From NCBI GenBank assembly GCA_963849325.1, contig CAWKHF010000010.1:288001-352000 (forward strand): DNA of 64,000 nt, read 5' to 3'. Positions within the stretch are counted from its first letter, which is position 1. Each line of letters opens with the position of its first letter. This stretch comes from an uncultured Planctomycetota bacterium (GTDB lineage: Bacteria > Planctomycetota > Planctomycetia > Gemmatales > Gemmataceae). This document shows positions 1 to 64,000 of the stretch, piece after piece. The position numbers were made by a program, and so were the translations under genes. The notes under the pieces are model-generated. The model had not been told where the DNA came from and searched no databases. It saw only the letters and a list, made by a program, of their open reading frames with translations.

Positions 1-192
1 CACCAGCAAGGCCCCACCGACCGAGAGGAGGAGGATCGGCCCGCCGACCACCGGGACGGATCGTCCGTGCAATTTCCGTCGGCCATCAGGGTTGTCCACC
101 AGGCGCAGTCGCAGGGCGAGGTTCCGAATCCTCGGCGTCACCAGCAAGGACAGGCTGAAACTCACGGCGGCAGCGATGAACAATTCAACCAT
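1..192 (-). CDS. Glycosyltransferase family 4 (WecA/MraY-like undecaprenyl-phosphate GlcNAc-1-P transferase), N-terminal part, runs off window
   Basis: Manual translation from ATG at 192: MVELFIAAAVSFSLSLLVTPRIRNLALRLRLVDNPDGRRKLHGRSVPVVGG, a TM helix followed by the D-P-x-x-RKxH-x-x-x-P-x-x-GG motif of WecA/MraY. Absent from ORF track because it is truncated. Confidence 0.8.
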   Translation of the reverse strand, partial: MVELFIAAAVSFSLSLLVTPRIRNLALRLRLVDNPDGRRKLHGRSVPVVGGPILLLSVGGALLV

Positions 193-733
193 TCTCGATC
201 CCGGGTTCGATTGAGGGCGAGACACTCAAGGGTTGGCGATTACCGCCGCGCTGAGTGTCGGTCAATCATCCTGATCTTCGATCGGATTGCTCCGCATGTC
301 CGTTCGCTGGAGGCCCGAAGTCCGAGCCGGCGGATGGTGGTTCTCCTTTAACCGCGGGCGGCCATCAAACCGTAATTCCGTTTAAGTTGACTCAAAGGTC
401 CGAATCTGCCCAAGTTCGCCAAAGTATACAGGGAATGACACTAACAACATAAGGGCAAAAAGCAAGAAAAAACCAAGGATTGCAGTCATTTTCCCCATCT
501 TCACGGCGGATTCGCTGCTGAGGCAGAGATTGCGAAGCAACTCTTGTTCCTTCTCGTAACAACATGCGGTTATGTGTTCCTACGTTTCTGAGATTAACAT
601 TCGTTAACAGCGGATGATAGCGATGTAAACAATTGTTAACAGGGGACACCCCTTCAATAAGTCGATTACACCTTTCCGCGTGCTTGATAGGATGAGGGTG
701 GATAGAGGCCATCGGTCGGAAGGAGCATTGCGG

Positions 734-1491
734 ATGAAAGACCATGATCGCGAGTTGGCGAGGGCCTTTGACCGGCGAGCGGCGCAGTTCGAGCGGCGCC
801 GGTGCAAAGTGATCCGTCGGCCCTCGCCCAGCTGGTTCAGTTCGCGGATTTTCCCTCGGGGGCGTGGGTGTTGGATGCCGGCTGTGGGCCGGGTCTGGTC
901 GGCGAGGCGCTGCTGCGGACGGGACTGCGCGTCCTGGGTGTCGATCTATCGGCGGAGATGATCGAGCGAGCGCGGCAGCGCTGCGCCTCGTTCGGCGATC
1001 GCGCCTGCTTCGAACAGAAATCGGTCTTCGACGCCTCGCTGATCGGCCCGTTCGACGGAGTGGTGTCGCGCTTCGTCCTCCATCACGCGCCGGACCCAAC
1101 GGCTTTCGTCCGCCGCCAGGTTGAGCTGCTGAGGCCGGGCGGCGTCCTGGTGTCGGCCGACCACACGACGGACCCCGACGCCGCCCGCGCGGCGTGGCAC
1201 CAGGACATCGAGCGCGGCCGCGACCACACGCACACCCGTAACCTCACCCCCGGCGAACTCGTGGATCTGCTGGCCGGCGCCGGCTTGATCGACCTGCGTT
1301 TGATCGAGGCGCCCATTGTCCTGGACTTCGACGAGTGGTTCGATCGCGGGACGCCGGCGGAAACCAAGGAGGCCGTTCGCGCTCGGATGCGGGTCGGGCC
1401 GGCGGCCCGCGGGTTTCAGCCGATGCCGATGGAAAGCGGAGTACGGATTGATGGTTGGCTGGCGTTGGTCCGAGGCGTGAAACCTGGCTGA
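734..1491 (+). CDS. Class I SAM-dependent methyltransferase (frameshift near 795, probably sequencing error)
   Basis: GGAG RBS then ATG at 734 (MKDHDRELARAFDRRAAQFER) joins ORF 802-1491, which has VLDAGCGPG, GVDLSAEMIERAR, FDGVVSRFVLHH and LRPGG motifs. Confidence 0.85.
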
Positions 1492-1629
1492 TGCCAACGA
1501 GCGGCAGCCTCCCGCCGATACATCGCCGTTCCCGAAGAGCGAAAAGATGAGAAATCGAAGATGTTTCGCAGGGCGGAAATATCCTTGACCGCTGCGCAAG
1601 CCTGCGGATAGATAAGGAGAGCCGTGCTA
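992..1629 (+). repeat. Copy 1 of ~640 bp imperfect direct repeat (methyltransferase 3' part plus downstream flank)
   Basis: TCGGCGATCGCGCCTGCTTCGA...GATAAGGAGAGCCGTGCTA recurs at 4987-5623 with scattered substitutions. Confidence 0.9.
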
Positions 1630-1703
1630 GGTCGCGCATCAGCCGCGCTAGGCCGCGCAGACCCTTGCTAGATCGCGCAACAGCCTTGCTGGATCGCGCA
1701 AGC
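1621..1703. repeat. Four imperfect 20-21 bp tandem repeats (GCCnTGCTAGnTCGCGCAnnA-like)
   Basis: Units start at 1621, 1642, 1662 and 1683; no spacers. Confidence 0.6.
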
Positions 1704-1720
1704 GCGCGACCTAAACAGAT

Positions 1721-2348
1721 GTTCGGCGAAGGAGGGCTTCGACGTGGAGGTCTTGATCCGGTCGGCAACCGAAGCAGATCTCGGCGCCGTCCGCGACATC
1801 TACAATTATTACGTCAGTCGCTCCACCTGCACGTTCCAGATCGAGTTGGATACGGAGGCAAAGCGGCTGGCGTGGTTCCGCGACCGCTCACCGTCCCATC
1901 CGGTTATTGTCGCCGAAGTGGCGAGCGCGGTTGTCGGTTGGGCAGCCCTCTCCGCGTGGAACTCGCGCTGCGGTTACTCCCGGACAGTGGAGGCGTCGGT
2001 CTACATTCGCCATGATCTACACCGGCGTGGAGTCGGAATGTCGTTGATGCTCGACCTGATTGAACGAGCGCGTTCAGCCGGCCACCATACAATCATCGGT
2101 GGCGCTTGTACCGAGCAGACCGCGAGCCTGGCTTTGCAAGCGGCGCTGGGGTTTGAGCAGGTGGCGCGCTTTCGGGAGGTGGGGTACAAGTTCGGCCGCT
2201 GGCTCGACGTGGCCTACATGCAGTTATTTCTGGACGGCAAAGATATGCCGAGCAAGACGCTACAGCAGGCCGGCCAGGCGACACAAGGTTAGTCGAGTCA
2301 TCACACGCCAAGCCCGCGTAAGCCGGCTGGTGAGCTTGGTCGGTGGGG
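1721..2348 (+). mobile_element. Putative decayed integron gene cassette (core site GTTCGGC - GNAT ORF - attC-like site)
   Basis: GTTCGGC at 1721 lies just before the RBS and start. Near-complementary GCCGAGC at 2247 opens an imperfect ~100 bp hairpin (GCTACAGCAGGCCGGC ... GCCGGCTGGTGAGC). No integrase in window. Confidence 0.45.
1744..2292 (+). CDS. GNAT N-acetyltransferase, phosphinothricin/methionine-sulfoximine acetyltransferase (Pat/MddA)-like
   Basis: IRSATEADL, IYNYYV..STCTF, TVEASVYI, RRGVG, LGFEQVARFREVGYKFGRWLDVAYMQ motifs; AAGGAGG RBS. Confidence 0.88.
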   Translation: MEVLIRSATEADLGAVRDIYNYYVSRSTCTFQIELDTEAKRLAWFRDRSPSHPVIVAEVASAVVGWAALSAWNSRCGYSRTVEASVYIRHDLHRRGVGMSLMLDLIERARSAGHHTIIGGACTEQTASLALQAALGFEQVARFREVGYKFGRWLDVAYMQLFLDGKDMPSKTLQQAGQATQG

Positions 2349-2357
2349 AGTCTTGTG

Positions 2358-2465
2358 GCGAAAGCCAGGGCGATGTTGGCGAAGCGACTTGCTCGGCACG
2401 ATCTGGCAGTGACAGGCGGCGCTTTGGGAGCGGTGTTGTCCCAGCGGGCGGCGTCGGTCTCTGTG
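2358..2465 (+). pseudogene. Remnant of a paralogous ECF sigma factor gene
   Basis: Translates AKARAMLAKRLARHDLAVTGGALGAVLSQRAASVSV, matching ARARALLAKRLARHGLAVLGGALTEVLSQQAASSCV at ~3220-3327 of the adjacent sigma gene. Confidence 0.7.
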
Positions 2466-2664
2466 CACGACCTCGGGGATGAATTCCACGACCAAGGCCG
2501 TCTGTTCGTTTTCTAGCCGATTGCCGCGGAAAGCATCATGAATCCTCAATGGCGATAGGCCAAACTAACGGTTGAAGTGTTCCGGCGTGCAAAACCGTGG
2601 ATCAAACCGACTGGAGCGGGTAATACCATTGTAGAGGGCGAAGCAGACACGTAAGAGGACTCGG

Positions 2665-4710
2665 ATGGCGACAAGCCAGATGAGTAAGGTCATCCAACAC
2701 CTGCGCAACACCTTGCTGCTGCGTCAAGGGCGGGACCTGACCGATGGACAACTACTGGAGTCATTCGTCAGCTGCCGTGAGCCAGCGGCGCTCGAAGCCC
2801 TCGTGCGCCGCCACGGCCCGATGGTTTGGGGCGTCTGCCGCCGAATCCTCCGCAATCACCACGATGCCGAGGATGCGTTCCAGGCCACCTTCCTCGTCCT
2901 GGTCCGCAAGGCCGCTTCCATTGTGCCCAGAGAAATGGTCGGCAACTGGCTCTACGGAGTGGCCCAGCAGACGGCACTCAAGGCGAGGGCGACGACAGCC
3001 AAGCGGCGGACGAGAGAGCGGCCAGAGACAGAGGCGTCCGAACCCGCCATGACAGAACGAGACTTATCGCAAGACTTGCAACCGCTGCTCGATCAGGAGT
3101 TGAGTCTTCTGCCGGACAAGTACCGAGTCGTAATTGTCTTGTGCGACCTGGAAGGCAAGACTCGCCAGAAAGTGGCCCGACAACTTGGTTGTCCTGAAGG
3201 GACCGTGGCGAGCCGGCTGGCTCGGGCGCGGGCGTTGTTGGCGAAGCGACTTGCTCGGCATGGTCTGGCAGTGTTGGGTGGCGCCCTGACGGAAGTGCTT
3301 TCGCAACAGGCGGCGTCCTCCTGCGTGCCGACTGCGGTGATGAGTTCCACGATCAAGGCCGTGACTCTGGTTGCGGCGGGGCAAGCGGCGACTACCGGCC
3401 TGATCTCGGCCAAGGCAGCTGCTCTCGCAGAAGGAATGGTGAAAACCATGTTGCTGACCAAACTCAAGACGGTGACAGCCGTGCTGCTCGTGCTGGCCAC
3501 ATTCGGATTCGGTGGAGGGCTATACTCGTACCAGCTGGGAGTACAGCAGAGTCCTGCCGTTAAACCGCTCGCTGGAAGCGACAAGGGGCAGAGGGGCAAC
3601 GAGGAAGAAAAAGACCCCGACAGGCAAGCCAAGAAACAGGCCAAACCGAACAAGAACATAGAGGAACAGCAGCTGGAGCAGATACGGGCGGCTGAGGCTA
3701 AGCTACAGGCGGCCGAGGCTGATCTATTGCGGGCCAAGAAAGACGCCATCGCGAAAGAGTTGAAGGCGCTGGAAGGGACGTGGGAAGCTGTCGCTGGCGT
3801 CCGGGATGGGGATAATGTGAATTTCAACGGGGACAAAAAGCTACGGATTACGCTCGGCGCGGATGGAGCGTACACGGTCGAGTGCGGCGGCGAAGTCATC
3901 GCCGGCGGCAAGTGGGATCTGTACCCGTGGCAAAAGCCCAAGGCCGTGGACGATACCACCGCGAACGGCAAGTTAGTCCTCGGCATCTACGAATTGGCGG
4001 GGGACGAATTGCGGTTGTGCCAGGGAATGCCCCACTACAATGGTCCGGTGACGCCCCGAATGGCTCGGCCCACCACATTCTCCTCGAAGCGCGGCAGCAA
4101 GCGCTGGCTTACCACCTTCCGCCGGGAGAAGCCCGAACAGATAGACAAAGGCGTGGAGGGCAAGAGGGTGGACAAGGCGGATGCCGTGGTGTGGGGGAAG
4201 GAGGTCGATGGCCTGCAAGCGGGCGTGGGCCAGCGGCCTGGCAACAACGAAGGCGACGAGGCCAGTGAGACGATACGACTGGTGGTGAAGGTCCGTAATG
4301 TCGGCAAGTTGCCAGTCGCGGTCACATATTCTTCTCAACCCTTCGATGACTTTCCTCCAACGGTACAGAACAAAAGCGGCGAGTTCCTACGGACTTTCAT
4401 GCCCCCATTTGCCCTCTATAAAAGGCGAAATATCGAGGAGACGCTTAAGCCCGGAGAGGAACTCGAATTCGGCAAAAATGAGTCGGCCACAGGCCCGGAC
4501 GAGAAGCTTATCGATCTTCACCCGCCACTACTTGGCGTAGCCGATCCGAAGACCCAACCGAAGCAGCCAGAGGTGGACTTCCCGACCGTATACGCCCCAA
4601 CCGGAGTGTATAAAATCAGCTATAGGGGCTTTATCCATAATCACCCGACGCTCTCAACCGGGGAACTGGGGATCGAAGTCACGACCTGCATAAAGCTACT
4701 GGAGCGCTAA
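2665..4710 (+). CDS. ECF sigma-70 factor with TM helix and C-terminal extension (TIGR03067-like domain plus further domain)
   Basis: TDGQLLESF, RHGPMVWGVCRR, DAEDAFQATFLVL, LPDKYRVVIVLCDLEG, GTVASRLARAR; later ELKALEGTW...GIYELAGDELRLC...RPTTF, typical of planctomycete TIGR03067. Confidence 0.9.
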   Translation: MATSQMSKVIQHLRNTLLLRQGRDLTDGQLLESFVSCREPAALEALVRRHGPMVWGVCRRILRNHHDAEDAFQATFLVLVRKAASIVPREMVGNWLYGVAQQTALKARATTAKRRTRERPETEASEPAMTERDLSQDLQPLLDQELSLLPDKYRVVIVLCDLEGKTRQKVARQLGCPEGTVASRLARARALLAKRLARHGLAVLGGALTEVLSQQAASSCVPTAVMSSTIKAVTLVAAGQAATTGLISAKAAALAEGMVKTMLLTKLKTVTAVLLVLATFGFGGGLYSYQLGVQQSPAVKPLAGSDKGQRGNEEEKDPDRQAKKQAKPNKNIEEQQLEQIRAAEAKLQAAEADLLRAKKDAIAKELKALEGTWEAVAGVRDGDNVNFNGDKKLRITLGADGAYTVECGGEVIAGGKWDLYPWQKPKAVDDTTANGKLVLGIYELAGDELRLCQGMPHYNGPVTPRMARPTTFSSKRGSKRWLTTFRREKPEQIDKGVEGKRVDKADAVVWGKEVDGLQAGVGQRPGNNEGDEASETIRLVVKVRNVGKLPVAVTYSSQPFDDFPPTVQNKSGEFLRTFMPPFALYKRRNIEETLKPGEELEFGKNESATGPDEKLIDLHPPLLGVADPKTQPKQPEVDFPTVYAPTGVYKISYRGFIHNHPTLSTGELGIEVTTCIKLLER

Positions 4711-4928
4711 ACTGCCGCAATTGGGAGCAGGGCCGTCAGCATCAGGTTGAACGGCTTCGCGTACCGCCCGCGTGTAGTGAAAGTGCTTGTCTTGCCCCGG
4801 CCCCAGCCGCGACCGATCTGCTCCTGCGTCGCCAATACCGGGTCACCCATCTTCTTATCGCAATCGACCGCCGACCGCTCCGGCGGCACTGTTGTCACCA
4901 TCCCGCTCCCGACAGAAGGAAAAGGGCG

Positions 4929-4986
4929 TCAGAAAAGGTTTCAGGAACCTTTTTCGATCGAAAAAGGCTCCTGAAACCTTTTCTGA
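4929..4986. repeat. Near-perfect 58 bp palindrome (REP-like, AAAAGGTTTCAGGAACCTTTT family)
   Basis: TCAGAAAAGGTTTCAGGAACCTTTTTCGATCGAAAAAGGCTCCTGAAACCTTTTCTGA is self-complementary except for one pair; it sits exactly at the 5' edge of the methyltransferase duplicate. Confidence 0.85.
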
Positions 4987-5623
4987 TCGGCGATCGCGCC
5001 TGCTTCGAGCAGAAGTCGGTCTTCGACGATTCGCTGATTGGCCCGTTCGATGGAGCGGTATCGCGCTTCGTCCTCCATCACGCGCCGGACCCGGCGGCCT
5101 TCGTTCGCCGCCAGGTTGAACTGCTGCGACCGGGCGGCGTCCTGGTGGCGGCCGACCACACGACGGACCCCGACGCCGCCCGCGCGGCGTGGCACCAGGA
5201 CATCGAGCGCGGACGGGACCACACGCACACCCGCAACCTCACGCCGGGCGAACTCGTGGACCTGCTGGCCGCTGCCGGCTTGATCGACCTGCGTTTGGTC
5301 GAGGCGCCTATTGTTCTGGACTTCGACGAGTGGTTCGACCGAGGCACCCCGGCGGAGACCAAGGAGGCCGTTCGCGCGGATGCTGTCTGGGCCGATGGCC
5401 CGCGGGTTTCAGCCGACGCCGAGAGAAAGCGGAGTGCGGATCGACGGTTGGCTGGCGCTCGTCCGAGGCGTGAAACCCGGGTGATCCCATCGAGCGGCAG
5501 ACCCCCGCGGTTACATCGCCGTTCCCGAGGAGCGAAAAAATGAGAAATCGAAGATGTTTCGCAGGGTCGAGATGTTCCTTGACGGCTGCGCAAGCTTGCG
5601 GATAGATAAGGAGAGCCGTGCTA
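4987..5623 (+). pseudogene. 5'-truncated duplicate of the methyltransferase gene with its downstream flank (copy 2 of direct repeat)
   Basis: Encodes GDRACFEQKSVFDDSLIGPFDGAVSRFVLHH...DFDEWFDRGTPAETKEAVRA; lacks the start and SAM-binding motif I; frame degrades near 5380. Confidence 0.85.
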
Positions 5624-5704
5624 ACATCTCGCGCGAGCGCGCGTGTTCGATAAGCGTTCCACTCGGACGGCGGCAAGCAATTTCAGAAGAGCCTCAAGAC
5701 GCAC

Positions 5705-6015
5705 GCGGCCCAAACGCACCGTCACCTCATCAGCACCCTTCAGCCGCTCGTCCCAAACCACAAGCTCGAACGTGCCGTCGCTCCGTTGCAGCAGCAGTTC
5801 ATGCACGGTGGCCGGCTGCTCCGGGATGGAGTAATGGAGTTGGCCGGGCTTGGCGAGGGAACCCTTATCGGCCAGGGTCGTCGTGAGGTTGTGCAGGTAG
5901 ACGGCGGCTTTGCGCGGCGCGTAGTCCGACTTGAAAAACCCGAAGCTTTGATTGCCACCTTCGTCCGTGCGGTCGCGCAGAAGGTAGACGGCGGTGTAAC
6001 TCCAACCCCGCTTGA
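5705..6015 (-). pseudogene. Fragment of a glycoside-hydrolase-like gene (C-terminal part only)
   Basis: KRGWSYTAVYLLRDRTDEGGNQSFGFFKSDYAPRKAAVYLHNLTTTLAD...VHELLLQRSDGTFELVVWDE is protein-like (end of TIM barrel plus beta domain), has no start, and abuts the stop of the upstream gene. Confidence 0.55.
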
Positions 6016-6026
6016 GCGGACTATCC

Positions 6027-7337
6027 CTACAGAACCTTCCGTGACGGCAGCGCGCGCAGGCCGTTGGCCTCGTCGTCTCCGAGGAACTGCTCCTTGGCCG
6101 GATCCAGATGCAGCTTGCGATTGAGCAACCACGACAGGGCCGCCGCATGGCAGGCGATGTGCGAGCGGCGCATCACCTGCGAGTTGGCTGCCGGACGTCC
6201 ACGCGACTTGACGCAGTCGAAAAAGTTCCGCGCATGGGCCGACACGTCCAGTCCCTTCTCCCGCTTGCCCCCCAGATCCTTCAGCTCCTCTCGGAGCGAA
6301 GCCGGATGCACCTCGATCCCGCCGCTGTCGCCGACCTCGACCCAGCCCTCGTCTCCGACGAACCGCACCGGGCAGGTACCCAGCGATTGCACCCAGCCGG
6401 GACGCTCCTTGAACGGCGTCTTGAGAAAGTCGAGTACGAGTTTGACCCCGTTGGCGTAGCGGGCCGTCACGTTGGTGGCCGACGGCTCGTACTCCACCGG
6501 CATGGTGTCGTCCGCTTTGTTGGCCCACTGGCAGAGATCCACGGTGTGGGCGCCCCAGTCCAGGAGCCGAGCCCCCGAGTCGAAGTCCCAGTAGCCGCGC
6601 CAGCCTCCCTGTACGTATGCCTTGTTGTACGGCCGCCAGGGGGCTGGCCCCAGCCACAGATCCCAGTCCACCACGTCGCGCGGCGGTGTCGGCTCCGCCG
6701 GCAGCCAGGCCGTCTGCACCTGCGGTGTGTACACCGAAGCGTACAGCGTGTGCAGCTTGCCGAGCTTGCCGCTGTGCGCCAGCCGCACGGCCGCCTGGAA
6801 GTTCGCCACGCTGCGACGCTGTGTGCCGGCCTGGAACACGCGCTTCGTCTTGCGAATTGTGTCGTCGAGAGTCTGACACCAGGCGATGGTGAGGCCGCAG
6901 GGCTTCTCGCTGTAAATGTCCTTGCCGGCCCGCGCAGCCAGGATCGACGCCGGCGCGTGCCAGCGGTCGCCGGTGGCGATGAGTACGGCGTCGATGTCGC
7001 GCCGCGCCAGCAACTCGTGGAAGTCGCGGTAGGTCGTGCAGTCCTTGGTCTGGTAGTGGGAGTCCACGAGCTTCTTGCCCGCCTCGCGCCGGCTGGCCTG
7101 CACATCACAGACGGCCAGGCACCGCACGTCGGGCAGCTTGAGAATCGCCTGGAGGTCGTAGGTGCAGCGTGGGCCGAAGCCGATGACACCCAGCGTGATG
7201 CGCTCGGACGGGGCCGTTTTGCCGTCCCGGCCGAGCGCGGCCGCGGGCACGAACCAGGGAGCCGCCAGCGCCGCCCCCGCCGTCGCCGACCGCATCAGCA
7301 CGTCCCGCCGTGTCAGACTATCCTTCGACGTATGCAT
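6027..7337 (-). CDS. Gfo/Idh/MocA family oxidoreductase, Tat-exported
   Basis: GGAGGA RBS; TRRDVLM twin-arginine signal; GVIGFG, DAVLIATGDRWH, YSEKPC, QAGTQRRS, DWGAHTVD. Confidence 0.92.
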   Translation of the reverse strand: MHTSKDSLTRRDVLMRSATAGAALAAPWFVPAAALGRDGKTAPSERITLGVIGFGPRCTYDLQAILKLPDVRCLAVCDVQASRREAGKKLVDSHYQTKDCTTYRDFHELLARRDIDAVLIATGDRWHAPASILAARAGKDIYSEKPCGLTIAWCQTLDDTIRKTKRVFQAGTQRRSVANFQAAVRLAHSGKLGKLHTLYASVYTPQVQTAWLPAEPTPPRDVVDWDLWLGPAPWRPYNKAYVQGGWRGYWDFDSGARLLDWGAHTVDLCQWANKADDTMPVEYEPSATNVTARYANGVKLVLDFLKTPFKERPGWVQSLGTCPVRFVGDEGWVEVGDSGGIEVHPASLREELKDLGGKREKGLDVSAHARNFFDCVKSRGRPAANSQVMRRSHIACHAAALSWLLNRKLHLDPAKEQFLGDDEANGLRALPSRKVL

Positions 7338-7502
7338 GATCGTTTCCTCCGGTCCCCCTGTGCGCTCATTCGACGTGTGGGTCGGTCGGAGCGCCACTTC
7401 TGCTTACGATAATCCCGGCTCCCCATCGCACGCAAGAGAGCAACACCCCATTCGCCCCTTCGAGCGACGTAGTTCCCATCGCTGTCACCCGACCGACGGC
7501 GA

Positions 7503-9296
7503 CTAGCGTAGCATATCCGTCAGCGCTCCGGGCGACCTTACGCCGTCCGTAACGGCGTGGTACGTCGGCGCGTCGGCGGGCAGGAAGGGAGTGAACGGCG
7601 GCATCTCCTCGCGGCCTAGGCGAAGCTCAAGCACGCCCGGCCGGTTGGTCCAGGACGAGCTGTCTTCCAGGGCTTCGTTCAACTCCTCGATGGTGCCCGC
7701 CGAGCCTACCCAGAGGCGGTGAGGGGGACCGAACCCCCGGGCGACCTTGGCCACGGAAATGGGAGAATACCGCGAGCACTCGATCCTCCCCTCGAAGTAG
7801 AGCTGTTGCCGGGTGACACACATGCCGTGCATGCCGTTGTTGAAAACGACGAAGAGAATAGGCAGCTGATGATCGACGGCGGTATGCACCTCGGCGCCGA
7901 GCATCAGGAAGGCACCATCGCCGCAGAAGACCATTGTCCGCGAGCCGCGCGGGGAGCCTATCTGCGCGCCGATGGCCCCGGCGATGGCGTAGCCCATGCC
8001 CCCCATCCCCAGGGCGATCGTGGCGCTGACGTTCGCAGGGATGCGCAGGTAGTGCAGGGCGGCCGCGGCACAGTTGCCGGCGTCGAAGAGCACGTGGCCT
8101 TTCGCGGGCAGGAACGGCTGAAGCATCTCGAGAGCCTGACTCTGTCGCAGATCTCCGGTCATGGGGACCGAGTGCGAACGGCACCTGTCCAGGGGCAGGT
8201 CGGGGGCCAACTCGGGCGTGAAGCGGGTGACGGGCACCGGGACGGGCACTCGGGGAACCACGTAGGCCTGGTCCGCTAACTGATTGAGTTGGTCGAAGAC
8301 GACTCCCGCGTCCGCCTCGATGGACAACGAGGAGCGGACGATGCGGGACACCTCGCCCATGTCGATGTTCACGACGGCCAACCGCTCCGGATGAAGGGCC
8401 TTCTGGATCGGCTGAGCCGTCATCACATTCAGGCCGGTTCCGACCGCGACGATGAGGTCCGCCTGCTCCGCCAGGAACCGATGCGCCGACGGCTCGCCGG
8501 CCACGCCCACGGTTCCCAGGTACAGAGGGTCGTCGTTGGGGAACACCCCCTTACTGGCGAGGGTCGTCGCCGTCCGCACCCCCAGGCGGCGCGCGAACGC
8601 GACGACTGCGGCGGGATTGCTGCACCGGTCCACTCCACTCCCGAGCAGCAGCACGGGTGTCTCGGCCGTGCGGATGGCGTCGAACAGTTTGGCGACCGCA
8701 TCGGCCGGCGCGTACCACAGGCCGTTCAGCTCGTTCAGACGGTCGGGCATCCAGCTGGGTCGTGGGCCGACGTCGCTGTCGAACAGGTCGCGGGGGATCA
8801 GCAGCACGGAGGGACCGGGCCGACCACTCATCGCGGCCGTGACCGCGCAGTCCAGGCACCGCCAGAATTGGCCGGGCTCCGTGATTCGCGCCTGATACTT
8901 GGAGATGGCGGCCCAGAGCCTGTCCGCGTTCACGGATCGACCGATGCCGGAAGAATCTTGAAAGGCGCCTCGACCTTCGAGCCGAGTAGGCGGTTGGCCG
9001 ACGATGGCCAGCATCGGCACCGACTCCGCGAACGCCTCGGCGACGCCCACGGCCAGGTTCATCATCCCGCCACCGGATGTGCTGCAGCAGACCCCCAGAG
9101 TGCGATGCACCCGGGCTCGGCAGTCGGCCATGAAGGCAGCGCCCACTTCGGACTTGGCGCACACGGAGCGGAAGCCCTCGCCGCCCAGCCGATGCACGGC
9201 GTCGTGCAGGTGCTCGATATTGGCGCCGCTGACACCAAACAGGTATCCCAGACCCCAGTCGCGCAAGGTCGTAACCAGAGCTTCTGCCAGTTTCAT
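7503..9296 (-). CDS. Thiamine diphosphate-dependent enzyme (acetolactate-synthase-like acyloin synthase; NzsH/CqsB3/ScyA-type)
   Basis: FGVSGANIE, catalytic Glu in SEVGAAFMAD, STSGGG, ThDP motif GDGAFLM...NNG. Confidence 0.88.
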   Translation of the reverse strand: MKLAEALVTTLRDWGLGYLFGVSGANIEHLHDAVHRLGGEGFRSVCAKSEVGAAFMADCRARVHRTLGVCCSTSGGGMMNLAVGVAEAFAESVPMLAIVGQPPTRLEGRGAFQDSSGIGRSVNADRLWAAISKYQARITEPGQFWRCLDCAVTAAMSGRPGPSVLLIPRDLFDSDVGPRPSWMPDRLNELNGLWYAPADAVAKLFDAIRTAETPVLLLGSGVDRCSNPAAVVAFARRLGVRTATTLASKGVFPNDDPLYLGTVGVAGEPSAHRFLAEQADLIVAVGTGLNVMTAQPIQKALHPERLAVVNIDMGEVSRIVRSSLSIEADAGVVFDQLNQLADQAYVVPRVPVPVPVTRFTPELAPDLPLDRCRSHSVPMTGDLRQSQALEMLQPFLPAKGHVLFDAGNCAAAALHYLRIPANVSATIALGMGGMGYAIAGAIGAQIGSPRGSRTMVFCGDGAFLMLGAEVHTAVDHQLPILFVVFNNGMHGMCVTRQQLYFEGRIECSRYSPISVAKVARGFGPPHRLWVGSAGTIEELNEALEDSSSWTNRPGVLELRLGREEMPPFTPFLPADAPTYHAVTDGVRSPGALTDMLR

Positions 9297-9348
9297 GAGA
9301 GGGCCTTTCCATCGCTTGCCGAATGTGCCGTGTGTCTACTGCTTCCAA

Positions 9349-10350
9349 CTATGCCGGCTTCCAGTGGATGACAGCCGAGGCGGCGAAGTCTCCGGCGTGG
9401 GCAAATCCACCGAGCACGAGATGAGAGTTCGCCTTCAATTGCCCGCTGTCGATGGCCTCCTCGAGGCAGATCGGCAGGGCGGCGCCGAACAGGTTGCCGT
9501 GCCGCTCGAAGGTCGATACGTGTCTTTGCGTTGGCACCTGCAGCGCTTCGCGCCAGTTGCGCAGGAACAGGTTGTTGGGCTGGTTCGTGATGAGCGTGCC
9601 GATCTCACTGGGAGGAAGTTCGGCACGGCGGCAAGCCTCGCGGATGGCCTCCGGGACGATGCGGTTGGCACGGCTCATAATGTGGCACAGCTTCGCCTCG
9701 TTGAAATCCACGGAGGTACATGCCGTGCTCGGCTCCCACCATGCGGTGCCATCGGCACGGACGACAGCCATGTCGCCGGCATACTCGCAATAGTTCTGAT
9801 GCACGACCGCCTTGACCGGCGATTCCCCCGAGGCCACGAGATAGCCCACGCCACAGCCGTCGCCAGGGATGCGGGCCTGCTTGAGCTTGCGGGTCTGTTC
9901 ACTGCCGAACAGACGGCCGGCCGAATTCTGGACGTTGCACAACAGGGCCGTCTTCGCCCCGTGGCAGCTCATCAGCGCCTGGGCCTGGGCGATCATGTAG
10001 ACGAACGAGACGCATCCTCCATTGTGGATGTCGAGGATCCAGCTAGGGCGAATCCCCAGCGCCTTGGCGGCGTCGGCCCCGCAGCCGGTGAACGGCTGGT
10101 CCGGGGAGGTGACGTTGGTCATGAGGATATCAACGTCCTTGTGCAAGTTGAGGTTCAGGCGAGCCGCCAATTTGCGGGCGGCATGGACGATCATCACACT
10201 CGCCGTTTCATCGCGGGAAACGTGATGCCGCTGTTTCACGCCGCGAAACATGAGGGGCGCTCGCTCCGAATCGCTGTTCTGAAAGAAGGAGTTCTCGACG
10301 ATTCGTCGCGGCAGGTAACTGGCCGCGCCAACCAGGCTTACGGTCTTCAT
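9349..10350 (-). CDS. 3-oxoacyl-ACP synthase III (FabH-like; NzsJ/CqsB1-type)
   Basis: Starts MKTVSLVGAASYLPRRIVEN with ATGA overlap to upstream gene; catalytic Cys in NGGCVSF; ITNQPN (Asn replaces the usual His); HGNLFGA; GGFAHAG. Confidence 0.88.
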   Translation of the reverse strand: MKTVSLVGAASYLPRRIVENSFFQNSDSERAPLMFRGVKQRHHVSRDETASVMIVHAARKLAARLNLNLHKDVDILMTNVTSPDQPFTGCGADAAKALGIRPSWILDIHNGGCVSFVYMIAQAQALMSCHGAKTALLCNVQNSAGRLFGSEQTRKLKQARIPGDGCGVGYLVASGESPVKAVVHQNYCEYAGDMAVVRADGTAWWEPSTACTSVDFNEAKLCHIMSRANRIVPEAIREACRRAELPPSEIGTLITNQPNNLFLRNWREALQVPTQRHVSTFERHGNLFGAALPICLEEAIDSGQLKANSHLVLGGFAHAGDFAASAVIHWKPA

Positions 10351-10988
10351 GGCCGACCTCCCATGGTCATGGGCAGCCCGTTGGCATGGCGGTACTCGAG
10401 AATGTGCTTGAGGTTGTCTAGCTCGATCTTGTGGCCCGCGTAGAAGAACGGCCACATGTCCCCCACCCAGACCTTGCGGCCCTTGGGCGACCTGTCCGGG
10501 AACGGGTTGTTGTCGTAGTAGGGGTGCCGGCAGTTGGTCCAGAGCACGACACAGCCGGGCCGGTTGAGCACCAGCTTCGCGGGCACGACGCGCATCAGGT
10601 AGATCATCCACAGTTCGTCGCCCTGGTCCCAGGCGCAGTGGTAATCCACCGTCATCGCCTCGGGGTTGGCGACCACCCGTGTGTAGATCTTCGTGGCGCC
10701 GCCGATGCGGTCGGTGGCAACGACCATCCCGGTTTCGTCCATCGGCGTGAAATCGCGCAGGCTGTACGTCCACTCCTGCAGCGTGTACACATCGGCCAGG
10801 TACTCAAACGCCTTCTCGGGCGGGCAATCGACGTAATCCTGCAGCGAGCAATACTGGCCGTAAACCTCGTCGTGCGGGTAAACGGCGTGCGTCATTTCCA
10901 TCGTCAGATCGGTCATTTCATCCTTGCAGCAGTTCTCGATGCGACGTACGCCGGGTAGGCGGTCGATGGCAGCCGAAATGAGATTCAT
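10347..10988 (-). CDS. SRPBCC/START-fold cyclase, carbazole-synthase (NzsI/CqsB2)-like
   Basis: AAGGAG RBS, 213 aa; DCPPEKAFEYLAD, EWTYSLR, TVDYHCAWDQG, LWMIYLMRV, VVLWTNCRHPYY, GHKIELDNLK; translationally coupled to KAS III. Confidence 0.75.
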   Translation of the reverse strand: MNLISAAIDRLPGVRRIENCCKDEMTDLTMEMTHAVYPHDEVYGQYCSLQDYVDCPPEKAFEYLADVYTLQEWTYSLRDFTPMDETGMVVATDRIGGATKIYTRVVANPEAMTVDYHCAWDQGDELWMIYLMRVVPAKLVLNRPGCVVLWTNCRHPYYDNNPFPDRSPKGRKVWVGDMWPFFYAGHKIELDNLKHILEYRHANGLPMTMGGRP

Positions 10989-11098
10989 CGCGTGTACTCC
11001 TTGTTCGTAACTCGAGCAGTGAAATGGCAGACTTGAGGTCGAAGCGTGATGCCTTGCTAAAGTCTTATATTGCGTCCAATCGAAACTGTGACGGCTTG

Positions 11099-11246
11099 AG
11101 AGTCTGTTCCCGAAGCTCCCCTCTCCCCTGTACTCAGGGGAGAGGGGTTGGGGGTGAGGGGTGAGAAACCCACGAAAAACCCGCCCCCTCACCCCAACCC
11201 CTCTCCCCCGGAGTACCGGGGGAGAGGGGCTTTCGGAACAGACTCT
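11099..11246. repeat. Composite REP-like inverted repeat (CCCCTCTCCCC-GTAC-GGGGAGAGGGG family) in divergent intergenic region
   Basis: Outer arms AGAGTCTGTTCC...GGAACAGACTCT enclose two CCCCTCTCCCC/GGGGAGAGGGG hairpins. Confidence 0.85.
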
Positions 11247-11410
11247 GATATCTCCGATCACCCCACGTAGGACTTCATCAGGCGCGGCCTCATCAAGCGT
11301 GCGCGGCGCCGGGATTGTTCCTGGCGGGCCTGTCACAAGTGATCGCGCGGGGGCTACCAGAGGGTGAAGAACATTCTCGTCATTGCGGATTTCAGACGGC
11401 GGATTGCAGA

Positions 11411-12592
11411 ATGAAGAAGCTACTCCCTGAGCATCTGCTGTCCCGGAAATCCGCCAGGCTCAAGCTGCCCTACTCGCTAACCACTGTCTGGCGACAACAG
11501 CTGCGCTATCTTCCGGCGGTGTTCGCCGTCGCCTTCAGTGCGGTCCTCAGCACCCTGCAGTGCGGACTTCTGGTGGGCATCCTCAACATCGCGGCCCGGC
11601 CGATCCACCGCAGCGATGCCCACGTCTGGCTGGCTTCTCCCGGCGTGCGTGGCCTGGGGTTTGGCCGTCCCATCCCTCTGGCCTGGAAGACCCGCCTGCT
11701 GTCGCAGCCGGAGGTAGAGCGAGTGGAAGAGTACCTGTGCGGCTTTGCCCAGTTCCAGAGGCCCGACGGCAGCACCGACCAGTGCAGCGTCGTCGGCATG
11801 AGGCTGGAGGCGGGCTCCCTGGGAGCGCTGGCGGACCTTACGCCGGAGATGCGCCAGAGCCTGACGCGGCCGGGCACGGCCGTGGTGTACGAGTCGGAAC
11901 TGCCGCTCCTGGGACTGCGGGATACGCCGGGAGAGGTCGGAGAGGTGGAGGGCCACCGTGTGGAGATTGTCGGCACCCTTCGGGGAGGCGACGGGGCAGG
12001 GTTGACTCCCGGGCTGTACTGTTCGCTGCGAACCGCTCGTGGGCTGTTGGCCTCGGTGTCGGGGCGACAGACGACTTACCTGTTGGCCCGGTGCCATGCT
12101 CCCGAACAAGGCCCTCTCCTGGCCCGAAAGCTGGAGGCGAGCTATCGAGACATGGACGCGATGACGAGCGGAGAGCTGGCCTGGCGAACCCAGTGTTACT
12201 GGCTGATCAAGACCCGGGCAGGGCTCGTCCTCGGCTTCGCCGCGGCGCTGGGCCTGATGGTCGGCGCGGTGGTCACTTCGCAGACGCTCTACGGGGCGAG
12301 CGTGGCCTCGCTCCGCGAGTACGCGGTCCTTCTCGCCCTGGGCATCCCACGTTGGCGGCTGCGGCGGCTGGTGCTCGGCCAGTCCTTCTGGGTCACTCTG
12401 GCCGGGCTCACGCTGGCCCTGCCGCTGACCGTGATCCTGGCCCACATCGCCCGCCCGATGAACGTGGAAGTGCTCCTACCGCCCTGGCTCGTGGCCGCGG
12501 TCGGAGGCCTTACGCTGGCGGTCGGCCTGCTGTCGGGGACCACCGCCCTGCGCTCGCTCCGCCAGGCTGATCCCGCCACGTTGCTGCGTTAA
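11411..12592 (+). CDS. ABC exporter permease (FtsX/DevC-like), copy 1
   Basis: RYLPAVFAVAFSAVL, periplasmic domain, SQTLYGA...REYAVLLALG, three C-terminal TM helices, DPATLLR; start uncertain. Confidence 0.85.
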   Translation: MKKLLPEHLLSRKSARLKLPYSLTTVWRQQLRYLPAVFAVAFSAVLSTLQCGLLVGILNIAARPIHRSDAHVWLASPGVRGLGFGRPIPLAWKTRLLSQPEVERVEEYLCGFAQFQRPDGSTDQCSVVGMRLEAGSLGALADLTPEMRQSLTRPGTAVVYESELPLLGLRDTPGEVGEVEGHRVEIVGTLRGGDGAGLTPGLYCSLRTARGLLASVSGRQTTYLLARCHAPEQGPLLARKLEASYRDMDAMTSGELAWRTQCYWLIKTRAGLVLGFAAALGLMVGAVVTSQTLYGASVASLREYAVLLALGIPRWRLRRLVLGQSFWVTLAGLTLALPLTVILAHIARPMNVEVLLPPWLVAAVGGLTLAVGLLSGTTALRSLRQADPATLLR

Positions 12593-12607
12593 AGAGGAAA
12601 AAGGACC

Positions 12608-13324
12608 GTGAAGACACTAATCGCCCGTAACCTGACGCGCAGCTTCGGCAGCGGCGACACCCGCGTGGTCGCCCTGGACGATGTCTCTCTGGAGCTGCGC
12701 CCTGGGGAGTTCTCGCTGCTCATGGGGCCGTCGGGGTCGGGCAAGTCCACTCTCCTGGCCGTGCTCTCCGGGTTGGTGCCGCCCGACAGTGGCCAGGTCG
12801 TCGCCCTGGGCCAGAAGGTGTGGGCCCTGTCACCTCTCCAACGAGAGGAATTCCGCCGCCAATCGACCGGATTTATCTTTCAGGGCTACAACCTGTTCCC
12901 CGCCTTGACCGTCCGCGAGCAACTGGAGATGGTTTTGCTCTGGGCAGTCGGGGTGCCGCCCGACGAGGCCGAGCACAAGGTGGAGGCCATGCTGGACCTC
13001 CTGGGCCTGGCCGAGAAAGCCGACTGCCTCCCCGAGCAATTGTCCGGCGGCGAGAAGCAACGAGTGGCCATCGCCCGCGCCCTGATCAAGGATCCCCAAC
13101 TCCTCTTCGCCGACGAACCCACCAGCGCCCTCGACTGGCAGCGCGGCCGGCAGATCGTCGAGCTGTTGCAGGCCAGCGCCCGCGAGCGGGGGGCAGTCCT
13201 GGTCGTGGTCTCCCACGACAACCGGCTCCTCCCCTATGCCGACCGCGTGCTCCACCTCGAGGACGGCTGCCTCGATCGGCCGGAAGCGCCGGCTGGACCC
13301 GAACCCCACAAGAGGAGTCCATGA
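12608..13324 (+). CDS. ABC exporter ATP-binding protein (LolD/DevA-like), copy 1
   Basis: GPSGSGKS, LSGGEKQRVAIARAL, FADEPTSALD, VSHD. Confidence 0.93.
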   Translation: MKTLIARNLTRSFGSGDTRVVALDDVSLELRPGEFSLLMGPSGSGKSTLLAVLSGLVPPDSGQVVALGQKVWALSPLQREEFRRQSTGFIFQGYNLFPALTVREQLEMVLLWAVGVPPDEAEHKVEAMLDLLGLAEKADCLPEQLSGGEKQRVAIARALIKDPQLLFADEPTSALDWQRGRQIVELLQASARERGAVLVVVSHDNRLLPYADRVLHLEDGCLDRPEAPAGPEPHKRSP

Positions 13325-14373
13325 AAGTCTTCCGTCCCCGCACGTTGGTTTGGCTGCTGGCCGTGGCCGTGGTGCTGGTCGGCCTGAGCGGCGCCGCCGG
13401 CGTTTTCCGCCTGCCGCTGGCCCTGTTCGGCTGCAGGCAGCCGGATTCGGAACGGCCCGGCCTGCAAGGCGTGGAGTGCCTTGGCCGGGTCGATGTCGAG
13501 GGCGGCCTGCTCGAACTCGCTCCTGTCCGCTCGGGTCGTGTCGTGGCAGTGAGCGTCCACGAGGGAGAGGCGGTGCCTGCAGGGGCGGTGTTGCTGCGAC
13601 TGGATGAGCAGCCGGCCCAACTGCTCGTTCAGCAGGCCCGCGCGGCCCAGCAGGTGGCCGAGACCCAGGTCGCTCTTGCTGAGGAGGCGGCCAGGCTGCA
13701 CACCTTCCGGGTGGCCGGCCAGGAGGCGCTTGCCCGGGCGGCTCGGAATCGCGTGCCGGCCGCCCGCGAGCAGATGGAGCGTAAGGAACGACTCTTCGAC
13801 CAGGGACTGATCGACAAGGAGGAGAAGGCCGCCGCCCGGCAAGAGGTGAAAACGCTGGAGTCCCTGGCGGAAGCTGAGGAGAAGCGGGTGGAGGGCTTGC
13901 GCGGCGAGAACCCTTGTTTGCGCGTTCAGCAGGCCAGGGCGGAGCTGGCGCGGGCGGAGGCGCTGCTGGCGGAGGCGCGGTACGCTCTGGACCAGTGCGT
14001 GGTGAAAGCGCCCGTGGCAGGCAGTGTGCTCCGGCTGCGCTGCAGCGCCGGCGAGGTCATCTCACCGCAGCTGGCCGTAATCGTGTTCGCCCCGGCGCGG
14101 CCTCGTATCGTCCGTGTCGAGGTGGAGCAGGAGCTGATCCATCGGGTCGAGGTCAGTCAGCCCGCCGTGGTGAGGGACGAAATGCACCCGGAACGATCCT
14201 GGAACGGCCGGGTCGTCCGGATGAGCGACTGGTACTCCGACAATCCCACCATCCCCCGCCGGATGGCAAGGTTCACGGACATCCCGACGGTGCAGTGCGA
14301 GATCGCGCTGGACCCCGGACACCCGCCATTGCGCATCGGCCAGCGGATGACGGTGCTTCTTGGCGGCCCGTGA
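13321..14373 (+). CDS. HlyD/DevB-like membrane fusion protein, copy 1
   Basis: ATGA overlap with ATPase; N-terminal TM, GRVVAVSVHEGEAVPAGAVLLRLD lipoyl half-motif, coiled coil, KAPVAGSV, LRIGQRMTV. Confidence 0.88.
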   Translation: MKVFRPRTLVWLLAVAVVLVGLSGAAGVFRLPLALFGCRQPDSERPGLQGVECLGRVDVEGGLLELAPVRSGRVVAVSVHEGEAVPAGAVLLRLDEQPAQLLVQQARAAQQVAETQVALAEEAARLHTFRVAGQEALARAARNRVPAAREQMERKERLFDQGLIDKEEKAAARQEVKTLESLAEAEEKRVEGLRGENPCLRVQQARAELARAEALLAEARYALDQCVVKAPVAGSVLRLRCSAGEVISPQLAVIVFAPARPRIVRVEVEQELIHRVEVSQPAVVRDEMHPERSWNGRVVRMSDWYSDNPTIPRRMARFTDIPTVQCEIALDPGHPPLRIGQRMTVLLGGP

Positions 14374-14755
14374 CCCAGCCGTGACTGCAGCAACGGGTCG
14401 TGGGACTCGTGCTGGTCGGGCATAGCTCGCTGCAGCGCATCGAAGGTCTTCCGCCTTCGCTCGCATGGGCTGCGGCAACCCGGCTGGGCATCCGTCTCCA
14501 AATCGCATCCGGTCTGTCTTCTCTTGACCACATCGGTGAGGACGAACCCGCCGTTCTCCGTATGGTCGCCTCGTTCTCCCTCTCGATTTGCGAAGCGATT
14601 GTCACAGCTCCCCGTTCAGGTCGAAGAAGAGATGGAGCGGAAACGCTTCCTCCCCTGATAACCACACGCTTGGGAGATGGGCATGGCGCCGGCCTCCAGC
14701 CGCGCCGGGTCCGTGCATCGTCTTGCTTCTTGGATTCTGAACAACGGAAGGTCCC

Positions 14756-17503
14756 ATGAGCCACATGCTACTGAGTGTCCCGAGTCCACTGCTGTCCTCC
14801 GCAACGAGCGGATCGCCGGCGCCGGCCCCCTCCGCGGAACGAGAGCCGCGCCGTCAGGGGCAGACCGAGGGACATCCATACGCGCGCTGCGTCAACCCCT
14901 ACCTGGCCGACCTGCTGAATAAGCTGTGGCTGGACAAGCGGTTCGTGAGCGGCGAGGGCTGTGAGCTAATCGACGACACGGGCCGGCGCTACCTCGACGC
15001 CGTGGCAGCCTACGGGGCACTGCCCTTCGGCTTCAATCCTCCCGAGATCTGGCGCAGCTTGCTGGAGGTGCAGCGGAGCGGCGAGCCGAGCTTCGTGCAG
15101 CCCTCGTTGCTGGATGCGGCCGGCGAGCTGGCCGAACGCTTGCTGGCCGTGGCGCCGGCGAACCTCCGCTACGTGACGTTCGCCAACAGCGGCGCCGAAG
15201 CGGTCGAGGCCGCCGTCAAGATGTGCCGGGTCGCCACCGGGCGGCTGGGCATCCTGGCCACGAATGGCAGCTTCCACGGCAAGACCCTGGGGGCGCTGTC
15301 CGCGACCGGCAACGCCCATTACCAGGACGGCTTCGGCGCTCCGGCCGGCGATTTCCGCCACATCCCCTTCGGCGATGCGGCCGCGCTGCGCCGCGAGCTG
15401 GAGGCCCATCCGGGCTACTATGCCGCCTTCCTGGTCGAACCGATCCAGGGCGAGGGCGGCGTGATCGTGCCGCCGCCGGGCTATCTCGTCGAGGTGCGCG
15501 ACATCTGCACCCGCGCGGGCGTTCTCCTGGTGCTGGACGAGATTCAGACCGGGCTGGGACGAACCGGCGCCCTGTTCGCCTGCGAGGCCGAGGACGTTCA
15601 GCCGGATGTCCTGACGCTCGCCAAGGCCCTGGGCGGCGGACTGCTCCCGATCGGGGCCGTCCTCAGCAGCGAAAAAGCCTACTCCGAGACGTTCGCCCTC
15701 AAGCATTCCTCGACGTTCGCGGCCAACGCCCTGGCCTGCCGAGCCGGGCTGGCCGCCCTCGACCTGCTGACGCGCGACGACGGCGCCCTGGTGCGGCGCG
15801 TGGCTCGCAACGGCGCCCGTCTCCAGGAAGGCTTGCTGGCCTTGCAACGGCGCTTTCCGCAGTTGATCGCCGAGGTGCGCGGCCGGGGCTTCTTGCTCGG
15901 CCTCCGCTTCACCACCGATCGTGCTCTCTGGCCGGAGGGTCTGCTGGGCGTGGCGCTCGAACAGGAGTTCTTTACGCCCGTGTTCGCCAGCTACATGCTC
16001 AACGTGGAAGCGGTTCGCGTCGCCCCGACCCTCAACGGCAAGGCGGTCCTCCGCATCGAACCGGCGTTGACGATGTCCTGGCCGCAGTGCCAGCGGTTGC
16101 TGTCCGCGCTGGAGCGGGCGCTGACCGTGTTCGCGGCCGGAGACACGGGGCGGATTCTGGCATCGATCCTGGAAGGTCGGCCCTGCCCGCCGGCGCGGTC
16201 GATGCCGCTGCCGAAGCCGTGGCTTGAGGTCAAGCTCCGTCCAGCCGAACGCCGCTTCGCCTTCCTGATGCACCCCCTCGACTATGCCAACGCCGTCGAT
16301 TTCGATCCGTCGCTGGCCTACCTCGATGCGTCCTCTCTGGAGACGGTGGTGCGCAAGGTCGCTTCGTTCGTGGAGCCGTTCGTGGTCAGCCACGGGCGTG
16401 TGGTGTCGGCGACCGGCGAGACGATCTACGGCGAGTTCATCACCCTGCCGCGCACCGCCGAGGAGCTGACGCGGATGCGTCGCAAGGAGGCGATCGAGTA
16501 CGTCCGAGGGGCGCTGCACCTGGCGCGAGACCGCGGCGCTCAGCTCGTCGGGCTGGGGGCGTTCACCTCCGTGGTGACGCTCGGCGGCCGAGCGGTGGCG
16601 GAAGAGGGAGTGCCGATCACCACCGGCAATTCGTACACGTCGGTCGCGTCCGCCGAGGCCATCCGCAAGGCCCTGGCGCTGGTGGGTCGCGGGGAGAAGA
16701 CGCCTCCTACAGCGGCCATCATCGGAGCGACCGGCGCCATCGGCCGTACCCTGGCCCTGCTGCTCGCCGAGGACGTGGGCCGGCTCATTTTGGTGGGCAA
16801 CCCGGACTCCTCCGCCAAGTACGTCCGCGAGCGCTTGCTGGCGACGGCCGGCGATGTCGTCCGCTTTGTCAGCGCCCGGCACGCCGAGGGTTCGACCTTC
16901 CGGCCGGGCACCTTCGCCGCCCAGTTGCTCGCTCATCTGCCCGGTGGCGTGGTCGAGCAAGCCGCGATCGACGAGGTCGTCAGCCGGCTGGAACAGACCG
17001 GCTGGTTGGCGATCACGCAGGAGACGGCCGCCGCCGTGCGCCAGGCTCGGGTGGTGGTCACGGCGACCAGCGCCACCGGCACCGTCGTGCGGCCGGAAGA
17101 CCTGCGCCGGCGGGCGGTGGTTTGCGATGTCTCGCGGCCGGCCAACGTCGGCCAGGAGATCCTCGAAACGCGGCCCGACGTGCTGGTGATCGACGGCGGC
17201 GTCATCGCGGCGCCCGCCGGATCGGCCCTCAGCCAATTCGGACTGGGCGACGGCCTGATCTACGGCTGCATGGCGGAAACGATGATGCTCACCCTGGCCG
17301 GGCACCTGCGCAACACCAGCCTCGGCACCGACCTGACGCCCGAGACGCTGCACCTGTTGCGGACGCTGGCCGACAAGCATGGCTTCCACGTCGCCAAGCT
17401 ACGCAGCTTCGGCCGGCCGCTGGAAGAAGCCGACTTTCACCGCTTCCGCTCGGCGGAGGCTTCCAACAGGAGTGACAACCGTCTGTCACGAGCGGCATCC
17501 TAA
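14756..17503 (+). CDS. Class III PLP aminotransferase fused to acyl-ACP (thioester) reductase-like domain (TamH-like)
   Basis: N-half: YLDAVAAYG, NSGAEAVE, FHGKT, EPIQGEGG, DEIQTGLGRTG, AKALGGG. C-half: FAFLMHP, LGAFTSVV, TTGNSYT, GATGAIG, DVSRP, IDGG, GCMAETM, as in cyanobacterial acyl-ACP reductase. Confidence 0.85.
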   Translation: MSHMLLSVPSPLLSSATSGSPAPAPSAEREPRRQGQTEGHPYARCVNPYLADLLNKLWLDKRFVSGEGCELIDDTGRRYLDAVAAYGALPFGFNPPEIWRSLLEVQRSGEPSFVQPSLLDAAGELAERLLAVAPANLRYVTFANSGAEAVEAAVKMCRVATGRLGILATNGSFHGKTLGALSATGNAHYQDGFGAPAGDFRHIPFGDAAALRRELEAHPGYYAAFLVEPIQGEGGVIVPPPGYLVEVRDICTRAGVLLVLDEIQTGLGRTGALFACEAEDVQPDVLTLAKALGGGLLPIGAVLSSEKAYSETFALKHSSTFAANALACRAGLAALDLLTRDDGALVRRVARNGARLQEGLLALQRRFPQLIAEVRGRGFLLGLRFTTDRALWPEGLLGVALEQEFFTPVFASYMLNVEAVRVAPTLNGKAVLRIEPALTMSWPQCQRLLSALERALTVFAAGDTGRILASILEGRPCPPARSMPLPKPWLEVKLRPAERRFAFLMHPLDYANAVDFDPSLAYLDASSLETVVRKVASFVEPFVVSHGRVVSATGETIYGEFITLPRTAEELTRMRRKEAIEYVRGALHLARDRGAQLVGLGAFTSVVTLGGRAVAEEGVPITTGNSYTSVASAEAIRKALALVGRGEKTPPTAAIIGATGAIGRTLALLLAEDVGRLILVGNPDSSAKYVRERLLATAGDVVRFVSARHAEGSTFRPGTFAAQLLAHLPGGVVEQAAIDEVVSRLEQTGWLAITQETAAAVRQARVVVTATSATGTVVRPEDLRRRAVVCDVSRPANVGQEILETRPDVLVIDGGVIAAPAGSALSQFGLGDGLIYGCMAETMMLTLAGHLRNTSLGTDLTPETLHLLRTLADKHGFHVAKLRSFGRPLEEADFHRFRSAEASNRSDNRLSRAAS

Positions 17504-17561
17504 TTGGTCGGATGTCGTGTCCTGGTCCCTGAATCCACTCGTAATTCCAAGGAGATAGTCA

Positions 17562-18755
17562 ATGACTCTGTCTTACCAGCTCTACGAAACGATCAATCAG
17601 ATCCCCCTGGACGACTGGCGCGAGGCATCCCAGGAGGATTCGCACGGCTTCATGGACCCGAACTTCTTGCTTGCCCTGGAGAAGGGATTGGAGGGCCAGG
17701 CGCGAATCTTTCACGTCCTGATCCGCGCGGAGGACGGCCGGCCCGCCGCCTGCGCCAGCCTGTCGCTCCTGCCGCTCGATCTTTTGCTGCTGGCGGGGCC
17801 GCGCCTTCAGAAGGCGTTCGGCTGGGTCCGCAAGCTGGCCCCCAACCTGGGGAAAGTAAACGTCCTCCTGTGTGGCCTGCCCTTTTCGGCGGGGCAGAGC
17901 CACCTGGCGTTCGCGCCGGGCGCCAACCGGGCACGGGCGGTGCTGCTGCTGGACACCCTGCTGCGGCAACTGGCCCGGAGCCACCGCGCTCGGCTGATCG
18001 TCTTCAAGGAATTCGGCGACGATGCCCGCGCGTACCTGGACCCGTTGCTCGAGCACGGCTATTGCCGTGCCGCCAGCCCCGCGTCGTACGTGATGCCGAA
18101 ATCGTTCGCCAGCCTGGCCGACTACTGTGCCGCCCTCAAGCGGCACTACCGTTACAACATCCGCAGTTCCCAGCAGAAGTTCGAGCGGGCCGGCTGCCGG
18201 GCCGTCCACCTGGAGGATCCCGACGAGATCCGCCGCGTGTACACGCCAGAAGTGCATCAGCTCTATGAAGCGGTCGTCGGCAAGTCCGACCTCAAGCTCG
18301 AAGTTCTGCCGCATGCTTTCTTTCACGAGTTGGTGAATCGGCTTCCAGGCCAGGTCGCGTTGACGGTGGTCTATCGCCAGGAGCGCGCGATCGCTATCGC
18401 CTGGGGCCTCTCGGCCGATCCCGAGTATCACGGCCTGTTTTGCGGGATCGACTACGAACACAACGCCGAGTGCGATCTCTATTTCAACGTCGTGTACCAG
18501 CATCTCGACTACGCTTTCCGGCGCGGCAGCCGGCTCATCACCCTGGGCCAGACCGCGGAAAGCTTCAAGACCCGCCTCGGCTGCGTGGGCAAGGCACGCC
18601 ACGTCTATGCTCGCGGGGCAGGCCCGCTCCTGTCCCGGGTGTTGCGGCGCAGCGCCGGCTTCCTCTTCCCCGATCGACCGATCGCGCCCGCGCACGACGT
18701 GTTCAAGGCGATCGAGCCGGCCCGTCCGCGCAAGCAGGCGCTGCCCGTCAGTTGA
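17562..18755 (+). CDS. FemAB-like double-GNAT acyl/aminoacyl transferase
   Basis: 397 aa; IVFKEF, FASLADYCAALKRHYRYNIR, GIDYEHN..DLYFN, ITLGQTAESFKTRLG. Confidence 0.75.
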   Translation: MTLSYQLYETINQIPLDDWREASQEDSHGFMDPNFLLALEKGLEGQARIFHVLIRAEDGRPAACASLSLLPLDLLLLAGPRLQKAFGWVRKLAPNLGKVNVLLCGLPFSAGQSHLAFAPGANRARAVLLLDTLLRQLARSHRARLIVFKEFGDDARAYLDPLLEHGYCRAASPASYVMPKSFASLADYCAALKRHYRYNIRSSQQKFERAGCRAVHLEDPDEIRRVYTPEVHQLYEAVVGKSDLKLEVLPHAFFHELVNRLPGQVALTVVYRQERAIAIAWGLSADPEYHGLFCGIDYEHNAECDLYFNVVYQHLDYAFRRGSRLITLGQTAESFKTRLGCVGKARHVYARGAGPLLSRVLRRSAGFLFPDRPIAPAHDVFKAIEPARPRKQALPVS

Positions 18756-18844
18756 TTTCGTTCGATTCGAGACGGTGAGTCGGAATACGAGCTATCCCCG
18801 AGCGTGTAGGTAAAGCCCCCCGGAGAAGGAAGCGAGTTGGACCT

Positions 18845-19963
18845 ATGGGTTATGCACTGACAATCCTGTGGCACGATCGACAGCGCTATCTGCCCGCCAT
18901 GCTGGCGGTGACGTTCAGCGCCCTGCTAGTGGCCCTGCAATTCGGCCTGCTCCTGGGGACGTTCTCGATGGTGTCGATCCCCATCGACCATACCAGCGCC
19001 GACGTCTGGGTGGGCCAACCCCAGGTCAGCAGCGTTGACATGAGCCTGTCCGTGCCCGAGCGCTGGCGCGACCGGATGGAAGGTCTGCCCGAGATCGTCC
19101 AGACGGAGCCTTACATCCAGTCGTTTATGAGCTGGTCCAAACCGCGCGGCGGCACGGAACACATCATCGTCATCGGCTCGCGGCTGCACGACGGCGCCCT
19201 CGGAGCGGTGACGGAGTTGACGCCGCAGCTGCGCCGGAAGCTGGTCGAACCGGGCGCGGTGGTGGTGGACCAGGCGGAATTCGGACGCCTGGGTTTGACC
19301 AAGGGGATTGGCGAAAGTGCCGAGGTCAATGGCCTGCGGGTACGGGTCGTCGGCGTGGTGCGCGGTCTCAAGGGGCTGGGAGGACCATACATCTTCTGTT
19401 CGCTGGAGACGGCCCGCCGTCTGGTGCGGATGGCGCCGGACGAGGTGACGTACCTGCTGGCCCGTTGTCGCAATCCGCAAGACGCCGGGCGGGTCGTGGC
19501 GCGGTTGCGCCGCTATCCGAACATGTCGGCGTTCACCAGCGCCGAATTCTCGTTCCGCTCGCGCTGGCACTGGCTGGTGATGAGCGGCGGCGGCATCGCG
19601 CTGGGCTGTGCCGCCCTGCTGGGCCTGCTGGTCGGGGCGGTGGTCACCAGCCAGACGCTGTACGCGGCGACGGCCGCCTCGTTCCGCGAATTCGCGGTGC
19701 TGCGAGCGCTGGGCGTGCCGCAGAGGCGCCTGGCCGGTACCATCCTGGCGCAGGCCTGCTGGCTGGGGGTCGCCGGCGTCCTGCTGGCCCTGCCGGTCGT
19801 CTACGCCCTCTCCAGCGTCGCCGGCTGCCTGGGCGCTCGCGTGTTCTTGCCGCCATGGGTGCTGGGTTCGTCCGCCGGTCTCACTCTGATTACGGCCCTG
19901 ATCGCCGGCCTAGCCGCTCTGCGCTCGCTACGCCACCTGCAACTGGCGACGCTATTGCGGTGA
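18845..19963 (+). CDS. ABC exporter permease (FtsX/DevC-like), copy 2
   Basis: Paralog of 11411-12592: RYLPAMLAVTFSALL, SADVWVG, SQTLYAAT...REFAVLRALG. Confidence 0.88.
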   Translation: MGYALTILWHDRQRYLPAMLAVTFSALLVALQFGLLLGTFSMVSIPIDHTSADVWVGQPQVSSVDMSLSVPERWRDRMEGLPEIVQTEPYIQSFMSWSKPRGGTEHIIVIGSRLHDGALGAVTELTPQLRRKLVEPGAVVVDQAEFGRLGLTKGIGESAEVNGLRVRVVGVVRGLKGLGGPYIFCSLETARRLVRMAPDEVTYLLARCRNPQDAGRVVARLRRYPNMSAFTSAEFSFRSRWHWLVMSGGGIALGCAALLGLLVGAVVTSQTLYAATAASFREFAVLRALGVPQRRLAGTILAQACWLGVAGVLLALPVVYALSSVAGCLGARVFLPPWVLGSSAGLTLITALIAGLAALRSLRHLQLATLLR

Positions 19964-20034
19964 AAGTCGTCACATTCTGATCTCCGCCAAGAATGAGATG
20001 ATGAATAGGGCCATTAAGAGGCACTAACCAAATA

Positions 20035-20100
20035 GGCGAGCGGGGGGCGTAAGCCCCCTGTTGACGGCGAAAAACAGGGGGCTTACGCCCCCCGCTCGCC
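20035..20100. repeat. REP-like palindrome (GGCGAGCGGGGGGCGTAAGCCCCCTG family)
   Basis: GGCGAGCGGGGGGCGTAAGCCCCCTGTT ... AACAGGGGGCTTACGCCCCCCGCTCGCC; same family at 57086-57168. Confidence 0.9.
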
Positions 20101-20131
20101 AAAAAGTTACAGCTTCTAAGGAGATAGTGAG

Positions 20132-20874
20132 ATGTTTCCGGAAAAGCCAACTCTGAGAGCTTGCAACCTGGTCCGCACGTTCGAGCAGAACGACATCGTA
20201 ACGACCGTCTTGCGGGACGTGTCGATGGCGCTGCATCGCGGCGAGCTGTCCCTGCTCATGGGGCCTTCGGGCAGCGGCAAATCGACGTTGCTCGCCGTGC
20301 TCTCCGGGTTGCTCCGTCCGACGGCCGGGCAAGTGCTGGCCCTGGGACAGGATTACTGGAGTCGAAGCGCCATCGAGCAGGAGCGATTCCGGCAGGGGCA
20401 TTTCAGCTACATCTTCCAGGGTTACAATCTGCTGCCGGCCTTGACGGCGCGGCAGCAACTGGAGCTGGTGTTGCGCTGGGCGGAGGGAACGACCGTGCGC
20501 GCGAGGCTCGGCGGCGAACCGAGCGGATGCTGGGGATGCTGGGGCTTAGTGGCAAGGCGCATCTGCGGCCGGCCCAGCTCTCCGGCGGCGAAAAACAGCG
20601 GGTGGCCATCGGCCGTGCCCTGGTCATGGAACCGGATTTCTGCTTCGCGGACGAGCCAACCAGCGCCCTGGACTGGACGCATGGCGAGGAAGTCATTCGG
20701 CTGCTGCAAGAAGCCGCCCGCCAGCGCGGCACCACCGTCCTGGTGGTCAGCCATGACGCACGCCTCCTGCCATATGCGGATCGGTCGTTCCACCTGGAAG
20801 ACGGTCGCTTGCACGAGGAGCGTGTGCTCCAGACAACGAGTGCGGAAGAAGAACTGGTTGCGGCGAGCATCTGA
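20132..20874 (+). CDS. ABC exporter ATP-binding protein, copy 2 (frameshift near 20500)
   Basis: GPSGSGKS in ORF 20132; LSGGEKQRVAIGRAL and FADEPTSALD in the overlapping ORF ending 20874. Confidence 0.85.
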
Positions 20875-20904
20875 ACGGGGTGAGAAATCCCCCTGGAGGT
20901 CCTC

Positions 20905-21963
20905 ATGGCGAAAACAAGGCGATTGGGCTGGGTGCGTTGGCTGCTGGGCGGGATCGTGTTCACGGCCGGCATGGCCGGCGCGGGAGCGAACTTCCCGAAG
21001 TCCAGCGCCGTCAGCGCGCCGGCGGACGCGAGTCCTGTCGCGGAGCCGGTGGCTTGCTCCGGCCACGTGGATGTCAAGCACGGAGTCGTCTCGCTCTCGC
21101 CGAGTCCGTCCGGCCGAGTGGCCGAGGTGCTGGCCGAGGAGAACGAAACCGTCAAGGCCGGCGCCTTGTTGCTGCGCCTGGATGATACCGTGGCCCGGCT
21201 GCGCATCCAAGAAGTCGAGGCGGACCTGGCGGCGTCTCGACTTCAGCTGGCCCAGGCCCGCAAACGGCCTGAGCAACACCAGGCCCGGCTCGCCCAGGTG
21301 CAGGCCGGCATCGAGGCGGCGCAGAACCGCCTGGCCGCGGCCCGGCACGAACGCGATCGGAAGACAGACTTGCTCGCCAAGGACTTGCTCCCGGAGGCGG
21401 AACTCAACATCGCCGGCGATCAGGTGAAGGAGGCGGAAGCGCTGCTGCGGGCGGAAAGGGAGAAACAGGCCGAGCTGCAGCTGCACGATCCCGCCGCCGA
21501 CATCCGCCGGGCGGAGGTGAACGTCCGGGCCAGCGAGGCCCGGCTGCAACAGGCCCAGGAAGCTCTCAAGGAATGTAGTCTGCGGGCGCCCTCCGACGGC
21601 AAGGTACTCCGCGTCCTCGTGGGGCCGGGCGAGATGCTCGGGGCACAAGCGAAGCAGCCCGCGCTGCTCTTCTGCCCGGACGGGGCGCGCTTCATCCGGG
21701 CCGAGGTGGAACAGGAGTTCGCCCACCGGGTCCGGGTCGGCGATCCGGCGACCATCCGCGATGAAAGTGATGACCCGTGCGTCTGGCGGGGTCGTGTGAG
21801 CCTGATGTCCGACTGGTTCACGCAACGACGCTCGGTCCTGCAAGAGCCGCTCCAACTGAATGATGTCCGTACCCTGGAATGCCGGATCATCCTGGAGCCG
21901 GGTCAACCGCCGTTGCGGATTGGCCAGCGCGTCCGGGTGCTGATCGGCACGAACCCTTCCTGA
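20905..21963 (+). CDS. HlyD/DevB-like membrane fusion protein, copy 2
   Basis: GRVAEVLAEENETVKAGALLLRLD, LRAPSDGKV, LRIGQRVRV. Confidence 0.9.
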   Translation: MAKTRRLGWVRWLLGGIVFTAGMAGAGANFPKSSAVSAPADASPVAEPVACSGHVDVKHGVVSLSPSPSGRVAEVLAEENETVKAGALLLRLDDTVARLRIQEVEADLAASRLQLAQARKRPEQHQARLAQVQAGIEAAQNRLAAARHERDRKTDLLAKDLLPEAELNIAGDQVKEAEALLRAEREKQAELQLHDPAADIRRAEVNVRASEARLQQAQEALKECSLRAPSDGKVLRVLVGPGEMLGAQAKQPALLFCPDGARFIRAEVEQEFAHRVRVGDPATIRDESDDPCVWRGRVSLMSDWFTQRRSVLQEPLQLNDVRTLECRIILEPGQPPLRIGQRVRVLIGTNPS

Positions 21964-21988
21964 CAAGGATTGGCAAAGCGAGGACCGA

Positions 21989-22832
21989 ATGATTTCGCCT
22001 TCTTACTACAACTGGCGGACCGAAGAGCGGCCCGCGCCCTGGTCTGGATCGTGCTGCCGAGCGAACCTCTCCTGCCAAGAGCGGCATCGGGGTCCGCGTC
22101 TTCCTCGATGTCCCCTACCGGGTTAACGCGGGAGAGCGGCACAAGCTGGATTTGTACCTGCCCAACCAGCGGGAGTTTCCGGTAGTCGTCTTCGCACACG
22201 GCGGAGCCTGGGTTTCGGGCGACAAGGCACTGCACGGCCACCTGGGTTGTTTCCTGGCGAAGCACGGCATCGGCGCCGTGCTGGTGAATTACCGGCTGGC
22301 GCCGCAGGTGCGTCATCCCGTCCCGACGCAGGATCTGGGCCGGGCCTTCGCCTGGACGCACCGCCACATCCGCCGCCTACGGCGGCGATGCCGATCGGCT
22401 CTACCTGTGCGGCCACTCCGCGGGCGGACACAGCGCCGCGCTCTTGGGAACGGATGAATCGTTCCTGGCCGACGAGGGACTTGGCTTCGAGCACGTCCAG
22501 GGCGTGATCGCCATTAGCGGCGTTTACAAGATCCACTGGAACGTCACCCTGGCCCGTCTAGGCTTCGTCTTCCGCAACAGCGATAAGACGGCCGCCTCGC
22601 CGCTCTGGAACATCCAGGCGGGGTGTCCGCCCTTCCTGGTCCTGCCGCCGGCAAGGAGCTTTGGACGCTCTCCAGCCAGGCGTTCGCGTTTCACAAGACG
22701 CTTCTGCGGCACAAGTGCCGGTCGCGCTTGCTGGTGGCCCATGGGGAGGATCACAGCTCGATCATCCAGACCGTCTCTTCGCCCTCGGCCAGCCACGGAG
22801 AGGCGATGGTGAAGTTTATCCGGGGAGGATGA
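21989..22832 (+). CDS. HSL-family alpha/beta hydrolase (esterase), several frameshifts
   Basis: Pieces in different frames: KLDLYLP, HGGAWVSGDK, NYRLAP, GHSAGG nucleophile motif, ISGVY, ASPL, GEDHSSII. Confidence 0.75.
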
Positions 22833-23531
22833 ACGCGGTCGGTTTGGGCACTGCTATGTAACCACGTCTTGCAGCACCTTTCCTTGTCGAGAAGGCTTGT
22901 CCCTCCTCATTCATGATGCCGATGATCGTGTCGCATTTATCCGATAGGGGGACTTTGCCCATAAACCAGATTCAATTAGAGGTTTATGGGCAAAGCGGTG
23001 CGGTAGATGGAGGAGGGAATTGGAGAGAGAAACGAGAAGTGCGGCTGGCGGAAAATCAGCAAGGGGGTCAAATGGTCTCAACGGCTCAGGCTTTTGGGCG
23101 ATAGGCGAGGGCGAAGCGGGCAATGGGCAATTCAGGCGATGGGCGACGGGCGATTGCTGAGCCTTGGAGACCTTTTGACCCTCCTGTTTGCCGATGCCCC
23201 TCTGGACGCGAGGCTCTCTTCTCGTTCCGACGAGGGGCGAGAGACGGCGTGGACGACCGCCGTACAAAGCACCCCGGGCGAGTCTCGGGTGCGAACCAGC
23301 CAAGAAAAGGGCTGGCTTCTTAACTCGATGTCACGCTTTCGCGTGTCTCGCTTCGTGCCAATCTATGATAGCATTTGGAGTGCCAAAACGTCTCTTTTCC
23401 GGATCTTTTCTGCAAAGTCAATGAAAAAGAGCACTTGAGGCGAGAGGCCCATTTCGACGACAAACGGAAGGGTCGGAAAAAGCGCCGGATTTTTCGTACA
23501 ACTGTCGTATTATCCGACAGTTCGCAGAGCC

Positions 23532-23590
23532 TCCGAGCCTGAAGCGTAAGTGAAGGAAGACCAAAACTTCGCTTACGCTTCAGGCTCGGA
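23532..23590. repeat. REP-like hairpin (GAGCCTGAAGCGTAAG family), possible terminator of DUF3500 gene
   Basis: TCCGAGCCTGAAGCGTAAGTGAAG ... CTTCGCTTACGCTTCAGGCTCGGA, 6 bp beyond the stop at 23597. Confidence 0.8.
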
Positions 23591-23596
23591 TGAAAC

Positions 23597-24631
23597 TTAC
23601 TTCGTTTCGATGCCGAAGTCGCCTTTGAGGTTCCGCCAGCAGCTGTGGATGTGATTGGCGGGGTTGCCGGCCGAATCCGACTGGACGTTGAGGAACTCGA
23701 TGACGAACGTCGGTCCCTGAACGCGGTAGGTGTACGGCCGGCCAGGTTTATCCGCCTCCACGGCGAAGGCGAAATGGACCTTGTCGAGTCCGGCGGCTTT
23801 GACCTCAGCCATCTCCGCCTGCGTCACCTCGGCCGGCATGCGGTCGGCGTAAGTCTGGATCAACTGCTGGAGCAGATTGCGTTGTTTCTCGTTCATCTTG
23901 GCGGCGGGCAAGCCCTTGGCGGGTCCGACGTGCGGGACGGCCTTGGCCTGCTCGATCTCCGGATATTGCCTGGGCTGACGGGCGACCTTGCGCTGATCGT
24001 CGTCGAGGGCGGCGAACAATTCCTTGGCCAGTTCCTCCGCCTGTGGCAGCGTACGTTGTCCCTTCTTCGGCCCGCTCTTGATTTCGGCGGGGTTGGCGCC
24101 GAAGAAGGCGGGGGTCGCGGCCACGATCTTGCCGCGGTCGATCACGAAGTTCAGCGACAGGTGATGGCCCTCCACGCGCCAGCCCCACTTGCCGGCCTTC
24201 GTGGGCGTGCCGAAGATGCTGACGAAGTACCAGCCGGGATCGCGGACGTTGGCGCCATTCTTCTCCAGTTCGGCCAGCACCGCTTCCAGGCTCATGATGG
24301 TCGTCGCCTTGAGGAAGCCGGAGGCGCTGGTGCCGGCGCGAAGGAGTGCCTTGGCCGTCTCCTTCTGCTCGGCCGTCATCTGGTCGAAACGCAGCCCCTT
24401 GCGCAGCGGCTTCTTCTTATCCTGTAGCGGAACGAAGTTCCAGTTGGTCCGTTCCTTGTCGTCGAAGGCGAACAGTGTCTTGCCCTTCTGATCGCCGTTG
24501 AGACTGTTGACGAACTGGGCGGCGGTATCGCTCATGCGAACGCCGGCCGACGCTTCGTCCTTGCTCAGACAGGCCGCCCCCACCAAGCCGGCGGCCAGGA
24601 CCGACACGAACAGCAGTTGTTTGAGTTTCAT
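23597..24631 (-). CDS. DUF3500 domain secreted protein
   Basis: Signal peptide MKLKQLLFVSVLAAGL; WRVEGHHLSLN, TPAFFGANP, YRVQGPTFVIEF, NHIHSCWR..GDFG. Confidence 0.85.
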   Translation of the reverse strand: MKLKQLLFVSVLAAGLVGAACLSKDEASAGVRMSDTAAQFVNSLNGDQKGKTLFAFDDKERTNWNFVPLQDKKKPLRKGLRFDQMTAEQKETAKALLRAGTSASGFLKATTIMSLEAVLAELEKNGANVRDPGWYFVSIFGTPTKAGKWGWRVEGHHLSLNFVIDRGKIVAATPAFFGANPAEIKSGPKKGQRTLPQAEELAKELFAALDDDQRKVARQPRQYPEIEQAKAVPHVGPAKGLPAAKMNEKQRNLLQQLIQTYADRMPAEVTQAEMAEVKAAGLDKVHFAFAVEADKPGRPYTYRVQGPTFVIEFLNVQSDSAGNPANHIHSCWRNLKGDFGIETK

Positions 24632-24658
24632 CTCCCCCCCTTGGTCAGATCCATAATT

Positions 24659-24747
24659 AACCACGGATAACACGGATGAACACGGATAAATACAAAAAAG
24701 TTGACTTCTTTGATTATTATCCGTGCTCATCCGTGTTATCCGTGGTT
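24659..24747. repeat. Inverted repeat built of CACGGAT units
   Basis: AACCACGGATAACACGGATGAACACGGAT ... ATCCGTGCTCATCCGTGTTATCCGTGGTT, directly after the dehydratase stop. Confidence 0.8.
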
Positions 24748-24757
24748 CATTTCTTTT

Positions 24758-26304
24758 TCACAGCGTCGGGCCAATCGCCCACGGGGCGAACTCTTCCTCG
24801 CCGACGCCGTTGATCTCGCTCTTGGTCTTTTGGCCGCCGGCGACGGCGAGAACCTCCTCGAAGATCTGCCGGCCGACCTCCTCGACCGGCGTGCCGTCGA
24901 GGATGGCGCCGGCGTTGATGTCCATGTCGTCGATCATGTGATGGTACATGGGCGTGTTGGTGGCGACCTTGATCGACGGAGCGGGTTTGCAGCCGAACAC
25001 GGAGCCGCGGCCGGTCGTGAACACCAGCACGTTGGCGCCGCCGGCGACGATGCCGGTCATGCTGACCGGATCGTATCCCGGCGTGTCCATGACCACGAAG
25101 CCTTTCGCCTTGACCGGCTCGGCGTAGCCAACCACGTCCACCAGGGCCGTGCTGCCGCCCTTGGCGATGGCACCCAGCGATTTCTCGTAGATGGTCGTCA
25201 GCCCGCCTTCCTTGTTGCCGGGCGAGGGGTTGTTGTTGATCTCGGTGCCGAAAATGCCGGTGTACCACTCCCACCACTTGATGCGGGCGACGAGCTTTTC
25301 GCCGACGGCCCGGCTGACGGCCCGGCGCGTCAGCAGATGTTCGGCGCCATAAATCTCCGGTGTCTCACCGAGGATGCTGGTGCCGCCCTGGGCGACGAGC
25401 AGGTCCGAGGCGACGCCGACGGCGGGGTTGGCCGTGACGCCGCTGTTGCCGTCGGAGCCGCCGCAGTTGGTGCCGAGAAGGATCTTGTCGGCCGACAGCC
25501 GCGTCCGCTTCACGTCGTTGACCTGCGGCAACAATTCGGCGATGGCCCGCACGCCCGCATCCACCGTCTTGCGGATACCGCCGCACTCCTGGATGCTGAG
25601 CACCAGCGGTTTCTTCCGCGAGCCGTTGAGTTGGAGAAGACCCTGGTGCTCGATCAGGTGGATGGCCTCGCCCGTTTCGCAGCCAAGTCCGACGAGGATG
25701 TAGGCGGCGACGTTGGAATGCCGAGCGAAACCGGCGAGGGTACGGTCGAGCTGTTCGTGGTCGGCGCCGCCATACTGCATGGCGCAGCCGGCCTTGTGCG
25801 TGATCGCCACCACGCCGTCCACGTTGGGGTATTGCCGCAACAAATCGGTGGCGCGGAAGCGTTCGGAGATGTACTTGCTGGTGCTGGCCGAGCAGTTGAC
25901 GGTGCTGATGAGGGCGATGTAATTGCGCGTGCCGTAGCGGCCGTCGCCGCGATCGTAGCCCATCCAGTAGCGCGGCTCGGGGCGCGGCGGCGGCGGCGGA
26001 CAATCGCGGCAAAAAGCGTAATCGCGCTCGAAGGCGTCGGCGGACAGATTGTGGACGTGTACCAGATCTCCGGGAGCGATGTCGGCGGCGGCGAAGCCGA
26101 TGATCTGGCCGTACTTGTGTACCGCCTCGCCCTTGCGAATGGGCGCAGGGCGATCTTGTGACCCAGGCCAATGCGCTGGGACAGCGTGAGAGTGGCCCCG
26201 TTGTACTGCAACGGCGTACCCGCTTGCAGAGGCCGGGCGGCGACGGCAACGTTGTCCTCGGGCCGCAGGTGAACGGCGAACTGCGAAAGCGGGGGGGCGG
26301 GCAT
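24758..26304 (-). CDS. uxaA: Altronate/galactarate dehydratase (UxaA/GarD family) with SAF domain; frameshift near 26150
   Basis: DNVAVA...GHKIAL then KGEAVHKYGQIIG, HVHN, GTRNY, CGGSD..SGVTANPAVG, NNPSPGNKEGGLTTIYEKSLG, FTTGRGS. Exact substrate not determinable. Confidence 0.8.
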
Positions 26305-26501
26305 CAAGCGATCTCCGCGAGCCTAAAAGGATAGCTTCTGTCACGATACAACCGGGCAGCGCGGTTGCAAAGGGGACATCCGGCTAACCGGTTCCGAGCG
26401 GCCGCGACGGGCGCTCGGGCGGGAACGGCCCTTACCTGGACTTCCGCGCCTGCTTCCGGGTATAATCCTCCCACTAAGGTCTCCCCGCGCGGAGAGAGCG
26501 C

Positions 26502-26702
26502 ATGAGCTGGCAGGATGACGATGACGACACGGTCCCGTGTCCCTACTGCCGGCGAGCCATCCACGAAGAATCCGTGCGCTGTCCGCACTGCGAGAACTAC
26601 CTCTCCGAAGACGACGCGCCCTCTCCCCGCTCGTGGTGGTTCCTTCTGTGTGCGGTTGTCTGCCTGCTGCTCGCAGTGGGCTGGGCCTTGCAGATGCTGT
26701 GA
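26502..26702 (+). CDS. Small zinc-ribbon membrane protein
   Basis: CPYC...CPHC plus C-terminal TM helix; GGAG RBS. Confidence 0.7.
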   Translation: MSWQDDDDDTVPCPYCRRAIHEESVRCPHCENYLSEDDAPSPRSWWFLLCAVVCLLLAVGWALQML

Positions 26703-26707
26703 ACGTC

Positions 26708-27498
26708 ATGGCCGATCCCCTCGTCACGCTGACCACCGATTTCGGCAACGGCTCGCATTACGTCGCCGCCGCCAAGGGCGTCATCCTCGCCCTCAATCCG
26801 GAGGTCCGCATCGTCGATCTCTGCCACGACATTCCCGCGCAGGATCTGCGCCAGGCCGCTTTCTTCCTGGCGTCCACGCTGCACTACTTCCCGCCGGAGA
26901 CGATCCACGTCGTCGTCGTCGATCCGGGCGTCGGCAGCAACCGGCCCATCCTCTACGTCGAGTTGGCCAACCTGCGCGTGCTGGTGCCGGATAACGGTTG
27001 CTGGACGTGGCTGATCGAGGGCGGCCGACGGCGTCCGCGCGTCATCCGCCTGGCCGAGCAGCGCTTCTGGCGCAGCCGCGTCAGCTCCACCTTTCACGGC
27101 CGCGACATCTTCGCCCCGTGGCCGCCAACCTCAGTCTCGGCCTGGACCCGCGCGAGCTGGGGCCGATCATCTCCGACTGGGTGCGTCTCGACCGGCCGGC
27201 CCCAGGGCACCATCCTGGAGGTGTCGTCGGCGAAGTGATCTACGTCGATCATTTCGGCAACCTTATCAGCAACATCCCCGGCGAAACCCTGACGCTCGAC
27301 GATCGACCCAAGCGCGTTCGCGTCGCCGGCTACGAGGTGTCGCACATCGTCCGCACCTACTCCAACGTCCCAGCCGGCGTCCTCGTTGCCCTGGTTTCGA
27401 GCGGAGAATGGCTGGAGGTGGCCGTCTCCCAGGGCGACGCCGCCCGCTGGTTGGACGCGGGCGTCGGCACGCCGGTGACGATCGACTGGGAGACGTAA
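26708..27498 (+). CDS. SAM hydroxide adenosyltransferase (DUF62; chlorinase/fluorinase family); frameshift near 27117
   Basis: VTLTTDFG, VVVDPGVGSNR, PDNG, SSTFHGRDIFAP, then YVDHFGNLISNI, LEVAVSQGDAA. Confidence 0.85.
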
Positions 27499-27510
27499 AC
27501 GGCCTTCCCC

Positions 27511-28953
<1,443 letters not shown>

Positions 28954-29096
28954 GGTGTTAGTTCCTCGGCGGACCCTGGTCGCGGCAGGTGCGAAAGCAG
29001 GAGATGAAGTGTAGTATGACAGCGTTCGCGCCCTGTTGCCAGGTAATCTCGACGTCGATGTGCGGTGCTCGTTTTCCCGTGCGGTGAGGGACCATC

Positions 29097-32034
29097 ATGA
29101 CGGTATCGGGCTGGAAGCAGTTGCTGGAGGATGTGCCGTGGTTCCGTGGTCCGGAGAGCTATCCGATCGCGGCGTATTCCGAGTTCATGCCGCCGCCGCG
29201 CGAGATCGCCAAACCGTACCAGGGTTATCTCGTCAACGAACTGGACGAGAACGACCCGTGGGGCTGGCCGGTCAGCGAATGGGAGGAAGCCCGTCAACTG
29301 CGGCCGGGCCTGGAGCACGTGGCCGACCTGGTGGTCCGCGCCCTGGTCGATTTGGCCCACGGCATCCCGGTACACGGACTATCCAAGGTCAAGCTGGCCG
29401 GCAATCCCGCCTGGCCCTCCGCGCTGGTCCAAAAAGGCCTCCTCGCCCACGAACGTTATGTGACGCTGCTGCCCCTGGCCCTGTCGAAGACGCTGGACGA
29501 CAAGGGCCGTATACGCTGGACGCTGTTCGGTTCCAGTGAGCAGGGCCCGGCCCGCGCCTTCTGGCGCGGCTTCTTCACCACGCCGCGCCGGCAGGCGCCG
29601 GCGGAGTTGGGTGAGAGTTTCATCCGCCGCCTGCTGCATACGGTGTACGGCATTCCGCTGGAGGAGCTGAGCGACTTGCGCCAGGCGGGTTTCCGCATCC
29701 TGCCGCTGGAAAAATATCTGGCCTGGCCTCACTGGCGCGAGGAGCCGCTGCCGGCCTGGACGAAGCCGTATCTGTGGGCGAAGAACCGGTCGTCGCGAGG
29801 CGTCCGCTTTCTGCTGACCTTCCGTCCGTTCGCCACGCTGCCCGACAACATCCAGCAAGCCTACCTGAGTGAACAGCTGCACCTGCTGCCGTGCCCGGCG
29901 AGCCTGTTGTTCTGGGGTGTGCCGGGCAACCTGCGTTTACAGCACGAATTGCCTTTCGCGGCGCACGTCCCCTTGCTGCACGTCCACAAGCGCCGCGAGG
30001 AGGTCATCGGCCTGCGCATCCCGCAAGCTGGCTGGCTGCACGAACCGCACCCCGACCATCCCGCCCCCGATGACCCGCAACTGGCCGTGCGCAACACCTA
30101 CCTGCGCACCCATCGCTGGGCCAAGCTGCACCGGCACGAGGACGAACTATCCGCGTTGACGAAAAAAGAAAGACAGGCCAGAGAGGACAAATTGGTCCAT
30201 GTGCTGTTCAGCACCGCCGAGGACGATCTCGGCCTGTATGGCAAACCGATGGCTCGCAACGTGCAGCTGTGGACGAAGGATTATCACCTGCTTCTCGATG
30301 GGCCTCGTGCCAGCCGCGAGGAGATCTTGCGGGCGGCGCAGCGCGTCGCGCGAGGGCGGCCTGTTCGGCTATCGCTTCCAGTTCCCGCCGATGCACGTGG
30401 GCCGGCATGAGGTTTACTGGCATCGGCCGCTGGTGGCGTACCTAGATCCCGTCCGCAACGAGCCGGCCGTTCTGCCCGATGCGCCGCTTGGCTACCTGAC
30501 GGCCTACTCCGTGGAGAAACCCGACCTGGCCAGGCCGGTGGAGCTGTGGCCGCGTCTGCTCCACCGCGAGCCGTACCGGGAAGCGTTGGAGCTATTCCAG
30601 CTCCGGCACGATCGCAGCTATCACAAGACGGCCCTCAACGTCCGATTGCTGCTCGATACCTGGCACCTGCGCGGTGAATCGCCCTTGCCACGATCTCTGG
30701 CCCGGCAAATTCTGCTGCCCGAGGGAGAGCACACGCTGGAGGCATGGCTGGCGTCGCTGCCGGATCGTTCGACCGATCCGCTGCGCGGACAGCGACTCAT
30801 GGAGACGATGGAGGACCATCTGGGACCGCTGACCGGGCCTGGCGCCGAGACCCCCGTGGGCCAGACGTTCGCGTTCACAACGCGCCGGTCCTTCGAGGTG
30901 AATTACTGGAAGAAGATCGCTCACCTGTCCGAGGGACGGTTTGTCAACAAGTGCAATGCCGATTACGTCCGCGACAAACCGACCGAAAAGCAGCTGGCCC
31001 ACCTGTCCCGCGACTTGGAACCGCTGGGTGACTACCTGCTGAAGTATTACCGCCGCATGGTGGCCAAGGCCGGTCTGAACGGCAAGGCGCTGGTCGGAGA
31101 GATACCGTTCCAATGGCGAACCGATTTCGAGTTCCAATGGATGGACGGCTGGTTGAAGAACCAGGAGCACGTGTTGCACGAGCGCGACCTGATCGTCGTC
31201 ATTCCGGGCCGCGATCGCGGCCGTGCCGTCATCATGGCCGACCACTACGATACGGCGTACATGCTGGATCGTTATGATCCGGATTACGGAGGCACGGGCG
31301 CCCGTCTCGCCGCCGCGGGGGCAGACGACAACCACTCGGCGACCGTCGCCCTCATGCAGGCGGCGCCGATCTTTTTGGACATGAGCCGTAAGAAGCAGCT
31401 CGGCTGCGATGTTTGGCTGGTGCATCTGACCGGCGAGGAGTTCCCCGCCGACTGCCTGGGGGCGCGGCATCTGACGCAGTTGCTCGTCGAGGGCCGCTTG
31501 AAAGTGCGTCTGGAGAAAGACCGCTGGCGCGACCTGTCGAAAGTCCGCGTCCAGGGCGTGTACGTGCTCGACATGGTGGCGCACAACAACGACAACGAGC
31601 CGGACGTCTTCCAGATTTCGCCGGGTACAGGCCGGCGTTCGCTGTGGTTGGCCGAGCAGGCGCACCTGGCCAACGAGGCGTGGAACGCCGCCTGCGAGCG
31701 GTTGAACCAGCGAGCCGGGCGACGCGGCATCGGGCGCGGCAAGCGCAGCCGGGACGGCAGCCAGGTGCCCGCGACGGCGGCCCATCTGCCACTCAGCGGC
31801 GAGGTACGCCTTCCGCAGAACCCGCGCAGCACGCTGTACAACACGGACGGACAGATCTTCTCCGACGCTGGCGTGCCGGTTGTGCTGTTCATGGAAAACT
31901 ACGACATCAATCGCACCGGCTACCACGACACGCACGACACGATGGCGAACATCGATCTGGATTATGGTTCGGCAGTCACGGCCATCGCCATCGAATCGGT
32001 GGCGCGAGCGGCGACGGAGAAGCCGCCGGCATGA
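29097..32034 (+). CDS. Large protein with C-terminal M28 metallopeptidase domain and long uncharacterised N-terminus; frameshift near 30350
   Basis: ORFs 29097-30410 and 30199-32034 join at ..AAQRV/REGGLFGY; M28 motifs ADHYDT, GADDNHSA, TGEEFP, LDMV, YHDTHD. Confidence 0.78.
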
Positions 32035-32112
32035 CAGAAAGAACGATAGAATCCATCGTTGTTGGTTCGCCCTTGTGATATATTCTCCGGAAGGCTCGGG
32101 GAGGACAATCAA

Positions 32113-32415
32113 ATGACCGAACAGAACGTGTCTGTATCCGAAACCACGCTCGCCCGACTTGAGGAGATGGCGAGCTGGGTGGGCGTGTCTATCGCGGAAA
32201 TCCTGGAGCGTACCGTCAAGGAGCAATACGATCGGCGGTTCTGGGACGCGGTCAACGCCGGTTACGCCGCCATGCGTGCCGACCCGTCGGTCTGGGCAGA
32301 CATCGAATCCGAACGTCGATTGTGGGAGAACACTCTCCTGGACGGTCTCGATCCTTCCGAGGATTGGATGGAAAGGGGAGACACGCCGCCCGCTGAACCG
32401 GAGCAGGCATCATGA
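32113..32415 (+). CDS. Putative antitoxin (ribbon-helix-helix, MazE-type partner)
   Basis: NVSVSETTLARLEEMA RHH-like start; VNAGYAAMR...WENTLLDGL; overlaps the toxin start (ATGA). Confidence 0.75.
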   Translation: MTEQNVSVSETTLARLEEMASWVGVSIAEILERTVKEQYDRRFWDAVNAGYAAMRADPSVWADIESERRLWENTLLDGLDPSEDWMERGDTPPAEPEQAS

Positions 32416-32762
32416 GCAGTCCATCCTCGCCCCAGCGCGGTGAAGTTTGGCTGGCCGATCTCGATCTGACTTTCGGGCACGAACAAGGCGGATCCCGGTC
32501 GGTGTTTATCGTCTCCGTCAATTCTTTCAACGCAGGATTGTCCGGCCTGGTGGTTATCTTGCCTCTTACGTCGCGCATTCGGACATTGCCACTTCATGTT
32601 CCTGTCAGCCCACCGGAGGGCGGTCTGCGAAAGCCCAGCGTGATCCTTTGCGATGCGATCCGCTCTATCGACCGCCGCCGGCTCATCGATCGGTGGGGTA
32701 GTGTCAACGCCGCCACGCTCTCCAGGGTAGAGGATCGGCTGCGCCGACTTCTGAATCTGTAG
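32412..32762 (+). CDS. PemK/MazF family toxin
   Basis: RGEVWLADL..GHEQGGSRSVFIVS, PLTS, EGGL..PSVILCDAIRSID. Confidence 0.9.
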   Translation: MSSPSSPQRGEVWLADLDLTFGHEQGGSRSVFIVSVNSFNAGLSGLVVILPLTSRIRTLPLHVPVSPPEGGLRKPSVILCDAIRSIDRRRLIDRWGSVNAATLSRVEDRLRRLLNL

Positions 32763-32841
32763 CCCGCACGATAGATCAACAATTCCTGCGCCTTACGAAC
32801 CTGGAGCATCAACCGAATCATTACTGCGGAGACAACGCCCC

Positions 32842-33969
32842 CTATTTCTTATCCCGCTGTCCGTGCTGGAGAACATACTTGAAGAAGAGATAAATCTGCT
32901 CGTTCGACTCCGCGGTGGGCGGATGTCCCTTGCGATTGGTCATGGCGACGCGGTCCTTGTGGCCCAGCAGAGCGTTGACGGCGATGGCGTGGTTGAGAGC
33001 CTTCCAGCGCTCTGGCTGATCTTCCGCACCGCCGGAGACGAGGAACGGCCGCGGGGCCATCAGGGCGTGCAGCTCGTGCAGGTCGTGCCCTGTCTCGATC
33101 AAACGCTTGTAGGCGCCGGTGCGCGGGTTCTTGTCGTTGGGGATGCCCGGCTTGCGTTCGCGGCCCGGCTCGTAGCCCAGATACCAAGGCTCCCAGTAAT
33201 TCACGTTGCTTCGCTTCTCGTCGAAGACAATACCGGGGTCCGACCAGACACCGCAGGCGAAACCGTCGTCGAGGCAGGAGGCGAACATCGCCCACTTGCC
33301 GCCGTAGGAGTGGCCGACAACGCCGATCCGCTTGGGATCGACGCGCGGCAGGTTCGCCAGGGCGTTGCGACAGTTGGCGGCAGCGTAGGCGTGGAAGGAG
33401 AGTGGTTGCAACCGAGCCTTTTCCTTGTTCGGATAAAAGGTCGCCGGCGCGCTGCCCAGCGACAGAGTCACGAAGCCGCGCTTGGCGAGCTGGTAGGCAA
33501 AGTCGCGGCCCGGCGCCTTGCCCTGGCCGATGCCCGTTTTGGCGTCGTAGAAGACCACCAGCACCGCGGGGGCTGGACCCTCACCGTCCGGCACGAGCAA
33601 GTAAGCATCCTCGGTCGTGAGGCCGGGGGCGATTTCGATGCGGATGTGATGCTGGGTTAGATCCTCGCGCCGCTCCTTGGCAAGATAGTCGATTTTCGGC
33701 TTCTCGATGAGCGCCGGCCACGGTCCCATGATGTCGTGCCAGGTTTTTCGTATCTCCCGCCGTCGCTTCGCCCAGTCGTCGGCGTTCTTGACAGCCCGAC
33801 CGTCCTCGAACTTCAGCGGCGACTTGTAGGGGCCGAAATCCCCGGCGAACTCAGCCGGCGGATGGAAAAACGGCGCCAGGCGCGAACCAGGCTCCTCGGC
33901 CGCGCCAGCGCGCCCGCACAAACCGGCCAGCACTCCGGTCAGAATCACAAACGAACGTCGAGGGGTCAT
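32842..33969 (-). CDS. Secreted alpha/beta hydrolase (dienelactone hydrolase/esterase-like)
   Basis: Signal peptide; AYLLVP, VDPKRIGVVGHSYGGKWA, LMAPRPFLVSGG, GH. Confidence 0.8.
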   Translation of the reverse strand: MTPRRSFVILTGVLAGLCGRAGAAEEPGSRLAPFFHPPAEFAGDFGPYKSPLKFEDGRAVKNADDWAKRRREIRKTWHDIMGPWPALIEKPKIDYLAKERREDLTQHHIRIEIAPGLTTEDAYLLVPDGEGPAPAVLVVFYDAKTGIGQGKAPGRDFAYQLAKRGFVTLSLGSAPATFYPNKEKARLQPLSFHAYAAANCRNALANLPRVDPKRIGVVGHSYGGKWAMFASCLDDGFACGVWSDPGIVFDEKRSNVNYWEPWYLGYEPGRERKPGIPNDKNPRTGAYKRLIETGHDLHELHALMAPRPFLVSGGAEDQPERWKALNHAIAVNALLGHKDRVAMTNRKGHPPTAESNEQIYLFFKYVLQHGQRDKK

Positions 33970-34001
33970 GGCACATTCTCCACGGCGAACCAGACCCCAT
34001 T

Positions 34002-35342
34002 CTATTTGGCGGCGGGCGTGTTGGCCGAGATTGGTTCCGTCGAGGGCTGGAGTATTTCCGGCCCTCTCTGTCGGAACCAGGCGCGGAGGTGCGGTCCCAG
34101 GTCCGCGCTTCCACCCGGCCGAAGCGACGAGGGAGCGGCGCCCGGCCGAGAATCCTCGGTGGCAAAGGTGACGCCCTCTCGCGGCGCCTGCCGTTCGCGC
34201 GGATCGATCCCCGGCGGCAGCGCTTGCCAGGAATCGCCGGTTCGACCGAAACGACGTCCCTCCTCGAACAGCTGACGCATCAACTTCGGGTCGAACGCCA
34301 TGGAATGCGTGTCTGCCACGAAGTCGCGCGGGACGCCGGTCACGCCGAATTTCATGCCGGCGTAGAGAGTCAGCAAGTAAATCCGCAGCAAATCGCCTTC
34401 CATCTGCGACTGGAACATGCCGCGGAGAGAGTTCTCGGAAACCTGGAACAAACGGCGCCGCACCGGGATGAGGTCCGGGTACAACTTCCCGGCGACGATC
34501 ACGGAAACCGTCCCCGCCGAGCCATCCGGCGCGGGCGAAGCGTCTGGCCCCACGCCGAGCATGTGCGGATGAAGGAACAACGAAGCGCTCACGCCGCCAT
34601 CGACGTGCAACTCGGTGTAGCGCCGGCCGTCGATCTCGACGTCGATCGGCACGGGCGGCAGAAATCCCGGTATCGAGCAGGAAGCCAGCAGGACCTTCCG
34701 AATGAGGCCGATTTTGCCCGGATCGTTGCCGGCGGCGATGGCCCCCACATCCCAGACCACCGACTGCGTGGTATCCAGGTTGGTGGTGCCGACGTACAGC
34801 CTCCGGCCCGCGCGATGGGCCTGGGCCACCTTCGCCACCACGTCCGCAGTGATCTCGGTTTCGATGCGGCGCCGCAGCGGTCCCGAGTCGGCCAGCGAGT
34901 CCGCCCAGGGCAGGGCCGTCAGCGGCCGACGGCGGTAGATGTCGCTGGCCTGGACGGTGGTGTAACTGCGTTCGAGAGCGGCGTCGTACTCTTGCCCCAG
35001 GAAGGCGAACAGACCGATGAGTCCTCCCGCGCTGACGCCGGTCACCACGTCGAACTGGGGCCGTGCGCCGGACTCAGTCCAGCCTTTGAGGACGCCGGCG
35101 GGGTAGGCCCCATTCATCGCACCCCCGGACAGGACCAGGACGTGAGAAGGTTTGCACGACACGGCTCGAACGGCTGGCTCGATTCGCGCTGCCACGTTCG
35201 ACTGGCGGGGCCCCGCCGTTCCCACATCGATCAGGCGGACGGAGCGAGGGACGTTCGGCGCGGGGAAGTCGCGCACGGGGGTGCAACCACTCGTCAGCAC
35301 AACGGCCAAGCCGAGCCAGGGTCCGAGACGACGTATCCGCAT
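34002..35342 (-). CDS. Patatin-like phospholipase, probable lipoprotein
   Basis: Lipobox LTSGC; LSGGAMNGAYPAG, GVSAG, VDGG. Confidence 0.85.
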   Translation of the reverse strand: MRIRRLGPWLGLAVVLTSGCTPVRDFPAPNVPRSVRLIDVGTAGPRQSNVAARIEPAVRAVSCKPSHVLVLSGGAMNGAYPAGVLKGWTESGARPQFDVVTGVSAGGLIGLFAFLGQEYDAALERSYTTVQASDIYRRRPLTALPWADSLADSGPLRRRIETEITADVVAKVAQAHRAGRRLYVGTTNLDTTQSVVWDVGAIAAGNDPGKIGLIRKVLLASCSIPGFLPPVPIDVEIDGRRYTELHVDGGVSASLFLHPHMLGVGPDASPAPDGSAGTVSVIVAGKLYPDLIPVRRRLFQVSENSLRGMFQSQMEGDLLRIYLLTLYAGMKFGVTGVPRDFVADTHSMAFDPKLMRQLFEEGRRFGRTGDSWQALPPGIDPRERQAPREGVTFATEDSRPGAAPSSLRPGGSADLGPHLRAWFRQRGPEILQPSTEPISANTPAAK

Positions 35343-35601
35343 GACTGTGCCTTGTACCCCCACGCCCTCGGTGCCGGCGGGGCAAGCGCCGGGGGACGGT
35401 TCCGCCTATAAGATCCCGCCCGCGAATGCTCAAGAGCAGTTTGCGGCCGATGGGTCGAGCGACGGTCGGGAAGCATACCTGAGCGCTCGCCGACCCCTTG
35501 TCAACTACCCCTCAAACTCCGAAGAAAAGCAATACCTTTCGTTCCGTGACCTCGCGGCACGGGGCGAACGGTCGCACGGCGAACCGGGGATGTTGCTCAT
35601 C

Positions 35602-36600
35602 ATGGCGATTTCTTGCTTGATTACCGGAGCGACGGGCTTCGTGGGCGGCCATCTGGTCGAAGCGTGTGCCGGCCGCGGCTGGGACGTCCGCGCCCTGGTG
35701 CGCTCCGGCAGCGATACGACCCTGCTGGAGCGCCACCACGTCACCCTCGTCCGCGGCGACCTGACTGACGCCGCCGCCGTGCGCGACGGCGCTGCAAGGC
35801 GTCGAGGTCGTGCTGCACTGCGCCGCCAAGGTCGGCGATTGGGGGCCGGTCGAGGAATACCGCGCCGTCAACGTCGAGGCGTTGCGCGGCCTGCTCGACG
35901 CTTGCCGTAACCAGCCCCTGAAGCGCTTCGTCCACTTCAGCAGCCTCGGCGTCTACGCGGCCCGCCATCATCACGGCACCGACGAGACCGAACCGCTGCC
36001 GGCGCATCACATCGACGGCTACACGCAGACCAAGGTCGAGTCCGAACAGCTCGTGCTGAGTTACCACCGCGAGCACAGCTGCCGGTGGTGGTGCTGCGTC
36101 CCGGTTTCATCTACGGCCCGCGCGACCGCACACTCATGCCGAAACTGCTCGATAACCTGCGTCAGCGCAAGGTGCGCTAGATCGACAGCGGCAAGTGGGC
36201 CATGAACTGCATCTACGTCGGCAACCTCGTCGAGGCGGCCCTGCTCGCCGTTGAGAAGCCGGAAGCGGTCGGACAGATTTATAATCTGACCGATGGCGAG
36301 TTGGTGTCGAAGCGGCGTTTCATCGAGAGCATCGTCGACGGCATCGGCCTGCCCCAGCCCAAGCCGGTGTCGGTGCCGTTGTGGGCGGCCCGCGTCATGG
36401 CCTGGTGGATGGAGGCGCGGCGCGCGCAAGAAGAACAGCCCCAAGCCGCCGCGCGCTGACGCAGGGCCGGCTCAAGTTACTCGGCCTGAATCTCGATTTC
36501 AGCATCGACAAGGCCAAGCGCGAGTTGGGCTATCGGCCGCGCTGGAGCTTTCGACGAGGGCATGCGCGAAACCGTGGCCTGGTACAGGCAAAACGCTTAG
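35602..36600 (+). pseudogene. NAD-dependent epimerase/3-beta-HSD family SDR, broken by several frameshifts and an in-frame TAG (36178)
   Basis: ITGATGFVGG, HCAAKVGDWG, SSLGVY, YTQTK, RPGFIYGPRD, YVGNL, YNLTDG, SIDKAKRELGY in changing frames; may be intact in vivo if these are read errors. Confidence 0.7.
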
Positions 36601-36642
36601 AATGTCCTCGAACCGCCTTCAACCTTTTCCGAGGAGACCACG

Positions 36643-37191
36643 ATGGAGCTGCAAGGCAAGCGCGCCGCGGTACTGGTCGAGCAGCAGTATCAGGAGATGG
36701 AGGTCTGGTATCCGATCTATCGGCTGCGCGAGGCCGGCTGCAAGGTGACGCTGGTCGGCCCCGAAGCCGGCCAGAGCTATCCGAGCAAACTCGGCTATCC
36801 GGCCAAGAGCGACAAGTCGGCCCGCGACGTGTCGGCCAACGACTTCGACTTGCTCGTCATTCCCGGCGGCTTCGCCCCGGATTACCTGCGCCGCAGTGAG
36901 GCCGTGCTGCGCCTGGTCAGCGACATGGCCGAGCAGGGCAAGGTCGTGGCCGCGATTTGTCACGGCCCGTGGGTGCTGTGCTCGACGCAGGCGCTCAAGG
37001 GCAAACGGGCCACCTGCTTCTTCGCCATCAAGGACGACGTAACCAACGCCGGCGCTCGCTACGTCGATGCGGAAGTGGTGCGCGACGGCAACCTGATCAC
37101 CAGTCGCAAGCCCGACGATTTGCCGGCGTTCCTGCGGACCATCATCCAGGCCGTGCGCGAGGCGAAGCCGGCGCCGGTCGGGGCGCGCTGA
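36643..37191 (+). CDS. PfpI/DJ-1 family (type 1 glutamine amidotransferase-like) protein
   Basis: YQEMEVWYP, IPGGFAPD, AICHGPW, DGNLITSRKPDDL. Confidence 0.92.
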   Translation: MELQGKRAAVLVEQQYQEMEVWYPIYRLREAGCKVTLVGPEAGQSYPSKLGYPAKSDKSARDVSANDFDLLVIPGGFAPDYLRRSEAVLRLVSDMAEQGKVVAAICHGPWVLCSTQALKGKRATCFFAIKDDVTNAGARYVDAEVVRDGNLITSRKPDDLPAFLRTIIQAVREAKPAPVGAR

Positions 37192-37216
37192 AGCGCCGAC
37201 CGGGGAGGACTGGACC

Positions 37217-37510
37217 TTGGAGCGAACCACTGTCAAGGTCTATGGCCTGTTCCCACGGACGCGGCGCCGCTACGTCATCGAGGCGATGGCCGGGGCCGCC
37301 TTCGGTCTGGCTCTTTTCGTCGCCTGGTGGTTCGGGTGGCCGTATCTGCGGCAGCGGTTGACCAGCCTGGAATTGCCGCCGTTTGTGCGGTTGACCGTCG
37401 CCGTTCTCGATGTGCGCCCTGGATCTTGCTCGCAGCGGCACTGGGCAAAGGCATGGAAGTCCTGTTGGTCCTGCGTTCGTTCGCCCGTAAGGAAGTCTCC
37501 AAGCCTTTAA
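37217..37510 (+). CDS. Small hypothetical membrane protein (probable frameshift near 37415)
   Basis: GGAGGA RBS, TTG start, KVYGLFPRTRRRY then hydrophobic segments. Confidence 0.45.
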   Translation: MERTTVKVYGLFPRTRRRYVIEAMAGAAFGLALFVAWWFGWPYLRQRLTSLELPPFVRLTVAVLDVRPGSCSQRHWAKAWKSCWSCVRSPVRKSPSL

Positions 37511-37548
37511 GGAATCCGCCACACCAACCTATATCCGGGAAGTCTTCC

Positions 37549-38715
37549 ATGCCTTCACACTTTTACGCCCCGACCAAAGAAGACAAGTTCGCCTTCGGCG
37601 TCTGGTGCCTGCAAAACCGCGGCCGCGATCCGTTCGGCGACCAGACGCGCCCGGAACTGCCGGCCCTGGAGTGCATCAAGGGTCTGGCCCAACGCAACTG
37701 CTATGGCTTCGAGTTCCACGACAACGACATCCTCCCCTTCGGCGCCAGCGCCGCGCAGCGTGATCAGATTATCCGCGACGTGAAAAAGGCCATCGGCGAT
37801 TGGGGTATCCGGGCCACCATGGCCACCACCAACACCTTCTATCACCCCGCCTTCAAGGATGGCGCTTTCACCAGCACCGACCCAGCCGTGCGCCTGTACA
37901 CAACGCAGAAGGTGATACGGGCCATCGACGTGGCCGCCGAGTTGGGCGCGCAGGTGTTCGTCTTCTGGGGCGGCCGCGAAGGCGTCGAGGTGGACGCCAG
38001 CAAGGACCCGGTCGAGGCGACCCGGTGGTTCCGCGAGTCCATCAATTTCCTGTGCAACTACGTCCTCAGCCAGGGTTACGACATCAAGTTCTCCATCGAG
38101 CCGAAGCCGAACGAGCCGCGTGGCGACCTGTATTTGCCGACCGTCGGCAGCGTCCTCGCTTTCATCGCCACCCTCGATCATCCCGAAATGGTCGGCATCA
38201 ATCCGGAGACGGCCCACATCAAGATGGCCGGCCTGAACCCCTATCACGAATTCGCCCAGGCGCTCGATTCCGGCAAGCTGCTCGACGTCCATCTCAACGG
38301 ACAGAAGCCGCTCCGCTTCGATCAGGATCTCAGCTTCGGCAGCGATGATCTCAAGGAGGCGTTCTTCACGACGAAGCTGCTGATCGATCACAAGTATCCG
38401 GGCACGATCGGCTTCGACGCCCATCCCTACCGCAGCGAGGCCGACCCGTGGGACTTTGTCGATCGCAACCTGCGCATTTACAAGATCATGCAAGAGAAGG
38501 TGCGGCAGTTCAACGACAACCGCGAGATTCAAGATCTGCTCAAGGAGATCCACGGGGCCAACACGAATCTGCGCGGCCTGACGGCGAAATACAGCAAGGA
38601 GGCGGCGCAAAAGCTGAAAGACATGTCATTCGACCCGGTGCAGCTGGCGGCGCGCAAGCTGCCGTATGAACGGCTCGACCAACTTCTCACCGAGTTGTTG
38701 CTGGGTGTGTTGTGA
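37549..38715 (+). CDS. xylA: Xylose isomerase
   Basis: GRDPFG, FHDND, WGGREG, IEPKPNEPRG, NPETAH, HLNGQ..FDQDL. Confidence 0.9.
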   Translation: MPSHFYAPTKEDKFAFGVWCLQNRGRDPFGDQTRPELPALECIKGLAQRNCYGFEFHDNDILPFGASAAQRDQIIRDVKKAIGDWGIRATMATTNTFYHPAFKDGAFTSTDPAVRLYTTQKVIRAIDVAAELGAQVFVFWGGREGVEVDASKDPVEATRWFRESINFLCNYVLSQGYDIKFSIEPKPNEPRGDLYLPTVGSVLAFIATLDHPEMVGINPETAHIKMAGLNPYHEFAQALDSGKLLDVHLNGQKPLRFDQDLSFGSDDLKEAFFTTKLLIDHKYPGTIGFDAHPYRSEADPWDFVDRNLRIYKIMQEKVRQFNDNREIQDLLKEIHGANTNLRGLTAKYSKEAAQKLKDMSFDPVQLAARKLPYERLDQLLTELLLGVL

Positions 38716-38736
38716 TACCTTGCGGAGGACAAACTC

Positions 38737-39114
38737 ATGGGCAAGCAACATGCGCCGCGCTTCCTGCAAATTGTGCAGGAGGCCAAGAAACACATTCGTG
38801 AAACCAACGTGGACGAAGTGAAGGCGCGGCTGGACCGCGGCGAGAAGCTGTGTATCGTCGATGTCCGCGAAGAGAGTGAATTCGCCAAGGACCATCTGCC
38901 CGGCGCGATCCATCTCGGCAAGGGGGTCATCGAACGCGACATCGAACAGAAGTTGCCGGATACGGGAGCCGAACTCATCCTGTATTGCGGCGGCGGTTTC
39001 CGCTCGGCCTTGGCGGCGGAGAATTTGCAGCGGATGGGATATACCAACGTCCTGTCGATGGACGGCGGCGTGCGCGACTGGCGCGGCAAGGGGTATCCGT
39101 TGACGTCGGGATAG
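38737..39114 (+). CDS. Rhodanese-like sulfurtransferase
   Basis: VDVREESEF..HLPGA, LYCGGGFRS, SMDGG..W. Confidence 0.92.
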   Translation: MGKQHAPRFLQIVQEAKKHIRETNVDEVKARLDRGEKLCIVDVREESEFAKDHLPGAIHLGKGVIERDIEQKLPDTGAELILYCGGGFRSALAAENLQRMGYTNVLSMDGGVRDWRGKGYPLTSG

Positions 39115-39129
39115 TTCGCGTGTCCGTTA

Positions 39130-39385
39130 TCAGGGAGTGTACCGGACGGCCGAGACTTCGACGTATTTTGCACTGGGTCGATGGAATAGGAAACCGCAGA
39201 GGCGGTTCAACCAGTTGATACAACTCTTCATGCACCTCTCGTCCGTATCCAAAGGGATCGCGGGCCAGGAGTGCATCGATCTGATTTTGTGCGGCGTTGA
39301 CCGCTGCCCGGTCGCTTGCCTGCGTCCAGACATCCGCCAGCATGTCCAGGGCTTCGGGCAACCATTCGACATGGAACGGCGTCAT
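39130..39385 (-). CDS. RelE/ParE-like toxin, module B (frameshift near 39195)
   Basis: FHVEWLPEALDMLADVW...AQNQIDALLARDP..G...VEVSAVRYTP; paralog of 39702-39956. Confidence 0.6.
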
Positions 39386-39681
39386 ATCGCCTCTCCCGCC
39401 TTAACTCGACGGAGGATTTCTGCCATTTTCTCGGGCGTCATTCCTTCCGCCCGGTCGATTTCCTCGAACCGGCGGAGCATCGCCTGGACCCGCTCCGAAG
39501 GAATGCCTGGCTCTTTCGGAAGACCGCGCCGCCGCAGATGGCGAGCGACTATTTCCGCCTCCATCGGCTCAAACCATTTCAAAAAGGACACCAGTTGTCC
39601 CTTGAAATCGTAGACTTCGACGTTGTTTTTCGACTCGGCCAGAATGCGCGATTGTTCCTCGGTCAACGTGATGCGCTGCAT
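39382..39681 (-). CDS. Putative antitoxin, module B
   Basis: MQRITLTEEQSRIL...EPGIPSERVQAMLR; stop overlaps the toxin ATG; paralog of the 40247 gene. Confidence 0.6.
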   Translation of the reverse strand: MQRITLTEEQSRILAESKNNVEVYDFKGQLVSFLKWFEPMEAEIVARHLRRRGLPKEPGIPSERVQAMLRRFEEIDRAEGMTPEKMAEILRRVKAGEAI

Positions 39682-39701
39682 GATGAGCCACCTTTCCGTT
39701 G

Positions 39702-39956
39702 TCAGGGAGTGTACCAAACGGCCGAGACTTTGACGATTTTTTTCGCCTGGTCGATGGAGTAGAAGGCCGTGAGAGGCGCGACCATGATTTGATATAGTCC
39801 CTCTTGCAAAAGACGACCGTAGCCAGTGGGATTGCGCTCCAGCAGGTCATCGATCTGGTTCTGTGCAATGGTCGTCATTGGATCGGAGGTGCGTAACCAG
39901 ATTACGGTCAAATCGCTTTCCGCCTCCGGTTCCCAATCGACCGTGTACGTTTTCAT
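39702..39956 (-). CDS. RelE/ParE-like toxin, module A
   Basis: GGAGG RBS then MKTYTVDWEPEAESDLTVIW...AQNQIDDLLERNP..G...PLTAFYSID..KIVKVSAVWYTP. Confidence 0.62.
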   Translation of the reverse strand: MKTYTVDWEPEAESDLTVIWLRTSDPMTTIAQNQIDDLLERNPTGYGRLLQEGLYQIMVAPLTAFYSIDQAKKIVKVSAVWYTP

Positions 39957-40247
39957 ACCTCCTCCCCGGCGCATGCGACGGAGCAGTTCCCACATTTTGG
40001 CCTCATCCATCCCCTCACGCTGGCGGATTTCTTCCAGTTTGCGCAGATGGGCCTGCACCTGGGCCGAAGGAATACCAGGTTCCCCGGATGCTTGACGCCG
40101 CTTGCACTCGGCGATCACGTCTTCCAGAGGGGTGCCGAACCAGTCCATAAAACACATTAACCGCCCCTCTTGGTCGTAAACTTTTATGCGTTCCTTCGTT
40201 TCCGTCAAGACGCGAGTTTGCTCTTGGGTCAAAACGATGCTCGGCAT
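39953..40247 (-). CDS. Putative antitoxin, module A (appears fused in frame to toxin, probably from a 2 nt deletion)
   Basis: MPSIVLTQEQTRVL...EPGIPSAQVQAHLR; alternate frame gives AGEEV-stop, matching the paralog end AGEAI-stop. Confidence 0.55.
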
Positions 40248-40269
40248 AGCTCACCCCCTTTCGTATCCT

Positions 40270-41642
40270 TCACTCTACTCGCTCCGCATCCTCTCGGTCA
40301 ATTACCCTCTCGCGCTGGAACTGCCGTAGTGCCTCCAATCGTTGGCGAATCCGCGCCTCGTAGCCGCGATCGACCGGCTCGTAATAGCGCCGTCCTTCCG
40401 GCAAGTACGTCTGCGGCACCCAGCCCATCGGCGAATCGTGGCTGTACTGATAGCCCTCGCCGTGGCCGAGTTGCTCCGCTCCCTGATAGTGCGTGTCGCG
40501 CAGGTGCTTCGGCACCGGCAGCGTTCGCCCCGAGCGGCACGTCCTCGCGTGCCCGGCCGATGGCCAGCGTCGCGGCGTTGGACTTGGGGGCCGTGGCGAT
40601 GTAAGTGACGGCCTGGGACAGCGGTAACTGACACTCCGGCAGGCCGACGAACTCGACCGCTTGCAGCGCGGCGGCGGCCAGCACCAGCGCTTGCGGATCG
40701 GCGTTGCCCACGTCCTCGGAGGCGCAGATGACGACGCGACGAGCGATGAAGCGCGGATCTTCGCCGGCCTCCAGCATCCGCGCCAGCCAGTAGATCGCCG
40801 CGTCGGGGTCGCTGCCGCGCATGCTCTTGATGAAGGCGCTGGTCACGTCGTAATGAGCGTCGCCGGTGGCGTCGTAATCGAGCGCCTTGCGCTGGATCGA
40901 CTCCTGCGCCACCGCCAGCGTGAAGTCTACCGGCCGCTCCTCCGTCGAAAGGACGCCGACCTCCAGGGCGGTCAACGCGCGGCGGGCGTCGCCGTCGCTC
41001 ATCTCGGCGAGGAAGACGAGGGCATCGTCGCTCGGGTTCACGGGTACGCCGCCTAGGCCGCGCTCCGCGTCGGTCAGTGCCCGCAGCAGCAAGGCGCGGA
41101 TGTGTTCGCGCGTCAGCGGCTCGAAGGTGAAGATCTGACTGCGGCTCAACAGCGGCGAATTGACGGCGAAAAATGGGTTTTGCGTCGTCGTGCCCAGCAG
41201 GATGACGCGGCCCTCCTCCACGTCGGGCAGCAGCACGTCCTGCTGCGCCCGATTGAAATGGTGCAGCTCATCGACGAAGAGGATCGTCCGCCGCCCGGTC
41301 TCCTCCAGCTCGCGGCGGGCCTCTTGCAAGAACTCTCGAACCTCCTTGATCCCGGCAGCGACCGCGTTGAGCTGACGAAAGTGGCAGCGCGTCTGCCGGG
41401 CGATGACGTGGGCCAGCGACGTTTTGCCGCTGCCGGGCGGACCGTAAAAGATCACCGAGCTGAGGCGGTCGGCTTGCAGCAGGCGGCGCAGCAGCTTGCC
41501 GGGACCGAGAAAGTGCTCCTGGCCGATAAACTCGTCGAGGCTGCGCGGCCTCATGCGGACGGCCAACGGCTGGGCCCGCAGAAGGTTCGCCTCGTGGGCC
41601 GACTGAAAGAGATCGGCGGCTCGGCTTACGCGATTTACTCAT
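40270..41642 (-). CDS. rarA: Replication-associated recombination protein A (RarA/MgsA); frameshifts near 41615 and 40530
   Basis: PLAVRMRPRSLDEFIGQEH, GPPGSGKT, FVDELHHFN, TTQNP, SAFIKSMRGSDPDAA, SEDVGNADP, PKHLRD, YQYSHD. Confidence 0.9.
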
Positions 41643-41667
41643 GCTGTTCCCTCTGCTCGGGTGCCGT

Positions 41668-41756
41668 CCGAGCCGCGACCGTCCGACCCGCGACCGTCCG
41701 ACCCGCGACCGTAAGGGAGCGGAGAAGCCAACCGCTCCCTTACGGTCGCGGCTCGG
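41668..41756. repeat. REP-like palindrome (GAGCCGCGACCGTAAGGGAGCGG family) with triplicated 15 bp left arm
   Basis: CCGA(G/C)CCGCGACCGT x3, then AAGGGAGCGG...CCGCTCCCTTACGGTCGCGGCTCGG. Confidence 0.88.
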
Positions 41757-41902
41757 TTGGGTCCGCCAACGCAAAGCAGGGCTGTTCGTCGAGCCATTTG
41801 GGCACGCTTTTTGCCCTTCTCTTCACCGGACAGAGGCGGGCTGATAAAATAAGAGACGTTGCGTCTATTCGTCCCTTCCCCGTGCCGAGACCGTGCGCGT
41901 TC

Positions 41903-43525
41903 ATGTCGTCACCACCCCTCAGTCCTGGCGCCCGCCTTGGCAAATACAAGGTGCTGGCGCACGTCGCCACCGGCGGCATGGGCACGGTCTATAAAGCGTC
42001 CGACGAGGAGTTGGGCCGGGTGGTGGCCTTGAAAGTCCTCGATGCCAGCATGGCCGACAACCCCAACGCGCTGGAGCGCTTCCGCCGCGAGGCCCGTCAC
42101 GCGGCTCGGCTGACTCACAAAAACATCGTCACCCTGCACGAGTACGCTCAGGTCAACGGCGTTCATTTCCTCGTCCTGGAATACGTCGAGGGCATTGACC
42201 TTTATGACTATATCGAACGCAAGGGTCGGCTGGCGCCGGAGGAATCGCGGCGCATTCTCGTTCAGGCGGTCAAGGCGCTGGACCACGCTTATCAGCAGGG
42301 CATCACGCACCGCGACATCAAACCGTCCAACTTTCTGCTGACGCGCGACCGCGACCGCATGCGCGTCAAGCTGACGGACATGGGCCTGGCCCGCAAGGCC
42401 GACGAGGAGGAGTATCGCGTCACCCGCGCCGGCAGTACGGTCGGCACCGTCGATTATCTGTCGCCGGAGCAAGCGCGCAACAGCGCCGACGCCGACATTC
42501 GCAGCGACATCTACTCGCTCGGCTGCACGCTCTACCACATGCTGTCCGGCCAACCGCCGTTTTCGGAAGGCGGACTCGGCGAGCGCATCCTCAAGCACTT
42601 GCAGGAAGAGCCGCCCGACGTTCGCCAGTTCAACCCGCAAGTGTCCGACGAACTGTGGGCGCTGATGAAACGCATGTTGGCGAAAGAGCCGGCCGAGCGC
42701 TATCAGACGCCGACGGAACTGCTCGACGCCCTCAAGGCACTGCCGCCGCAGGCGTCGGACGGCGCGCCCATCCGCTTGCCGCGTGCGACGCCTCCGCGAA
42801 CGCCGCCGCCCTCGCCGGTGGAGAAAAGCAGCGACCCCTCCTCGTCCGCGGTACTGCCGGAGTCGCCGCCGGAGTTGAAGGAAACCGCCACGCGGCCGCG
42901 CGCCCGTCACATCGAGGACGATCCCACGTTGTTGGGCCTGTCCGCCGATCACGTCCAGGCTGCCGCCCGCCAGTACGAGCGGGCCGAGGCCGCCCGCCTC
43001 AACGGCAACGCCGATTATGCCGTGCAGCTGCTGCTGGCCTGCACCAAGTTCGATCCGGTCAGCATCGTCTATCGACAGGCGCTCCGCGATGTTCGGCAAG
43101 CGGCCGGCGCCGGTCGCGGGCTGGGAGGCTGGCTGGCCTCGCTGAGTACGCTGACGACCCGCGCCCGCCTCAACGCCGCCAAGCGCGTCGGTCAGTATCG
43201 CAAGGTGCTCGAGGACGGCGAGGCGGTGCTGGTGCGGCACCCCGGCGACCTCAAAACGCAGATGGCCATGTCCGAGGCCGCCGAGAAGTTGGGACTGGTC
43301 CATCTCGCGTCGTGGATGCTGGAGGAAATCCGCCGCCAGCATCCCAATCACCTCCCCGCCCACCGCGCCCTGGCCAACATTTACGAGAAGGGGCAGCAGT
43401 ACAGTGACGCCATCGCCGCGTGGGAGCTGGTGCGCAAAATCTCCCCTCACGACGGTGAGGCGCTCCGCAAGATCCAGGATCTCGCCGCCAACGATACGAT
43501 TGCGCGAGGCAATTACCGCCGTTAG
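41903..43525 (+). CDS. Ser/Thr protein kinase with Pro-rich linker and C-terminal TPR-like domain
   Basis: ATGGMGTVYKA, VALKVL, HRDIKPSN, DMG, GTVDYLSPEQ, SDIYSLG. Confidence 0.92.
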   Translation: MSSPPLSPGARLGKYKVLAHVATGGMGTVYKASDEELGRVVALKVLDASMADNPNALERFRREARHAARLTHKNIVTLHEYAQVNGVHFLVLEYVEGIDLYDYIERKGRLAPEESRRILVQAVKALDHAYQQGITHRDIKPSNFLLTRDRDRMRVKLTDMGLARKADEEEYRVTRAGSTVGTVDYLSPEQARNSADADIRSDIYSLGCTLYHMLSGQPPFSEGGLGERILKHLQEEPPDVRQFNPQVSDELWALMKRMLAKEPAERYQTPTELLDALKALPPQASDGAPIRLPRATPPRTPPPSPVEKSSDPSSSAVLPESPPELKETATRPRARHIEDDPTLLGLSADHVQAAARQYERAEAARLNGNADYAVQLLLACTKFDPVSIVYRQALRDVRQAAGAGRGLGGWLASLSTLTTRARLNAAKRVGQYRKVLEDGEAVLVRHPGDLKTQMAMSEAAEKLGLVHLASWMLEEIRRQHPNHLPAHRALANIYEKGQQYSDAIAAWELVRKISPHDGEALRKIQDLAANDTIARGNYRR

Positions 43526-43534
43526 CACTCCGAA

Positions 43535-44470
43535 ATGAGAACTACTCTCGTCCGACCTCTCTTCGATGGCCCCATCGACATCGTGGGCGACGTCCACGGC
43601 GAAATCGACGCCCTCGCCCTTCTGCTGCGACGCCTGGGCTACGACGAGAGCGGAGTTCATCCCGAGGGGCGAAGGTTGGTCTTCGTGGGCGATCTGGTGG
43701 ACCGCGGGCCGGACAGTCCCGCGGTGGCCGAGCAGGTCCGCCGATTGGTCGAGGACAAACGGGCGCAATGCGTGCTCGGCAACCATGAGCTGAACATTCT
43801 TCTCGGTCGCCGCAAGCCCGATAACATCTGGTTCTTTCATCATGAACTGCGGGCCGGACACCCGGCGGCGAACAGACCGCAGGTACACGCGGACGATCAA
43901 ACGCGCGAATCCATGATGCGTTTTTTCGCCAGCCTACCGCTGGCGCTGGAACGAGCGGACGTGCGCGTCGTCCATGCTTGCTGGGATGCGGCGATGATCG
44001 CTTTGGCGCGGCAGTCCGAGCGGGCCGTCGAACTGCACCACGAGTATCGCGCCCGGATCGAGGCCGACCTCCAGCGCCGAGTAGTGATCGACCCCGTTGC
44101 CATCAAGCTGGCCCGGCAGAATGACAACCCCGTCAAACTCCTGACGTCGGGTCCGGAGACGCGGACCGAGAAACCGTTCGAGGCGATGGGCCAGTTGCGT
44201 CAGGAGCGCCGCGTGGCGTGGTGGCGCGAGTACGCCGGCCCGTTGTGCGTCTTCGGCCACTACTGGCGCATCATGCTGCCGGAAGAAGAGGATGCCGAGC
44301 ACCTGTTCGATGGCATCTCCCGCAATGCGACGCTCGGTCGCGGCGACGCGATGTGTGTCGATTACTCGGTGGGTAAGCGCTTCATGGAACGCGCAAGGGC
44401 GGGGTTCGATGGCGTGTTTCAGACGCGGCTGGCGGCATTGCGGTTGCCGGAGCGCGTGCTGATCGTCTAG
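43535..44470 (+). CDS. Metallophosphoesterase (PPP/ApaH-like)
   Basis: GDVHG, GDLVDRGP, LGNHE, VHA, FGHYW. Confidence 0.9.
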   Translation: MRTTLVRPLFDGPIDIVGDVHGEIDALALLLRRLGYDESGVHPEGRRLVFVGDLVDRGPDSPAVAEQVRRLVEDKRAQCVLGNHELNILLGRRKPDNIWFFHHELRAGHPAANRPQVHADDQTRESMMRFFASLPLALERADVRVVHACWDAAMIALARQSERAVELHHEYRARIEADLQRRVVIDPVAIKLARQNDNPVKLLTSGPETRTEKPFEAMGQLRQERRVAWWREYAGPLCVFGHYWRIMLPEEEDAEHLFDGISRNATLGRGDAMCVDYSVGKRFMERARAGFDGVFQTRLAALRLPERVLIV

Positions 44471-44693
44471 GGTGGCGAGCAACTGCCGCTCATCGAAGGA
44501 TGACTCCTCTCGAATCGGCTCCGATCAACTGCACTCAGATCGTCCTTTTTAGATTTCTGAACTACCAGCTGGATTCCGCCTTCGGGAAACAGCATTACTG
44601 GTGCGATCGGGAGCCTCTTTTCTATGACTGGACCGAGTAATACTTTTACTACCGAAAAAGTTATCTAGCATCTCTTCCTCGTGGATGCCTGCG

Positions 44694-45074
44694 TTACGCA
44701 GGGGGCGTCTCTGGCGGTGGCGGAGGAGTTATGGCATTGATCTTGTCGAGGATTTGAAGCATTTGACGGTCAGGCACCATCCCTCCGTAACTTTGTATTT
44801 TCGACACGGGACTGGTGAAAACCCAGGTGCAAATCGCCACGGACGGCTTGTTCAGTCGGGTTCCCGTTTGCCCTTGCGCATGCCAGGGCAACGCCACTTG
44901 CATCTCAGCGGGCGCGGCATTCATGCTGCCCGTGATGGCGACGAGGACCACATTACCGTCAGGCCGAATCTCCTCGGTCGGCGTGACGATAACGGCCGGT
45001 CGGCACTTCGGGTTGCGATTCTGGGGGTCAAGGACTTCCACCCGGACGATCCGACCACGGCACAAGTGGGGCAC
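44694..45074 (-). CDS. PemK/MazF-like toxin
   Basis: RGRIVRV..DPQNRNPKCRPAVIVT, LVAITG, TRLNKPSVAICTW. Confidence 0.75.
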   Translation of the reverse strand: MPHLCRGRIVRVEVLDPQNRNPKCRPAVIVTPTEEIRPDGNVVLVAITGSMNAAPAEMQVALPWHAQGQTGTRLNKPSVAICTWVFTSPVSKIQSYGGMVPDRQMLQILDKINAITPPPPPETPPA

Positions 45075-45083
45075 AGGTGCCTC

Positions 45084-45599
45084 CTACTCCGGGAATAGTC
45101 GCTCTTCTTCACCCTGATACCATTCGGCGGGAGGTGGGTGCGTCGAAGCGATCTGTTCGAGCCGCGATTGCGAGAGCGGATAGCATTCGACCGCCAACTT
45201 CTCCAAGTCGTCCGCGCTTTGCCAGCGGTCGAACACACGGGTTTTTAACCGTTCCATGTCCTCGATTTCCGGCGCAAGAACATCCGGGTCCGGGAGGTCC
45301 GGCCGGTCGAGCGCGGAGAGCCAGGCGGCCAGGGCGCGGGTGTGCTTGAGTTGGCTAAGCCGCGTCTCCCAAGCACTCAGCAATCTCGGACGGGCCGCTT
45401 GCACCTCGGCCGTTTGTCCCTTGGCGACGTCCAGGATGATGCGTCGCCAGGCATTCTCGAACGCGCGAGCCGACCCTTTCATGCCCTCCACGGCCCCGCC
45501 TACCTCGCGGACCATGACACGCATGAGATCCTCAATGTTTTCGAGGCTCCCCACGACGGGAGAGGCGGCCTCCAGTTCCGGCAAGAGGTCTTCAGGCAT
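45084..45599 (-). CDS. Hypothetical helical protein, putative antitoxin of downstream MazF-like toxin
   Basis: AGGAGG RBS; 171 aa, ends HPPPAEWYQGEEERLFPE; 9 bp gap to the toxin. Confidence 0.6.
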   Translation of the reverse strand: MPEDLLPELEAASPVVGSLENIEDLMRVMVREVGGAVEGMKGSARAFENAWRRIILDVAKGQTAEVQAARPRLLSAWETRLSQLKHTRALAAWLSALDRPDLPDPDVLAPEIEDMERLKTRVFDRWQSADDLEKLAVECYPLSQSRLEQIASTHPPPAEWYQGEEERLFPE

Positions 45600-45808
45600 T
45601 CTTATGCCTCCTTCGCCCACAATACCCGCTGCTCTACCACCAGGTTTTCTGCACGCTACCTTACCATCCTATCCGATTGCAAGCCATGCCGTGCTTCGGC
45701 GTCTCCATCCAGGGAAACGGTTCCCTTAATAAGACTCCGACAATACCTCTCCCTTACGGTCGCGACTCGGACAGCATCAGCCCTCAGCGCCGAAGATAAA
45801 TCCATAGG

Positions 45809-46780
45809 ATGAATCCGACTCTGCCCATCCGACGCTGTTGGGAGCGAGCCGTGCATCTTCCTCTTTGGTCTTGTCATGTCCTCATGGCCATCGGTGCCGC
45901 CGCGCTCGCGGCCGTCCCGCTCCCCGATGGCCACGCCATCATCCGCGGCAAGGCGGGCGGCTCGGAAATCCTCATCACCACAACAAATCGCGTGGCTGGC
46001 GCCATCCATTCGCTGACGTGGAACGGCAAGGAGTTCCTCGACAGCACCGACCACGGCCGGCAGCTGCAATCGGCGTCGAACCTCGACTGCGGCAAGCCCA
46101 TCCGCGCCGAGACGTACAACCCCACCGAGGCCGGCTCGCGCGCCGACGGCGCCGGCGAGCGATCATCCAGCAAGCTACTGCAGCTTCGTGCCGACGGCGC
46201 GGAACTACAAACGACGGTGCGAATGGCGTTCTGGCTGAGGCCCGGCGAGCGCTCCGGTGGTCATCTCGCCCGCAATGACAAGGTTCTGTCCGACCACCTT
46301 CTGACCAAGCGCGTCAACATCGGCCACCAATCGCTACCGCACGCTATCGAGTACGAGGTCACGTTCACCGTCCCGAAGGGCGAAAAGCATACCTATGCGG
46401 TCTTTGAAGCGCTCACTGGCTACATGCCGGCGGAGTTCAGCCGCTTCTGGCGATACGACGCCGCCAGCGGCGAGCTGAAACCGCTGAGCGACGGTCCCGG
46501 CGAACAGCCGTCGCCGGTGGTACTCGCCACGCCGAACGGCTCCCATGCGATGGGCGTGTACTCGCCGGATCAGCCGTCGCGCGGTTTCGAGAAGATTGGC
46601 TACGGGCGTTTTCGCTTCCCGACGGAGAAGGTGGTCAAGTGGAACTGCGTCTTCCGTGTGCGCCAGCCGGAGGGGATCAAGCCCGGCGATTATCGCTACC
46701 GCATGTTCGTGGTCGTGGGTAGTCTGGAGGATGTGCGGACGACGCTGCAAGCGCTGCACCAGGAATTCAAACGTCCCTGA
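45809..46780 (+). CDS. Hypothetical secreted beta-rich protein
   Basis: Hydrophobic leader (real start possibly 45884), AGAIHSLTWNGKEF..DHGRQLQSA, NPTEAGS; upstream of GH51. Confidence 0.65.
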   Translation: MNPTLPIRRCWERAVHLPLWSCHVLMAIGAAALAAVPLPDGHAIIRGKAGGSEILITTTNRVAGAIHSLTWNGKEFLDSTDHGRQLQSASNLDCGKPIRAETYNPTEAGSRADGAGERSSSKLLQLRADGAELQTTVRMAFWLRPGERSGGHLARNDKVLSDHLLTKRVNIGHQSLPHAIEYEVTFTVPKGEKHTYAVFEALTGYMPAEFSRFWRYDAASGELKPLSDGPGEQPSPVVLATPNGSHAMGVYSPDQPSRGFEKIGYGRFRFPTEKVVKWNCVFRVRQPEGIKPGDYRYRMFVVVGSLEDVRTTLQALHQEFKRP

Positions 46781-46812
46781 AATCGCGGCGCATTTCTCGG
46801 AGGCGGAGAGCG

Positions 46813-48414
46813 ATGACCCAAGCGAGTATGTCTCGCCGTGGAGCGGTCAAGCAAATGGCCTGCCTCGCGGCGGCAGGCGCCGTGGGAGGCACCTGTCTGC
46901 ACGGTGGGCCGCCGGGCGGGCGGAATGCGGAGATGTCTGTCACTGTGCGGCTCAATGAAGCGATCGGCACCATCAAGCCGGCGCTGTACAGCCAGTTCGC
47001 CGAGCACATCGGCGGCGTCATTTACGATGGTATCTGGGTCGGTCCCCAATCGAAGATCGCCAACACGGACGGCATCCGTCACGCCCTGGTCGAACACGTC
47101 CGCCGGTTGGGCCGCGTGGTCGTGCGCTGGCCGGGCGGCTGCTTCGCCGACAAGTACCACTGGCGCGACGGCATCGGCCCGCGCGACAAGCGGCCGCGGC
47201 GTTTTGGACGCTGGAAGGAAGTAACGGAGCCGAATCACTTCGGTAGCCATGAATTCATGCGCTTCTGCCGGCTGTGCGGCGTCGAGCCGTACTTCGCGGC
47301 CAACGTCGGCACTGGCTCGGCCGAGGAGTTTCAGCAGTGGGTCGAATACTGCAACGCTCCGGCCGGCGCGACCACCCTGGCCGACGAACGCGCGGCCAAC
47401 GGCGACGACAAGCCGTTCGGCGTCCGTTACTGGGGCGTCGGCAACGAGAGCTGGGGCTGCGGCGGGAAATTCACTCCGGAGGATTACTGTCGGGAATATC
47501 GCAAGTTTACCGAATGGGTGCCCGGCTACCGCGTGCCGCTGTACCTCATCGCCGCCGGACCCGACGGCAACAACCTCGAATGGACGCAGCGTTTCTTCCG
47601 CAAATGGACCGACTTCGCTCGGGCGCCGCTGCACGGCTGGGCGCCGCACTACTACTGCGGCACGACCGGCCACGCCCTGAAGTTTAACGACGATCAGTGG
47701 TACGAGATGCTCGACAAGGCCAACCGGATGGAGAAACTCATCGCGGACCAGTGGGCCGTCCTCGGCGAGTTCGACCGCGAGCACAAGGTCAAGCTGGTCA
47801 TTGACGAGTGGGGCTGCTGGCACCCGGCCGGCACCGAGATCAACCGCGATCACCTGTTCGAGCAGATGGGTTGCCTGCGCGACGCCCTGGTGGCGGCGCT
47901 GACGCTGGACACGTTCAATCGTCACGCCGACAAGGTGGACATGGCCAACATCGCCCAGTTGGTCAACAACCTGCACTCGCTGTTTTTGGCCGACGGCGAT
48001 CGCTTCGTGGCGACGCCGACCTTCCACGTCTTTGAGATGTACAAGGCGCATCACGGAGCGCGAGCGGTGAAGATCGATGTACAGGCGCCGGAGGTGACGT
48101 TCCGCGCCGGTGGGCAGGAGCGGAAACTGTTCCGCGTGGCCGGAGCAGCGTCGGTGCGCGAGAAGGAGATGACGTTGACACTGGTGCATACACACGTCCG
48201 CGAACCGGCCGAGGTTGTCATTCGGCTGCGTAACGGCAAGGCCGACTCCGTGCGGCAGACGATACTGACGCACGAGAAGCTGAACGCCCATAACACATTC
48301 GACAACCCCAACGTGGTAACGCCGAAAACGACGGCGGGGAAGGAATGCGGCGAGGCGGTCAGGTGCGTGCTGCCGCCGGCGTCGGTGACGCGTCTCGACG
48401 TGCGGCTGGGTTGA
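46813..48414 (+). CDS. Alpha-L-arabinofuranosidase, GH51, Tat-exported
   Basis: SRRG twin-arginine; FAEHIG..IYDGIWVG, RWPGGCFAD, WGVGNESWGCGG, IDEWG, MANIAQLVNNL, AHNTFDNP. Confidence 0.92.
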   Translation: MTQASMSRRGAVKQMACLAAAGAVGGTCLHGGPPGGRNAEMSVTVRLNEAIGTIKPALYSQFAEHIGGVIYDGIWVGPQSKIANTDGIRHALVEHVRRLGRVVVRWPGGCFADKYHWRDGIGPRDKRPRRFGRWKEVTEPNHFGSHEFMRFCRLCGVEPYFAANVGTGSAEEFQQWVEYCNAPAGATTLADERAANGDDKPFGVRYWGVGNESWGCGGKFTPEDYCREYRKFTEWVPGYRVPLYLIAAGPDGNNLEWTQRFFRKWTDFARAPLHGWAPHYYCGTTGHALKFNDDQWYEMLDKANRMEKLIADQWAVLGEFDREHKVKLVIDEWGCWHPAGTEINRDHLFEQMGCLRDALVAALTLDTFNRHADKVDMANIAQLVNNLHSLFLADGDRFVATPTFHVFEMYKAHHGARAVKIDVQAPEVTFRAGGQERKLFRVAGAASVREKEMTLTLVHTHVREPAEVVIRLRNGKADSVRQTILTHEKLNAHNTFDNPNVVTPKTTAGKECGEAVRCVLPPASVTRLDVRLG

Positions 48415-48457
48415 CCGCCGCTTACGGTTTCGGGCTGCGCGACTATGGAGGAAGACA

Positions 48458-48676
48458 ATGGCAAGTAATATTCAGTATGAGATTATCCTGTATTGGAGCA
48501 AGACCGACCAGGCATTCCTCGCCGAAGTGCCGGAACTGCCCGGCTGCGCCGCCGATGGCGCAACGTATCAGGAAGCGCTGGCGAACGTCGAACTCATCAT
48601 CCAAGAATGGATGCAGACGGCGCGACAGTTGGGCCGATCCATCCCCGAGCCGCGCGGGAGATTAATATACGCCTGA
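48458..48676 (+). CDS. HicB family antitoxin-like protein
   Basis: YEIILYWS..AFLAEVPELPGCAADGATYQEAL...IPEPRGRL. Confidence 0.85.
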   Translation: MASNIQYEIILYWSKTDQAFLAEVPELPGCAADGATYQEALANVELIIQEWMQTARQLGRSIPEPRGRLIYA

Positions 48677-48687
48677 TCGGCATTTAT

Positions 48688-49377
48688 TTACCTGAGCAGA
48701 ACCGCCAGCGCGAGCGCCGCCGTCTCCACGCGCAGGATACGCGGTCCCAGATCCAGCAAGCGCCAGCCCGCCGTGCGCGCCAACTCGATCTCCTCGTCCG
48801 TAAACCCACCCTCCGGCCCGACCGCCACCACCGTATCGCTCCTCATCGCGTCCTCCAGCTTGCCTTCGCCCCCCGGATGGCCCAGGATACGGCGCTGCGG
48901 CAATTCCGCCGATCGACAAAACGCGGACCACTCGACCATCGGCCGCACTTGCAGCAGCGCGTTACGACCACACTGCTTGCTCGCCTCGATGACGTGACGC
49001 TGCAGCTTGTCCAGCTTCGTCTCGCGCGGATGGACCACGCTGCGGGCGGTCTGCAAGGGGATGAACGACGTGACACCCAGTTCGGTCAGCTTTTCCAGGA
49101 GGAACTGCGCCCGGTCGCCGCGCGGCAACGGCGCGGCGATCTCCAGGCGATAAGGCAGTTCGCGGGCCGGACTCTCGACGGCGAACACGTCCAGCGTCAC
49201 GCTGCGCCGGTCGGCCTCTTCGACGCGGGCGGGGTACTGACGGCCGTCGCCGTTGAACAGGCAGACGGCGTCGCCGCGGCGCACGCGGCAAACCACGGCG
49301 AGGTGATGCGCCTCCGGACCCTGGAGCACCACCGGACCCGGCTTCAGTTCACAATTGACGTAGAATCGCTCGGCCAT
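48688..49377 (-). CDS. rsmE: 16S rRNA (uracil1498-N3) methyltransferase
   Basis: HHLAVVCR, EKLTELGV, EASKQCGR, VGPEGGF, LGPRILRVETA. Confidence 0.93.
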   Translation of the reverse strand: MAERFYVNCELKPGPVVLQGPEAHHLAVVCRVRRGDAVCLFNGDGRQYPARVEEADRRSVTLDVFAVESPARELPYRLEIAAPLPRGDRAQFLLEKLTELGVTSFIPLQTARSVVHPRETKLDKLQRHVIEASKQCGRNALLQVRPMVEWSAFCRSAELPQRRILGHPGGEGKLEDAMRSDTVVAVGPEGGFTDEEIELARTAGWRLLDLGPRILRVETAALALAVLLR

Positions 49378-49531
49378 CCTTGCTATGTCTCGCCGCGCCT
49401 GTCCACCGCTTGTCGGTTCGCCCCGTCAGCTTACCAAGCTGACTCCGGATGGGACAATCGAAAACGAGGATGCCCCGAATGGGAATCGCCGCATCCTTTC
49501 GCGTGGATCTCTCGGGGGAAAGGGACGCGCC

Positions 49532-50461
49532 ATGTCTACTTCCGTCTCGATGCGCTCGCCGGGATCGCTGAACCCGACGCGCCAACAGCTCGACGAACTC
49601 GACGCCCTGCTCAAGCGCATGCTCGAACTGCCCGTAAATCAGATTGACAACGCGGACGAGGCCGAGGGTGAGGAGGAGGCCGACGAGCCGGCCGCGCCGG
49701 CGGTCGTGCCGATGGAGATGAAGCCGCTCGCGTCGCCCATCTCGTACATGGTTATCGAGACGGCCAGTCCGCGTCCGCTGCCTCCGTCGTCGGGCTTCGA
49801 GCCGCGGCCGTCGCTGCTGACGCCGCGACTGGTGCCGGTGACGCCGCCGCCGGAAAGCCCCGTCGAGGAAGAGGAGCCGGCCGCGTCGGCGGAGGATGCT
49901 CCGCCGACGGAAGATCCGCTGCCGGCGCCGTCCGCCGTGGAGACCGAAACATCGGCGGCGGATTCGCCGTCGTCCGAGGCGGAAGTGTGGGTGCCGCTAC
50001 GCTCGACCTGGCAACCGTCGGCGCAGACCTGGCAGCCACTCGCCGAGAGCTGGCAGCAGGCCCAGGGCGCCGCGCCGGAGTTTGCCGCCCCGGAGAATCC
50101 GCCTCCCGATCCGACGCCGCTCGAAGTCCTTCCGCTGCCCACACTGCCAGACGCAGCGGACCCGATCGAGTCCGTGACGCCGGCCGCGCCCACTGTCGCC
50201 CCTGCGGCGCCGGTGGCTGCTCCCCCGGCCGAGTCGCGCCTTCAACTGTCGGCGGAAGACGCTCCCGTGGCCGTATCGCCTTTTCTGCTGCCGCTGCTGT
50301 GGTTCAACCAGGGCTTCGACGCCTGCCTGTCCCCGCTGGGCGCCCCGGGCCGTTGGTTGTGCGACCGCCGCGGACGCCACGCCCTCGGGACCGTGGGCTT
50401 GCTATCCCTGGCCGCGGCGGCGGCCGTCGCCGTCTGCGCCGGGTTGGGTTGGACCTGGTAG
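49532..50461 (+). CDS. Hypothetical Pro/Glu-rich protein with C-terminal membrane anchor
   Basis: PTRQQLDELDALLKRMLELPVN, low-complexity middle, hydrophobic C-terminus ending GWTW. Confidence 0.65.
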   Translation: MSTSVSMRSPGSLNPTRQQLDELDALLKRMLELPVNQIDNADEAEGEEEADEPAAPAVVPMEMKPLASPISYMVIETASPRPLPPSSGFEPRPSLLTPRLVPVTPPPESPVEEEEPAASAEDAPPTEDPLPAPSAVETETSAADSPSSEAEVWVPLRSTWQPSAQTWQPLAESWQQAQGAAPEFAAPENPPPDPTPLEVLPLPTLPDAADPIESVTPAAPTVAPAAPVAAPPAESRLQLSAEDAPVAVSPFLLPLLWFNQGFDACLSPLGAPGRWLCDRRGRHALGTVGLLSLAAAAAVAVCAGLGWTW

Positions 50462-50539
50462 GGGGGACTGCTAGAATAACATCGCCTGAGCCTTCGCGCG
50501 AAGCCGCAAGCGGCCCCGCTTGTCCATCGTGAGGAAACC

Positions 50540-51139
50540 ATGTCCAGCGCCGCGCCGTCCGTGAATTCGCCCTCGCCGCCGACGGAGCCGATGACCAATC
50601 CGGTCGCCGCCGTGCTCAGCTACCTCATTCCCGGACTGGGCCAGATCTACCAGGGTCGCATCGCCAAGGGCGTCCTCTTCTTCGTCTGCGTCTATACGCT
50701 GTTCTTCGTCGGTCTCTACCTCGGCAGCGGCACCGTCCACCTACGTAACGAAACGTACACCGTGACCAGCAACGTCTATCTGCCGGACACGGCCGACAAA
50801 AACAATCCGTTCGGTCTGCCTCACCTGGCCGCCAACCTGTACAACCGGCCGCAGTTCGCCGGCCAGTTCTGGGTCGGCATCGCCGCCTGGCCGGCCGTCT
50901 GGCAGTATCTCAACTCGGAAGAACGAGACGAGAAGGGCGACCCGCTGCTGGGCAATTTCGAGCGCACGCCAAGCGAGTCGGCCCTCAACGCTGTCCACAC
51001 CAGCGGCGATAAGCTCCTGGAGCTGGGCTGGGTCTTTACGGTGATTGCCGGCGTGCTCAACGTCATGGTGATCTACGACGCCCTGGCCGGGCCGGCCTTT
51101 CCGCCGGCCGACGACGAACCTGTCCCCGAGGCGGCTTGA
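50540..51139 (+). CDS. Membrane protein (DUF6677-like)
   Basis: AAVLSYLIPGLGQIYQGR..KG, ELGWVFTVIAGVLNVMVIYDA. Confidence 0.7.
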   Translation: MSSAAPSVNSPSPPTEPMTNPVAAVLSYLIPGLGQIYQGRIAKGVLFFVCVYTLFFVGLYLGSGTVHLRNETYTVTSNVYLPDTADKNNPFGLPHLAANLYNRPQFAGQFWVGIAAWPAVWQYLNSEERDEKGDPLLGNFERTPSESALNAVHTSGDKLLELGWVFTVIAGVLNVMVIYDALAGPAFPPADDEPVPEAA

Positions 51140-51140
51140 C

Positions 51141-51341
51141 ATGCACGCACTCCTGCCGGCGCACAACATTTACCTGGTCGATTTGCCCTTGCTGATCGTG
51201 CTCATCAGCCTGGTCTACAGCGCCACGCGTTTCGACCAGTGGGGGCCGATCCTGCGCGAGGCGCTGCGCTGGGGACTGCGTCTGACCGCCTTCCTCGCCG
51301 CCATCTGTGTCGCCCTCTACGTCCTGCATCGGCTGACCTGA
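51141..51341 (+). CDS. Small two-TM membrane protein
   Basis: LPLLIVLISLVYSATRFDQW..I; packed within the operon. Confidence 0.7.
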   Translation: MHALLPAHNIYLVDLPLLIVLISLVYSATRFDQWGPILREALRWGLRLTAFLAAICVALYVLHRLT

Positions 51342-51361
51342 TCCCGACGCGAGCATGGGCC

Positions 51362-52837
51362 ATGAGCGCGGAACCTCCCCACGGTGCGCCGGCCGATCCA
51401 TCCCAACAGGAAAATGACGCTCCCCGCTCGCAACGGCGGTTGGCGAAGGCGTTTCGCTGGCAGGCGTTCTTTCAGCGCTGTGCCGAACCGCTGTTTGTGC
51501 TCGACCGCCGCCGGCGTTTGCTGTTCGTCAATGGCGCCTGGGAGGCGCTGACCGGCGTGTCGGCGGCGCAGGCGCACGTTCTCGTCTGCCGCCGATCCCG
51601 GCCGGCCGCGATCGACGATCCGCCCGAGGAAATCCTGGCCCACGCCCTGACGCCGCCGCCGGAAGTGCTGCACGGCGCCAGCGGCCGTGTTCGCCGCCTG
51701 CTGCCGGGTCGGTCGGCGTCGCGCTGGTGGGACGTCGAGTTTCTACCGCTGCGGCAAGAAGGCGAGCAGGGCGGCTACCTCATCCTGGGCCGCATTCGCC
51801 CGGCGCCCGCCGTCGAGCCGGCCGACACGACGCCCCTGTCCGAGAAGCTCGTCAACCTGCGCCAGCGCCGCGTCGAGCGCTACGGACTGGAGGCGTGGTC
51901 CAGCACGCTGCCGGCGATGCGCCGGCTGGTCGAGCAGGTGTACCTGGCCGCTGGGGTGACGGCTCCAGTGCTGCTCGTCGGCGAGCCGGGCACGGGCAAG
52001 CAGACGTTGGCGCGGACCATCCACTACCTGAGTCCACGGCGGGACGACGCCTGCGCCGTGCTCGATTGTGAACATCTGCCGGCCGCCGCGGTGGCCGCCC
52101 TGCTGTTCGGCGAACGGGCCGTCGGCCGCGAGGGTCTCGCCGCTGTCTACCTGCGCGAGCCGGCGTTTCTGCCGCGCGACGTGCAACTGCGCCTGAGCGA
52201 ACGGATTGCCCGGAGCAGTGGTCTCGGTTCGGAAGGCGCGACCGGGCCGCGCGTTCTGGCCGGCTGCGCGACGCCGCCGGAGCAGGCCGTGCGCGCGGGC
52301 CGAATGCTCGATGAATTGGCCTGTGCGCTGAGCACACTGGTCGTCACCGTGCCGCCGCTGCGCGAGCGCCGCGCCGACCTGCCTGGCCTGGTCGAGCGCT
52401 TGCTGGAACGCGCCGGCGCCGGCCGCGAGGTGCGCGTCACGAGCTTGAGCGCCGATGCCTGGGCCGTGCTGCGCGGCTATGCCTGGCCGGGCAACGTGCG
52501 GGAACTGTATGCCGTCTTGCGCGACGCCTGCGGCCGGGCCACCAGCGAACAGCTCCGCGCCGCCGACCTGCCCGCTGAACTGCGGCGAGCCGTCGAACGC
52601 GAGCAGACGCCGCCGCGACCCGCCGAGCGACCGTTGCCTCTGGAACAACTGCTGGAGGAAGCGGAGCGACGGCTCATCCTGCTGGCCCTGCGGCGCACGC
52701 ACGGCCACAAGGCCCGCGCTGCCCGGCTGCTGTCGATCCCTCGGCCGCGTCTGTGGCGGCGCATGCTCAAACTCGGCATCGTCGATACGGAACCGGAGCC
52801 GGGTTCGTCGGCCGACGACACCGGCGGCGAGGAGTGA
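51362..52837 (+). CDS. PAS - degenerate sigma54-activator AAA+ - Fis HTH regulator
   Basis: PAS-like start, GEPGTGK, VPPLRERRADL, YAWPGNVREL, C-terminal HTH; no GAFTGA and no Walker B DE. Confidence 0.85.
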   Translation: MSAEPPHGAPADPSQQENDAPRSQRRLAKAFRWQAFFQRCAEPLFVLDRRRRLLFVNGAWEALTGVSAAQAHVLVCRRSRPAAIDDPPEEILAHALTPPPEVLHGASGRVRRLLPGRSASRWWDVEFLPLRQEGEQGGYLILGRIRPAPAVEPADTTPLSEKLVNLRQRRVERYGLEAWSSTLPAMRRLVEQVYLAAGVTAPVLLVGEPGTGKQTLARTIHYLSPRRDDACAVLDCEHLPAAAVAALLFGERAVGREGLAAVYLREPAFLPRDVQLRLSERIARSSGLGSEGATGPRVLAGCATPPEQAVRAGRMLDELACALSTLVVTVPPLRERRADLPGLVERLLERAGAGREVRVTSLSADAWAVLRGYAWPGNVRELYAVLRDACGRATSEQLRAADLPAELRRAVEREQTPPRPAERPLPLEQLLEEAERRLILLALRRTHGHKARAARLLSIPRPRLWRRMLKLGIVDTEPEPGSSADDTGGEE

Positions 52838-52842
52838 CAGCC

Positions 52843-53238
52843 ATGCGTCATCCGCAGCTGTTGGTCTACGAATCCGACGGCCGGCTCGCCGCCCTGCTGC
52901 GGCCGCTGGCCGAGAAGAATCAATGGCTGTTGCGCGAGCCGCGCCAGCTGTCGGCGTGTCTGCGCCTGTTCGACCGGGGCGGGCCTGGCGTGCTGGTCCT
53001 GCGCAGCAGTGCCAACCTGGAGCGCGAACTGGCCACGCTGGAACAGGTGTCCTGGCTGTATCCCGACGCCGCTACCGTACACGTCGCCGACAGCGAGCAA
53101 GCCGGATGGGCCGCGCTCGCCTGGGATCTCGGCGCACGCTATGTCTTGCCACTGTCGCAGACGCGCGAACGCTTGGCGGAAATCGTCAACGGTCTGATGG
53201 GACGGTATCAAGGGGCCGGGATGAGGAGGGAAGCATGA
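52843..53238 (+). CDS. Receiver-like (pseudo-REC) small protein
   Basis: LLVYESDGRLA.., AWDLGARYVLPL pattern of a REC fold; no obvious phospho-Asp. Confidence 0.55.
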   Translation: MRHPQLLVYESDGRLAALLRPLAEKNQWLLREPRQLSACLRLFDRGGPGVLVLRSSANLERELATLEQVSWLYPDAATVHVADSEQAGWAALAWDLGARYVLPLSQTRERLAEIVNGLMGRYQGAGMRREA

Positions 53239-53432
53239 CCGAACTGCCTCTGCTGGACGAGACGCGCTGCAGTGGCTGTGCGGATTGCGTGGCCGTCTGC
53301 CCCTCCGATTGTCTGTCCATGCGCGGGGCGATTCCCTACCTGGTGCGTCCGGCCGACTGCATCAGCTGCGGCCTATGCGTGCTCGTTTGCCCCAGTGTCG
53401 CCCTGAGCTTGGCCGAGCCAGCCGCGGCGTAA
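53235..53432 (+). CDS. 2x[4Fe-4S] ferredoxin
   Basis: CSGCADCVAVCP and CISCGLCVLVCP; GGAGG RBS, ATGA overlap. Confidence 0.9.
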   Translation: MTELPLLDETRCSGCADCVAVCPSDCLSMRGAIPYLVRPADCISCGLCVLVCPSVALSLAEPAAA

Positions 53433-53437
53433 CGAGA

Positions 53438-53488
53438 CGCCGCTTGCGGCTTAGCGGGGCGACGGCAAACGCTCAGCCGCAAGCGGCG
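53438..53488. repeat. REP-like hairpin (GCCGCTTGCGGC family) between convergent genes, possible terminator
   Basis: CGCCGCTTGCGGCTTAGCG ... CGCTCAGCCGCAAGCGGCG. Confidence 0.75.
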
Positions 53489-53506
53489 CACGAGAGAGCT
53501 ACGCGC

Positions 53507-54157
53507 TCACTTGGCGCTGGCGGTCCTCACCGTCTCCGCCTCCATGTCCTTGAAGTTGGCCCGGATCGTCTGTCCGGCCCGCACGATGACGCGGCGCGTC
53601 TCCGTGATCGGCTTGCCGTCGCGGATCACCTCCGCCCGCACCATGTAGTAGTAAGCCTGTCCCGGCTCCAGCGTGGGCGTGTTAAAGGAGCGCAGGCCGG
53701 AGGGCGTCTTCATCGGTAGATCGTCGATGTACAGCTTGGCGTCGGCGGGCAGTTCGACGACCAGCTTGGCCCGCGTCGGCGCAACCATTGTCTCCTTGTC
53801 CTTGGTCGGGTTGCCCAGCTGTTCACCCTTCGGCGGCGTGCCCGTCCCGGTCCCCGGCGCCACCGCGCCCGGATAAGTCGGGGCCCCATACATGCCGCCG
53901 CCGTAACCGTAACCATAGCCGCCGCCGTAGCAGCCCATGCAGCCCATGCAACCGCCGCAGCCCCAGCTGCTGTAGCCACCCCAGCACCCACCACAGCCGC
54001 CCCAACCACCCCAGCCGTAACAGCCGCCGAAGCAGCCGTAACAGCCGCCGTAGCAACCATAGCAGCCGCCACAGCCACCGTAACAACCGCCGCAACGGTG
54101 ACAATCCGGCGCACTGACTCCCGTCGTCAACGCTGCCATCAGAACCATACTGTACAT
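53507..54157 (-). CDS. TIGR03000 domain protein with Cys/Gly/Tyr-rich repeats
   Basis: MYSMVLMAALTTG leader, GGCYG repeats, AKLVVELPADAKLYID...FNTPTLEPG..YYYMVRAEV...VIVRAG. Confidence 0.88.
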   Translation of the reverse strand: MYSMVLMAALTTGVSAPDCHRCGGCYGGCGGCYGCYGGCYGCFGGCYGWGGWGGCGGCWGGYSSWGCGGCMGCMGCYGGGYGYGYGGGMYGAPTYPGAVAPGTGTGTPPKGEQLGNPTKDKETMVAPTRAKLVVELPADAKLYIDDLPMKTPSGLRSFNTPTLEPGQAYYYMVRAEVIRDGKPITETRRVIVRAGQTIRANFKDMEAETVRTASAK

Positions 54158-54331
54158 TTCTCTCCCCTCCCGAATGCCATTGGAATAGAAGTGAGCGAGA
54201 CGATCCCAGCGCCACATCGCAGGGGATATGGCGTATCTGGGATAAATAGTAAATTTAGGCAATCTGATCGTCAATGGTATTCTGGGAAAAGAAGGGTCGA
54301 TTCGCCGAGAATAGTCGTTACATTCGGAACC

Positions 54332-54393
54332 TCCGAGTCCGCAGCATCAGCGAGGGAGGGCGAAAGCTCCCTCGCTGATGCCGCGGACTCGGA
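54332..54393. repeat. REP-like hairpin
   Basis: TCCGAGTCCGCAGCATCAGCGAGGGAG ... CTCCCTCGCTGATGCCGCGGACTCGGA. Confidence 0.8.
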
Positions 54394-54410
54394 AGCCTGT
54401 GAATGATCCG

Positions 54411-56707
54411 TCAAGGGATGGGGTAAAGCGGATTCAGCTCATGGGCCTTCCGTCGGTCGCTCAGGCCGCCATCGCGGTCGCCTTGCTGAAGGAGGAGGGT
54501 GCCGCGCAGATAAAAGGCGTCCGCCAGCCGTCGATCGCGTGCAACGGCGTCATTGCAGTCGTAGATGGCCTCGTCGATTTCGCCGAGCGGAGCGCGGCGC
54601 GGGCACGGAGGAAGTACGCTTCCGCGTCGGTTCGCTGCAGGCCGATCGCCCGCGTGAAGTCGGCGTGGGCCTTGCGATACTCTTGCAGAGCCAGGTACGC
54701 CTGGCCGCGCATCTTGTAGGCGTCCACGTTTTGCGGATCGCGCTGGATCACCGCATCGGCATCGCCGGCGGCGCTGTTCCAATCGCCCATCTTGAGGTAG
54801 GCCAACCCGCGCGTCTGCCGGGCGGCGACGTCCCAGGCATCCCGTTCCAGCGCCCGCGTCAGGTCGGCGATGGCCTGCCCGTACTCCTCGCGGTCCAGAG
54901 AGATCGTGCCGCGCACCCGGTAGGCCGGCGCCAGGCCCGGGTCGCCGTCCCGGTCGCGCGCGATGGCGGCACTGTAATCAGCGAAGGCGCGGACGCGGTC
55001 GTTGCGAACATGGTGGACATTGGCCCGGTAGTAGTACGGCCAGGGATCGCCGGGCGTCAGGTCGATGGCCACGGACTCGTCGGCCAGGGCGTTGTCGTAA
55101 TCGGCATTGCGGACGTAACAGGCGCCGCGCTCTCGGTAGGCGCGGGCGTTGTCGGGTTCCAGCCGGAGGACGGCGGTGAAGTCCTCAATGGCCAGGCTGT
55201 TGTCGTGTCGGGCGGCGTGTAACTCGGCGCGGTGGAGCCAGGCGCGGAGGTCGCGGGGATCGCGGCGGATCGCCTCGCCGAAGTCGGCGAGGGCGCCCGC
55301 CGCATCGCGCCGACGGCGGCGGACCAGGCCGCGCTCCGTCCAGGCGCGAACGAGGTCCGGGTCGAGTTCCAGGGCCTCGGTGAACGCCAGCAGGGCTTGC
55401 TCGTCGCGGCGGCAGGCGGCGTGCGTCAGGCCGCGGTCGAGAAGGACCTCCGCCCTTTCCTTCTTCTCCTTTTGCTCGCGGAGACGTGTCCGCCGCTCCT
55501 CTTCGTGCCGGCGTCGTTCCTCCTCGCGGTCTCGGGCGGCGGCCCGCTGTCGTTCCTCCTCCGCCTCGGCCCGGCGGCCTTCGTCCTCCTGGCGTTGGCG
55601 CTCCGCCGCTCGCCGCCGAGCCGCTTCGTCTTCGGCCCGGCGCCTCTGCTCGTCGAGGAGTCGTTGCGGCCCCATCTCGAATCGGCGGCGCTCCTCGATC
55701 CGTTTCCGGCGCTCGGCGACGCCCCGGCGCTGCTCGGCCGTGTGCGCGCGTGTCTGCGCGATCAGGAACCAAATCGGAAGGATGAGCAGCAACAGGACAC
55801 CCAGCGCCAGTGCGGTGAGCAAGACCCACGGAGGGCGCTGTCTCAAGGGAGCGGAGGACCGCGCCAGCGGCGGGAATCGCCTGGGATCGATCCGACGGGG
55901 ATGCGGCCTCCGCGATCCTACTGACGACCGCGTTGGCGTGGGGACCGGCGGGACCGCGATGTCCAGCGCTGTGTCGAAGGTCGGCGTTTGGAGGTCGGGG
56001 ACCGTCGGGCACAAGCCCGAAAAACACGGGCCATCCAGCTGCCGCAAGGCGTCTGCAAGCACGGCGGCAGCGGCCTGCACCGAATGGTCGTGCCGGCAGC
56101 CGCGGAGCCAGCGTCCGAGTTCCTGGCAGACGAAGGCGCGGCCGACCCTCGCCAGCAACGGCAACCCGGCGGAGCCAGTCAGCAGGCGCATCAGGCCGAC
56201 GCAGCCCTGTCGCTCCAGTTCGCGGACCCATTCGCCCTCTGCAAGGTCCGGCACGACGGCGGAGACTTCATGCAACCACGCCCATTCGTCGGCGTCGAGG
56301 TGGCCCGCCAGGGCGCCGGCTTCACGGGCGGCTCGCAGCTCCCACAGGCACTGGTGACGCAGCGCGGTTTCCACGGCCGTCGCCCCCGGCTGGCGCGTCA
56401 CAGCGCCGCCTTGCGCCAACTCGGCCAGCACCGTTTCCAGACGCTGCCGGAACGACTGCGCATCGCCGGCGGACAGGCCGACCTGACCGTGGTCCCAGAA
56501 GGGGTCGTCCGCCAGCGCCACCTCCAGGGCGCGCCAGGCGCGTTCGAGGGCTTGACGGAGGGCCGCGCTCCAGGGCGGATCATCCTCTCGACTGTGGCGG
56601 GTGAGGAGATCCACGAGCGCGGTCATGGCATCGGCGCCGCCGAACGTACCCACGTCGTCGGCCAGGCGCTGCAGGACAAGGCGGGACAGGCTTTGTCCAA
56701 TCGACAT
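54411..56707 (-). CDS. Membrane-anchored TPR repeat protein (frameshift near 54590)
   Basis: Helical N-terminal domain, TM segment, Arg/Glu coiled coil, then many TPRs (ALADFGEAIRRDP, AIEDFTAVLRLEP, AYKMRG). Confidence 0.8.
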
Positions 56708-56818
56708 GACGGCAGACCCTTGCACACTCCTTCGCGGCTCGGTGGACCGGCGGCGGTCTCGTTTGATTGTCCGCTCCCGCGCGGCGTGCGGCAAGAGATT
56801 TCTGCGCCCGCTCGCGGC

Positions 56819-56986
56819 TCAACTCTGCGGCGCGGGTTCTTTCCACCACGGGCTGAGAACGTGGATCTTCTTGAGGATCAGTTCGCGTTCGTGATTGTTC
56901 TTGGCGGCGGCCAGGCGCGCCTTCAGCTTGGTCATCTTCTTCTTGCGATGATACCGGCGGTTCAACTCGATTCGGCGTTCGACCAT
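56819..56986 (-). CDS. Small basic protein (DUF6800-like)
   Basis: MVERRIELNRRYHRKKKMTKLKARLAAAK...KKIHVLSPWW; AAGGA RBS. Confidence 0.7.
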   Translation of the reverse strand: MVERRIELNRRYHRKKKMTKLKARLAAAKNNHERELILKKIHVLSPWWKEPAPQS

Positions 56987-57085
56987 GATCGGATCCTTGC
57001 GTTGGCTACGTATCGGAATGAATGCCTCGCGCCGGCGCGAAGGGCCGGGGATGATTATGTTACAGGGGTTGACGGCGGCTGCAAG

Positions 57086-57168
57086 GGCGAGCGAGGGGGG
57101 TAAGCCCCCTGTTGGCGCCAACAGGGGGCTTATTGGCGCCAACAGGGGGCTTACGCCCCCCGCTCGCC
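57086..57168. repeat. REP-like palindrome (same family as 20035) with internal 21 bp tandem duplication
   Basis: TTGGCGCCAACAGGGGGCTTA occurs at 57112 and 57133 inside the inverted repeat. Confidence 0.85.
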
Positions 57169-57178
57169 AGGCGGTATA

Positions 57179-58560
57179 GTGAAAGAACAACCTCGATCCG
57201 CACGACAGGGGCCAACCGTGGAACGTACTCCTCCGCTGGAACAAGGCCTGCTCGGCCGCACACTCAACGGCAAGTACAAGCTGCTCGACGTGCAGGCCAG
57301 CGGCGTCTTCGGCACCGTCTTCCGGGCCGAGCAGTATTTTTGCCGCCGCCTCGTGCGACCCGTCGCCGTCAAGGTATCGCGGCAGAGCGGCTTGAGCGAG
57401 GAGACCGCCCCCTATCTGTTCGGCGACGCCCTGGTCCTGGCCCAGCTGCTCGCCGGTACGACGCCGGGCCTGGACGACGCCGGCCGCCGTCATCTCGTGC
57501 AGATTTTCGACATGGGCCTTTTGCCCGAGCACGACAACCGCGCCTACCTGGTCATGGAATACGTCGGTGGCCTACCCCTCTTGTCGCACATGCGCGCGGC
57601 GGGGCGGATCAGCGTGCCGATCGGTCTGCGTTTCCTCAAGCAGATTTGCCGGGGCATGGCCCTGGTCCACGGCCAGGGAGCGGTCCACCGCGACCTGAAG
57701 TCAGACAACATCTTGATCGACCGTCGCGGCGTGGTCCGCATCGTGGACTTCGGCCTGGCCGCCTACGCCGACCCGCGACTCGGCTTCGCGCCGGGATCGC
57801 TGGGCACGTTCACCTACATGGCCCCCGAGACGCTGGACGGCCGCTCCACGCCCGCCTCGGACGTGTACAGTCTCGGCCTGCTGCTGTACGAGTTGTTCAC
57901 CGGCGGCGGCCCGCACCTGACGGCGCCGTGGTCGCACGACGACAAGGACGATCGCCGCGCCGAGCATCGACGCCTGAAACAGTCGCTGCATTTTCCGCCG
58001 CCGTCGGCGGTGCATAACGAGGTCCGCAACGACTACCGCTGGCTGGACGCGCTGATCCTGCGCTGCCTGGAGTTCGAGCCGGAGCGTCGTTTCGCCGACG
58101 CGGGCCGTCTGCTGGCCGCCATCGAAGCGTGCGAGTCCGGCCAACCACTGCCGCCACTGGCCTCGGCCGTCCCGCCTCCGAGTGCGGACGCCACCCCGTC
58201 CGCTCCTGCCGCCGATGTCGCCGAGGACGCACTCTTCCGCGAGGTGCGCCGCCTGCTGGCAGCGCGAGCGTATGAACAAGTGATCGATCGCCTGGACGTA
58301 CACCGTCCGCCGGAGTGGGCCGTGCTCGACGCGATGGGAGGCGCGGACGCTGCGCGCTGGGGCAGGCGTACCTCGGCCGGGGCGATCTGCCGGCGGCGCG
58401 CGACTGCCTGGAACAGCTCCGCGCCACGCAGAAGGAGCAAAACCTGTTGCCGCGTTCCGACTACGCGGCGGCGCTGTCGGACCTGTTCAAGTGCTACCGT
58501 GGGCTGGGACAGATGGAGCTGGCACAGGCATGTCAGGAAGAGGCGCGGAAACTGTTGTGA
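57179..58560 (+). CDS. Ser/Thr protein kinase with C-terminal TPR-like region (frameshift near 58345)
   Basis: SGVFGTVFRA, VAVKV, HRDLKSDN, DFG, GTFTYMAPE, SDVYSLG; tail ALGQAYLGRGDL...EEARKLL in shifted frame. Confidence 0.85.
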
Positions 58561-58583
58561 GGCGCAGCCAAGCGGAGCGCGGG

Positions 58584-61500
58584 CTATCGCGCTCCGCGGC
58601 GCGCCGCGGCGAAACGTAGGCGTGCGCATGCAGAGACAGCCTCTCGGGTCCGGCGCGTTCGGCCGCTCCTTTCGCCAGTTCGTCAAGCAACTTCACGGTG
58701 TCCGGTGTGGCGATCCATTCCAGCACTTCCACGGCGCGGATGGCACGCAACGATTCCGGCTTGTTCTCCATCGCCTCCACAATCCGCTGCAACCTCCGAC
58801 GTATTTCCAGCGAGGGCTTTTCTTTCGTCACGATCCGCCGCAGAAGCGAGGCTGCGGCATCCGCCTGTTTCTCCAACTCCTCGGCCGCTTTTTGCCGCGT
58901 CGAAAAGTCGGCGCTATCGAGTGCTTCCACCAGTTGCCGCACGCGCTTGGGGTCCGCCGCCGGCACGGGCTTGAGATGTTCGCGCAGAAACGGCAGCGTT
59001 TGTTCGGGTGCGGCGGCGAGACGATGGATCGCCCGGAACGCCTTCGCCGCATCACCGCCGGCCAGGTCGGTCCATAGCACGTCTAACTCTCGTGCGGACA
59101 GAGGGGAACGAGGGAGCGTCCCGGCCGCGGCGGCCACGTCCCACACCAGGACCGTGGTATCGCGGCTGCCCGTCGCCAGCAGCTTGCCATCGCGCGAGAA
59201 GGCGCCGCTCTGCACTCCGTAGCGGTGCTTCCCGAAATGCCCCCGCTCCTTTCCGGTCGCTGTCTCCCACAGGTAGACACCGCCCTCCCCGTCGTCCGAG
59301 GCCAGCGTTTTTCCGTCCGGGGAGAAGGTCAGGAAGTAAACCCCGCCGTCACTTCGGCGTCCTTTCGTTCGCCAGAGGAGCTTGCCGTCAGCCACATCCC
59401 AGAGTTTGACGGTTTGGTCGCGCCCTCCCGAGGCGAGCGTCTTGCCATCGGGGCGAAAGGCAAGAGCGGTAACATGGGCATCATCTTGCAGAGCGCGGAC
59501 CTCCTTTTCCGTGACGGCCTGCCGTAGATGGATCGTGTGAGGGGCATCGAACCCGCCCCCGTCGGCGATGACCTGGCCGTCCGGCGAAAGGGCCAAAATC
59601 CGGGGACCGTCGGGGAACACGTCTCCCTGGTAGGTATGCAGCACTTTCCCAGTCGCCACGTCCCAGAGGCGAGCGTTTTTCCCCTGCACGGACAGTAACC
59701 TCCGGCCGTCGGCGGAAAAGGCCAGCGAAACTACTATGAGCCGGTCTTGAGGGACCACGAGCGAGGGAAGTCGCTTGCCCGTCGCCGCCTCCAGCAGCCG
59801 GATCGCACCCCCGTGACCGCCTGTGCCCACGGCCAGCATTTGGCCGTCGGGTGAATACGCCAGGGCGTAGACATCATCGCCAACGTCCCGGAATGGAGGA
59901 AGGGTCTGGCCCATCGCCGCGTCCCATCGGCGAACGAAATCATTGTCACCGGCGGCCGAAACTACGACGCGGCTGTCAGGCGAGAAGGCCACCGCATCGA
60001 CTTCCCGTTCGTGGGCCGTGACGGGTCGAACGGGTTGGAACGTGGATGCGTCCCACAGGTGGAGGACGTGTTGTTCGTTGGCCCAGGCAAGCCGAGTGCC
60101 GTCCGGTGAGAGCAGGACGGGTCCTTCGCCACTCCATCGCGGCCCAGGGGTCGGGATCTCCTTCCCCGCGGCGATGTCGTACCGGAGCGGTACACCGTAC
60201 CAGCCCAGGAGCCTTTTGCCGTCGGGGAAGAAGGTGAGGTTGCTCACATGGAAGCTGCCCCGCCGAGGCAGTTGCTCGCCGGTCGCGGTGTTCCAGAAGC
60301 GGAGCTTGCCATTGTTATCGGTCGAGGCCAGCGTGCGGCCGTCCGGTGAGAAAGCCACCGTCCACGCCCTGCTGGAGTGCCCCTCGAACCGGCGGAGTTC
60401 CTTGCCGGTGCGAACATCGTAGAGTGCGATTGTCTTGTCGTGGCAGTCCACATAGGCCCACGTCTTGCTGTCGGGCGCGAAGGCGATACTCGGCGCTCGG
60501 TAGTTCTTGCGTCCGTCCAGATGGTGCATCTCCTGGCCGGTAGACGTATCCAGGAAAACGACCGTATTGACAGAAGTTTGATTGTCTCGCCTTGTCCGCC
60601 CGAGGCAGGCGAGAACCCGGCCATCCGGTGAAAAGAAGAGCTTGCCGGCCCTGCCGGACTTCAGGGGCCAGCGAGGGAGTTCCTTCCACGTCGAGGTGTC
60701 CCAGCGGCGAAGCTCGTCGCCGAACCCGGTCGCCAGGATCTTGCCGTCCGCAGAGAAGGCCACGCCGGGGTCGATCCCCGCGGTGACGTTCTCAAGAGAG
60801 CGGAGTTCTCGCCCTGTCGGGACTTCCCAGAGGCACACCCGGTCGTCGTCGCTCGCCGCGGCCAAAACCTTGCCGTCTGGTGCGAACGCGAACTGGCCGA
60901 TCTCCCCGCCGTGCCGCAGGCGGACGGTGCCCAGGCGCGCTCGAGCGCCGGGTGGCAGCGGATCGCCGAATCGATCGACTCTCGGCGTTCGGACTTCGGC
61001 TTTTACCTCGCCCCGGTTGGCGGCGGCTGGCGCGGAGGGTGCCGGCTCGGGCTGCTTCGGCTGCCGGCTAACGGCCACAAGGCGATGCCCGACAGCGGCG
61101 GCGAGTCCGAACGTCGCCAGCAGCGTCAGCGCGGCCGTCCATTTCACGAGGGCCGCTCCCTTGGCGACGCTATCCGCGAGGGTGGCGGCAGCCGCGGCGG
61201 CGAGCGATTCACCCCGGAGCGCTTGCACCGCCAGGCGGACAGCCGAAAGCGTCAGCAGGGCGGGGACCGCCGCGTTCGCCGCCGGCTCCATCAACAACAC
61301 GGCGAGCATTCCGGCCGGGACCGTGAAGCCGCGACGGGTCAATCGTTGTTGCAGTAGTTGCCGTGCTCGCGCCAGACGCGCCGTGACCGAACTCTTCGGC
61401 CAACCCAGTTCGGCGGCGGCCTGCTCGTGCGTTTGCTCCGCCAGATAACAGAGGACCAGGGGCGTCCGATACTTGTCGGGCAGCCGCGCAATCTCCTCGT

Positions 61501-61930
61501 CCAGCGCCGCTCGCAATTCCCGCGCGGCCAACGCCTCGGATGGATCGGTGTCTGCGGCGGACGGGAGGACTTGTCGTTCGCGTTCACGCTGCCGGGCCGA
61601 CTTCGCCCGCGCCTTGTGGGCGATACGGAGAGCGACGCCGTGGAGCCAGCTGGCCAGCGATTGCCGCTTGCGGATCGAACCGGCGTTGCGGACGAGGACG
61701 AGGAAGGTGGCCTGAAAAGCGTCTTCGGCGCCGTGGGCCTCGCCGAGCACGCGGCGACAGATGCCATATACCATCGGTCCATGCCGCTGCACGAGCAGCG
61801 TGAAGGCCGCCTCCTCGCGTCGGCCGCGGAAGCGCTCCAGCAAATCGGCGTCGCTGAGGTCCGCCGCGGACGTGGGATCAGTCAACTTGCGCAGGTGTCC
61901 GAGAAGACGGTAAAGAGTAGAGGACTGCAT
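58584..61930 (-). CDS. ECF sigma-70 factor with TM helix and WD40 beta-propeller extension (frameshift near 58655)
   Basis: SDADLLERF, AEDAFQATFLVL, LPDKYRTPLVLCYL, DRFGDPLPPGARARLGTVRLRHG, many AFSPDG..LWD repeats, RAVEVLEWI; true stop probably 58584. Confidence 0.9.
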
Positions 61931-62247
61931 GGGACTGATCCTCGCCGAGTGATTCTCCATCCCCATAGTGCCGCCCATCGCGGATTTGACCAACATCATG
62001 CGCCGAAAGCAGCCCGGCGAGGCGGAGCGCCGTGGTTGAGAAACGGTTTTCCAAATCCCTAGCGGGGGCATCAGCCTCCAGAGTTTTGCCGTTCCTCTTG
62101 TGCGGTCGTTCCCTCATTATCGTAATGCTTCTACCCGAGTGCGAACACAAAGCCAACTATCGAAAACTCCGGCGCGGCCGTCCATGTTTTTTCTGTACTA
62201 GACTTTCAGCGGAAGCCATCGCCTTTTCTACGGTGGGGTCTTTTGAC

Positions 62248-64000
62248 GTGAGCGCTGCGTTCGATCCTCTGGAAGCGCTGGCATCGCAGGCATGTCCCGG
62301 CGGTGGCTGGGGTTATGCCCTCGATCAGCCCGCCCACCTGGAGCCGACCTGTCTGGCCCTGCTGGCCCTGTCGCGCCAGCCGCAGCGCTATGGCTCGGTG
62401 ATCGAAGCCGGACGAAACTGGCTACACCAGTGCGCCGCCGGCGATGGGACGTATCGGCTCCAGCGCGGCCGGCCGGAGGCGGTTTGGCCGACGGCTCTGG
62501 TCCTTTTCGTCCATGCCACTCTCGGCGAACCGGCCGAGTCGCTGCACGAGACGGCGGCCGCTCTGCTGCGCGCAAGGGACGACAGGCGGAGGGCGACAAG
62601 GCCGACGACCCTGGCGACATCGATGAGAGCTTGATCGGCTGGCCGTGGGCGGAGGGCAATTTTTCCTGGGTCGAGCCAACGGCGTGGGCGTGCCTGGCCC
62701 TGCGACGGATCGGTCAGGGACGGCACCCGCGCGTCGAGGAAGGGCTGAAGATGCTGCTCGACCGCGCTCTGGAGGACGGCGGCATCAACTACGGCAATCG
62801 CCGTATCTTCGGCATCGCGCTGGAACCGATTCCGGGACCGACGGCGTTGATGCTTCTCGCCCTGCAAGGACGGTCCAATGATGCACGCATCGCCGCCGCC
62901 CTCAACTATCTGCGCCAGGTTGCCCTCAATGATGACGACCTGGAAAACGTGAGTTGGGCGCGGCTGGCCCTGGACGTGTACGGCTGGCGAGTGACGGAAC
63001 CGAGCCGCGACCGTGAGGAAGCGAAGGGAGGACCGCTCCCTTACGGTCGCGGCTCGGATAAAGCAGTCGCCCTCCGTTCGCCTTGGAAATTGGCGCTGGC
63101 GGCCCTGGCCCTGGACGTGGAGCACGGCAATCCGTTCCGTCTGCCCAGCGAGCCGGAATCTGATACTCTGCTGATGCCGCGCGAGCCGGCCCCAGTCAAG
63201 CGTCCTCTCGGCGAGCGTATCCGGGCCAAGGTCCGTGGCCTGGCCATCGAGACGGCGACTCGGCTGCGTCCGCTCGATTCGCCCTCCGCGGTCCACATCG
63301 CCCCGGTGGGCGATTACAACGCCGACCTCGCCGACGTGGTGTGCCGCCAGTACGAACATTTCCGCGCCCGCGTCCCGCTTCTCGGCAAGCGCGTCGTCCT
63401 CAAGCCGAACCTCGTCGAGTACCACCGCGACAAGGTCATCAACACCAATCCGCACGTCGTCGCCGCCGTCATCGAACTGTGCCGGCGCGAGGGAGCGGCC
63501 GAGGTGCTTGTCGCCGAGGGGCCGGGACACTGGCGCAACGTCGAATATCTCGTGGCGGCGAGCGGCCTGGGTGACGTGCTGCGCCACTACCGGACGCCGT
63601 TCGTCGATCTCAACCACGACGAGCCGAGCAAGCGCCTGAACCTCGGCCGGCTGACCGGGCTGGAGCACCTGTATCTGGCGCAGACGGTGGCGACGGCCGA
63701 CGTGGTGATTTCGCTGCCGAAGCTGAAGACGCATCACTGGGCGGTGGCGACGCTATCGCTGAAGAATCTGTTCGGCACCCTGCCGGGCATCTGCTATGGC
63801 TGGCCCAAGAACGAGCTGCACTGGCGCGGCATCGACAACAGCATCGTGGACATCGCCGCCACGCGCACGCCGGACCTGGCGATTGTCGATGGCATCATCG
63901 GCATGGAAGGCGACGGCCCGCTCAACGGCACGCCCAAGCCGATGGGCGTACTCGTCATGGGTTGTGACCTTGTGGCCGTGGACGCTACCTGCTGCCGACT
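62248..64000 (+). CDS. Prenyltransferase/squalene-cyclase-fold domain fused to DUF362 domain; frameshift near 62575; runs off window
   Basis: GGWGY..EPTCLALLAL, GWPWAEGNFSWVEPTAWACLAL, GGINYGNR; then VVLKPNLVEY, PKLKTHHW..TLSLKNLFG, DGIIGMEGDGP, VAVDATC. Confidence 0.8.
63000..63057. repeat. REP-like palindrome (same family as 41668) inside coding sequence
   Basis: CCGAGCCGCGACCGTGAGGAAGCG ... CCGCTCCCTTACGGTCGCGGCTCGG, read in frame as PSRDREEAKGGPLPYGRGS. Confidence 0.85.

Follow-up and report, generated by a model that had tools for sequence, protein, structure and literature searches.

The segment 7503-22857 of the window (the whole analysed stretch of 64,000 nucleotides) carries two adjoining gene sets, one of carbazole type and one of fatty-amine type, and raises the question of whether both serve a single hybrid pathway. 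Every gene listed in the original prediction was found in its place, and that observation is confirmed. The proposed arrangement in two divergent operons holds for the left-hand trio, which faces the plus-strand genes, but not for the right-hand operon as a single unit: homology to other genomes is interrupted between 14373 and 14460, and the right-hand arm was therefore divided into two units. The two exporters are both present, with the correction that each is made up of a permease gene, an ATPase gene and an adaptor gene, in that order.

Borders of two gene modules

Module A (7503-14373) comprises the trio of a ThDP enzyme, a KASIII-like enzyme and a CqsB2-like protein, together with a divergent DevC-A-B pump. 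Module B (14460-22857) comprises a transaminase/thioester-reductase fusion (TA-TR), a FemAB-like double-GNAT, a second pump and an esterase. Module A has an end-to-end homologue in one other MAG contig (L013, aligned to window 7566-14354), and the homology goes no further. In a same-genus genome (G409), contig C273 aligns to window 14460-22857 and not further; by blastn this interval corresponds to L132 7641-16021 of G409, with 87.0% DNA identity over 8450 columns. The upstream region of module B (14460..14755, plus strand), conserved with G409, forms its left border, and the upstream 7.6 kb of C273 are unrelated to the window. The right flank of the window maps to different G409 contigs than module B does. 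We consider it likely that two independent gene modules, A of carbazole type and B of fatty-amine type, abut at 14373-14460 and work separately. What is observed is the identity of the genes, the conservation of motifs and of catalytic residues, the borders of the modules and their separate occurrence; substrates, products and export are all inferred.

Module B: a TamH-like fusion with a double-GNAT partner

The first gene of module B (14756-17503, plus strand) encodes a TamH-like fusion of a class-III transaminase and an acyl-ACP-reductase-like thioester reductase. Its N-terminal half matches Aminotran_3 (E 3e-83, residues 65-456) and carries the PLP-lysine K290 in LAKALGGG. The C-terminal half matches the N-terminal domain of PigE (E 7e-32) and the cyanobacterial acyl-ACP reductase 6jzq (E 4.5e-16), with GxxGxxG at 657-663 (GATGAIG) and GCMAE at 837; judged solely by the alignment to PigE, the Cys of GCMAE would be the catalytic one. 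PigE, from prodigiosin MAP biosynthesis, is also the best solved match (4ppm, E 1.4e-111) and the best NCBIfam match, and both of its domains are found in TA-TR; however, PigE is reductase-first whereas TA-TR has its transaminase at the N-terminus, and the score against the PigE model NF053554 (545 bits) lies below the 850-bit cut-off. PigD and PigB are absent. The match to TamH made in the original prediction is well founded, the domain order and motifs being the same: in the relevant passages of PMC9594044, TamH, which takes part in making tambjamine YP1 in Pseudoalteromonas tunicata, begins with a class-III transaminase and ends with an AAR-like thioester reductase that carries GxxGxxG and a conserved Cys. 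The window differs from the TamH system in that it lacks a TamA-type adenylation-ACP partner as well as any AMP-binding, PP-binding or bipyrrole genes, and in that TA-TR has the double-GNAT as its conserved partner. Two members of the TA/TR family (P0213 and P0216) have PP-binding and AMP-binding domains fused on. A second, paralogous pair, made of a reductase-first fusion and a GNAT 38-40% identical, is present elsewhere in the genome bearing the window (G000, contig C2) and in G409 (C57), G407 (C8) and G403 (C237). On G000 C2, the reading frame of the reductase-first fusion alternates.

The second gene (17562-18755, plus strand; Acetyltransf_6, FemAB_like) is predicted to encode a FemAB-like double-GNAT acyl- or aminoacyl-transferase. 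Its AlphaFold model (pLDDT 92.6) shares the double-GNAT fold of the FemABX-type enzymes, the best Foldseek matches being FemX, the clavulanate-pathway tandem GNAT, the aa-tRNA-dependent synthases Sbb17/Sba18 and MprF (E 1e-10 to 7e-13; FemX 7z6a, E 6.6e-13, TM 0.52/0.60). These matches are moderate, with TM of only 0.5-0.55 and sequence identity of only 9-16%, and acyl-CoA users such as N-myristoyltransferase are also among them. In the model, the fold is nearest to aa-tRNA-dependent transferases. K336, invariant in 50 sequences, is a candidate counterpart of FemX Lys305, described in a passage of PMC12945691 as the conserved catalytic Lys of the second GNAT domain. The TA/TR fusion and the double-GNAT are a recurrent two-gene cassette: the fusion lies at most 3.5 kb from the GNAT in 10 of the 26 metagenome loci that extend 2.8 kb or more to either side.

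In the predicted route, the TamH-like fusion would convert an acyl-ACP thioester to the aldehyde and, by transamination, to a primary fatty amine, which the double-GNAT would then acylate. The donor may be an amino acid from aminoacyl-tRNA, as for FemX, Orf11 and Sbb17, or an acyl-CoA; Orf11, which like Sbb17 belongs to streptothricin-type antibiotics, aminoacylates the free amine of a metabolite, as a passage of PMC12945691 has it. The putative product would leave via DevC2-A2-B2, and the esterase would have an accessory role.

All the genes of this second unit lie on the plus strand. DevC2 (18845-19963; MacB_PCD and FtsX) and the DevB2 adaptor (20905-21963; HlyD_3) are respectively 95% and 89% identical to their G409 counterparts. 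The DevA2 ATPase (20132-20874) is frame-broken at about 20497, where two extra bases are found relative to the intact 246-aa G409 gene, and ABC_tran matches only its first ~115 residues (profile positions 1-80). The alpha/beta-hydrolase esterase (~21970-22832) is spread over several frames, with a BD-FAE / Abhydrolase_3 match on the piece 22152-22457; compared with the intact 289-aa gene in G409, its reading frame shifts at 22024, 22370 and 22646. Module B may thus not be fully functional in G000, since the ATPase and the esterase are frame-broken in the assembly. That the frameshifts are real and the module is decaying, so that TA-TR and GNAT, or nothing, still work, is a possible reading, though less likely than not: the four frame-changing differences are clustered in 20497-22646, no long out-of-frame stretch relative to G409 was seen from the TA-TR start to the DevC2 stop, and the frame of the paralogous fusion on C2 alternates too. 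Against it, a gene beyond the cluster (29088-32034) that forms one 991-aa frame in G409 is split in the window, and G000 reaches a completeness score of 84.7% with only 14 contigs; both observations would be consistent with indel errors scattered through the assembly.

Module A: a carbazole-type trio and its pump

The three enzyme genes of module A lie on the minus strand. The cyclase gene (10347-10988), whose stop overlaps the start of the KASIII-like gene, encodes a CqsB2/NzsI-like carbazole-synthase homologue of SRPBCC fold. In Pfam only a weak Polyketide_cyc2 match was obtained, and phmmer against the PDB gave CqsB2 itself (6ipv, E 6.4e-54 over residues 18-204). According to the parts of PMC7466098 dealing with the enzyme, the catalytic residues of CqsB2 are Glu105, Tyr144, Tyr172, His206 and Glu209. 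Four of the five are identical in the 6ipv alignment (Y144, Y172, H206 and E209 being Y130, Y158, H186 and E189 of the cyclase), and E105 is conservatively changed to D93. All five positions, including the Asp for Glu105, are invariant in alignment A1. The NzsJ/CqsB1-type condensing enzyme (9349-10356; ACP_syn_III_C) has FabH-like NCBIfam matches below cut-off and shares the motifs HNGGC(V/A)SF, TNQPN and GNLFGAA with the KASIII enzymes encoded next to the CqsB2 homologues of Streptomyces, Nocardia and Mycobacterium. The ThDP-dependent enzyme (7503-9296) holds the NzsH/CqsB3-type position in the trio and has all three TPP_enzyme_N/M/C domains; among solved structures it is nearest to 'BbmA' (8x3x, E 2.6e-60).

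The trio survey took in 80 loci, the best of 501. Among these best 80, the three genes are adjacent in 78, the two exceptions being contigs of 3.4 and 3.9 kb; the KASIII-like gene adjoins the cyclase in 79, and the ThDP gene is present in 78. The 6ipv match, this adjacency and the common KASIII motifs support the identification of the left trio as a homologue set of NzsH/NzsJ/NzsI (CqsB3/B1/B2). With the neocarazostatin (Nzs) and carquinostatin (Cqs) clusters of Streptomyces it has in common the same three adjacent families, the close CqsB2 match (E 6e-54) with its Tyr/Tyr/His/Glu and the family-specific KASIII motifs. It differs from them in gene order, cyclase-KASIII-ThDP instead of ThDP-cyclase-KASIII, in a ThDP enzyme only 32-38% identical to the actinobacterial ones, in its planctomycete host and in being paired with a MacB/DevCAB-type pump. 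Moreover, no Trp aminotransferase, ACP, second or classical KASIII (NzsD/E/F), prenyltransferase or P450 is found among the Pfam matches of the window's called genes. Trios outside actinomycetes are also on record: PMC7466098, citing its ref. 36, mentions NzsJ/I/H homologue clusters in Sorangium cellulosum and Scytonema tolypothrichoides, with the same reactions predicted.

In the survey (best 80 of 501), the window's trio falls in a clade of 11 rows, nine of them labelled Planctomycetota, apart from the Myxococcota rows. The trio is part of an uncharacterised clade, first of Planctomycetota and then of Myxococcota, whose gene order is cyclase-KASIII-ThDP. The statement that no such pathway is known in Planctomycetota stands as regards publications, none on a Planctomycetota trio having been found in the literature searched, but not as regards genomes, the trio being present in at least nine Planctomycetota-labelled genome records.

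The pump of module A is encoded on the plus strand, separated from the trio by a divergent intergenic region (10989..11410, from the ORF layout) in which no sigma-70-like site was found. It consists of DevC1, an FtsX/MacB-type permease starting at 11411 (ATG) or 11315 (TTG) and ending at 12592 (FtsX), the ABC ATPase DevA1 (12608-13324; ABC_tran) and the HlyD-type membrane-fusion adaptor DevB1 (13321-14373; HlyD_3 / HlyD_D23), whose ATG at 13321 has AAGAGGAG ahead of it. The L013 counterparts are 75% (its divergent permease), 71% and 50% identical, respectively. Like the DevBCA / MacAB-type tripartite ABC exporters, both sets in the window have an FtsX/MacB permease, an ABC ATPase and an HlyD adaptor, and their domain content indicates a MacB-type tripartite architecture; the scores against the Dev models are all below cut-off (DevA1 225 vs 295.8; DevB1 64 and DevB2 74 vs 129; DevC1 56.5 and DevC2 57.5 vs 290), and no outer-membrane factor gene was found within the window. 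Members of the trio clade usually lie beside lipid-type exporters: in eight other annotated Planctomycetota-type loci, an MMPL gene comes after the trio in L012, L016, L019 and L021, and MacB/DevCAB-type pumps stand beside it in L013, L014 and L022, the last having an outer-membrane factor gene in addition. In L020, an O-methyltransferase and a P450 take the place of the exporter. The export foreseen in the original prediction is plausible for a lipophilic product, given these MMPL or MacB/DevCAB-type pumps beside related trios.

Module A is best read as a minimal NzsH/NzsJ/NzsI-type cassette, and its steps are predicted by analogy with the Streptomyces enzymes. Arylpyruvate is no more than a putative substrate of its ThDP enzyme, given the 32-38% identity to the actinobacterial enzymes and 'BbmA' as the closest solved structure. 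In a second step, the KASIII-like enzyme would carry out a decarboxylative condensation of the first-step product with a 3-hydroxyacyl (or acyl) thioester. Neither an ACP nor a second KASIII is found in the window, so fatty-acid synthesis is the probable source of the acyl donor. The CqsB2-like protein would then close the third ring, giving a carbazole-type catechol or quinone, and the lipophilic product would be exported by the divergent MacB-type pump DevC1-A1-B1.

The Planctomycetota/Myxococcota clade may instead start from another arylpyruvate or 2-oxo acid and form a different, non-carbazole ring. The distance of the ThDP partner would agree with this (among the best 80 of 501 loci, its identity is 57-73% with partners of Planctomycetota type and 32-38% with those of actinobacteria), as would the unlike gene order (cyclase-KASIII-ThDP in 26 and ThDP-cyclase-KASIII in 52 of the same best 80 of 501), the Asp replacing Glu105 throughout the clade and the fact that no clade member has a known product. 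However, we regard such a product as unlikely: four of the five catalytic residues are identical, cyclase identity with actinobacterial trio loci reaches 59-66% (best 80 of 501), the KASIII motifs are identical across the clades, and the published ring closure, in the account given in PMC7466098, relies on indole C2-C3 electrons.

Going beyond the carbazole-type reading, both modules could make new exported lipids. In this rather speculative proposal, module A would yield long-chain alkyl carbazole quinones, built from 3-hydroxyacyl-ACPs of fatty-acid synthesis and placed in or passed through the outer membrane, and module B aminoacylated fatty amines formed via aminoacyl-tRNA. The Planctomycetota/Myxococcota clade lacks an ACP and a KASIII of its own and stands beside MMPL or MacB-type lipid pumps. 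The alkyl carbazole quinones would represent a class of redox-active lipids not known from Gram-negative environmental bacteria, and with aminoacylated fatty amines tRNA-dependent chemistry would be put to a new use, on a simple lipid amine.

Occurrence of the modules in other genomes

The original prediction joined both arms in one hybrid pathway and had set beforehand, as the check that could speak against it, the co-occurrence of the trio with TA-TR and GNAT in other genomes. No such co-occurrence was found in the loci surveyed, and on the genomic side the prediction is not upheld. Among the surveyed trio loci (best 80 of 501), none has TA-TR or GNAT within ±10 kb of the trio (0/80), and no trio gene is near the GNAT in 80 GNAT loci (0/80). 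In the 11 other genomes with the closest trios, G416 and ten more, no GNAT homologue occurs anywhere (0/11). G416 has the trio and no match to the TR-domain or the GNAT; in the ten further genomes, TR-domain matches are limited to distant ones (32-37% identity) in two. Conversely, G409 has the whole right arm and no CqsB2 homologue was found in it.

A carbazole- or acyloin-type core aminated or N-acylated by TA-TR and GNAT and then exported is therefore very unlikely: the 383 bp from the DevB1 stop to the TA-TR start, the single strand of the right arm, the paralogy of the pumps (identity to the G409 second-pump copies 42% for DevC1, 58% for DevA1 and 36% for DevB1) and the mention in the review PMC7466098 of aminated carbazoles, which would need a transamination, stand against arms found together nowhere outside G000 in these surveys, against L013 and G409 homology blocks that both stop at the junction, and against a TA-TR that is not a ring transaminase and is of TamH type, a kind serving acyl-ACP/aldehyde substrates according to a passage of PMC9594044. 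Since they occur apart in other genomes, modules A and B are probably neighbours and not one hybrid pathway. Their adjacency in G000 could have a functional meaning.

Gene layout and borders of the two modules

All the genes named in the original prediction were found in the window by ORF listing and by Pfam and NCBIfam scans. The trio lies on the minus strand and consists of the ThDP enzyme (7503-9296), which carries all three TPP domains, the KASIII-like protein (9349-10356) and the CqsB2-like cyclase (213 aa, 10347-10988). On the plus strand, the order is DevC1, DevA1, DevB1, the transaminase/thioester reductase fusion (TA-TR, 915 aa), the FemAB_like/Acetyltransf_6 protein (GNAT), DevC2, DevA2, DevB2 and the alpha/beta-hydrolase (esterase), the starts of DevC1 and DevB1 being placed at ATG 11411 and ATG 13321, the latter behind the Shine-Dalgarno-like AAGAGGAG. 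When 7000-23600 was scanned for promoters and terminators, no promoter-like site was detected and terminator-like sites were fewer than in shuffles; such a scan is uninformative for this phylum.

The borders were obtained by alignment with two other contigs. Contig C273 of the same-genus genome G409 (97% complete) aligns to window 14460-22857 with 87.0% identity over 8450 columns; its upstream 7.6 kb encode unrelated proteins (DinB, an Fe-S/SCP2 protein, an SDR and a DUF417 protein) and the right flank of the window maps to other G409 contigs. L013, a contig labelled uncultured Alcaligenaceae, aligns to 7566-10980, 11506-13288 and 13473-14354, and elsewhere only where its pump resembles the second pump, these matches being weaker and paralogous. 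It has the same divergent trio/DevCAB layout as the window, with identities of 75% for DevC, 71% for DevA and 50% for DevB. In view of these alignment limits, the region is therefore composed of module A (7503-14373) and module B (14460-22857). As stated for the cluster in the original prediction, neither module has a PKS or NRPS gene, according to Pfam analysis of the called genes of the window. Both flanks of module B are non-syntenic between G000, the source genome, and G409 despite the 87% DNA identity. Judging from these alignments, module B behaves like a block that may have been rearranged or transferred as a unit.

The original prediction had joined the two arms in one hybrid alkaloid/lipid-amine pathway. 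A cyclase-alignment scan of 185,579 species, with one genome per species, gave 534 pattern matches, 501 of which encode a relative; the best 80 of these 501 loci were kept with 10-kb flanks and all the cluster proteins were run against them by tblastn. Neither TA-TR nor GNAT was matched at E <= 1e-8 in any of the 80 trio loci and, conversely, no trio match was present in the 80 GNAT loci kept from the 85 relatives given by a GNAT-alignment scan of metagenome contigs. The arms were also found apart in related genomes: G409 encodes TA-TR (91%) and GNAT (86%) side by side and has no cyclase match, and the same-family genome G416, which has the trio, gave no TR-domain or GNAT match. GNAT was found in none of 10 further genomes bearing the closest trios, and the TR domain gave distant matches in only two of them. 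The first is a stand-alone AAR-like reductase (G443:C24:107886-108335, genome of locus L014; 32%, in a 473-aa frame) located about 20 kb from the trio on the same contig, and the second a 37% match in an 870-aa frame on a contig other than that of the trio. These results indicate that the arms are probably independent modules that are neighbours in this genome and not one pathway, and the hybrid pathway is therefore unsupported. Separating the modules spares effort on a hybrid product without support from comparative data.

The carbazole-type trio of module A

The window cyclase is barely detected by Pfam (Polyketide_cyc2, E 0.0055) and matches the solved carbazole synthase CqsB2 (6ipv) with an E of 6.4e-54. 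The catalytic residues described for CqsB2, Glu105, Tyr144, Tyr172, His206 and Glu209 (PMC7466098), correspond in the pairwise alignment to 6ipv to D93, Y130, Y158, H186 and E189 of the window protein, and the five positions are invariant in its relatives (15-sequence alignment). The active-site Cys is kept in the KASIII-like protein, which has the motifs HNGGC(V/A)SF, TNQPN and GNLFGAA in common with the KASIII genes adjoining CqsB2 homologues in Streptomyces, Nocardia and Mycobacterium loci. Among solved structures, the ThDP enzyme is closest to an entry named 'BbmA' (8x3x, E 2.6e-60), and no relevant paper was found in a literature search on this name and on 'CsmA', which are its top solved matches. 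A relation to scytonemin ScyC was rejected (23.7 bits versus a cut-off of 400), as was a PigD/PigE-type MAP pathway, the ThDP enzyme being tied to the trio in 78/80 loci and TA-TR occurring in none of these 80.

To our knowledge, bacterial carbazole biosynthesis has been elucidated in actinomycetes only. Among the best 80 of the 501 cyclase loci, 78 have the complete trio, and the remaining two contigs are 3.4 and 3.9 kb long. The order cyclase-KASIII-ThDP was observed in 26 of these 80 loci, from Planctomycetota-, Myxococcota- and Proteobacteria-labelled MAGs, and the order ThDP-cyclase-KASIII in 52, mostly from Streptomyces, Nocardia and Mycobacterium. The cyclase was detected in none of 400 other sampled genomes of the phylum and in one of 40 relatives, G416, in which a single operon comprises an outer-membrane factor, a trio 75-81% identical to that of the window, HlyD, a pair of FtsX permeases and an ABC ATPase. 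A maximum-likelihood tree of the concatenated trio was built from 32 rows and 1128 columns, the rows being a chosen subset of those among the 80 loci in which each of the three proteins was covered to 85% or more. The window falls in an 11-row clade (SH-aLRT 100) labelled as nine Planctomycetota, one Alcaligenaceae (L013) and one Acidobacteriota, with L013 as its sister (support 93); the Myxococcota and Proteobacteria rows are outside this clade and the actinobacteria form a separate one. L013 and the Acidobacteriota-labelled L018 are thus nested among otherwise Planctomycetota-labelled trios, a placement compatible either with mis-binned contigs or with movement of the cassette between phyla.

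A crude GC3-based gene caller, which failed to detect KASIII and DevB1, served for flank surveys only. In four annotated Planctomycetota-type loci (L012, L016, L019 and L021), the trio is followed by an MMPL transporter, MacB/DevCAB-type pumps adjoin it in the window, L013, L014 and L022, and an O-methyltransferase follows it in L013 and in L020, where there is also a P450. Among the Myxococcota-type loci, eight have a P450 and five a MarR regulator as recurrent neighbours. Pfam analysis of the called genes revealed no ACP, second KASIII, aromatic aminotransferase, prenyltransferase or P450 in the window. Because CqsB1 and CqsB2 are reported to accept 3-hydroxymyristoyl-CoA, and also 3-hydroxybutyryl thioesters (PMC7466098), it is reasonable to infer that the acyl donor of module A would be a long chain derived from fatty-acid synthase.

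Module A departs from the known carbazole cassette in the order of its genes, in the divergence of its ThDP partner and in being paired with an exporter. A literature search on carbazole genes in planctomycetes gave nothing on biosynthesis by title or abstract, and the sole mention of Planctomycetota found in excerpts of PMC11610953 concerns a methyltransferase network only. On sequence grounds, module A is a putative carbazole-type cassette in a differing form, in a phylum for which the literature searched gave no report. The tight Planctomycetota clade and its Myxococcota sister group have uncharacterised, stripped-down trios beside lipid exporters. Taken apart from its neighbour, the trio (7503-10988) reduces the target of a heterologous expression to a minimum of 3.5 kb.

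The TA-TR/GNAT pair of module B

Residues 65-456 of the fusion are a class-III transaminase (Pfam), and for its C-terminal half the matches are the PigE N-terminal domain (E 7e-32) and 6jzq, an acyl-ACP reductase from cyanobacteria (E 4.5e-16). The PLP-lysine is found at K290, GxxGxxG at 657-663 and the GCMAE cysteine at 837. Both the domain order and the motif set are those described for TamH (PMC9594044), whereas the domain order of PigE, for which thioester reduction has also been shown, is the reverse (PMC8341465); the PigE NCBIfam model scored 545 bits on the fusion versus a cut-off of 850. The original enzyme assignments were correct. The TA-TR family is large: of 7999 candidates scored, 517 reach E <= 1e-10. 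Among the 120 of these matches listed, the closest carry a Gemmataceae label (91%), further labels are Singulisphaera, Aporhodopirellula, Symbiobacterium, Thermaerobacter, Archangium and Stigmatella, and at least two have fused PP-binding or AMP-binding domains.

The GNAT model, built from a 50-sequence alignment, has a mean pLDDT of 92.6 and a double-GNAT fold. Its top Foldseek matches are FemX (E 6.6e-13), the clavulanate-pathway tandem GNAT, the aa-tRNA-dependent synthases Sbb17/Sba18, FemA and MprF, with N-myristoyltransferases ranking below the FemX-type matches and TM-scores of about 0.5; when the GNAT alignment was used as a profile against the PDB, nothing meaningful was obtained. K336 is invariant in the 50 sequences and may be equivalent to Lys305, the catalytic residue of FemX (PMC12945691). 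Going by the ranking of the fold matches, aa-tRNA may be the donor.

In 10 of the 26 metagenome loci with at least 2.8 kb on both sides, GNAT has a TA/TR fusion of one or the other domain order at a distance of no more than 3.5 kb; over all loci the count is 15/80, many of these being of insufficient length to reveal a neighbour. G000, G409 and two comparison genomes, G407 and G403, also have a second pair, in which a reductase-first fusion adjoins a GNAT 38-40% identical. The G000 copy (G000:C2:962550-965689; L113, 10153-13801) is a PigE-order fusion convergent with a FemAB-like GNAT 39% identical to that of the window, and intact versions were found on G409 C57 and G407 C8. Since the TA-TR/GNAT pair has the pump and the esterase beside it in no other relatives than the closest ones, G409 and L135, and no further neighbour recurs strongly around GNAT loci, the conserved unit of module B is the two-gene pair. 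This pair would form a fatty amine and then carry out its N-acylation or N-aminoacylation, and module B is a candidate for an uncharacterised form of TamH-type chemistry in which the partner is FemAB-like. As a small recurrent cassette, the pair may link TamH-type fatty-amine formation to tRNA- or CoA-dependent amide formation.

Broken frames and flanking genes

Relative to the intact G409 genes, DevA2 (246 aa in G409) has two extra bases at 20497 and the esterase (289 aa in G409) has frame-changing indels at 22024, 22370 and 22646; the public contigs examined span none of these four sites. The paralogous fusion on G000 C2 is read in alternating frames. Outside the modules, direct ORF comparison with G409 established that a plus-strand Peptidase_M28-domain gene (29088-32034) is split into overlapping frames of 440 and 624 aa, the G409 counterpart (L215) being a single 991-aa frame; this split points to indel errors or pseudogenes scattered through the G000 assembly. 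As that assembly (8.16 Mb) is in 14 contigs with a completeness score of 84.7%, scattered assembly indels are a fair explanation of the broken frames, which real gene decay could also have produced.

A GFO/IDH/MocA oxidoreductase gene (6027-7397) is, like the ThDP gene, on the minus strand and begins 105 bp downstream of it. This oxidoreductase is probably not a member of module A, because it is outside the block conserved with L013 and none of the 80 loci has a match to it in the 10 kb around the trio. DUF3500 (23597-24730) and DUF1501 (27511-28953) genes flank the cluster and are ordinary in planctomycete genomes, the DUF1501 region giving many partial DNA matches across G409.

Follow-up and report, generated by a model that had tools for sequence, protein, structure and literature searches.

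The window, a stretch of 64,000 nucleotides from an uncultured Planctomycetota bacterium, carries three co-directional genes on the minus strand between positions 7503 and 10988. These encode a cyclase, a KAS III-like protein and a ThDP-dependent enzyme, in that order (Table 1). The original prediction had described the genes as tightly packed, with the cyclase and KAS III coupled by an overlap, and the reading frames bear this out: the KAS start codon and the cyclase stop codon share an ATGA at 10350–10347, and the KAS stop codon is separated from the ThDP start codon by 52 nt. Through the ATGA overlap, KAS is predicted to be translationally coupled to the cyclase. The 213 aa of the cyclase agree with its homologues, most of which are 212–217 aa long, with a query coverage of 93–100%. 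Longer open reading frames of 329 and 474 aa, which have GTG starts, were rejected as the genes because they traverse a dispersed repeat or an upstream gene. The intact, full-length frames, together with the Shine-Dalgarno sequence and the ATGA coupling, suggest that the triad genes are functional.

Table 1. Features of the three-gene locus, in coordinates of the window.
Feature	Position	Strand	Remarks
CqsB2/NzsI-like cyclase, Bet v1-like fold, 213 aa	10347..10988	-	ATG 10988, TGA 10347
KAS III-like condensing enzyme or acyltransferase, 333 aa	9349..10350	-	ATG 10350, TAG 9349
ThDP-dependent carboligase, CqsB3/NzsH type, 597 aa	7503..9296	-	ATG 9296
Shine-Dalgarno-like AAGGAG, 8 nt 5' of cyclase ATG	10997..11002	-	read from sequence

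The neighbours of the triad in the window are a GFO oxidoreductase gene, FtsX/ABC/HlyD genes and a TamH-like fusion. These were rejected as members of the module: queries with the GFO, FtsX and TamH-like genes had no match in the loci of 80 relatives, the ABC ATPase query gave weak matches only (28–42% identity) at non-adjacent positions in those loci, and the TamH block occurs in a congener that has no triad. No ACP, priming KAS, aminotransferase, P450 or methyltransferase gene adjoins the window triad, and the small ORFs beside it have no Pfam match and hence yielded no ACP. With a dedicated ACP, priming KAS and aminotransferase missing here, primary metabolism would have to supply the precursors. 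A scan of positions 5800–11500 returned no promoter-like sequence and one terminator-like sequence, the latter inside the oxidoreductase gene. The sequencing-run search listed no RNA run for this genome, and the DNA runs had small shares (0.05–0.07).

On sequence and a structural model, the cyclase is a true homologue of CqsB2/NzsI. A phmmer search aligned residues 18–204 with CqsB2 (PDB 6ipv) at E=6.4e-54, and the next PDB match was at E=0.022, so that the relation lies far beyond chance. The identity to a CqsB2 orthologue (L093) is 48% by BLASTP (E=1e-61). When the AlphaFold model (pLDDT 91) was submitted to Foldseek, 6ipv_A came out on top (TM 0.71/0.69, E=9.3e-20, 46% identity), followed by Bet v1-like proteins that include the TcmN ARO/CYC 2rer. 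TcmN, PYR/PYL and similar proteins are alike in fold only, at 12–18% identity, and Pfam Polyketide_cyc2 scored 17.4 bits on the cyclase, under its cut-off of 27.4.

The catalytic residues of CqsB2 are described in a 2020 review (PMC7466098) as Tyr144, Tyr172, His206, Glu209 and Glu105. Here, the first four align with Y130, Y158, H186 and E189 of the window cyclase, Glu105 corresponds to Asp93, and CqsB2 Pro131 corresponds to His117. None of the putative catalytic residues D93, Y130, Y158, H186 and E189 varies among the 81 family members. The residues named in the original prediction (Y116, W120, Y130, Y158 and H186) are all present in the 213 aa protein, and its statement that the spacing agrees with the CqsB2 active site was correct, as the alignment places Y130, Y158 and H186 at Tyr144, Tyr172 and His206. 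The alignment and structural comparison that it had proposed as a check gave 48% identity to the CqsB2 orthologue and a TM of 0.71 to 6ipv_A, with the active-site residues kept apart from the Glu-to-Asp exchange at D93.

In the cyclase tree, which has an arbitrary root and carries long-branch warnings, the window protein lies outside the characterised CqsB2/NzsI clade, and P0126, the representative nearest to CqsB2, sits in a separate long-branched group. The window cyclase instead groups at 98 with six Planctomycetota sequences, within a conserved core branch. It is 48% identical to sequences of the CqsB2 type, compared with 59–86% for core members (best 80). P0143 was tried as the representative of the CqsB2 cluster and dropped (157.7 bits), P0126 being nearer (225.7 bits). 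True CqsB2-type loci were located in a Streptomyces-type genus.

The second protein matches Pfam ACP_syn_III_C at 62.5 bits. It was rejected as the housekeeping FabH, scoring 93.9 bits against a cut-off of 292.1 (TIGR00747, NCBIfam), and a true FabH of 347.9 bits is encoded elsewhere in the genome. The thiolase-type KAS III fold is common to both, and in an end-to-end alignment with Thermus FabH 1ub7 the Cys and Asn coincide, but the window KAS has an Asn in place of the catalytic His. Here, the window LITNQPN aligns with LITHQPN of a CqsB1-type orthologue, to which the overall identity is 25%. The exchange, seen as TNQPN, is found in 80 of 80 core members: of the residues Cys113, Asn256 and Asn286, N256 and N286 are present in all 80 and C113 in 79. 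The Cys-His-Asn triad of FabH and of CqsB1-type L092–L095 is not seen in the window KAS, in which Cys and Asn are kept and His is Asn; the fused and CqsB1-type forms retain His. In the KAS tree, the cyclase-linked KAS III proteins form a clade (97) from which the FabH of this genome is excluded; within it, the core type (100) and the CqsB1 type (99) are sister groups. By these comparisons the window KAS is not an orthologue of CqsB1/NzsJ and belongs to a sister clade. The KAS III gene of the original prediction accordingly stands as a KAS III-like member of the cyclase-linked clade, although the equation with CqsB1/NzsJ does not survive the 25% identity and the change of His to Asn. A predicted complex of KAS and cyclase scored 0.27 against a mark of 0.32, a value that argues neither for nor against binding.

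The third protein contains Pfam TPP_enzyme_N/M/C, all present, and the cofactor motif GDG-x24-NN, which begins at residue 459. An assignment as acetolactate synthase was rejected (234.3 bits against a cut-off of 538.35; TIGR00118, NCBIfam). Over ~580 aa, the protein is 53% and 57% identical to the CqsB3-type orthologues L105 and L106, and it forms one group with CqsB3/NzsH-type orthologues (support 88); the clade at 100 that holds this group leaves out the genome's other ThDP enzymes. Identity and tree placement both support the earlier view of a CqsB3/NzsH-like enzyme. For NzsH, indole-3-pyruvate is given as the donor (PMC9822442), and membership of the clade suggests that the window enzyme would use an indole-3-pyruvate donor and a pyruvate acceptor. 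Its closest solved relatives are BbmA/CsmA (PDB 8x3x, 8x3z; E=2.6e-60), which are also the best solved match, ahead of acetolactate synthases, for the core-type ThDP enzymes of Mycobacterium and Streptomyces. A literature search on the nature or function of BbmA/CsmA found nothing relevant.

To our knowledge, bacterial carbazoles come from actinomycetes and one cyanobacterium, and the ring-forming triad has been studied in Streptomyces alone. The Streptomyces carquinostatin/neocarazostatin triad (CqsB1/NzsJ, CqsB2/NzsI and CqsB3/NzsH) consists of the same three protein families, encoded by adjacent genes. The likeness is close for the cyclase (48% identity, with the Tyr/Tyr/His/Glu set kept) and for the ThDP enzyme (53–57%, in the same tree group). 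In contrast, the KAS shares the cyclase-linked KAS III superclade but is 25% identical and has Cys-Asn-Asn, not Cys-His-Asn. The gene order also differs, being cyclase-KAS-ThDP in the window and KAS-cyclase-ThDP in cqs-type L092–L095, and the window triad has no adjoining ACP, priming KAS III, aminotransferase, prenyltransferase or hydroxylase gene. CqsB5, CqsB6 and CqsB7 are listed for the carbazole cluster in PMC7466098. By sequence, the window triad is an uncharacterised variant of the known carbazole-type triad.

The scytonemin pathway operates without a KAS III step. It follows a similar logic with ScyA/ScyC, in which aryl pyruvates are converted to a ThDP-made beta-keto acid that is handled by a dedicated cyclase (PMC9822442). 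A ScyC reading was rejected for the window triad (23.7 bits against a cut-off of 400; NF035924, NCBIfam).

The triad was counted in at least 590 species genomes, and the detailed comparison covers the best 80 relatives. These loci span five phyla, with cyclases 59–86% identical to that of the window. All three genes are present in 78 of the 80 and the other two loci end at contig edges; the closest relatives (77–86% identity) retain all three. Natural KAS-cyclase fusions exist (P0128, P0211, P0218 and P0260). The core triads of Mycobacterium, Nocardia, Streptomyces, Bacteriovoracaceae and an anammox MAG have cyclases at 59–66% and KAS at 41–47%, with the same TNQPN and identical catalytic residues, but their order is ThDP-cyclase-KAS and their ThDP enzyme comes from another subclade (28–37%). 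The differing ThDP subclades imply that the cyclase-KAS pair partners ThDP enzymes of more than one lineage. The core branch, defined by a Cys-Asn-Asn KAS and cyclase Asp93/His117, is by all these comparisons separate from the characterised Streptomyces branch.

Frequent companions of these core triads are an aminotransferase, a P450, an ECF sigma/anti-sigma pair, MMPL and O-methyltransferases. By approximate counts, taken from a set of roughly called genes, a class I/II aminotransferase adjoins the triad in 33 of 81 loci and a P450 in 24 of 81. The aminotransferase and P450 neighbours in relatives resemble carbazole clusters.

The original prediction placed the operon outside Actinobacteria. 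The host is indeed a planctomycete, although such an occurrence is not unprecedented, as triads in Sorangium and Scytonema were already listed by the 2020 review (PMC7466098). Its suggestion of horizontal acquisition fits a very patchy distribution. The cyclase was found in none of 400 other sampled Planctomycetota genomes, none of 10 congeners and one of 14 other genomes of the same family, and triad DNA is absent from the congeners searched. As the triad is rare within Planctomycetota, it was most likely gained by the planctomycete lineage horizontally, as one unit; all three proteins rank the relatives alike (Planctomycetota, then Myxococcota, then Actinomycetota). In GC and GC3 the triad does not differ from its neighbours, so a transfer, if any, could be recent only if the donor was similar in composition. 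Three congeners share the GFO/IDH/MocA gene (6024–7350) at 83–88%, and congener G409 shares the block 14460–19540 at 87%. A clean empty insertion site was not found in the congeners, the flanks of both shared pieces being different.

Taken together, the three genes probably form a self-contained small-molecule module that is homologous to the Streptomyces carbazole-nucleus triad and would make a carbazole-type product. In the proposed pathway, indole-3-pyruvate, supplied by a general aminotransferase, would be decarboxylated by the ThDP enzyme and joined to pyruvate. The KAS III-like protein would be charged at Cys113 with an acyl or 3-hydroxyacyl group delivered by ACP or CoA and would condense this group with the decarboxylating keto acid, which would give an unstable acylated indole intermediate. 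The cyclase would then close and aromatise the third ring using Asp93 and two water-mediated acid-base pairs, Tyr130/Tyr158 and His186/Glu189. The expected product would be a 1-alkyl-2-methyl-carbazole catechol or ortho-quinone, or a close analogue. The sequence of ThDP enzyme, KAS III and cyclase quoted in the original prediction agrees with the chemistry in PMC7466098. The KAS reaction may differ, given the 25% identity to the CqsB1 type and the Asn for His.

The same enzyme logic might be applied to another aromatic donor, such as phenylpyruvate or 4-hydroxyphenylpyruvate, to give a non-carbazole bicyclic or tricyclic aromatic. This would suit a cyclase from a separate conserved branch with fixed Asp93 and His117, a KAS from a different subclade, and the ThDP partner of the actinobacterial, Bacteriovoracaceae and anammox core triads, which belongs to a different subclade 28–37% identical to the window enzyme; the adjacent aminotransferases in relatives do not specify the amino acid. 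Nevertheless, we consider it unlikely. A plain phenyl ring lacks the nucleophilic indole C2–C3 pi-system. Ring closure by CqsB2 needs that system, according to PMC7466098, and the window ThDP enzyme groups with the CqsB3/NzsH type (53–57%), whose members are reported to use indole-3-pyruvate as donor (PMC9822442). The exchange of His for Asn raises the further prospect that the KAS is an acyltransferase, for example one that O-acylates the acyloin, and performs no decarboxylative C–C condensation. The Bet v1-like protein would then catalyse another cyclisation or act mainly as a binding chaperone, with an acylated acyloin, a lactone or an ester as the product in place of a carbazole. All 80 members have Asn256 at the position of the FabH-type His, CqsB1-type and fused forms keeping His, and the review (PMC7466098) states that KAS III-like enzymes catalyse varied reactions and that the CqsB1 product turns spontaneously into indole-containing esters. 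The retention of Cys113 and Asn286 and the monophyly of the cyclase-linked KAS clade relative to the genome's own FabH make this quite improbable, as do the ring-closure residues of the cyclase, whose invariance over five phyla is hard to explain without cyclisation.

It is very improbable that the triad has no function in this genome today and survives as the silent or decaying remains of a transferred cluster. It does stand alone, without the tailoring and supply genes of many relatives, and it is absent from the congeners searched, but its frames are full length, its catalytic residues, Shine-Dalgarno sequence and translational coupling are kept, its codon third-position GC is like that of the host, and the same three genes are kept by the closest relatives (77–86% identity).

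Beyond the carbazole-type module that we favour, a broader role for the core branch is possible, if doubtful. The core triad could be more than a further carbazole antibiotic cluster: an ancient module in its own right that has moved between lineages repeatedly. Its one conserved product would be lipophilic, redox-active and derived from indole, and could serve the cell physiologically, for example as a membrane antioxidant, as a signal linked to stress or as a lipid for export. This would fit the relatives in which core triads are often accompanied by MMPL exporters, fatty-acyl-AMP-ligase-like genes and ECF sigma/anti-sigma pairs. One candidate product may be a carbazole catechol or quinone with a long alkyl chain that derives from fatty-acid synthase. 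If the core module is of this kind, the Asn in place of His would amount to a new form of KAS III catalysis.

The locus reveals a much more conserved branch of the triad, present in no fewer than 590 species from five or more phyla, with a changed KAS III catalytic residue. The planctomycete triad is its barest form, three genes with no tailoring genes, which makes it a clean candidate for learning the core-branch product by heterologous expression. Should that product prove to be a carbazole, this chemistry would be known from a wider range of taxa, and biocatalysis would gain new cofactor-free cyclases and indole-pyruvate carboligases. Otherwise, the Cys-Asn-Asn KAS and the cyclase would define new chemistry.

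The triad comprises three tightly packed minus-strand genes, which encode a cyclase, a KAS III-like enzyme and a ThDP enzyme, and this packing, with the cyclase and KAS genes joined by an ATGA overlap, is as the original prediction had described it. Two ORFs with GTG starts (329 and 474 aa) were rejected as genes, since they cross a dispersed repeat or the upstream gene and do not fit the lengths of the homologues. Homologues of the cyclase are mostly 212–217 aa long and cover 93–100% of the 213-aa query.

Features of the window in and around the triad
Feature	Coordinates	Strand	Length	Remarks
Cyclase gene	ATG 10988 to TGA 10347	minus	213 aa	AAGGAG 8 nt before ATG
KAS III-like gene	ATG 10350 to TAG 9349	minus	333 aa	start overlaps cyclase stop
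ThDP enzyme gene	ATG 9296 to 7503	minus	597 aa	52-nt gap after KAS gene
GFO/IDH/MocA oxidoreductase	7397-6027	same as triad		triad neighbour
FtsX/ABC/HlyD genes	11315-14373	divergent from triad		triad neighbours
TamH-like aminotransferase-reductase	14756-17503		915 aa	class III aminotransferase fusion
G+C-rich palindromic element	11099-11246		~150 bp	between cyclase start and divergent FtsX gene
Duplicated segment	4987-5623 and 992-1629		~640 bp	copies 90% identical
ECF-type sigma-70 region 2/4 protein	2665-4710		681 aa	long extension without family match

For the cyclase, every Pfam and NCBIfam score stays below cut-off (Polyketide_cyc2, 17.4 versus 27.4 bits; ScyC, 23.7 versus 400 bits). In the PDB its best match is the carbazole synthase CqsB2 (6ipv; E=6.4e-54, residues 18-204), and the second-best has an E of 0.022. 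An AlphaFold model, built from a 38-sequence alignment (pLDDT 91.0, pTM 0.89), has 6ipv_A as its top structural match (E=9.3e-20, TM 0.71/0.69, 46% identity), followed by Bet v1-like proteins that include TcmN. Catalysis by CqsB2, as set out in a passage of PMC7466098, uses a water held by Tyr144/Tyr172, Glu105 and a water held by His206/Glu209. Tyr144, Tyr172, Glu105, His206 and Glu209 align to Y130, Y158, D93, H186 and E189 of the window, all invariant in 81/81 sequences (the best 80 related loci and the window). The original prediction had listed Y116, W120, Y130, Y158 and H186, which are present, and the residue spacing that it gave for the CqsB2 active site was right, because the catalytic residues align. 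The comparison with CqsB2 that it proposed gives 44–48% identity to the cyclases of cqs-type loci. Two family-wide differences from CqsB2 are seen in the same 81/81 sequences: Asp replaces Glu105, and His117 stands where CqsB2 has Pro131.

The 333-aa protein is of the KAS III type (ACP_syn_III_C, 62.5 bits). An identity as FabH was rejected, as the score is far below cut-off (93.9 versus 292.1 bits); a true FabH is encoded elsewhere in the genome (347.9 bits). In an end-to-end pairwise alignment, the LITNQPN of the window faces the LITHQPN of a CqsB1-type enzyme and both Cys113 and Asn286 are kept. The His replaced by Asn is the catalytic His of FabH, as seen in an alignment with 1ub7. Within the best-80 loci, Asn256 and Asn286 are each present in 80/80 and Cys113 in 79/80, with one gap. 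The 597-aa protein carries a GDG-x24-NN motif besides its three ThDP-enzyme domains, and it falls under all cut-offs for acetolactate synthase, an identity that was rejected. Its best solved relatives are BbmA (E=2.6e-60) and CsmA (E=1e-42), for whose function no account was found in the literature searched.

For comparison with Streptomyces, the cluster representative P0126 was searched against 401 genomes of the genus holding L022, a Streptomyces record, and 38 genomes matched. Four loci, L092-L095, are of a distinct type, KAS-cyclase-ThDP in gene order. Their cyclases include one that is practically CqsB2 itself (L093; 446.2 bits over 190 aa, E=1.3e-133) and a close relative (L095; 331.8 bits). 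Against cqs-type loci, the ThDP enzyme of the window is 53% (L105) and 57% (L106) identical over ~580 aa, and its KAS 25–27%.

Trees were built with IQ-TREE in 'quick' mode, with SH-aLRT support and long-branch warnings throughout. When the KAS tree is rooted on the genome's own FabH, every cyclase-linked KAS protein falls in a single clade (support 97), in which the CqsB1 type (99) and the core type of the window (100) are sisters with long branches between them. The KAS of the window is a sister type of NzsJ/CqsB1 within this clade, with low identity and Asn for His. The ThDP tree separates the triad enzymes from the genome's other ThDP enzymes (100). Actinobacterial, Bacteriovoracaceae and anammox partners form one subclade (99), and the other group (88) holds the enzyme of the window together with planctomycete, myxobacterial and proteobacterial partners and two CqsB3-type orthologues. 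In the cyclase tree, whose root is arbitrary, the window lies in a clade with six Planctomycetota sequences (98), adjoined by Myxococcota clades (90); the representative closest to CqsB2 is placed with divergent ones on long branches. From the three phylogenies, we infer that the window's module combines a core-type cyclase and a core-type KAS with a CqsB3/NzsH-like ThDP enzyme.

The relatives were collected from one genome per species, where at least 599 pattern matches yielded at least 590 loci encoding a relative; the 80 best of them were carried forward. By record title these are Actinomycetota (55), Planctomycetota (7), Myxococcota (7), 'delta proteobacterium' (2), Bdellovibrionota (6) and Pseudomonadota (3). 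All three genes are present in 78/80; L027 and L051 are cut by contig ends. The window's order, cyclase-KAS-ThDP, occurs in 18 loci (Planctomycetota, Myxococcota, Hoeflea, Aquabacterium and one Bdellovibrionales genome) and ThDP-cyclase-KAS in 61. An exhaustive search with HMMER through 1.84 billion cluster representatives found just 160 clusters at E<=0.001. These relatives include natural fusions of the KAS III-like enzyme and cyclase (P0128, P0211, P0218) and a KAS-cyclase-SDR protein with a C-terminal short-chain dehydrogenase (P0260), all of which keep HQPN. P0161 and P0181 apparently join the ThDP C-terminal domain to the cyclase N-terminus, or may be merged gene calls.

Rough gene calls at 81 loci place beside the triad a class I/II aminotransferase (33), P450 (24), zf-HC2 anti-sigma factor (16), ECF sigma factor (12), MMPL protein (10), O-methyltransferase (9) or AMP-binding enzyme (7), none of which adjoins the triad of the window. 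In addition to the 10 MMPL loci, divergent copies of this MMPL-family transporter gene directly follow the triad in the two closest planctomycete relatives (L001, 13469-15766; L002, 13541-15913), whereas the window has the GFO/IDH/MocA oxidoreductase there. In none of the best 80 loci did the GFO, FtsX or TamH-like query find a match close to the triad, and the ABC ATPase gave weak, non-adjacent matches only. Small ORFs around the window's triad are without Pfam match.

Horizontal gain, raised as possible by the original prediction, is well supported by distribution. The host genome, 84.7% complete with 8.16 Mb in 14 contigs, has a single copy of the cyclase, which was found in 0/10 genomes of the genus (64–97% complete), 1/14 others of the family, 0/15 of the order and 0/400 others sampled evenly across the phylum. 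The one family match, L082, carries the triad and is contained letter for letter within L006, a record titled Planctomycetota. A DNA search of window 2000-18000 against the 10 congeners returned nothing for 7500-11000; the adjoining oxidoreductase gene is 83–88% identical in 3/10, and 14460-18000 is 87% identical in one (G409), the shared block reaching 19540 by locus alignment. The TamH-like block (14460-19540) does not belong to the triad unit, because G409 has it at this identity and lacks the triad. Among the best 80 of at least 590 loci, each of the three proteins has its closest relatives in records titled Planctomycetota (cyclase, 77–86% identity), followed by Myxococcota and Burkholderiales and then Actinomycetota, a shared ranking that fits movement as one unit. 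Because GC (0.647 versus 0.651 for the window) and GC3 (0.81–0.86) are not unusual, the gain is not recent or the donor was of similar composition.

Repeats are also present in this region. The palindromic element upstream of the cyclase has 29-nt terminal inverted repeats and internal GGGGAGAGGGG/CCCCTCTCCCC hairpins, with more than 20 copies listed in its own genome (83–95% identity) and others in several congeners; it resembles a dispersed repeat of the MITE or REP class. The duplicated segment has weaker copies (69–74%) in congeners, and ORFs within 4787-5886 are without Pfam match. The N-terminal part of the 681-aa protein, where the sigma-70 region 2/4 is situated, has many paralogous copies in its own genome and congeners.

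The triad's host is a planctomycete, so its predicted occurrence outside Actinobacteria holds, but this is not new in kind, because section 4 of PMC7466098 already names NzsJ/I/H homologue clusters in Sorangium cellulosum and Scytonema, besides Streptomyces cattleya, and a wide distribution. The literature searched, largely outside subscription journals, gave no paper that deals with this triad in Planctomycetota, with Mycobacterium or Nocardia members of the core branch, or with a KAS III that has Cys-Asn-Asn.

The module has homology with conserved catalytic residues, linkage and translational coupling of its genes, and natural KAS-cyclase fusions among its relatives. The ThDP enzyme would couple indole-3-pyruvate with pyruvate, as NzsH does with the former as donor (a passage of PMC9822442). 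The KAS would load an acyl or 3-hydroxyacyl group onto Cys113 and condense it with the decarboxylating keto acid, and the cyclase would close ring A. Substrates would come from primary metabolism, since the module brings neither an ACP of its own nor a priming KAS or aminotransferase. The Asn-for-His exchange in the KAS is the main uncertainty and may alter the condensation step; the donor keto acid is the second. Passages of PMC7466098 report that CqsB1 and CqsB2 accept 3-hydroxymyristoyl-CoA, which makes a long-chain product conceivable, and that lipocarbazoles are long-chain carbazoles of a mycolate actinomycete. The triad of the window is a solid candidate for expression.
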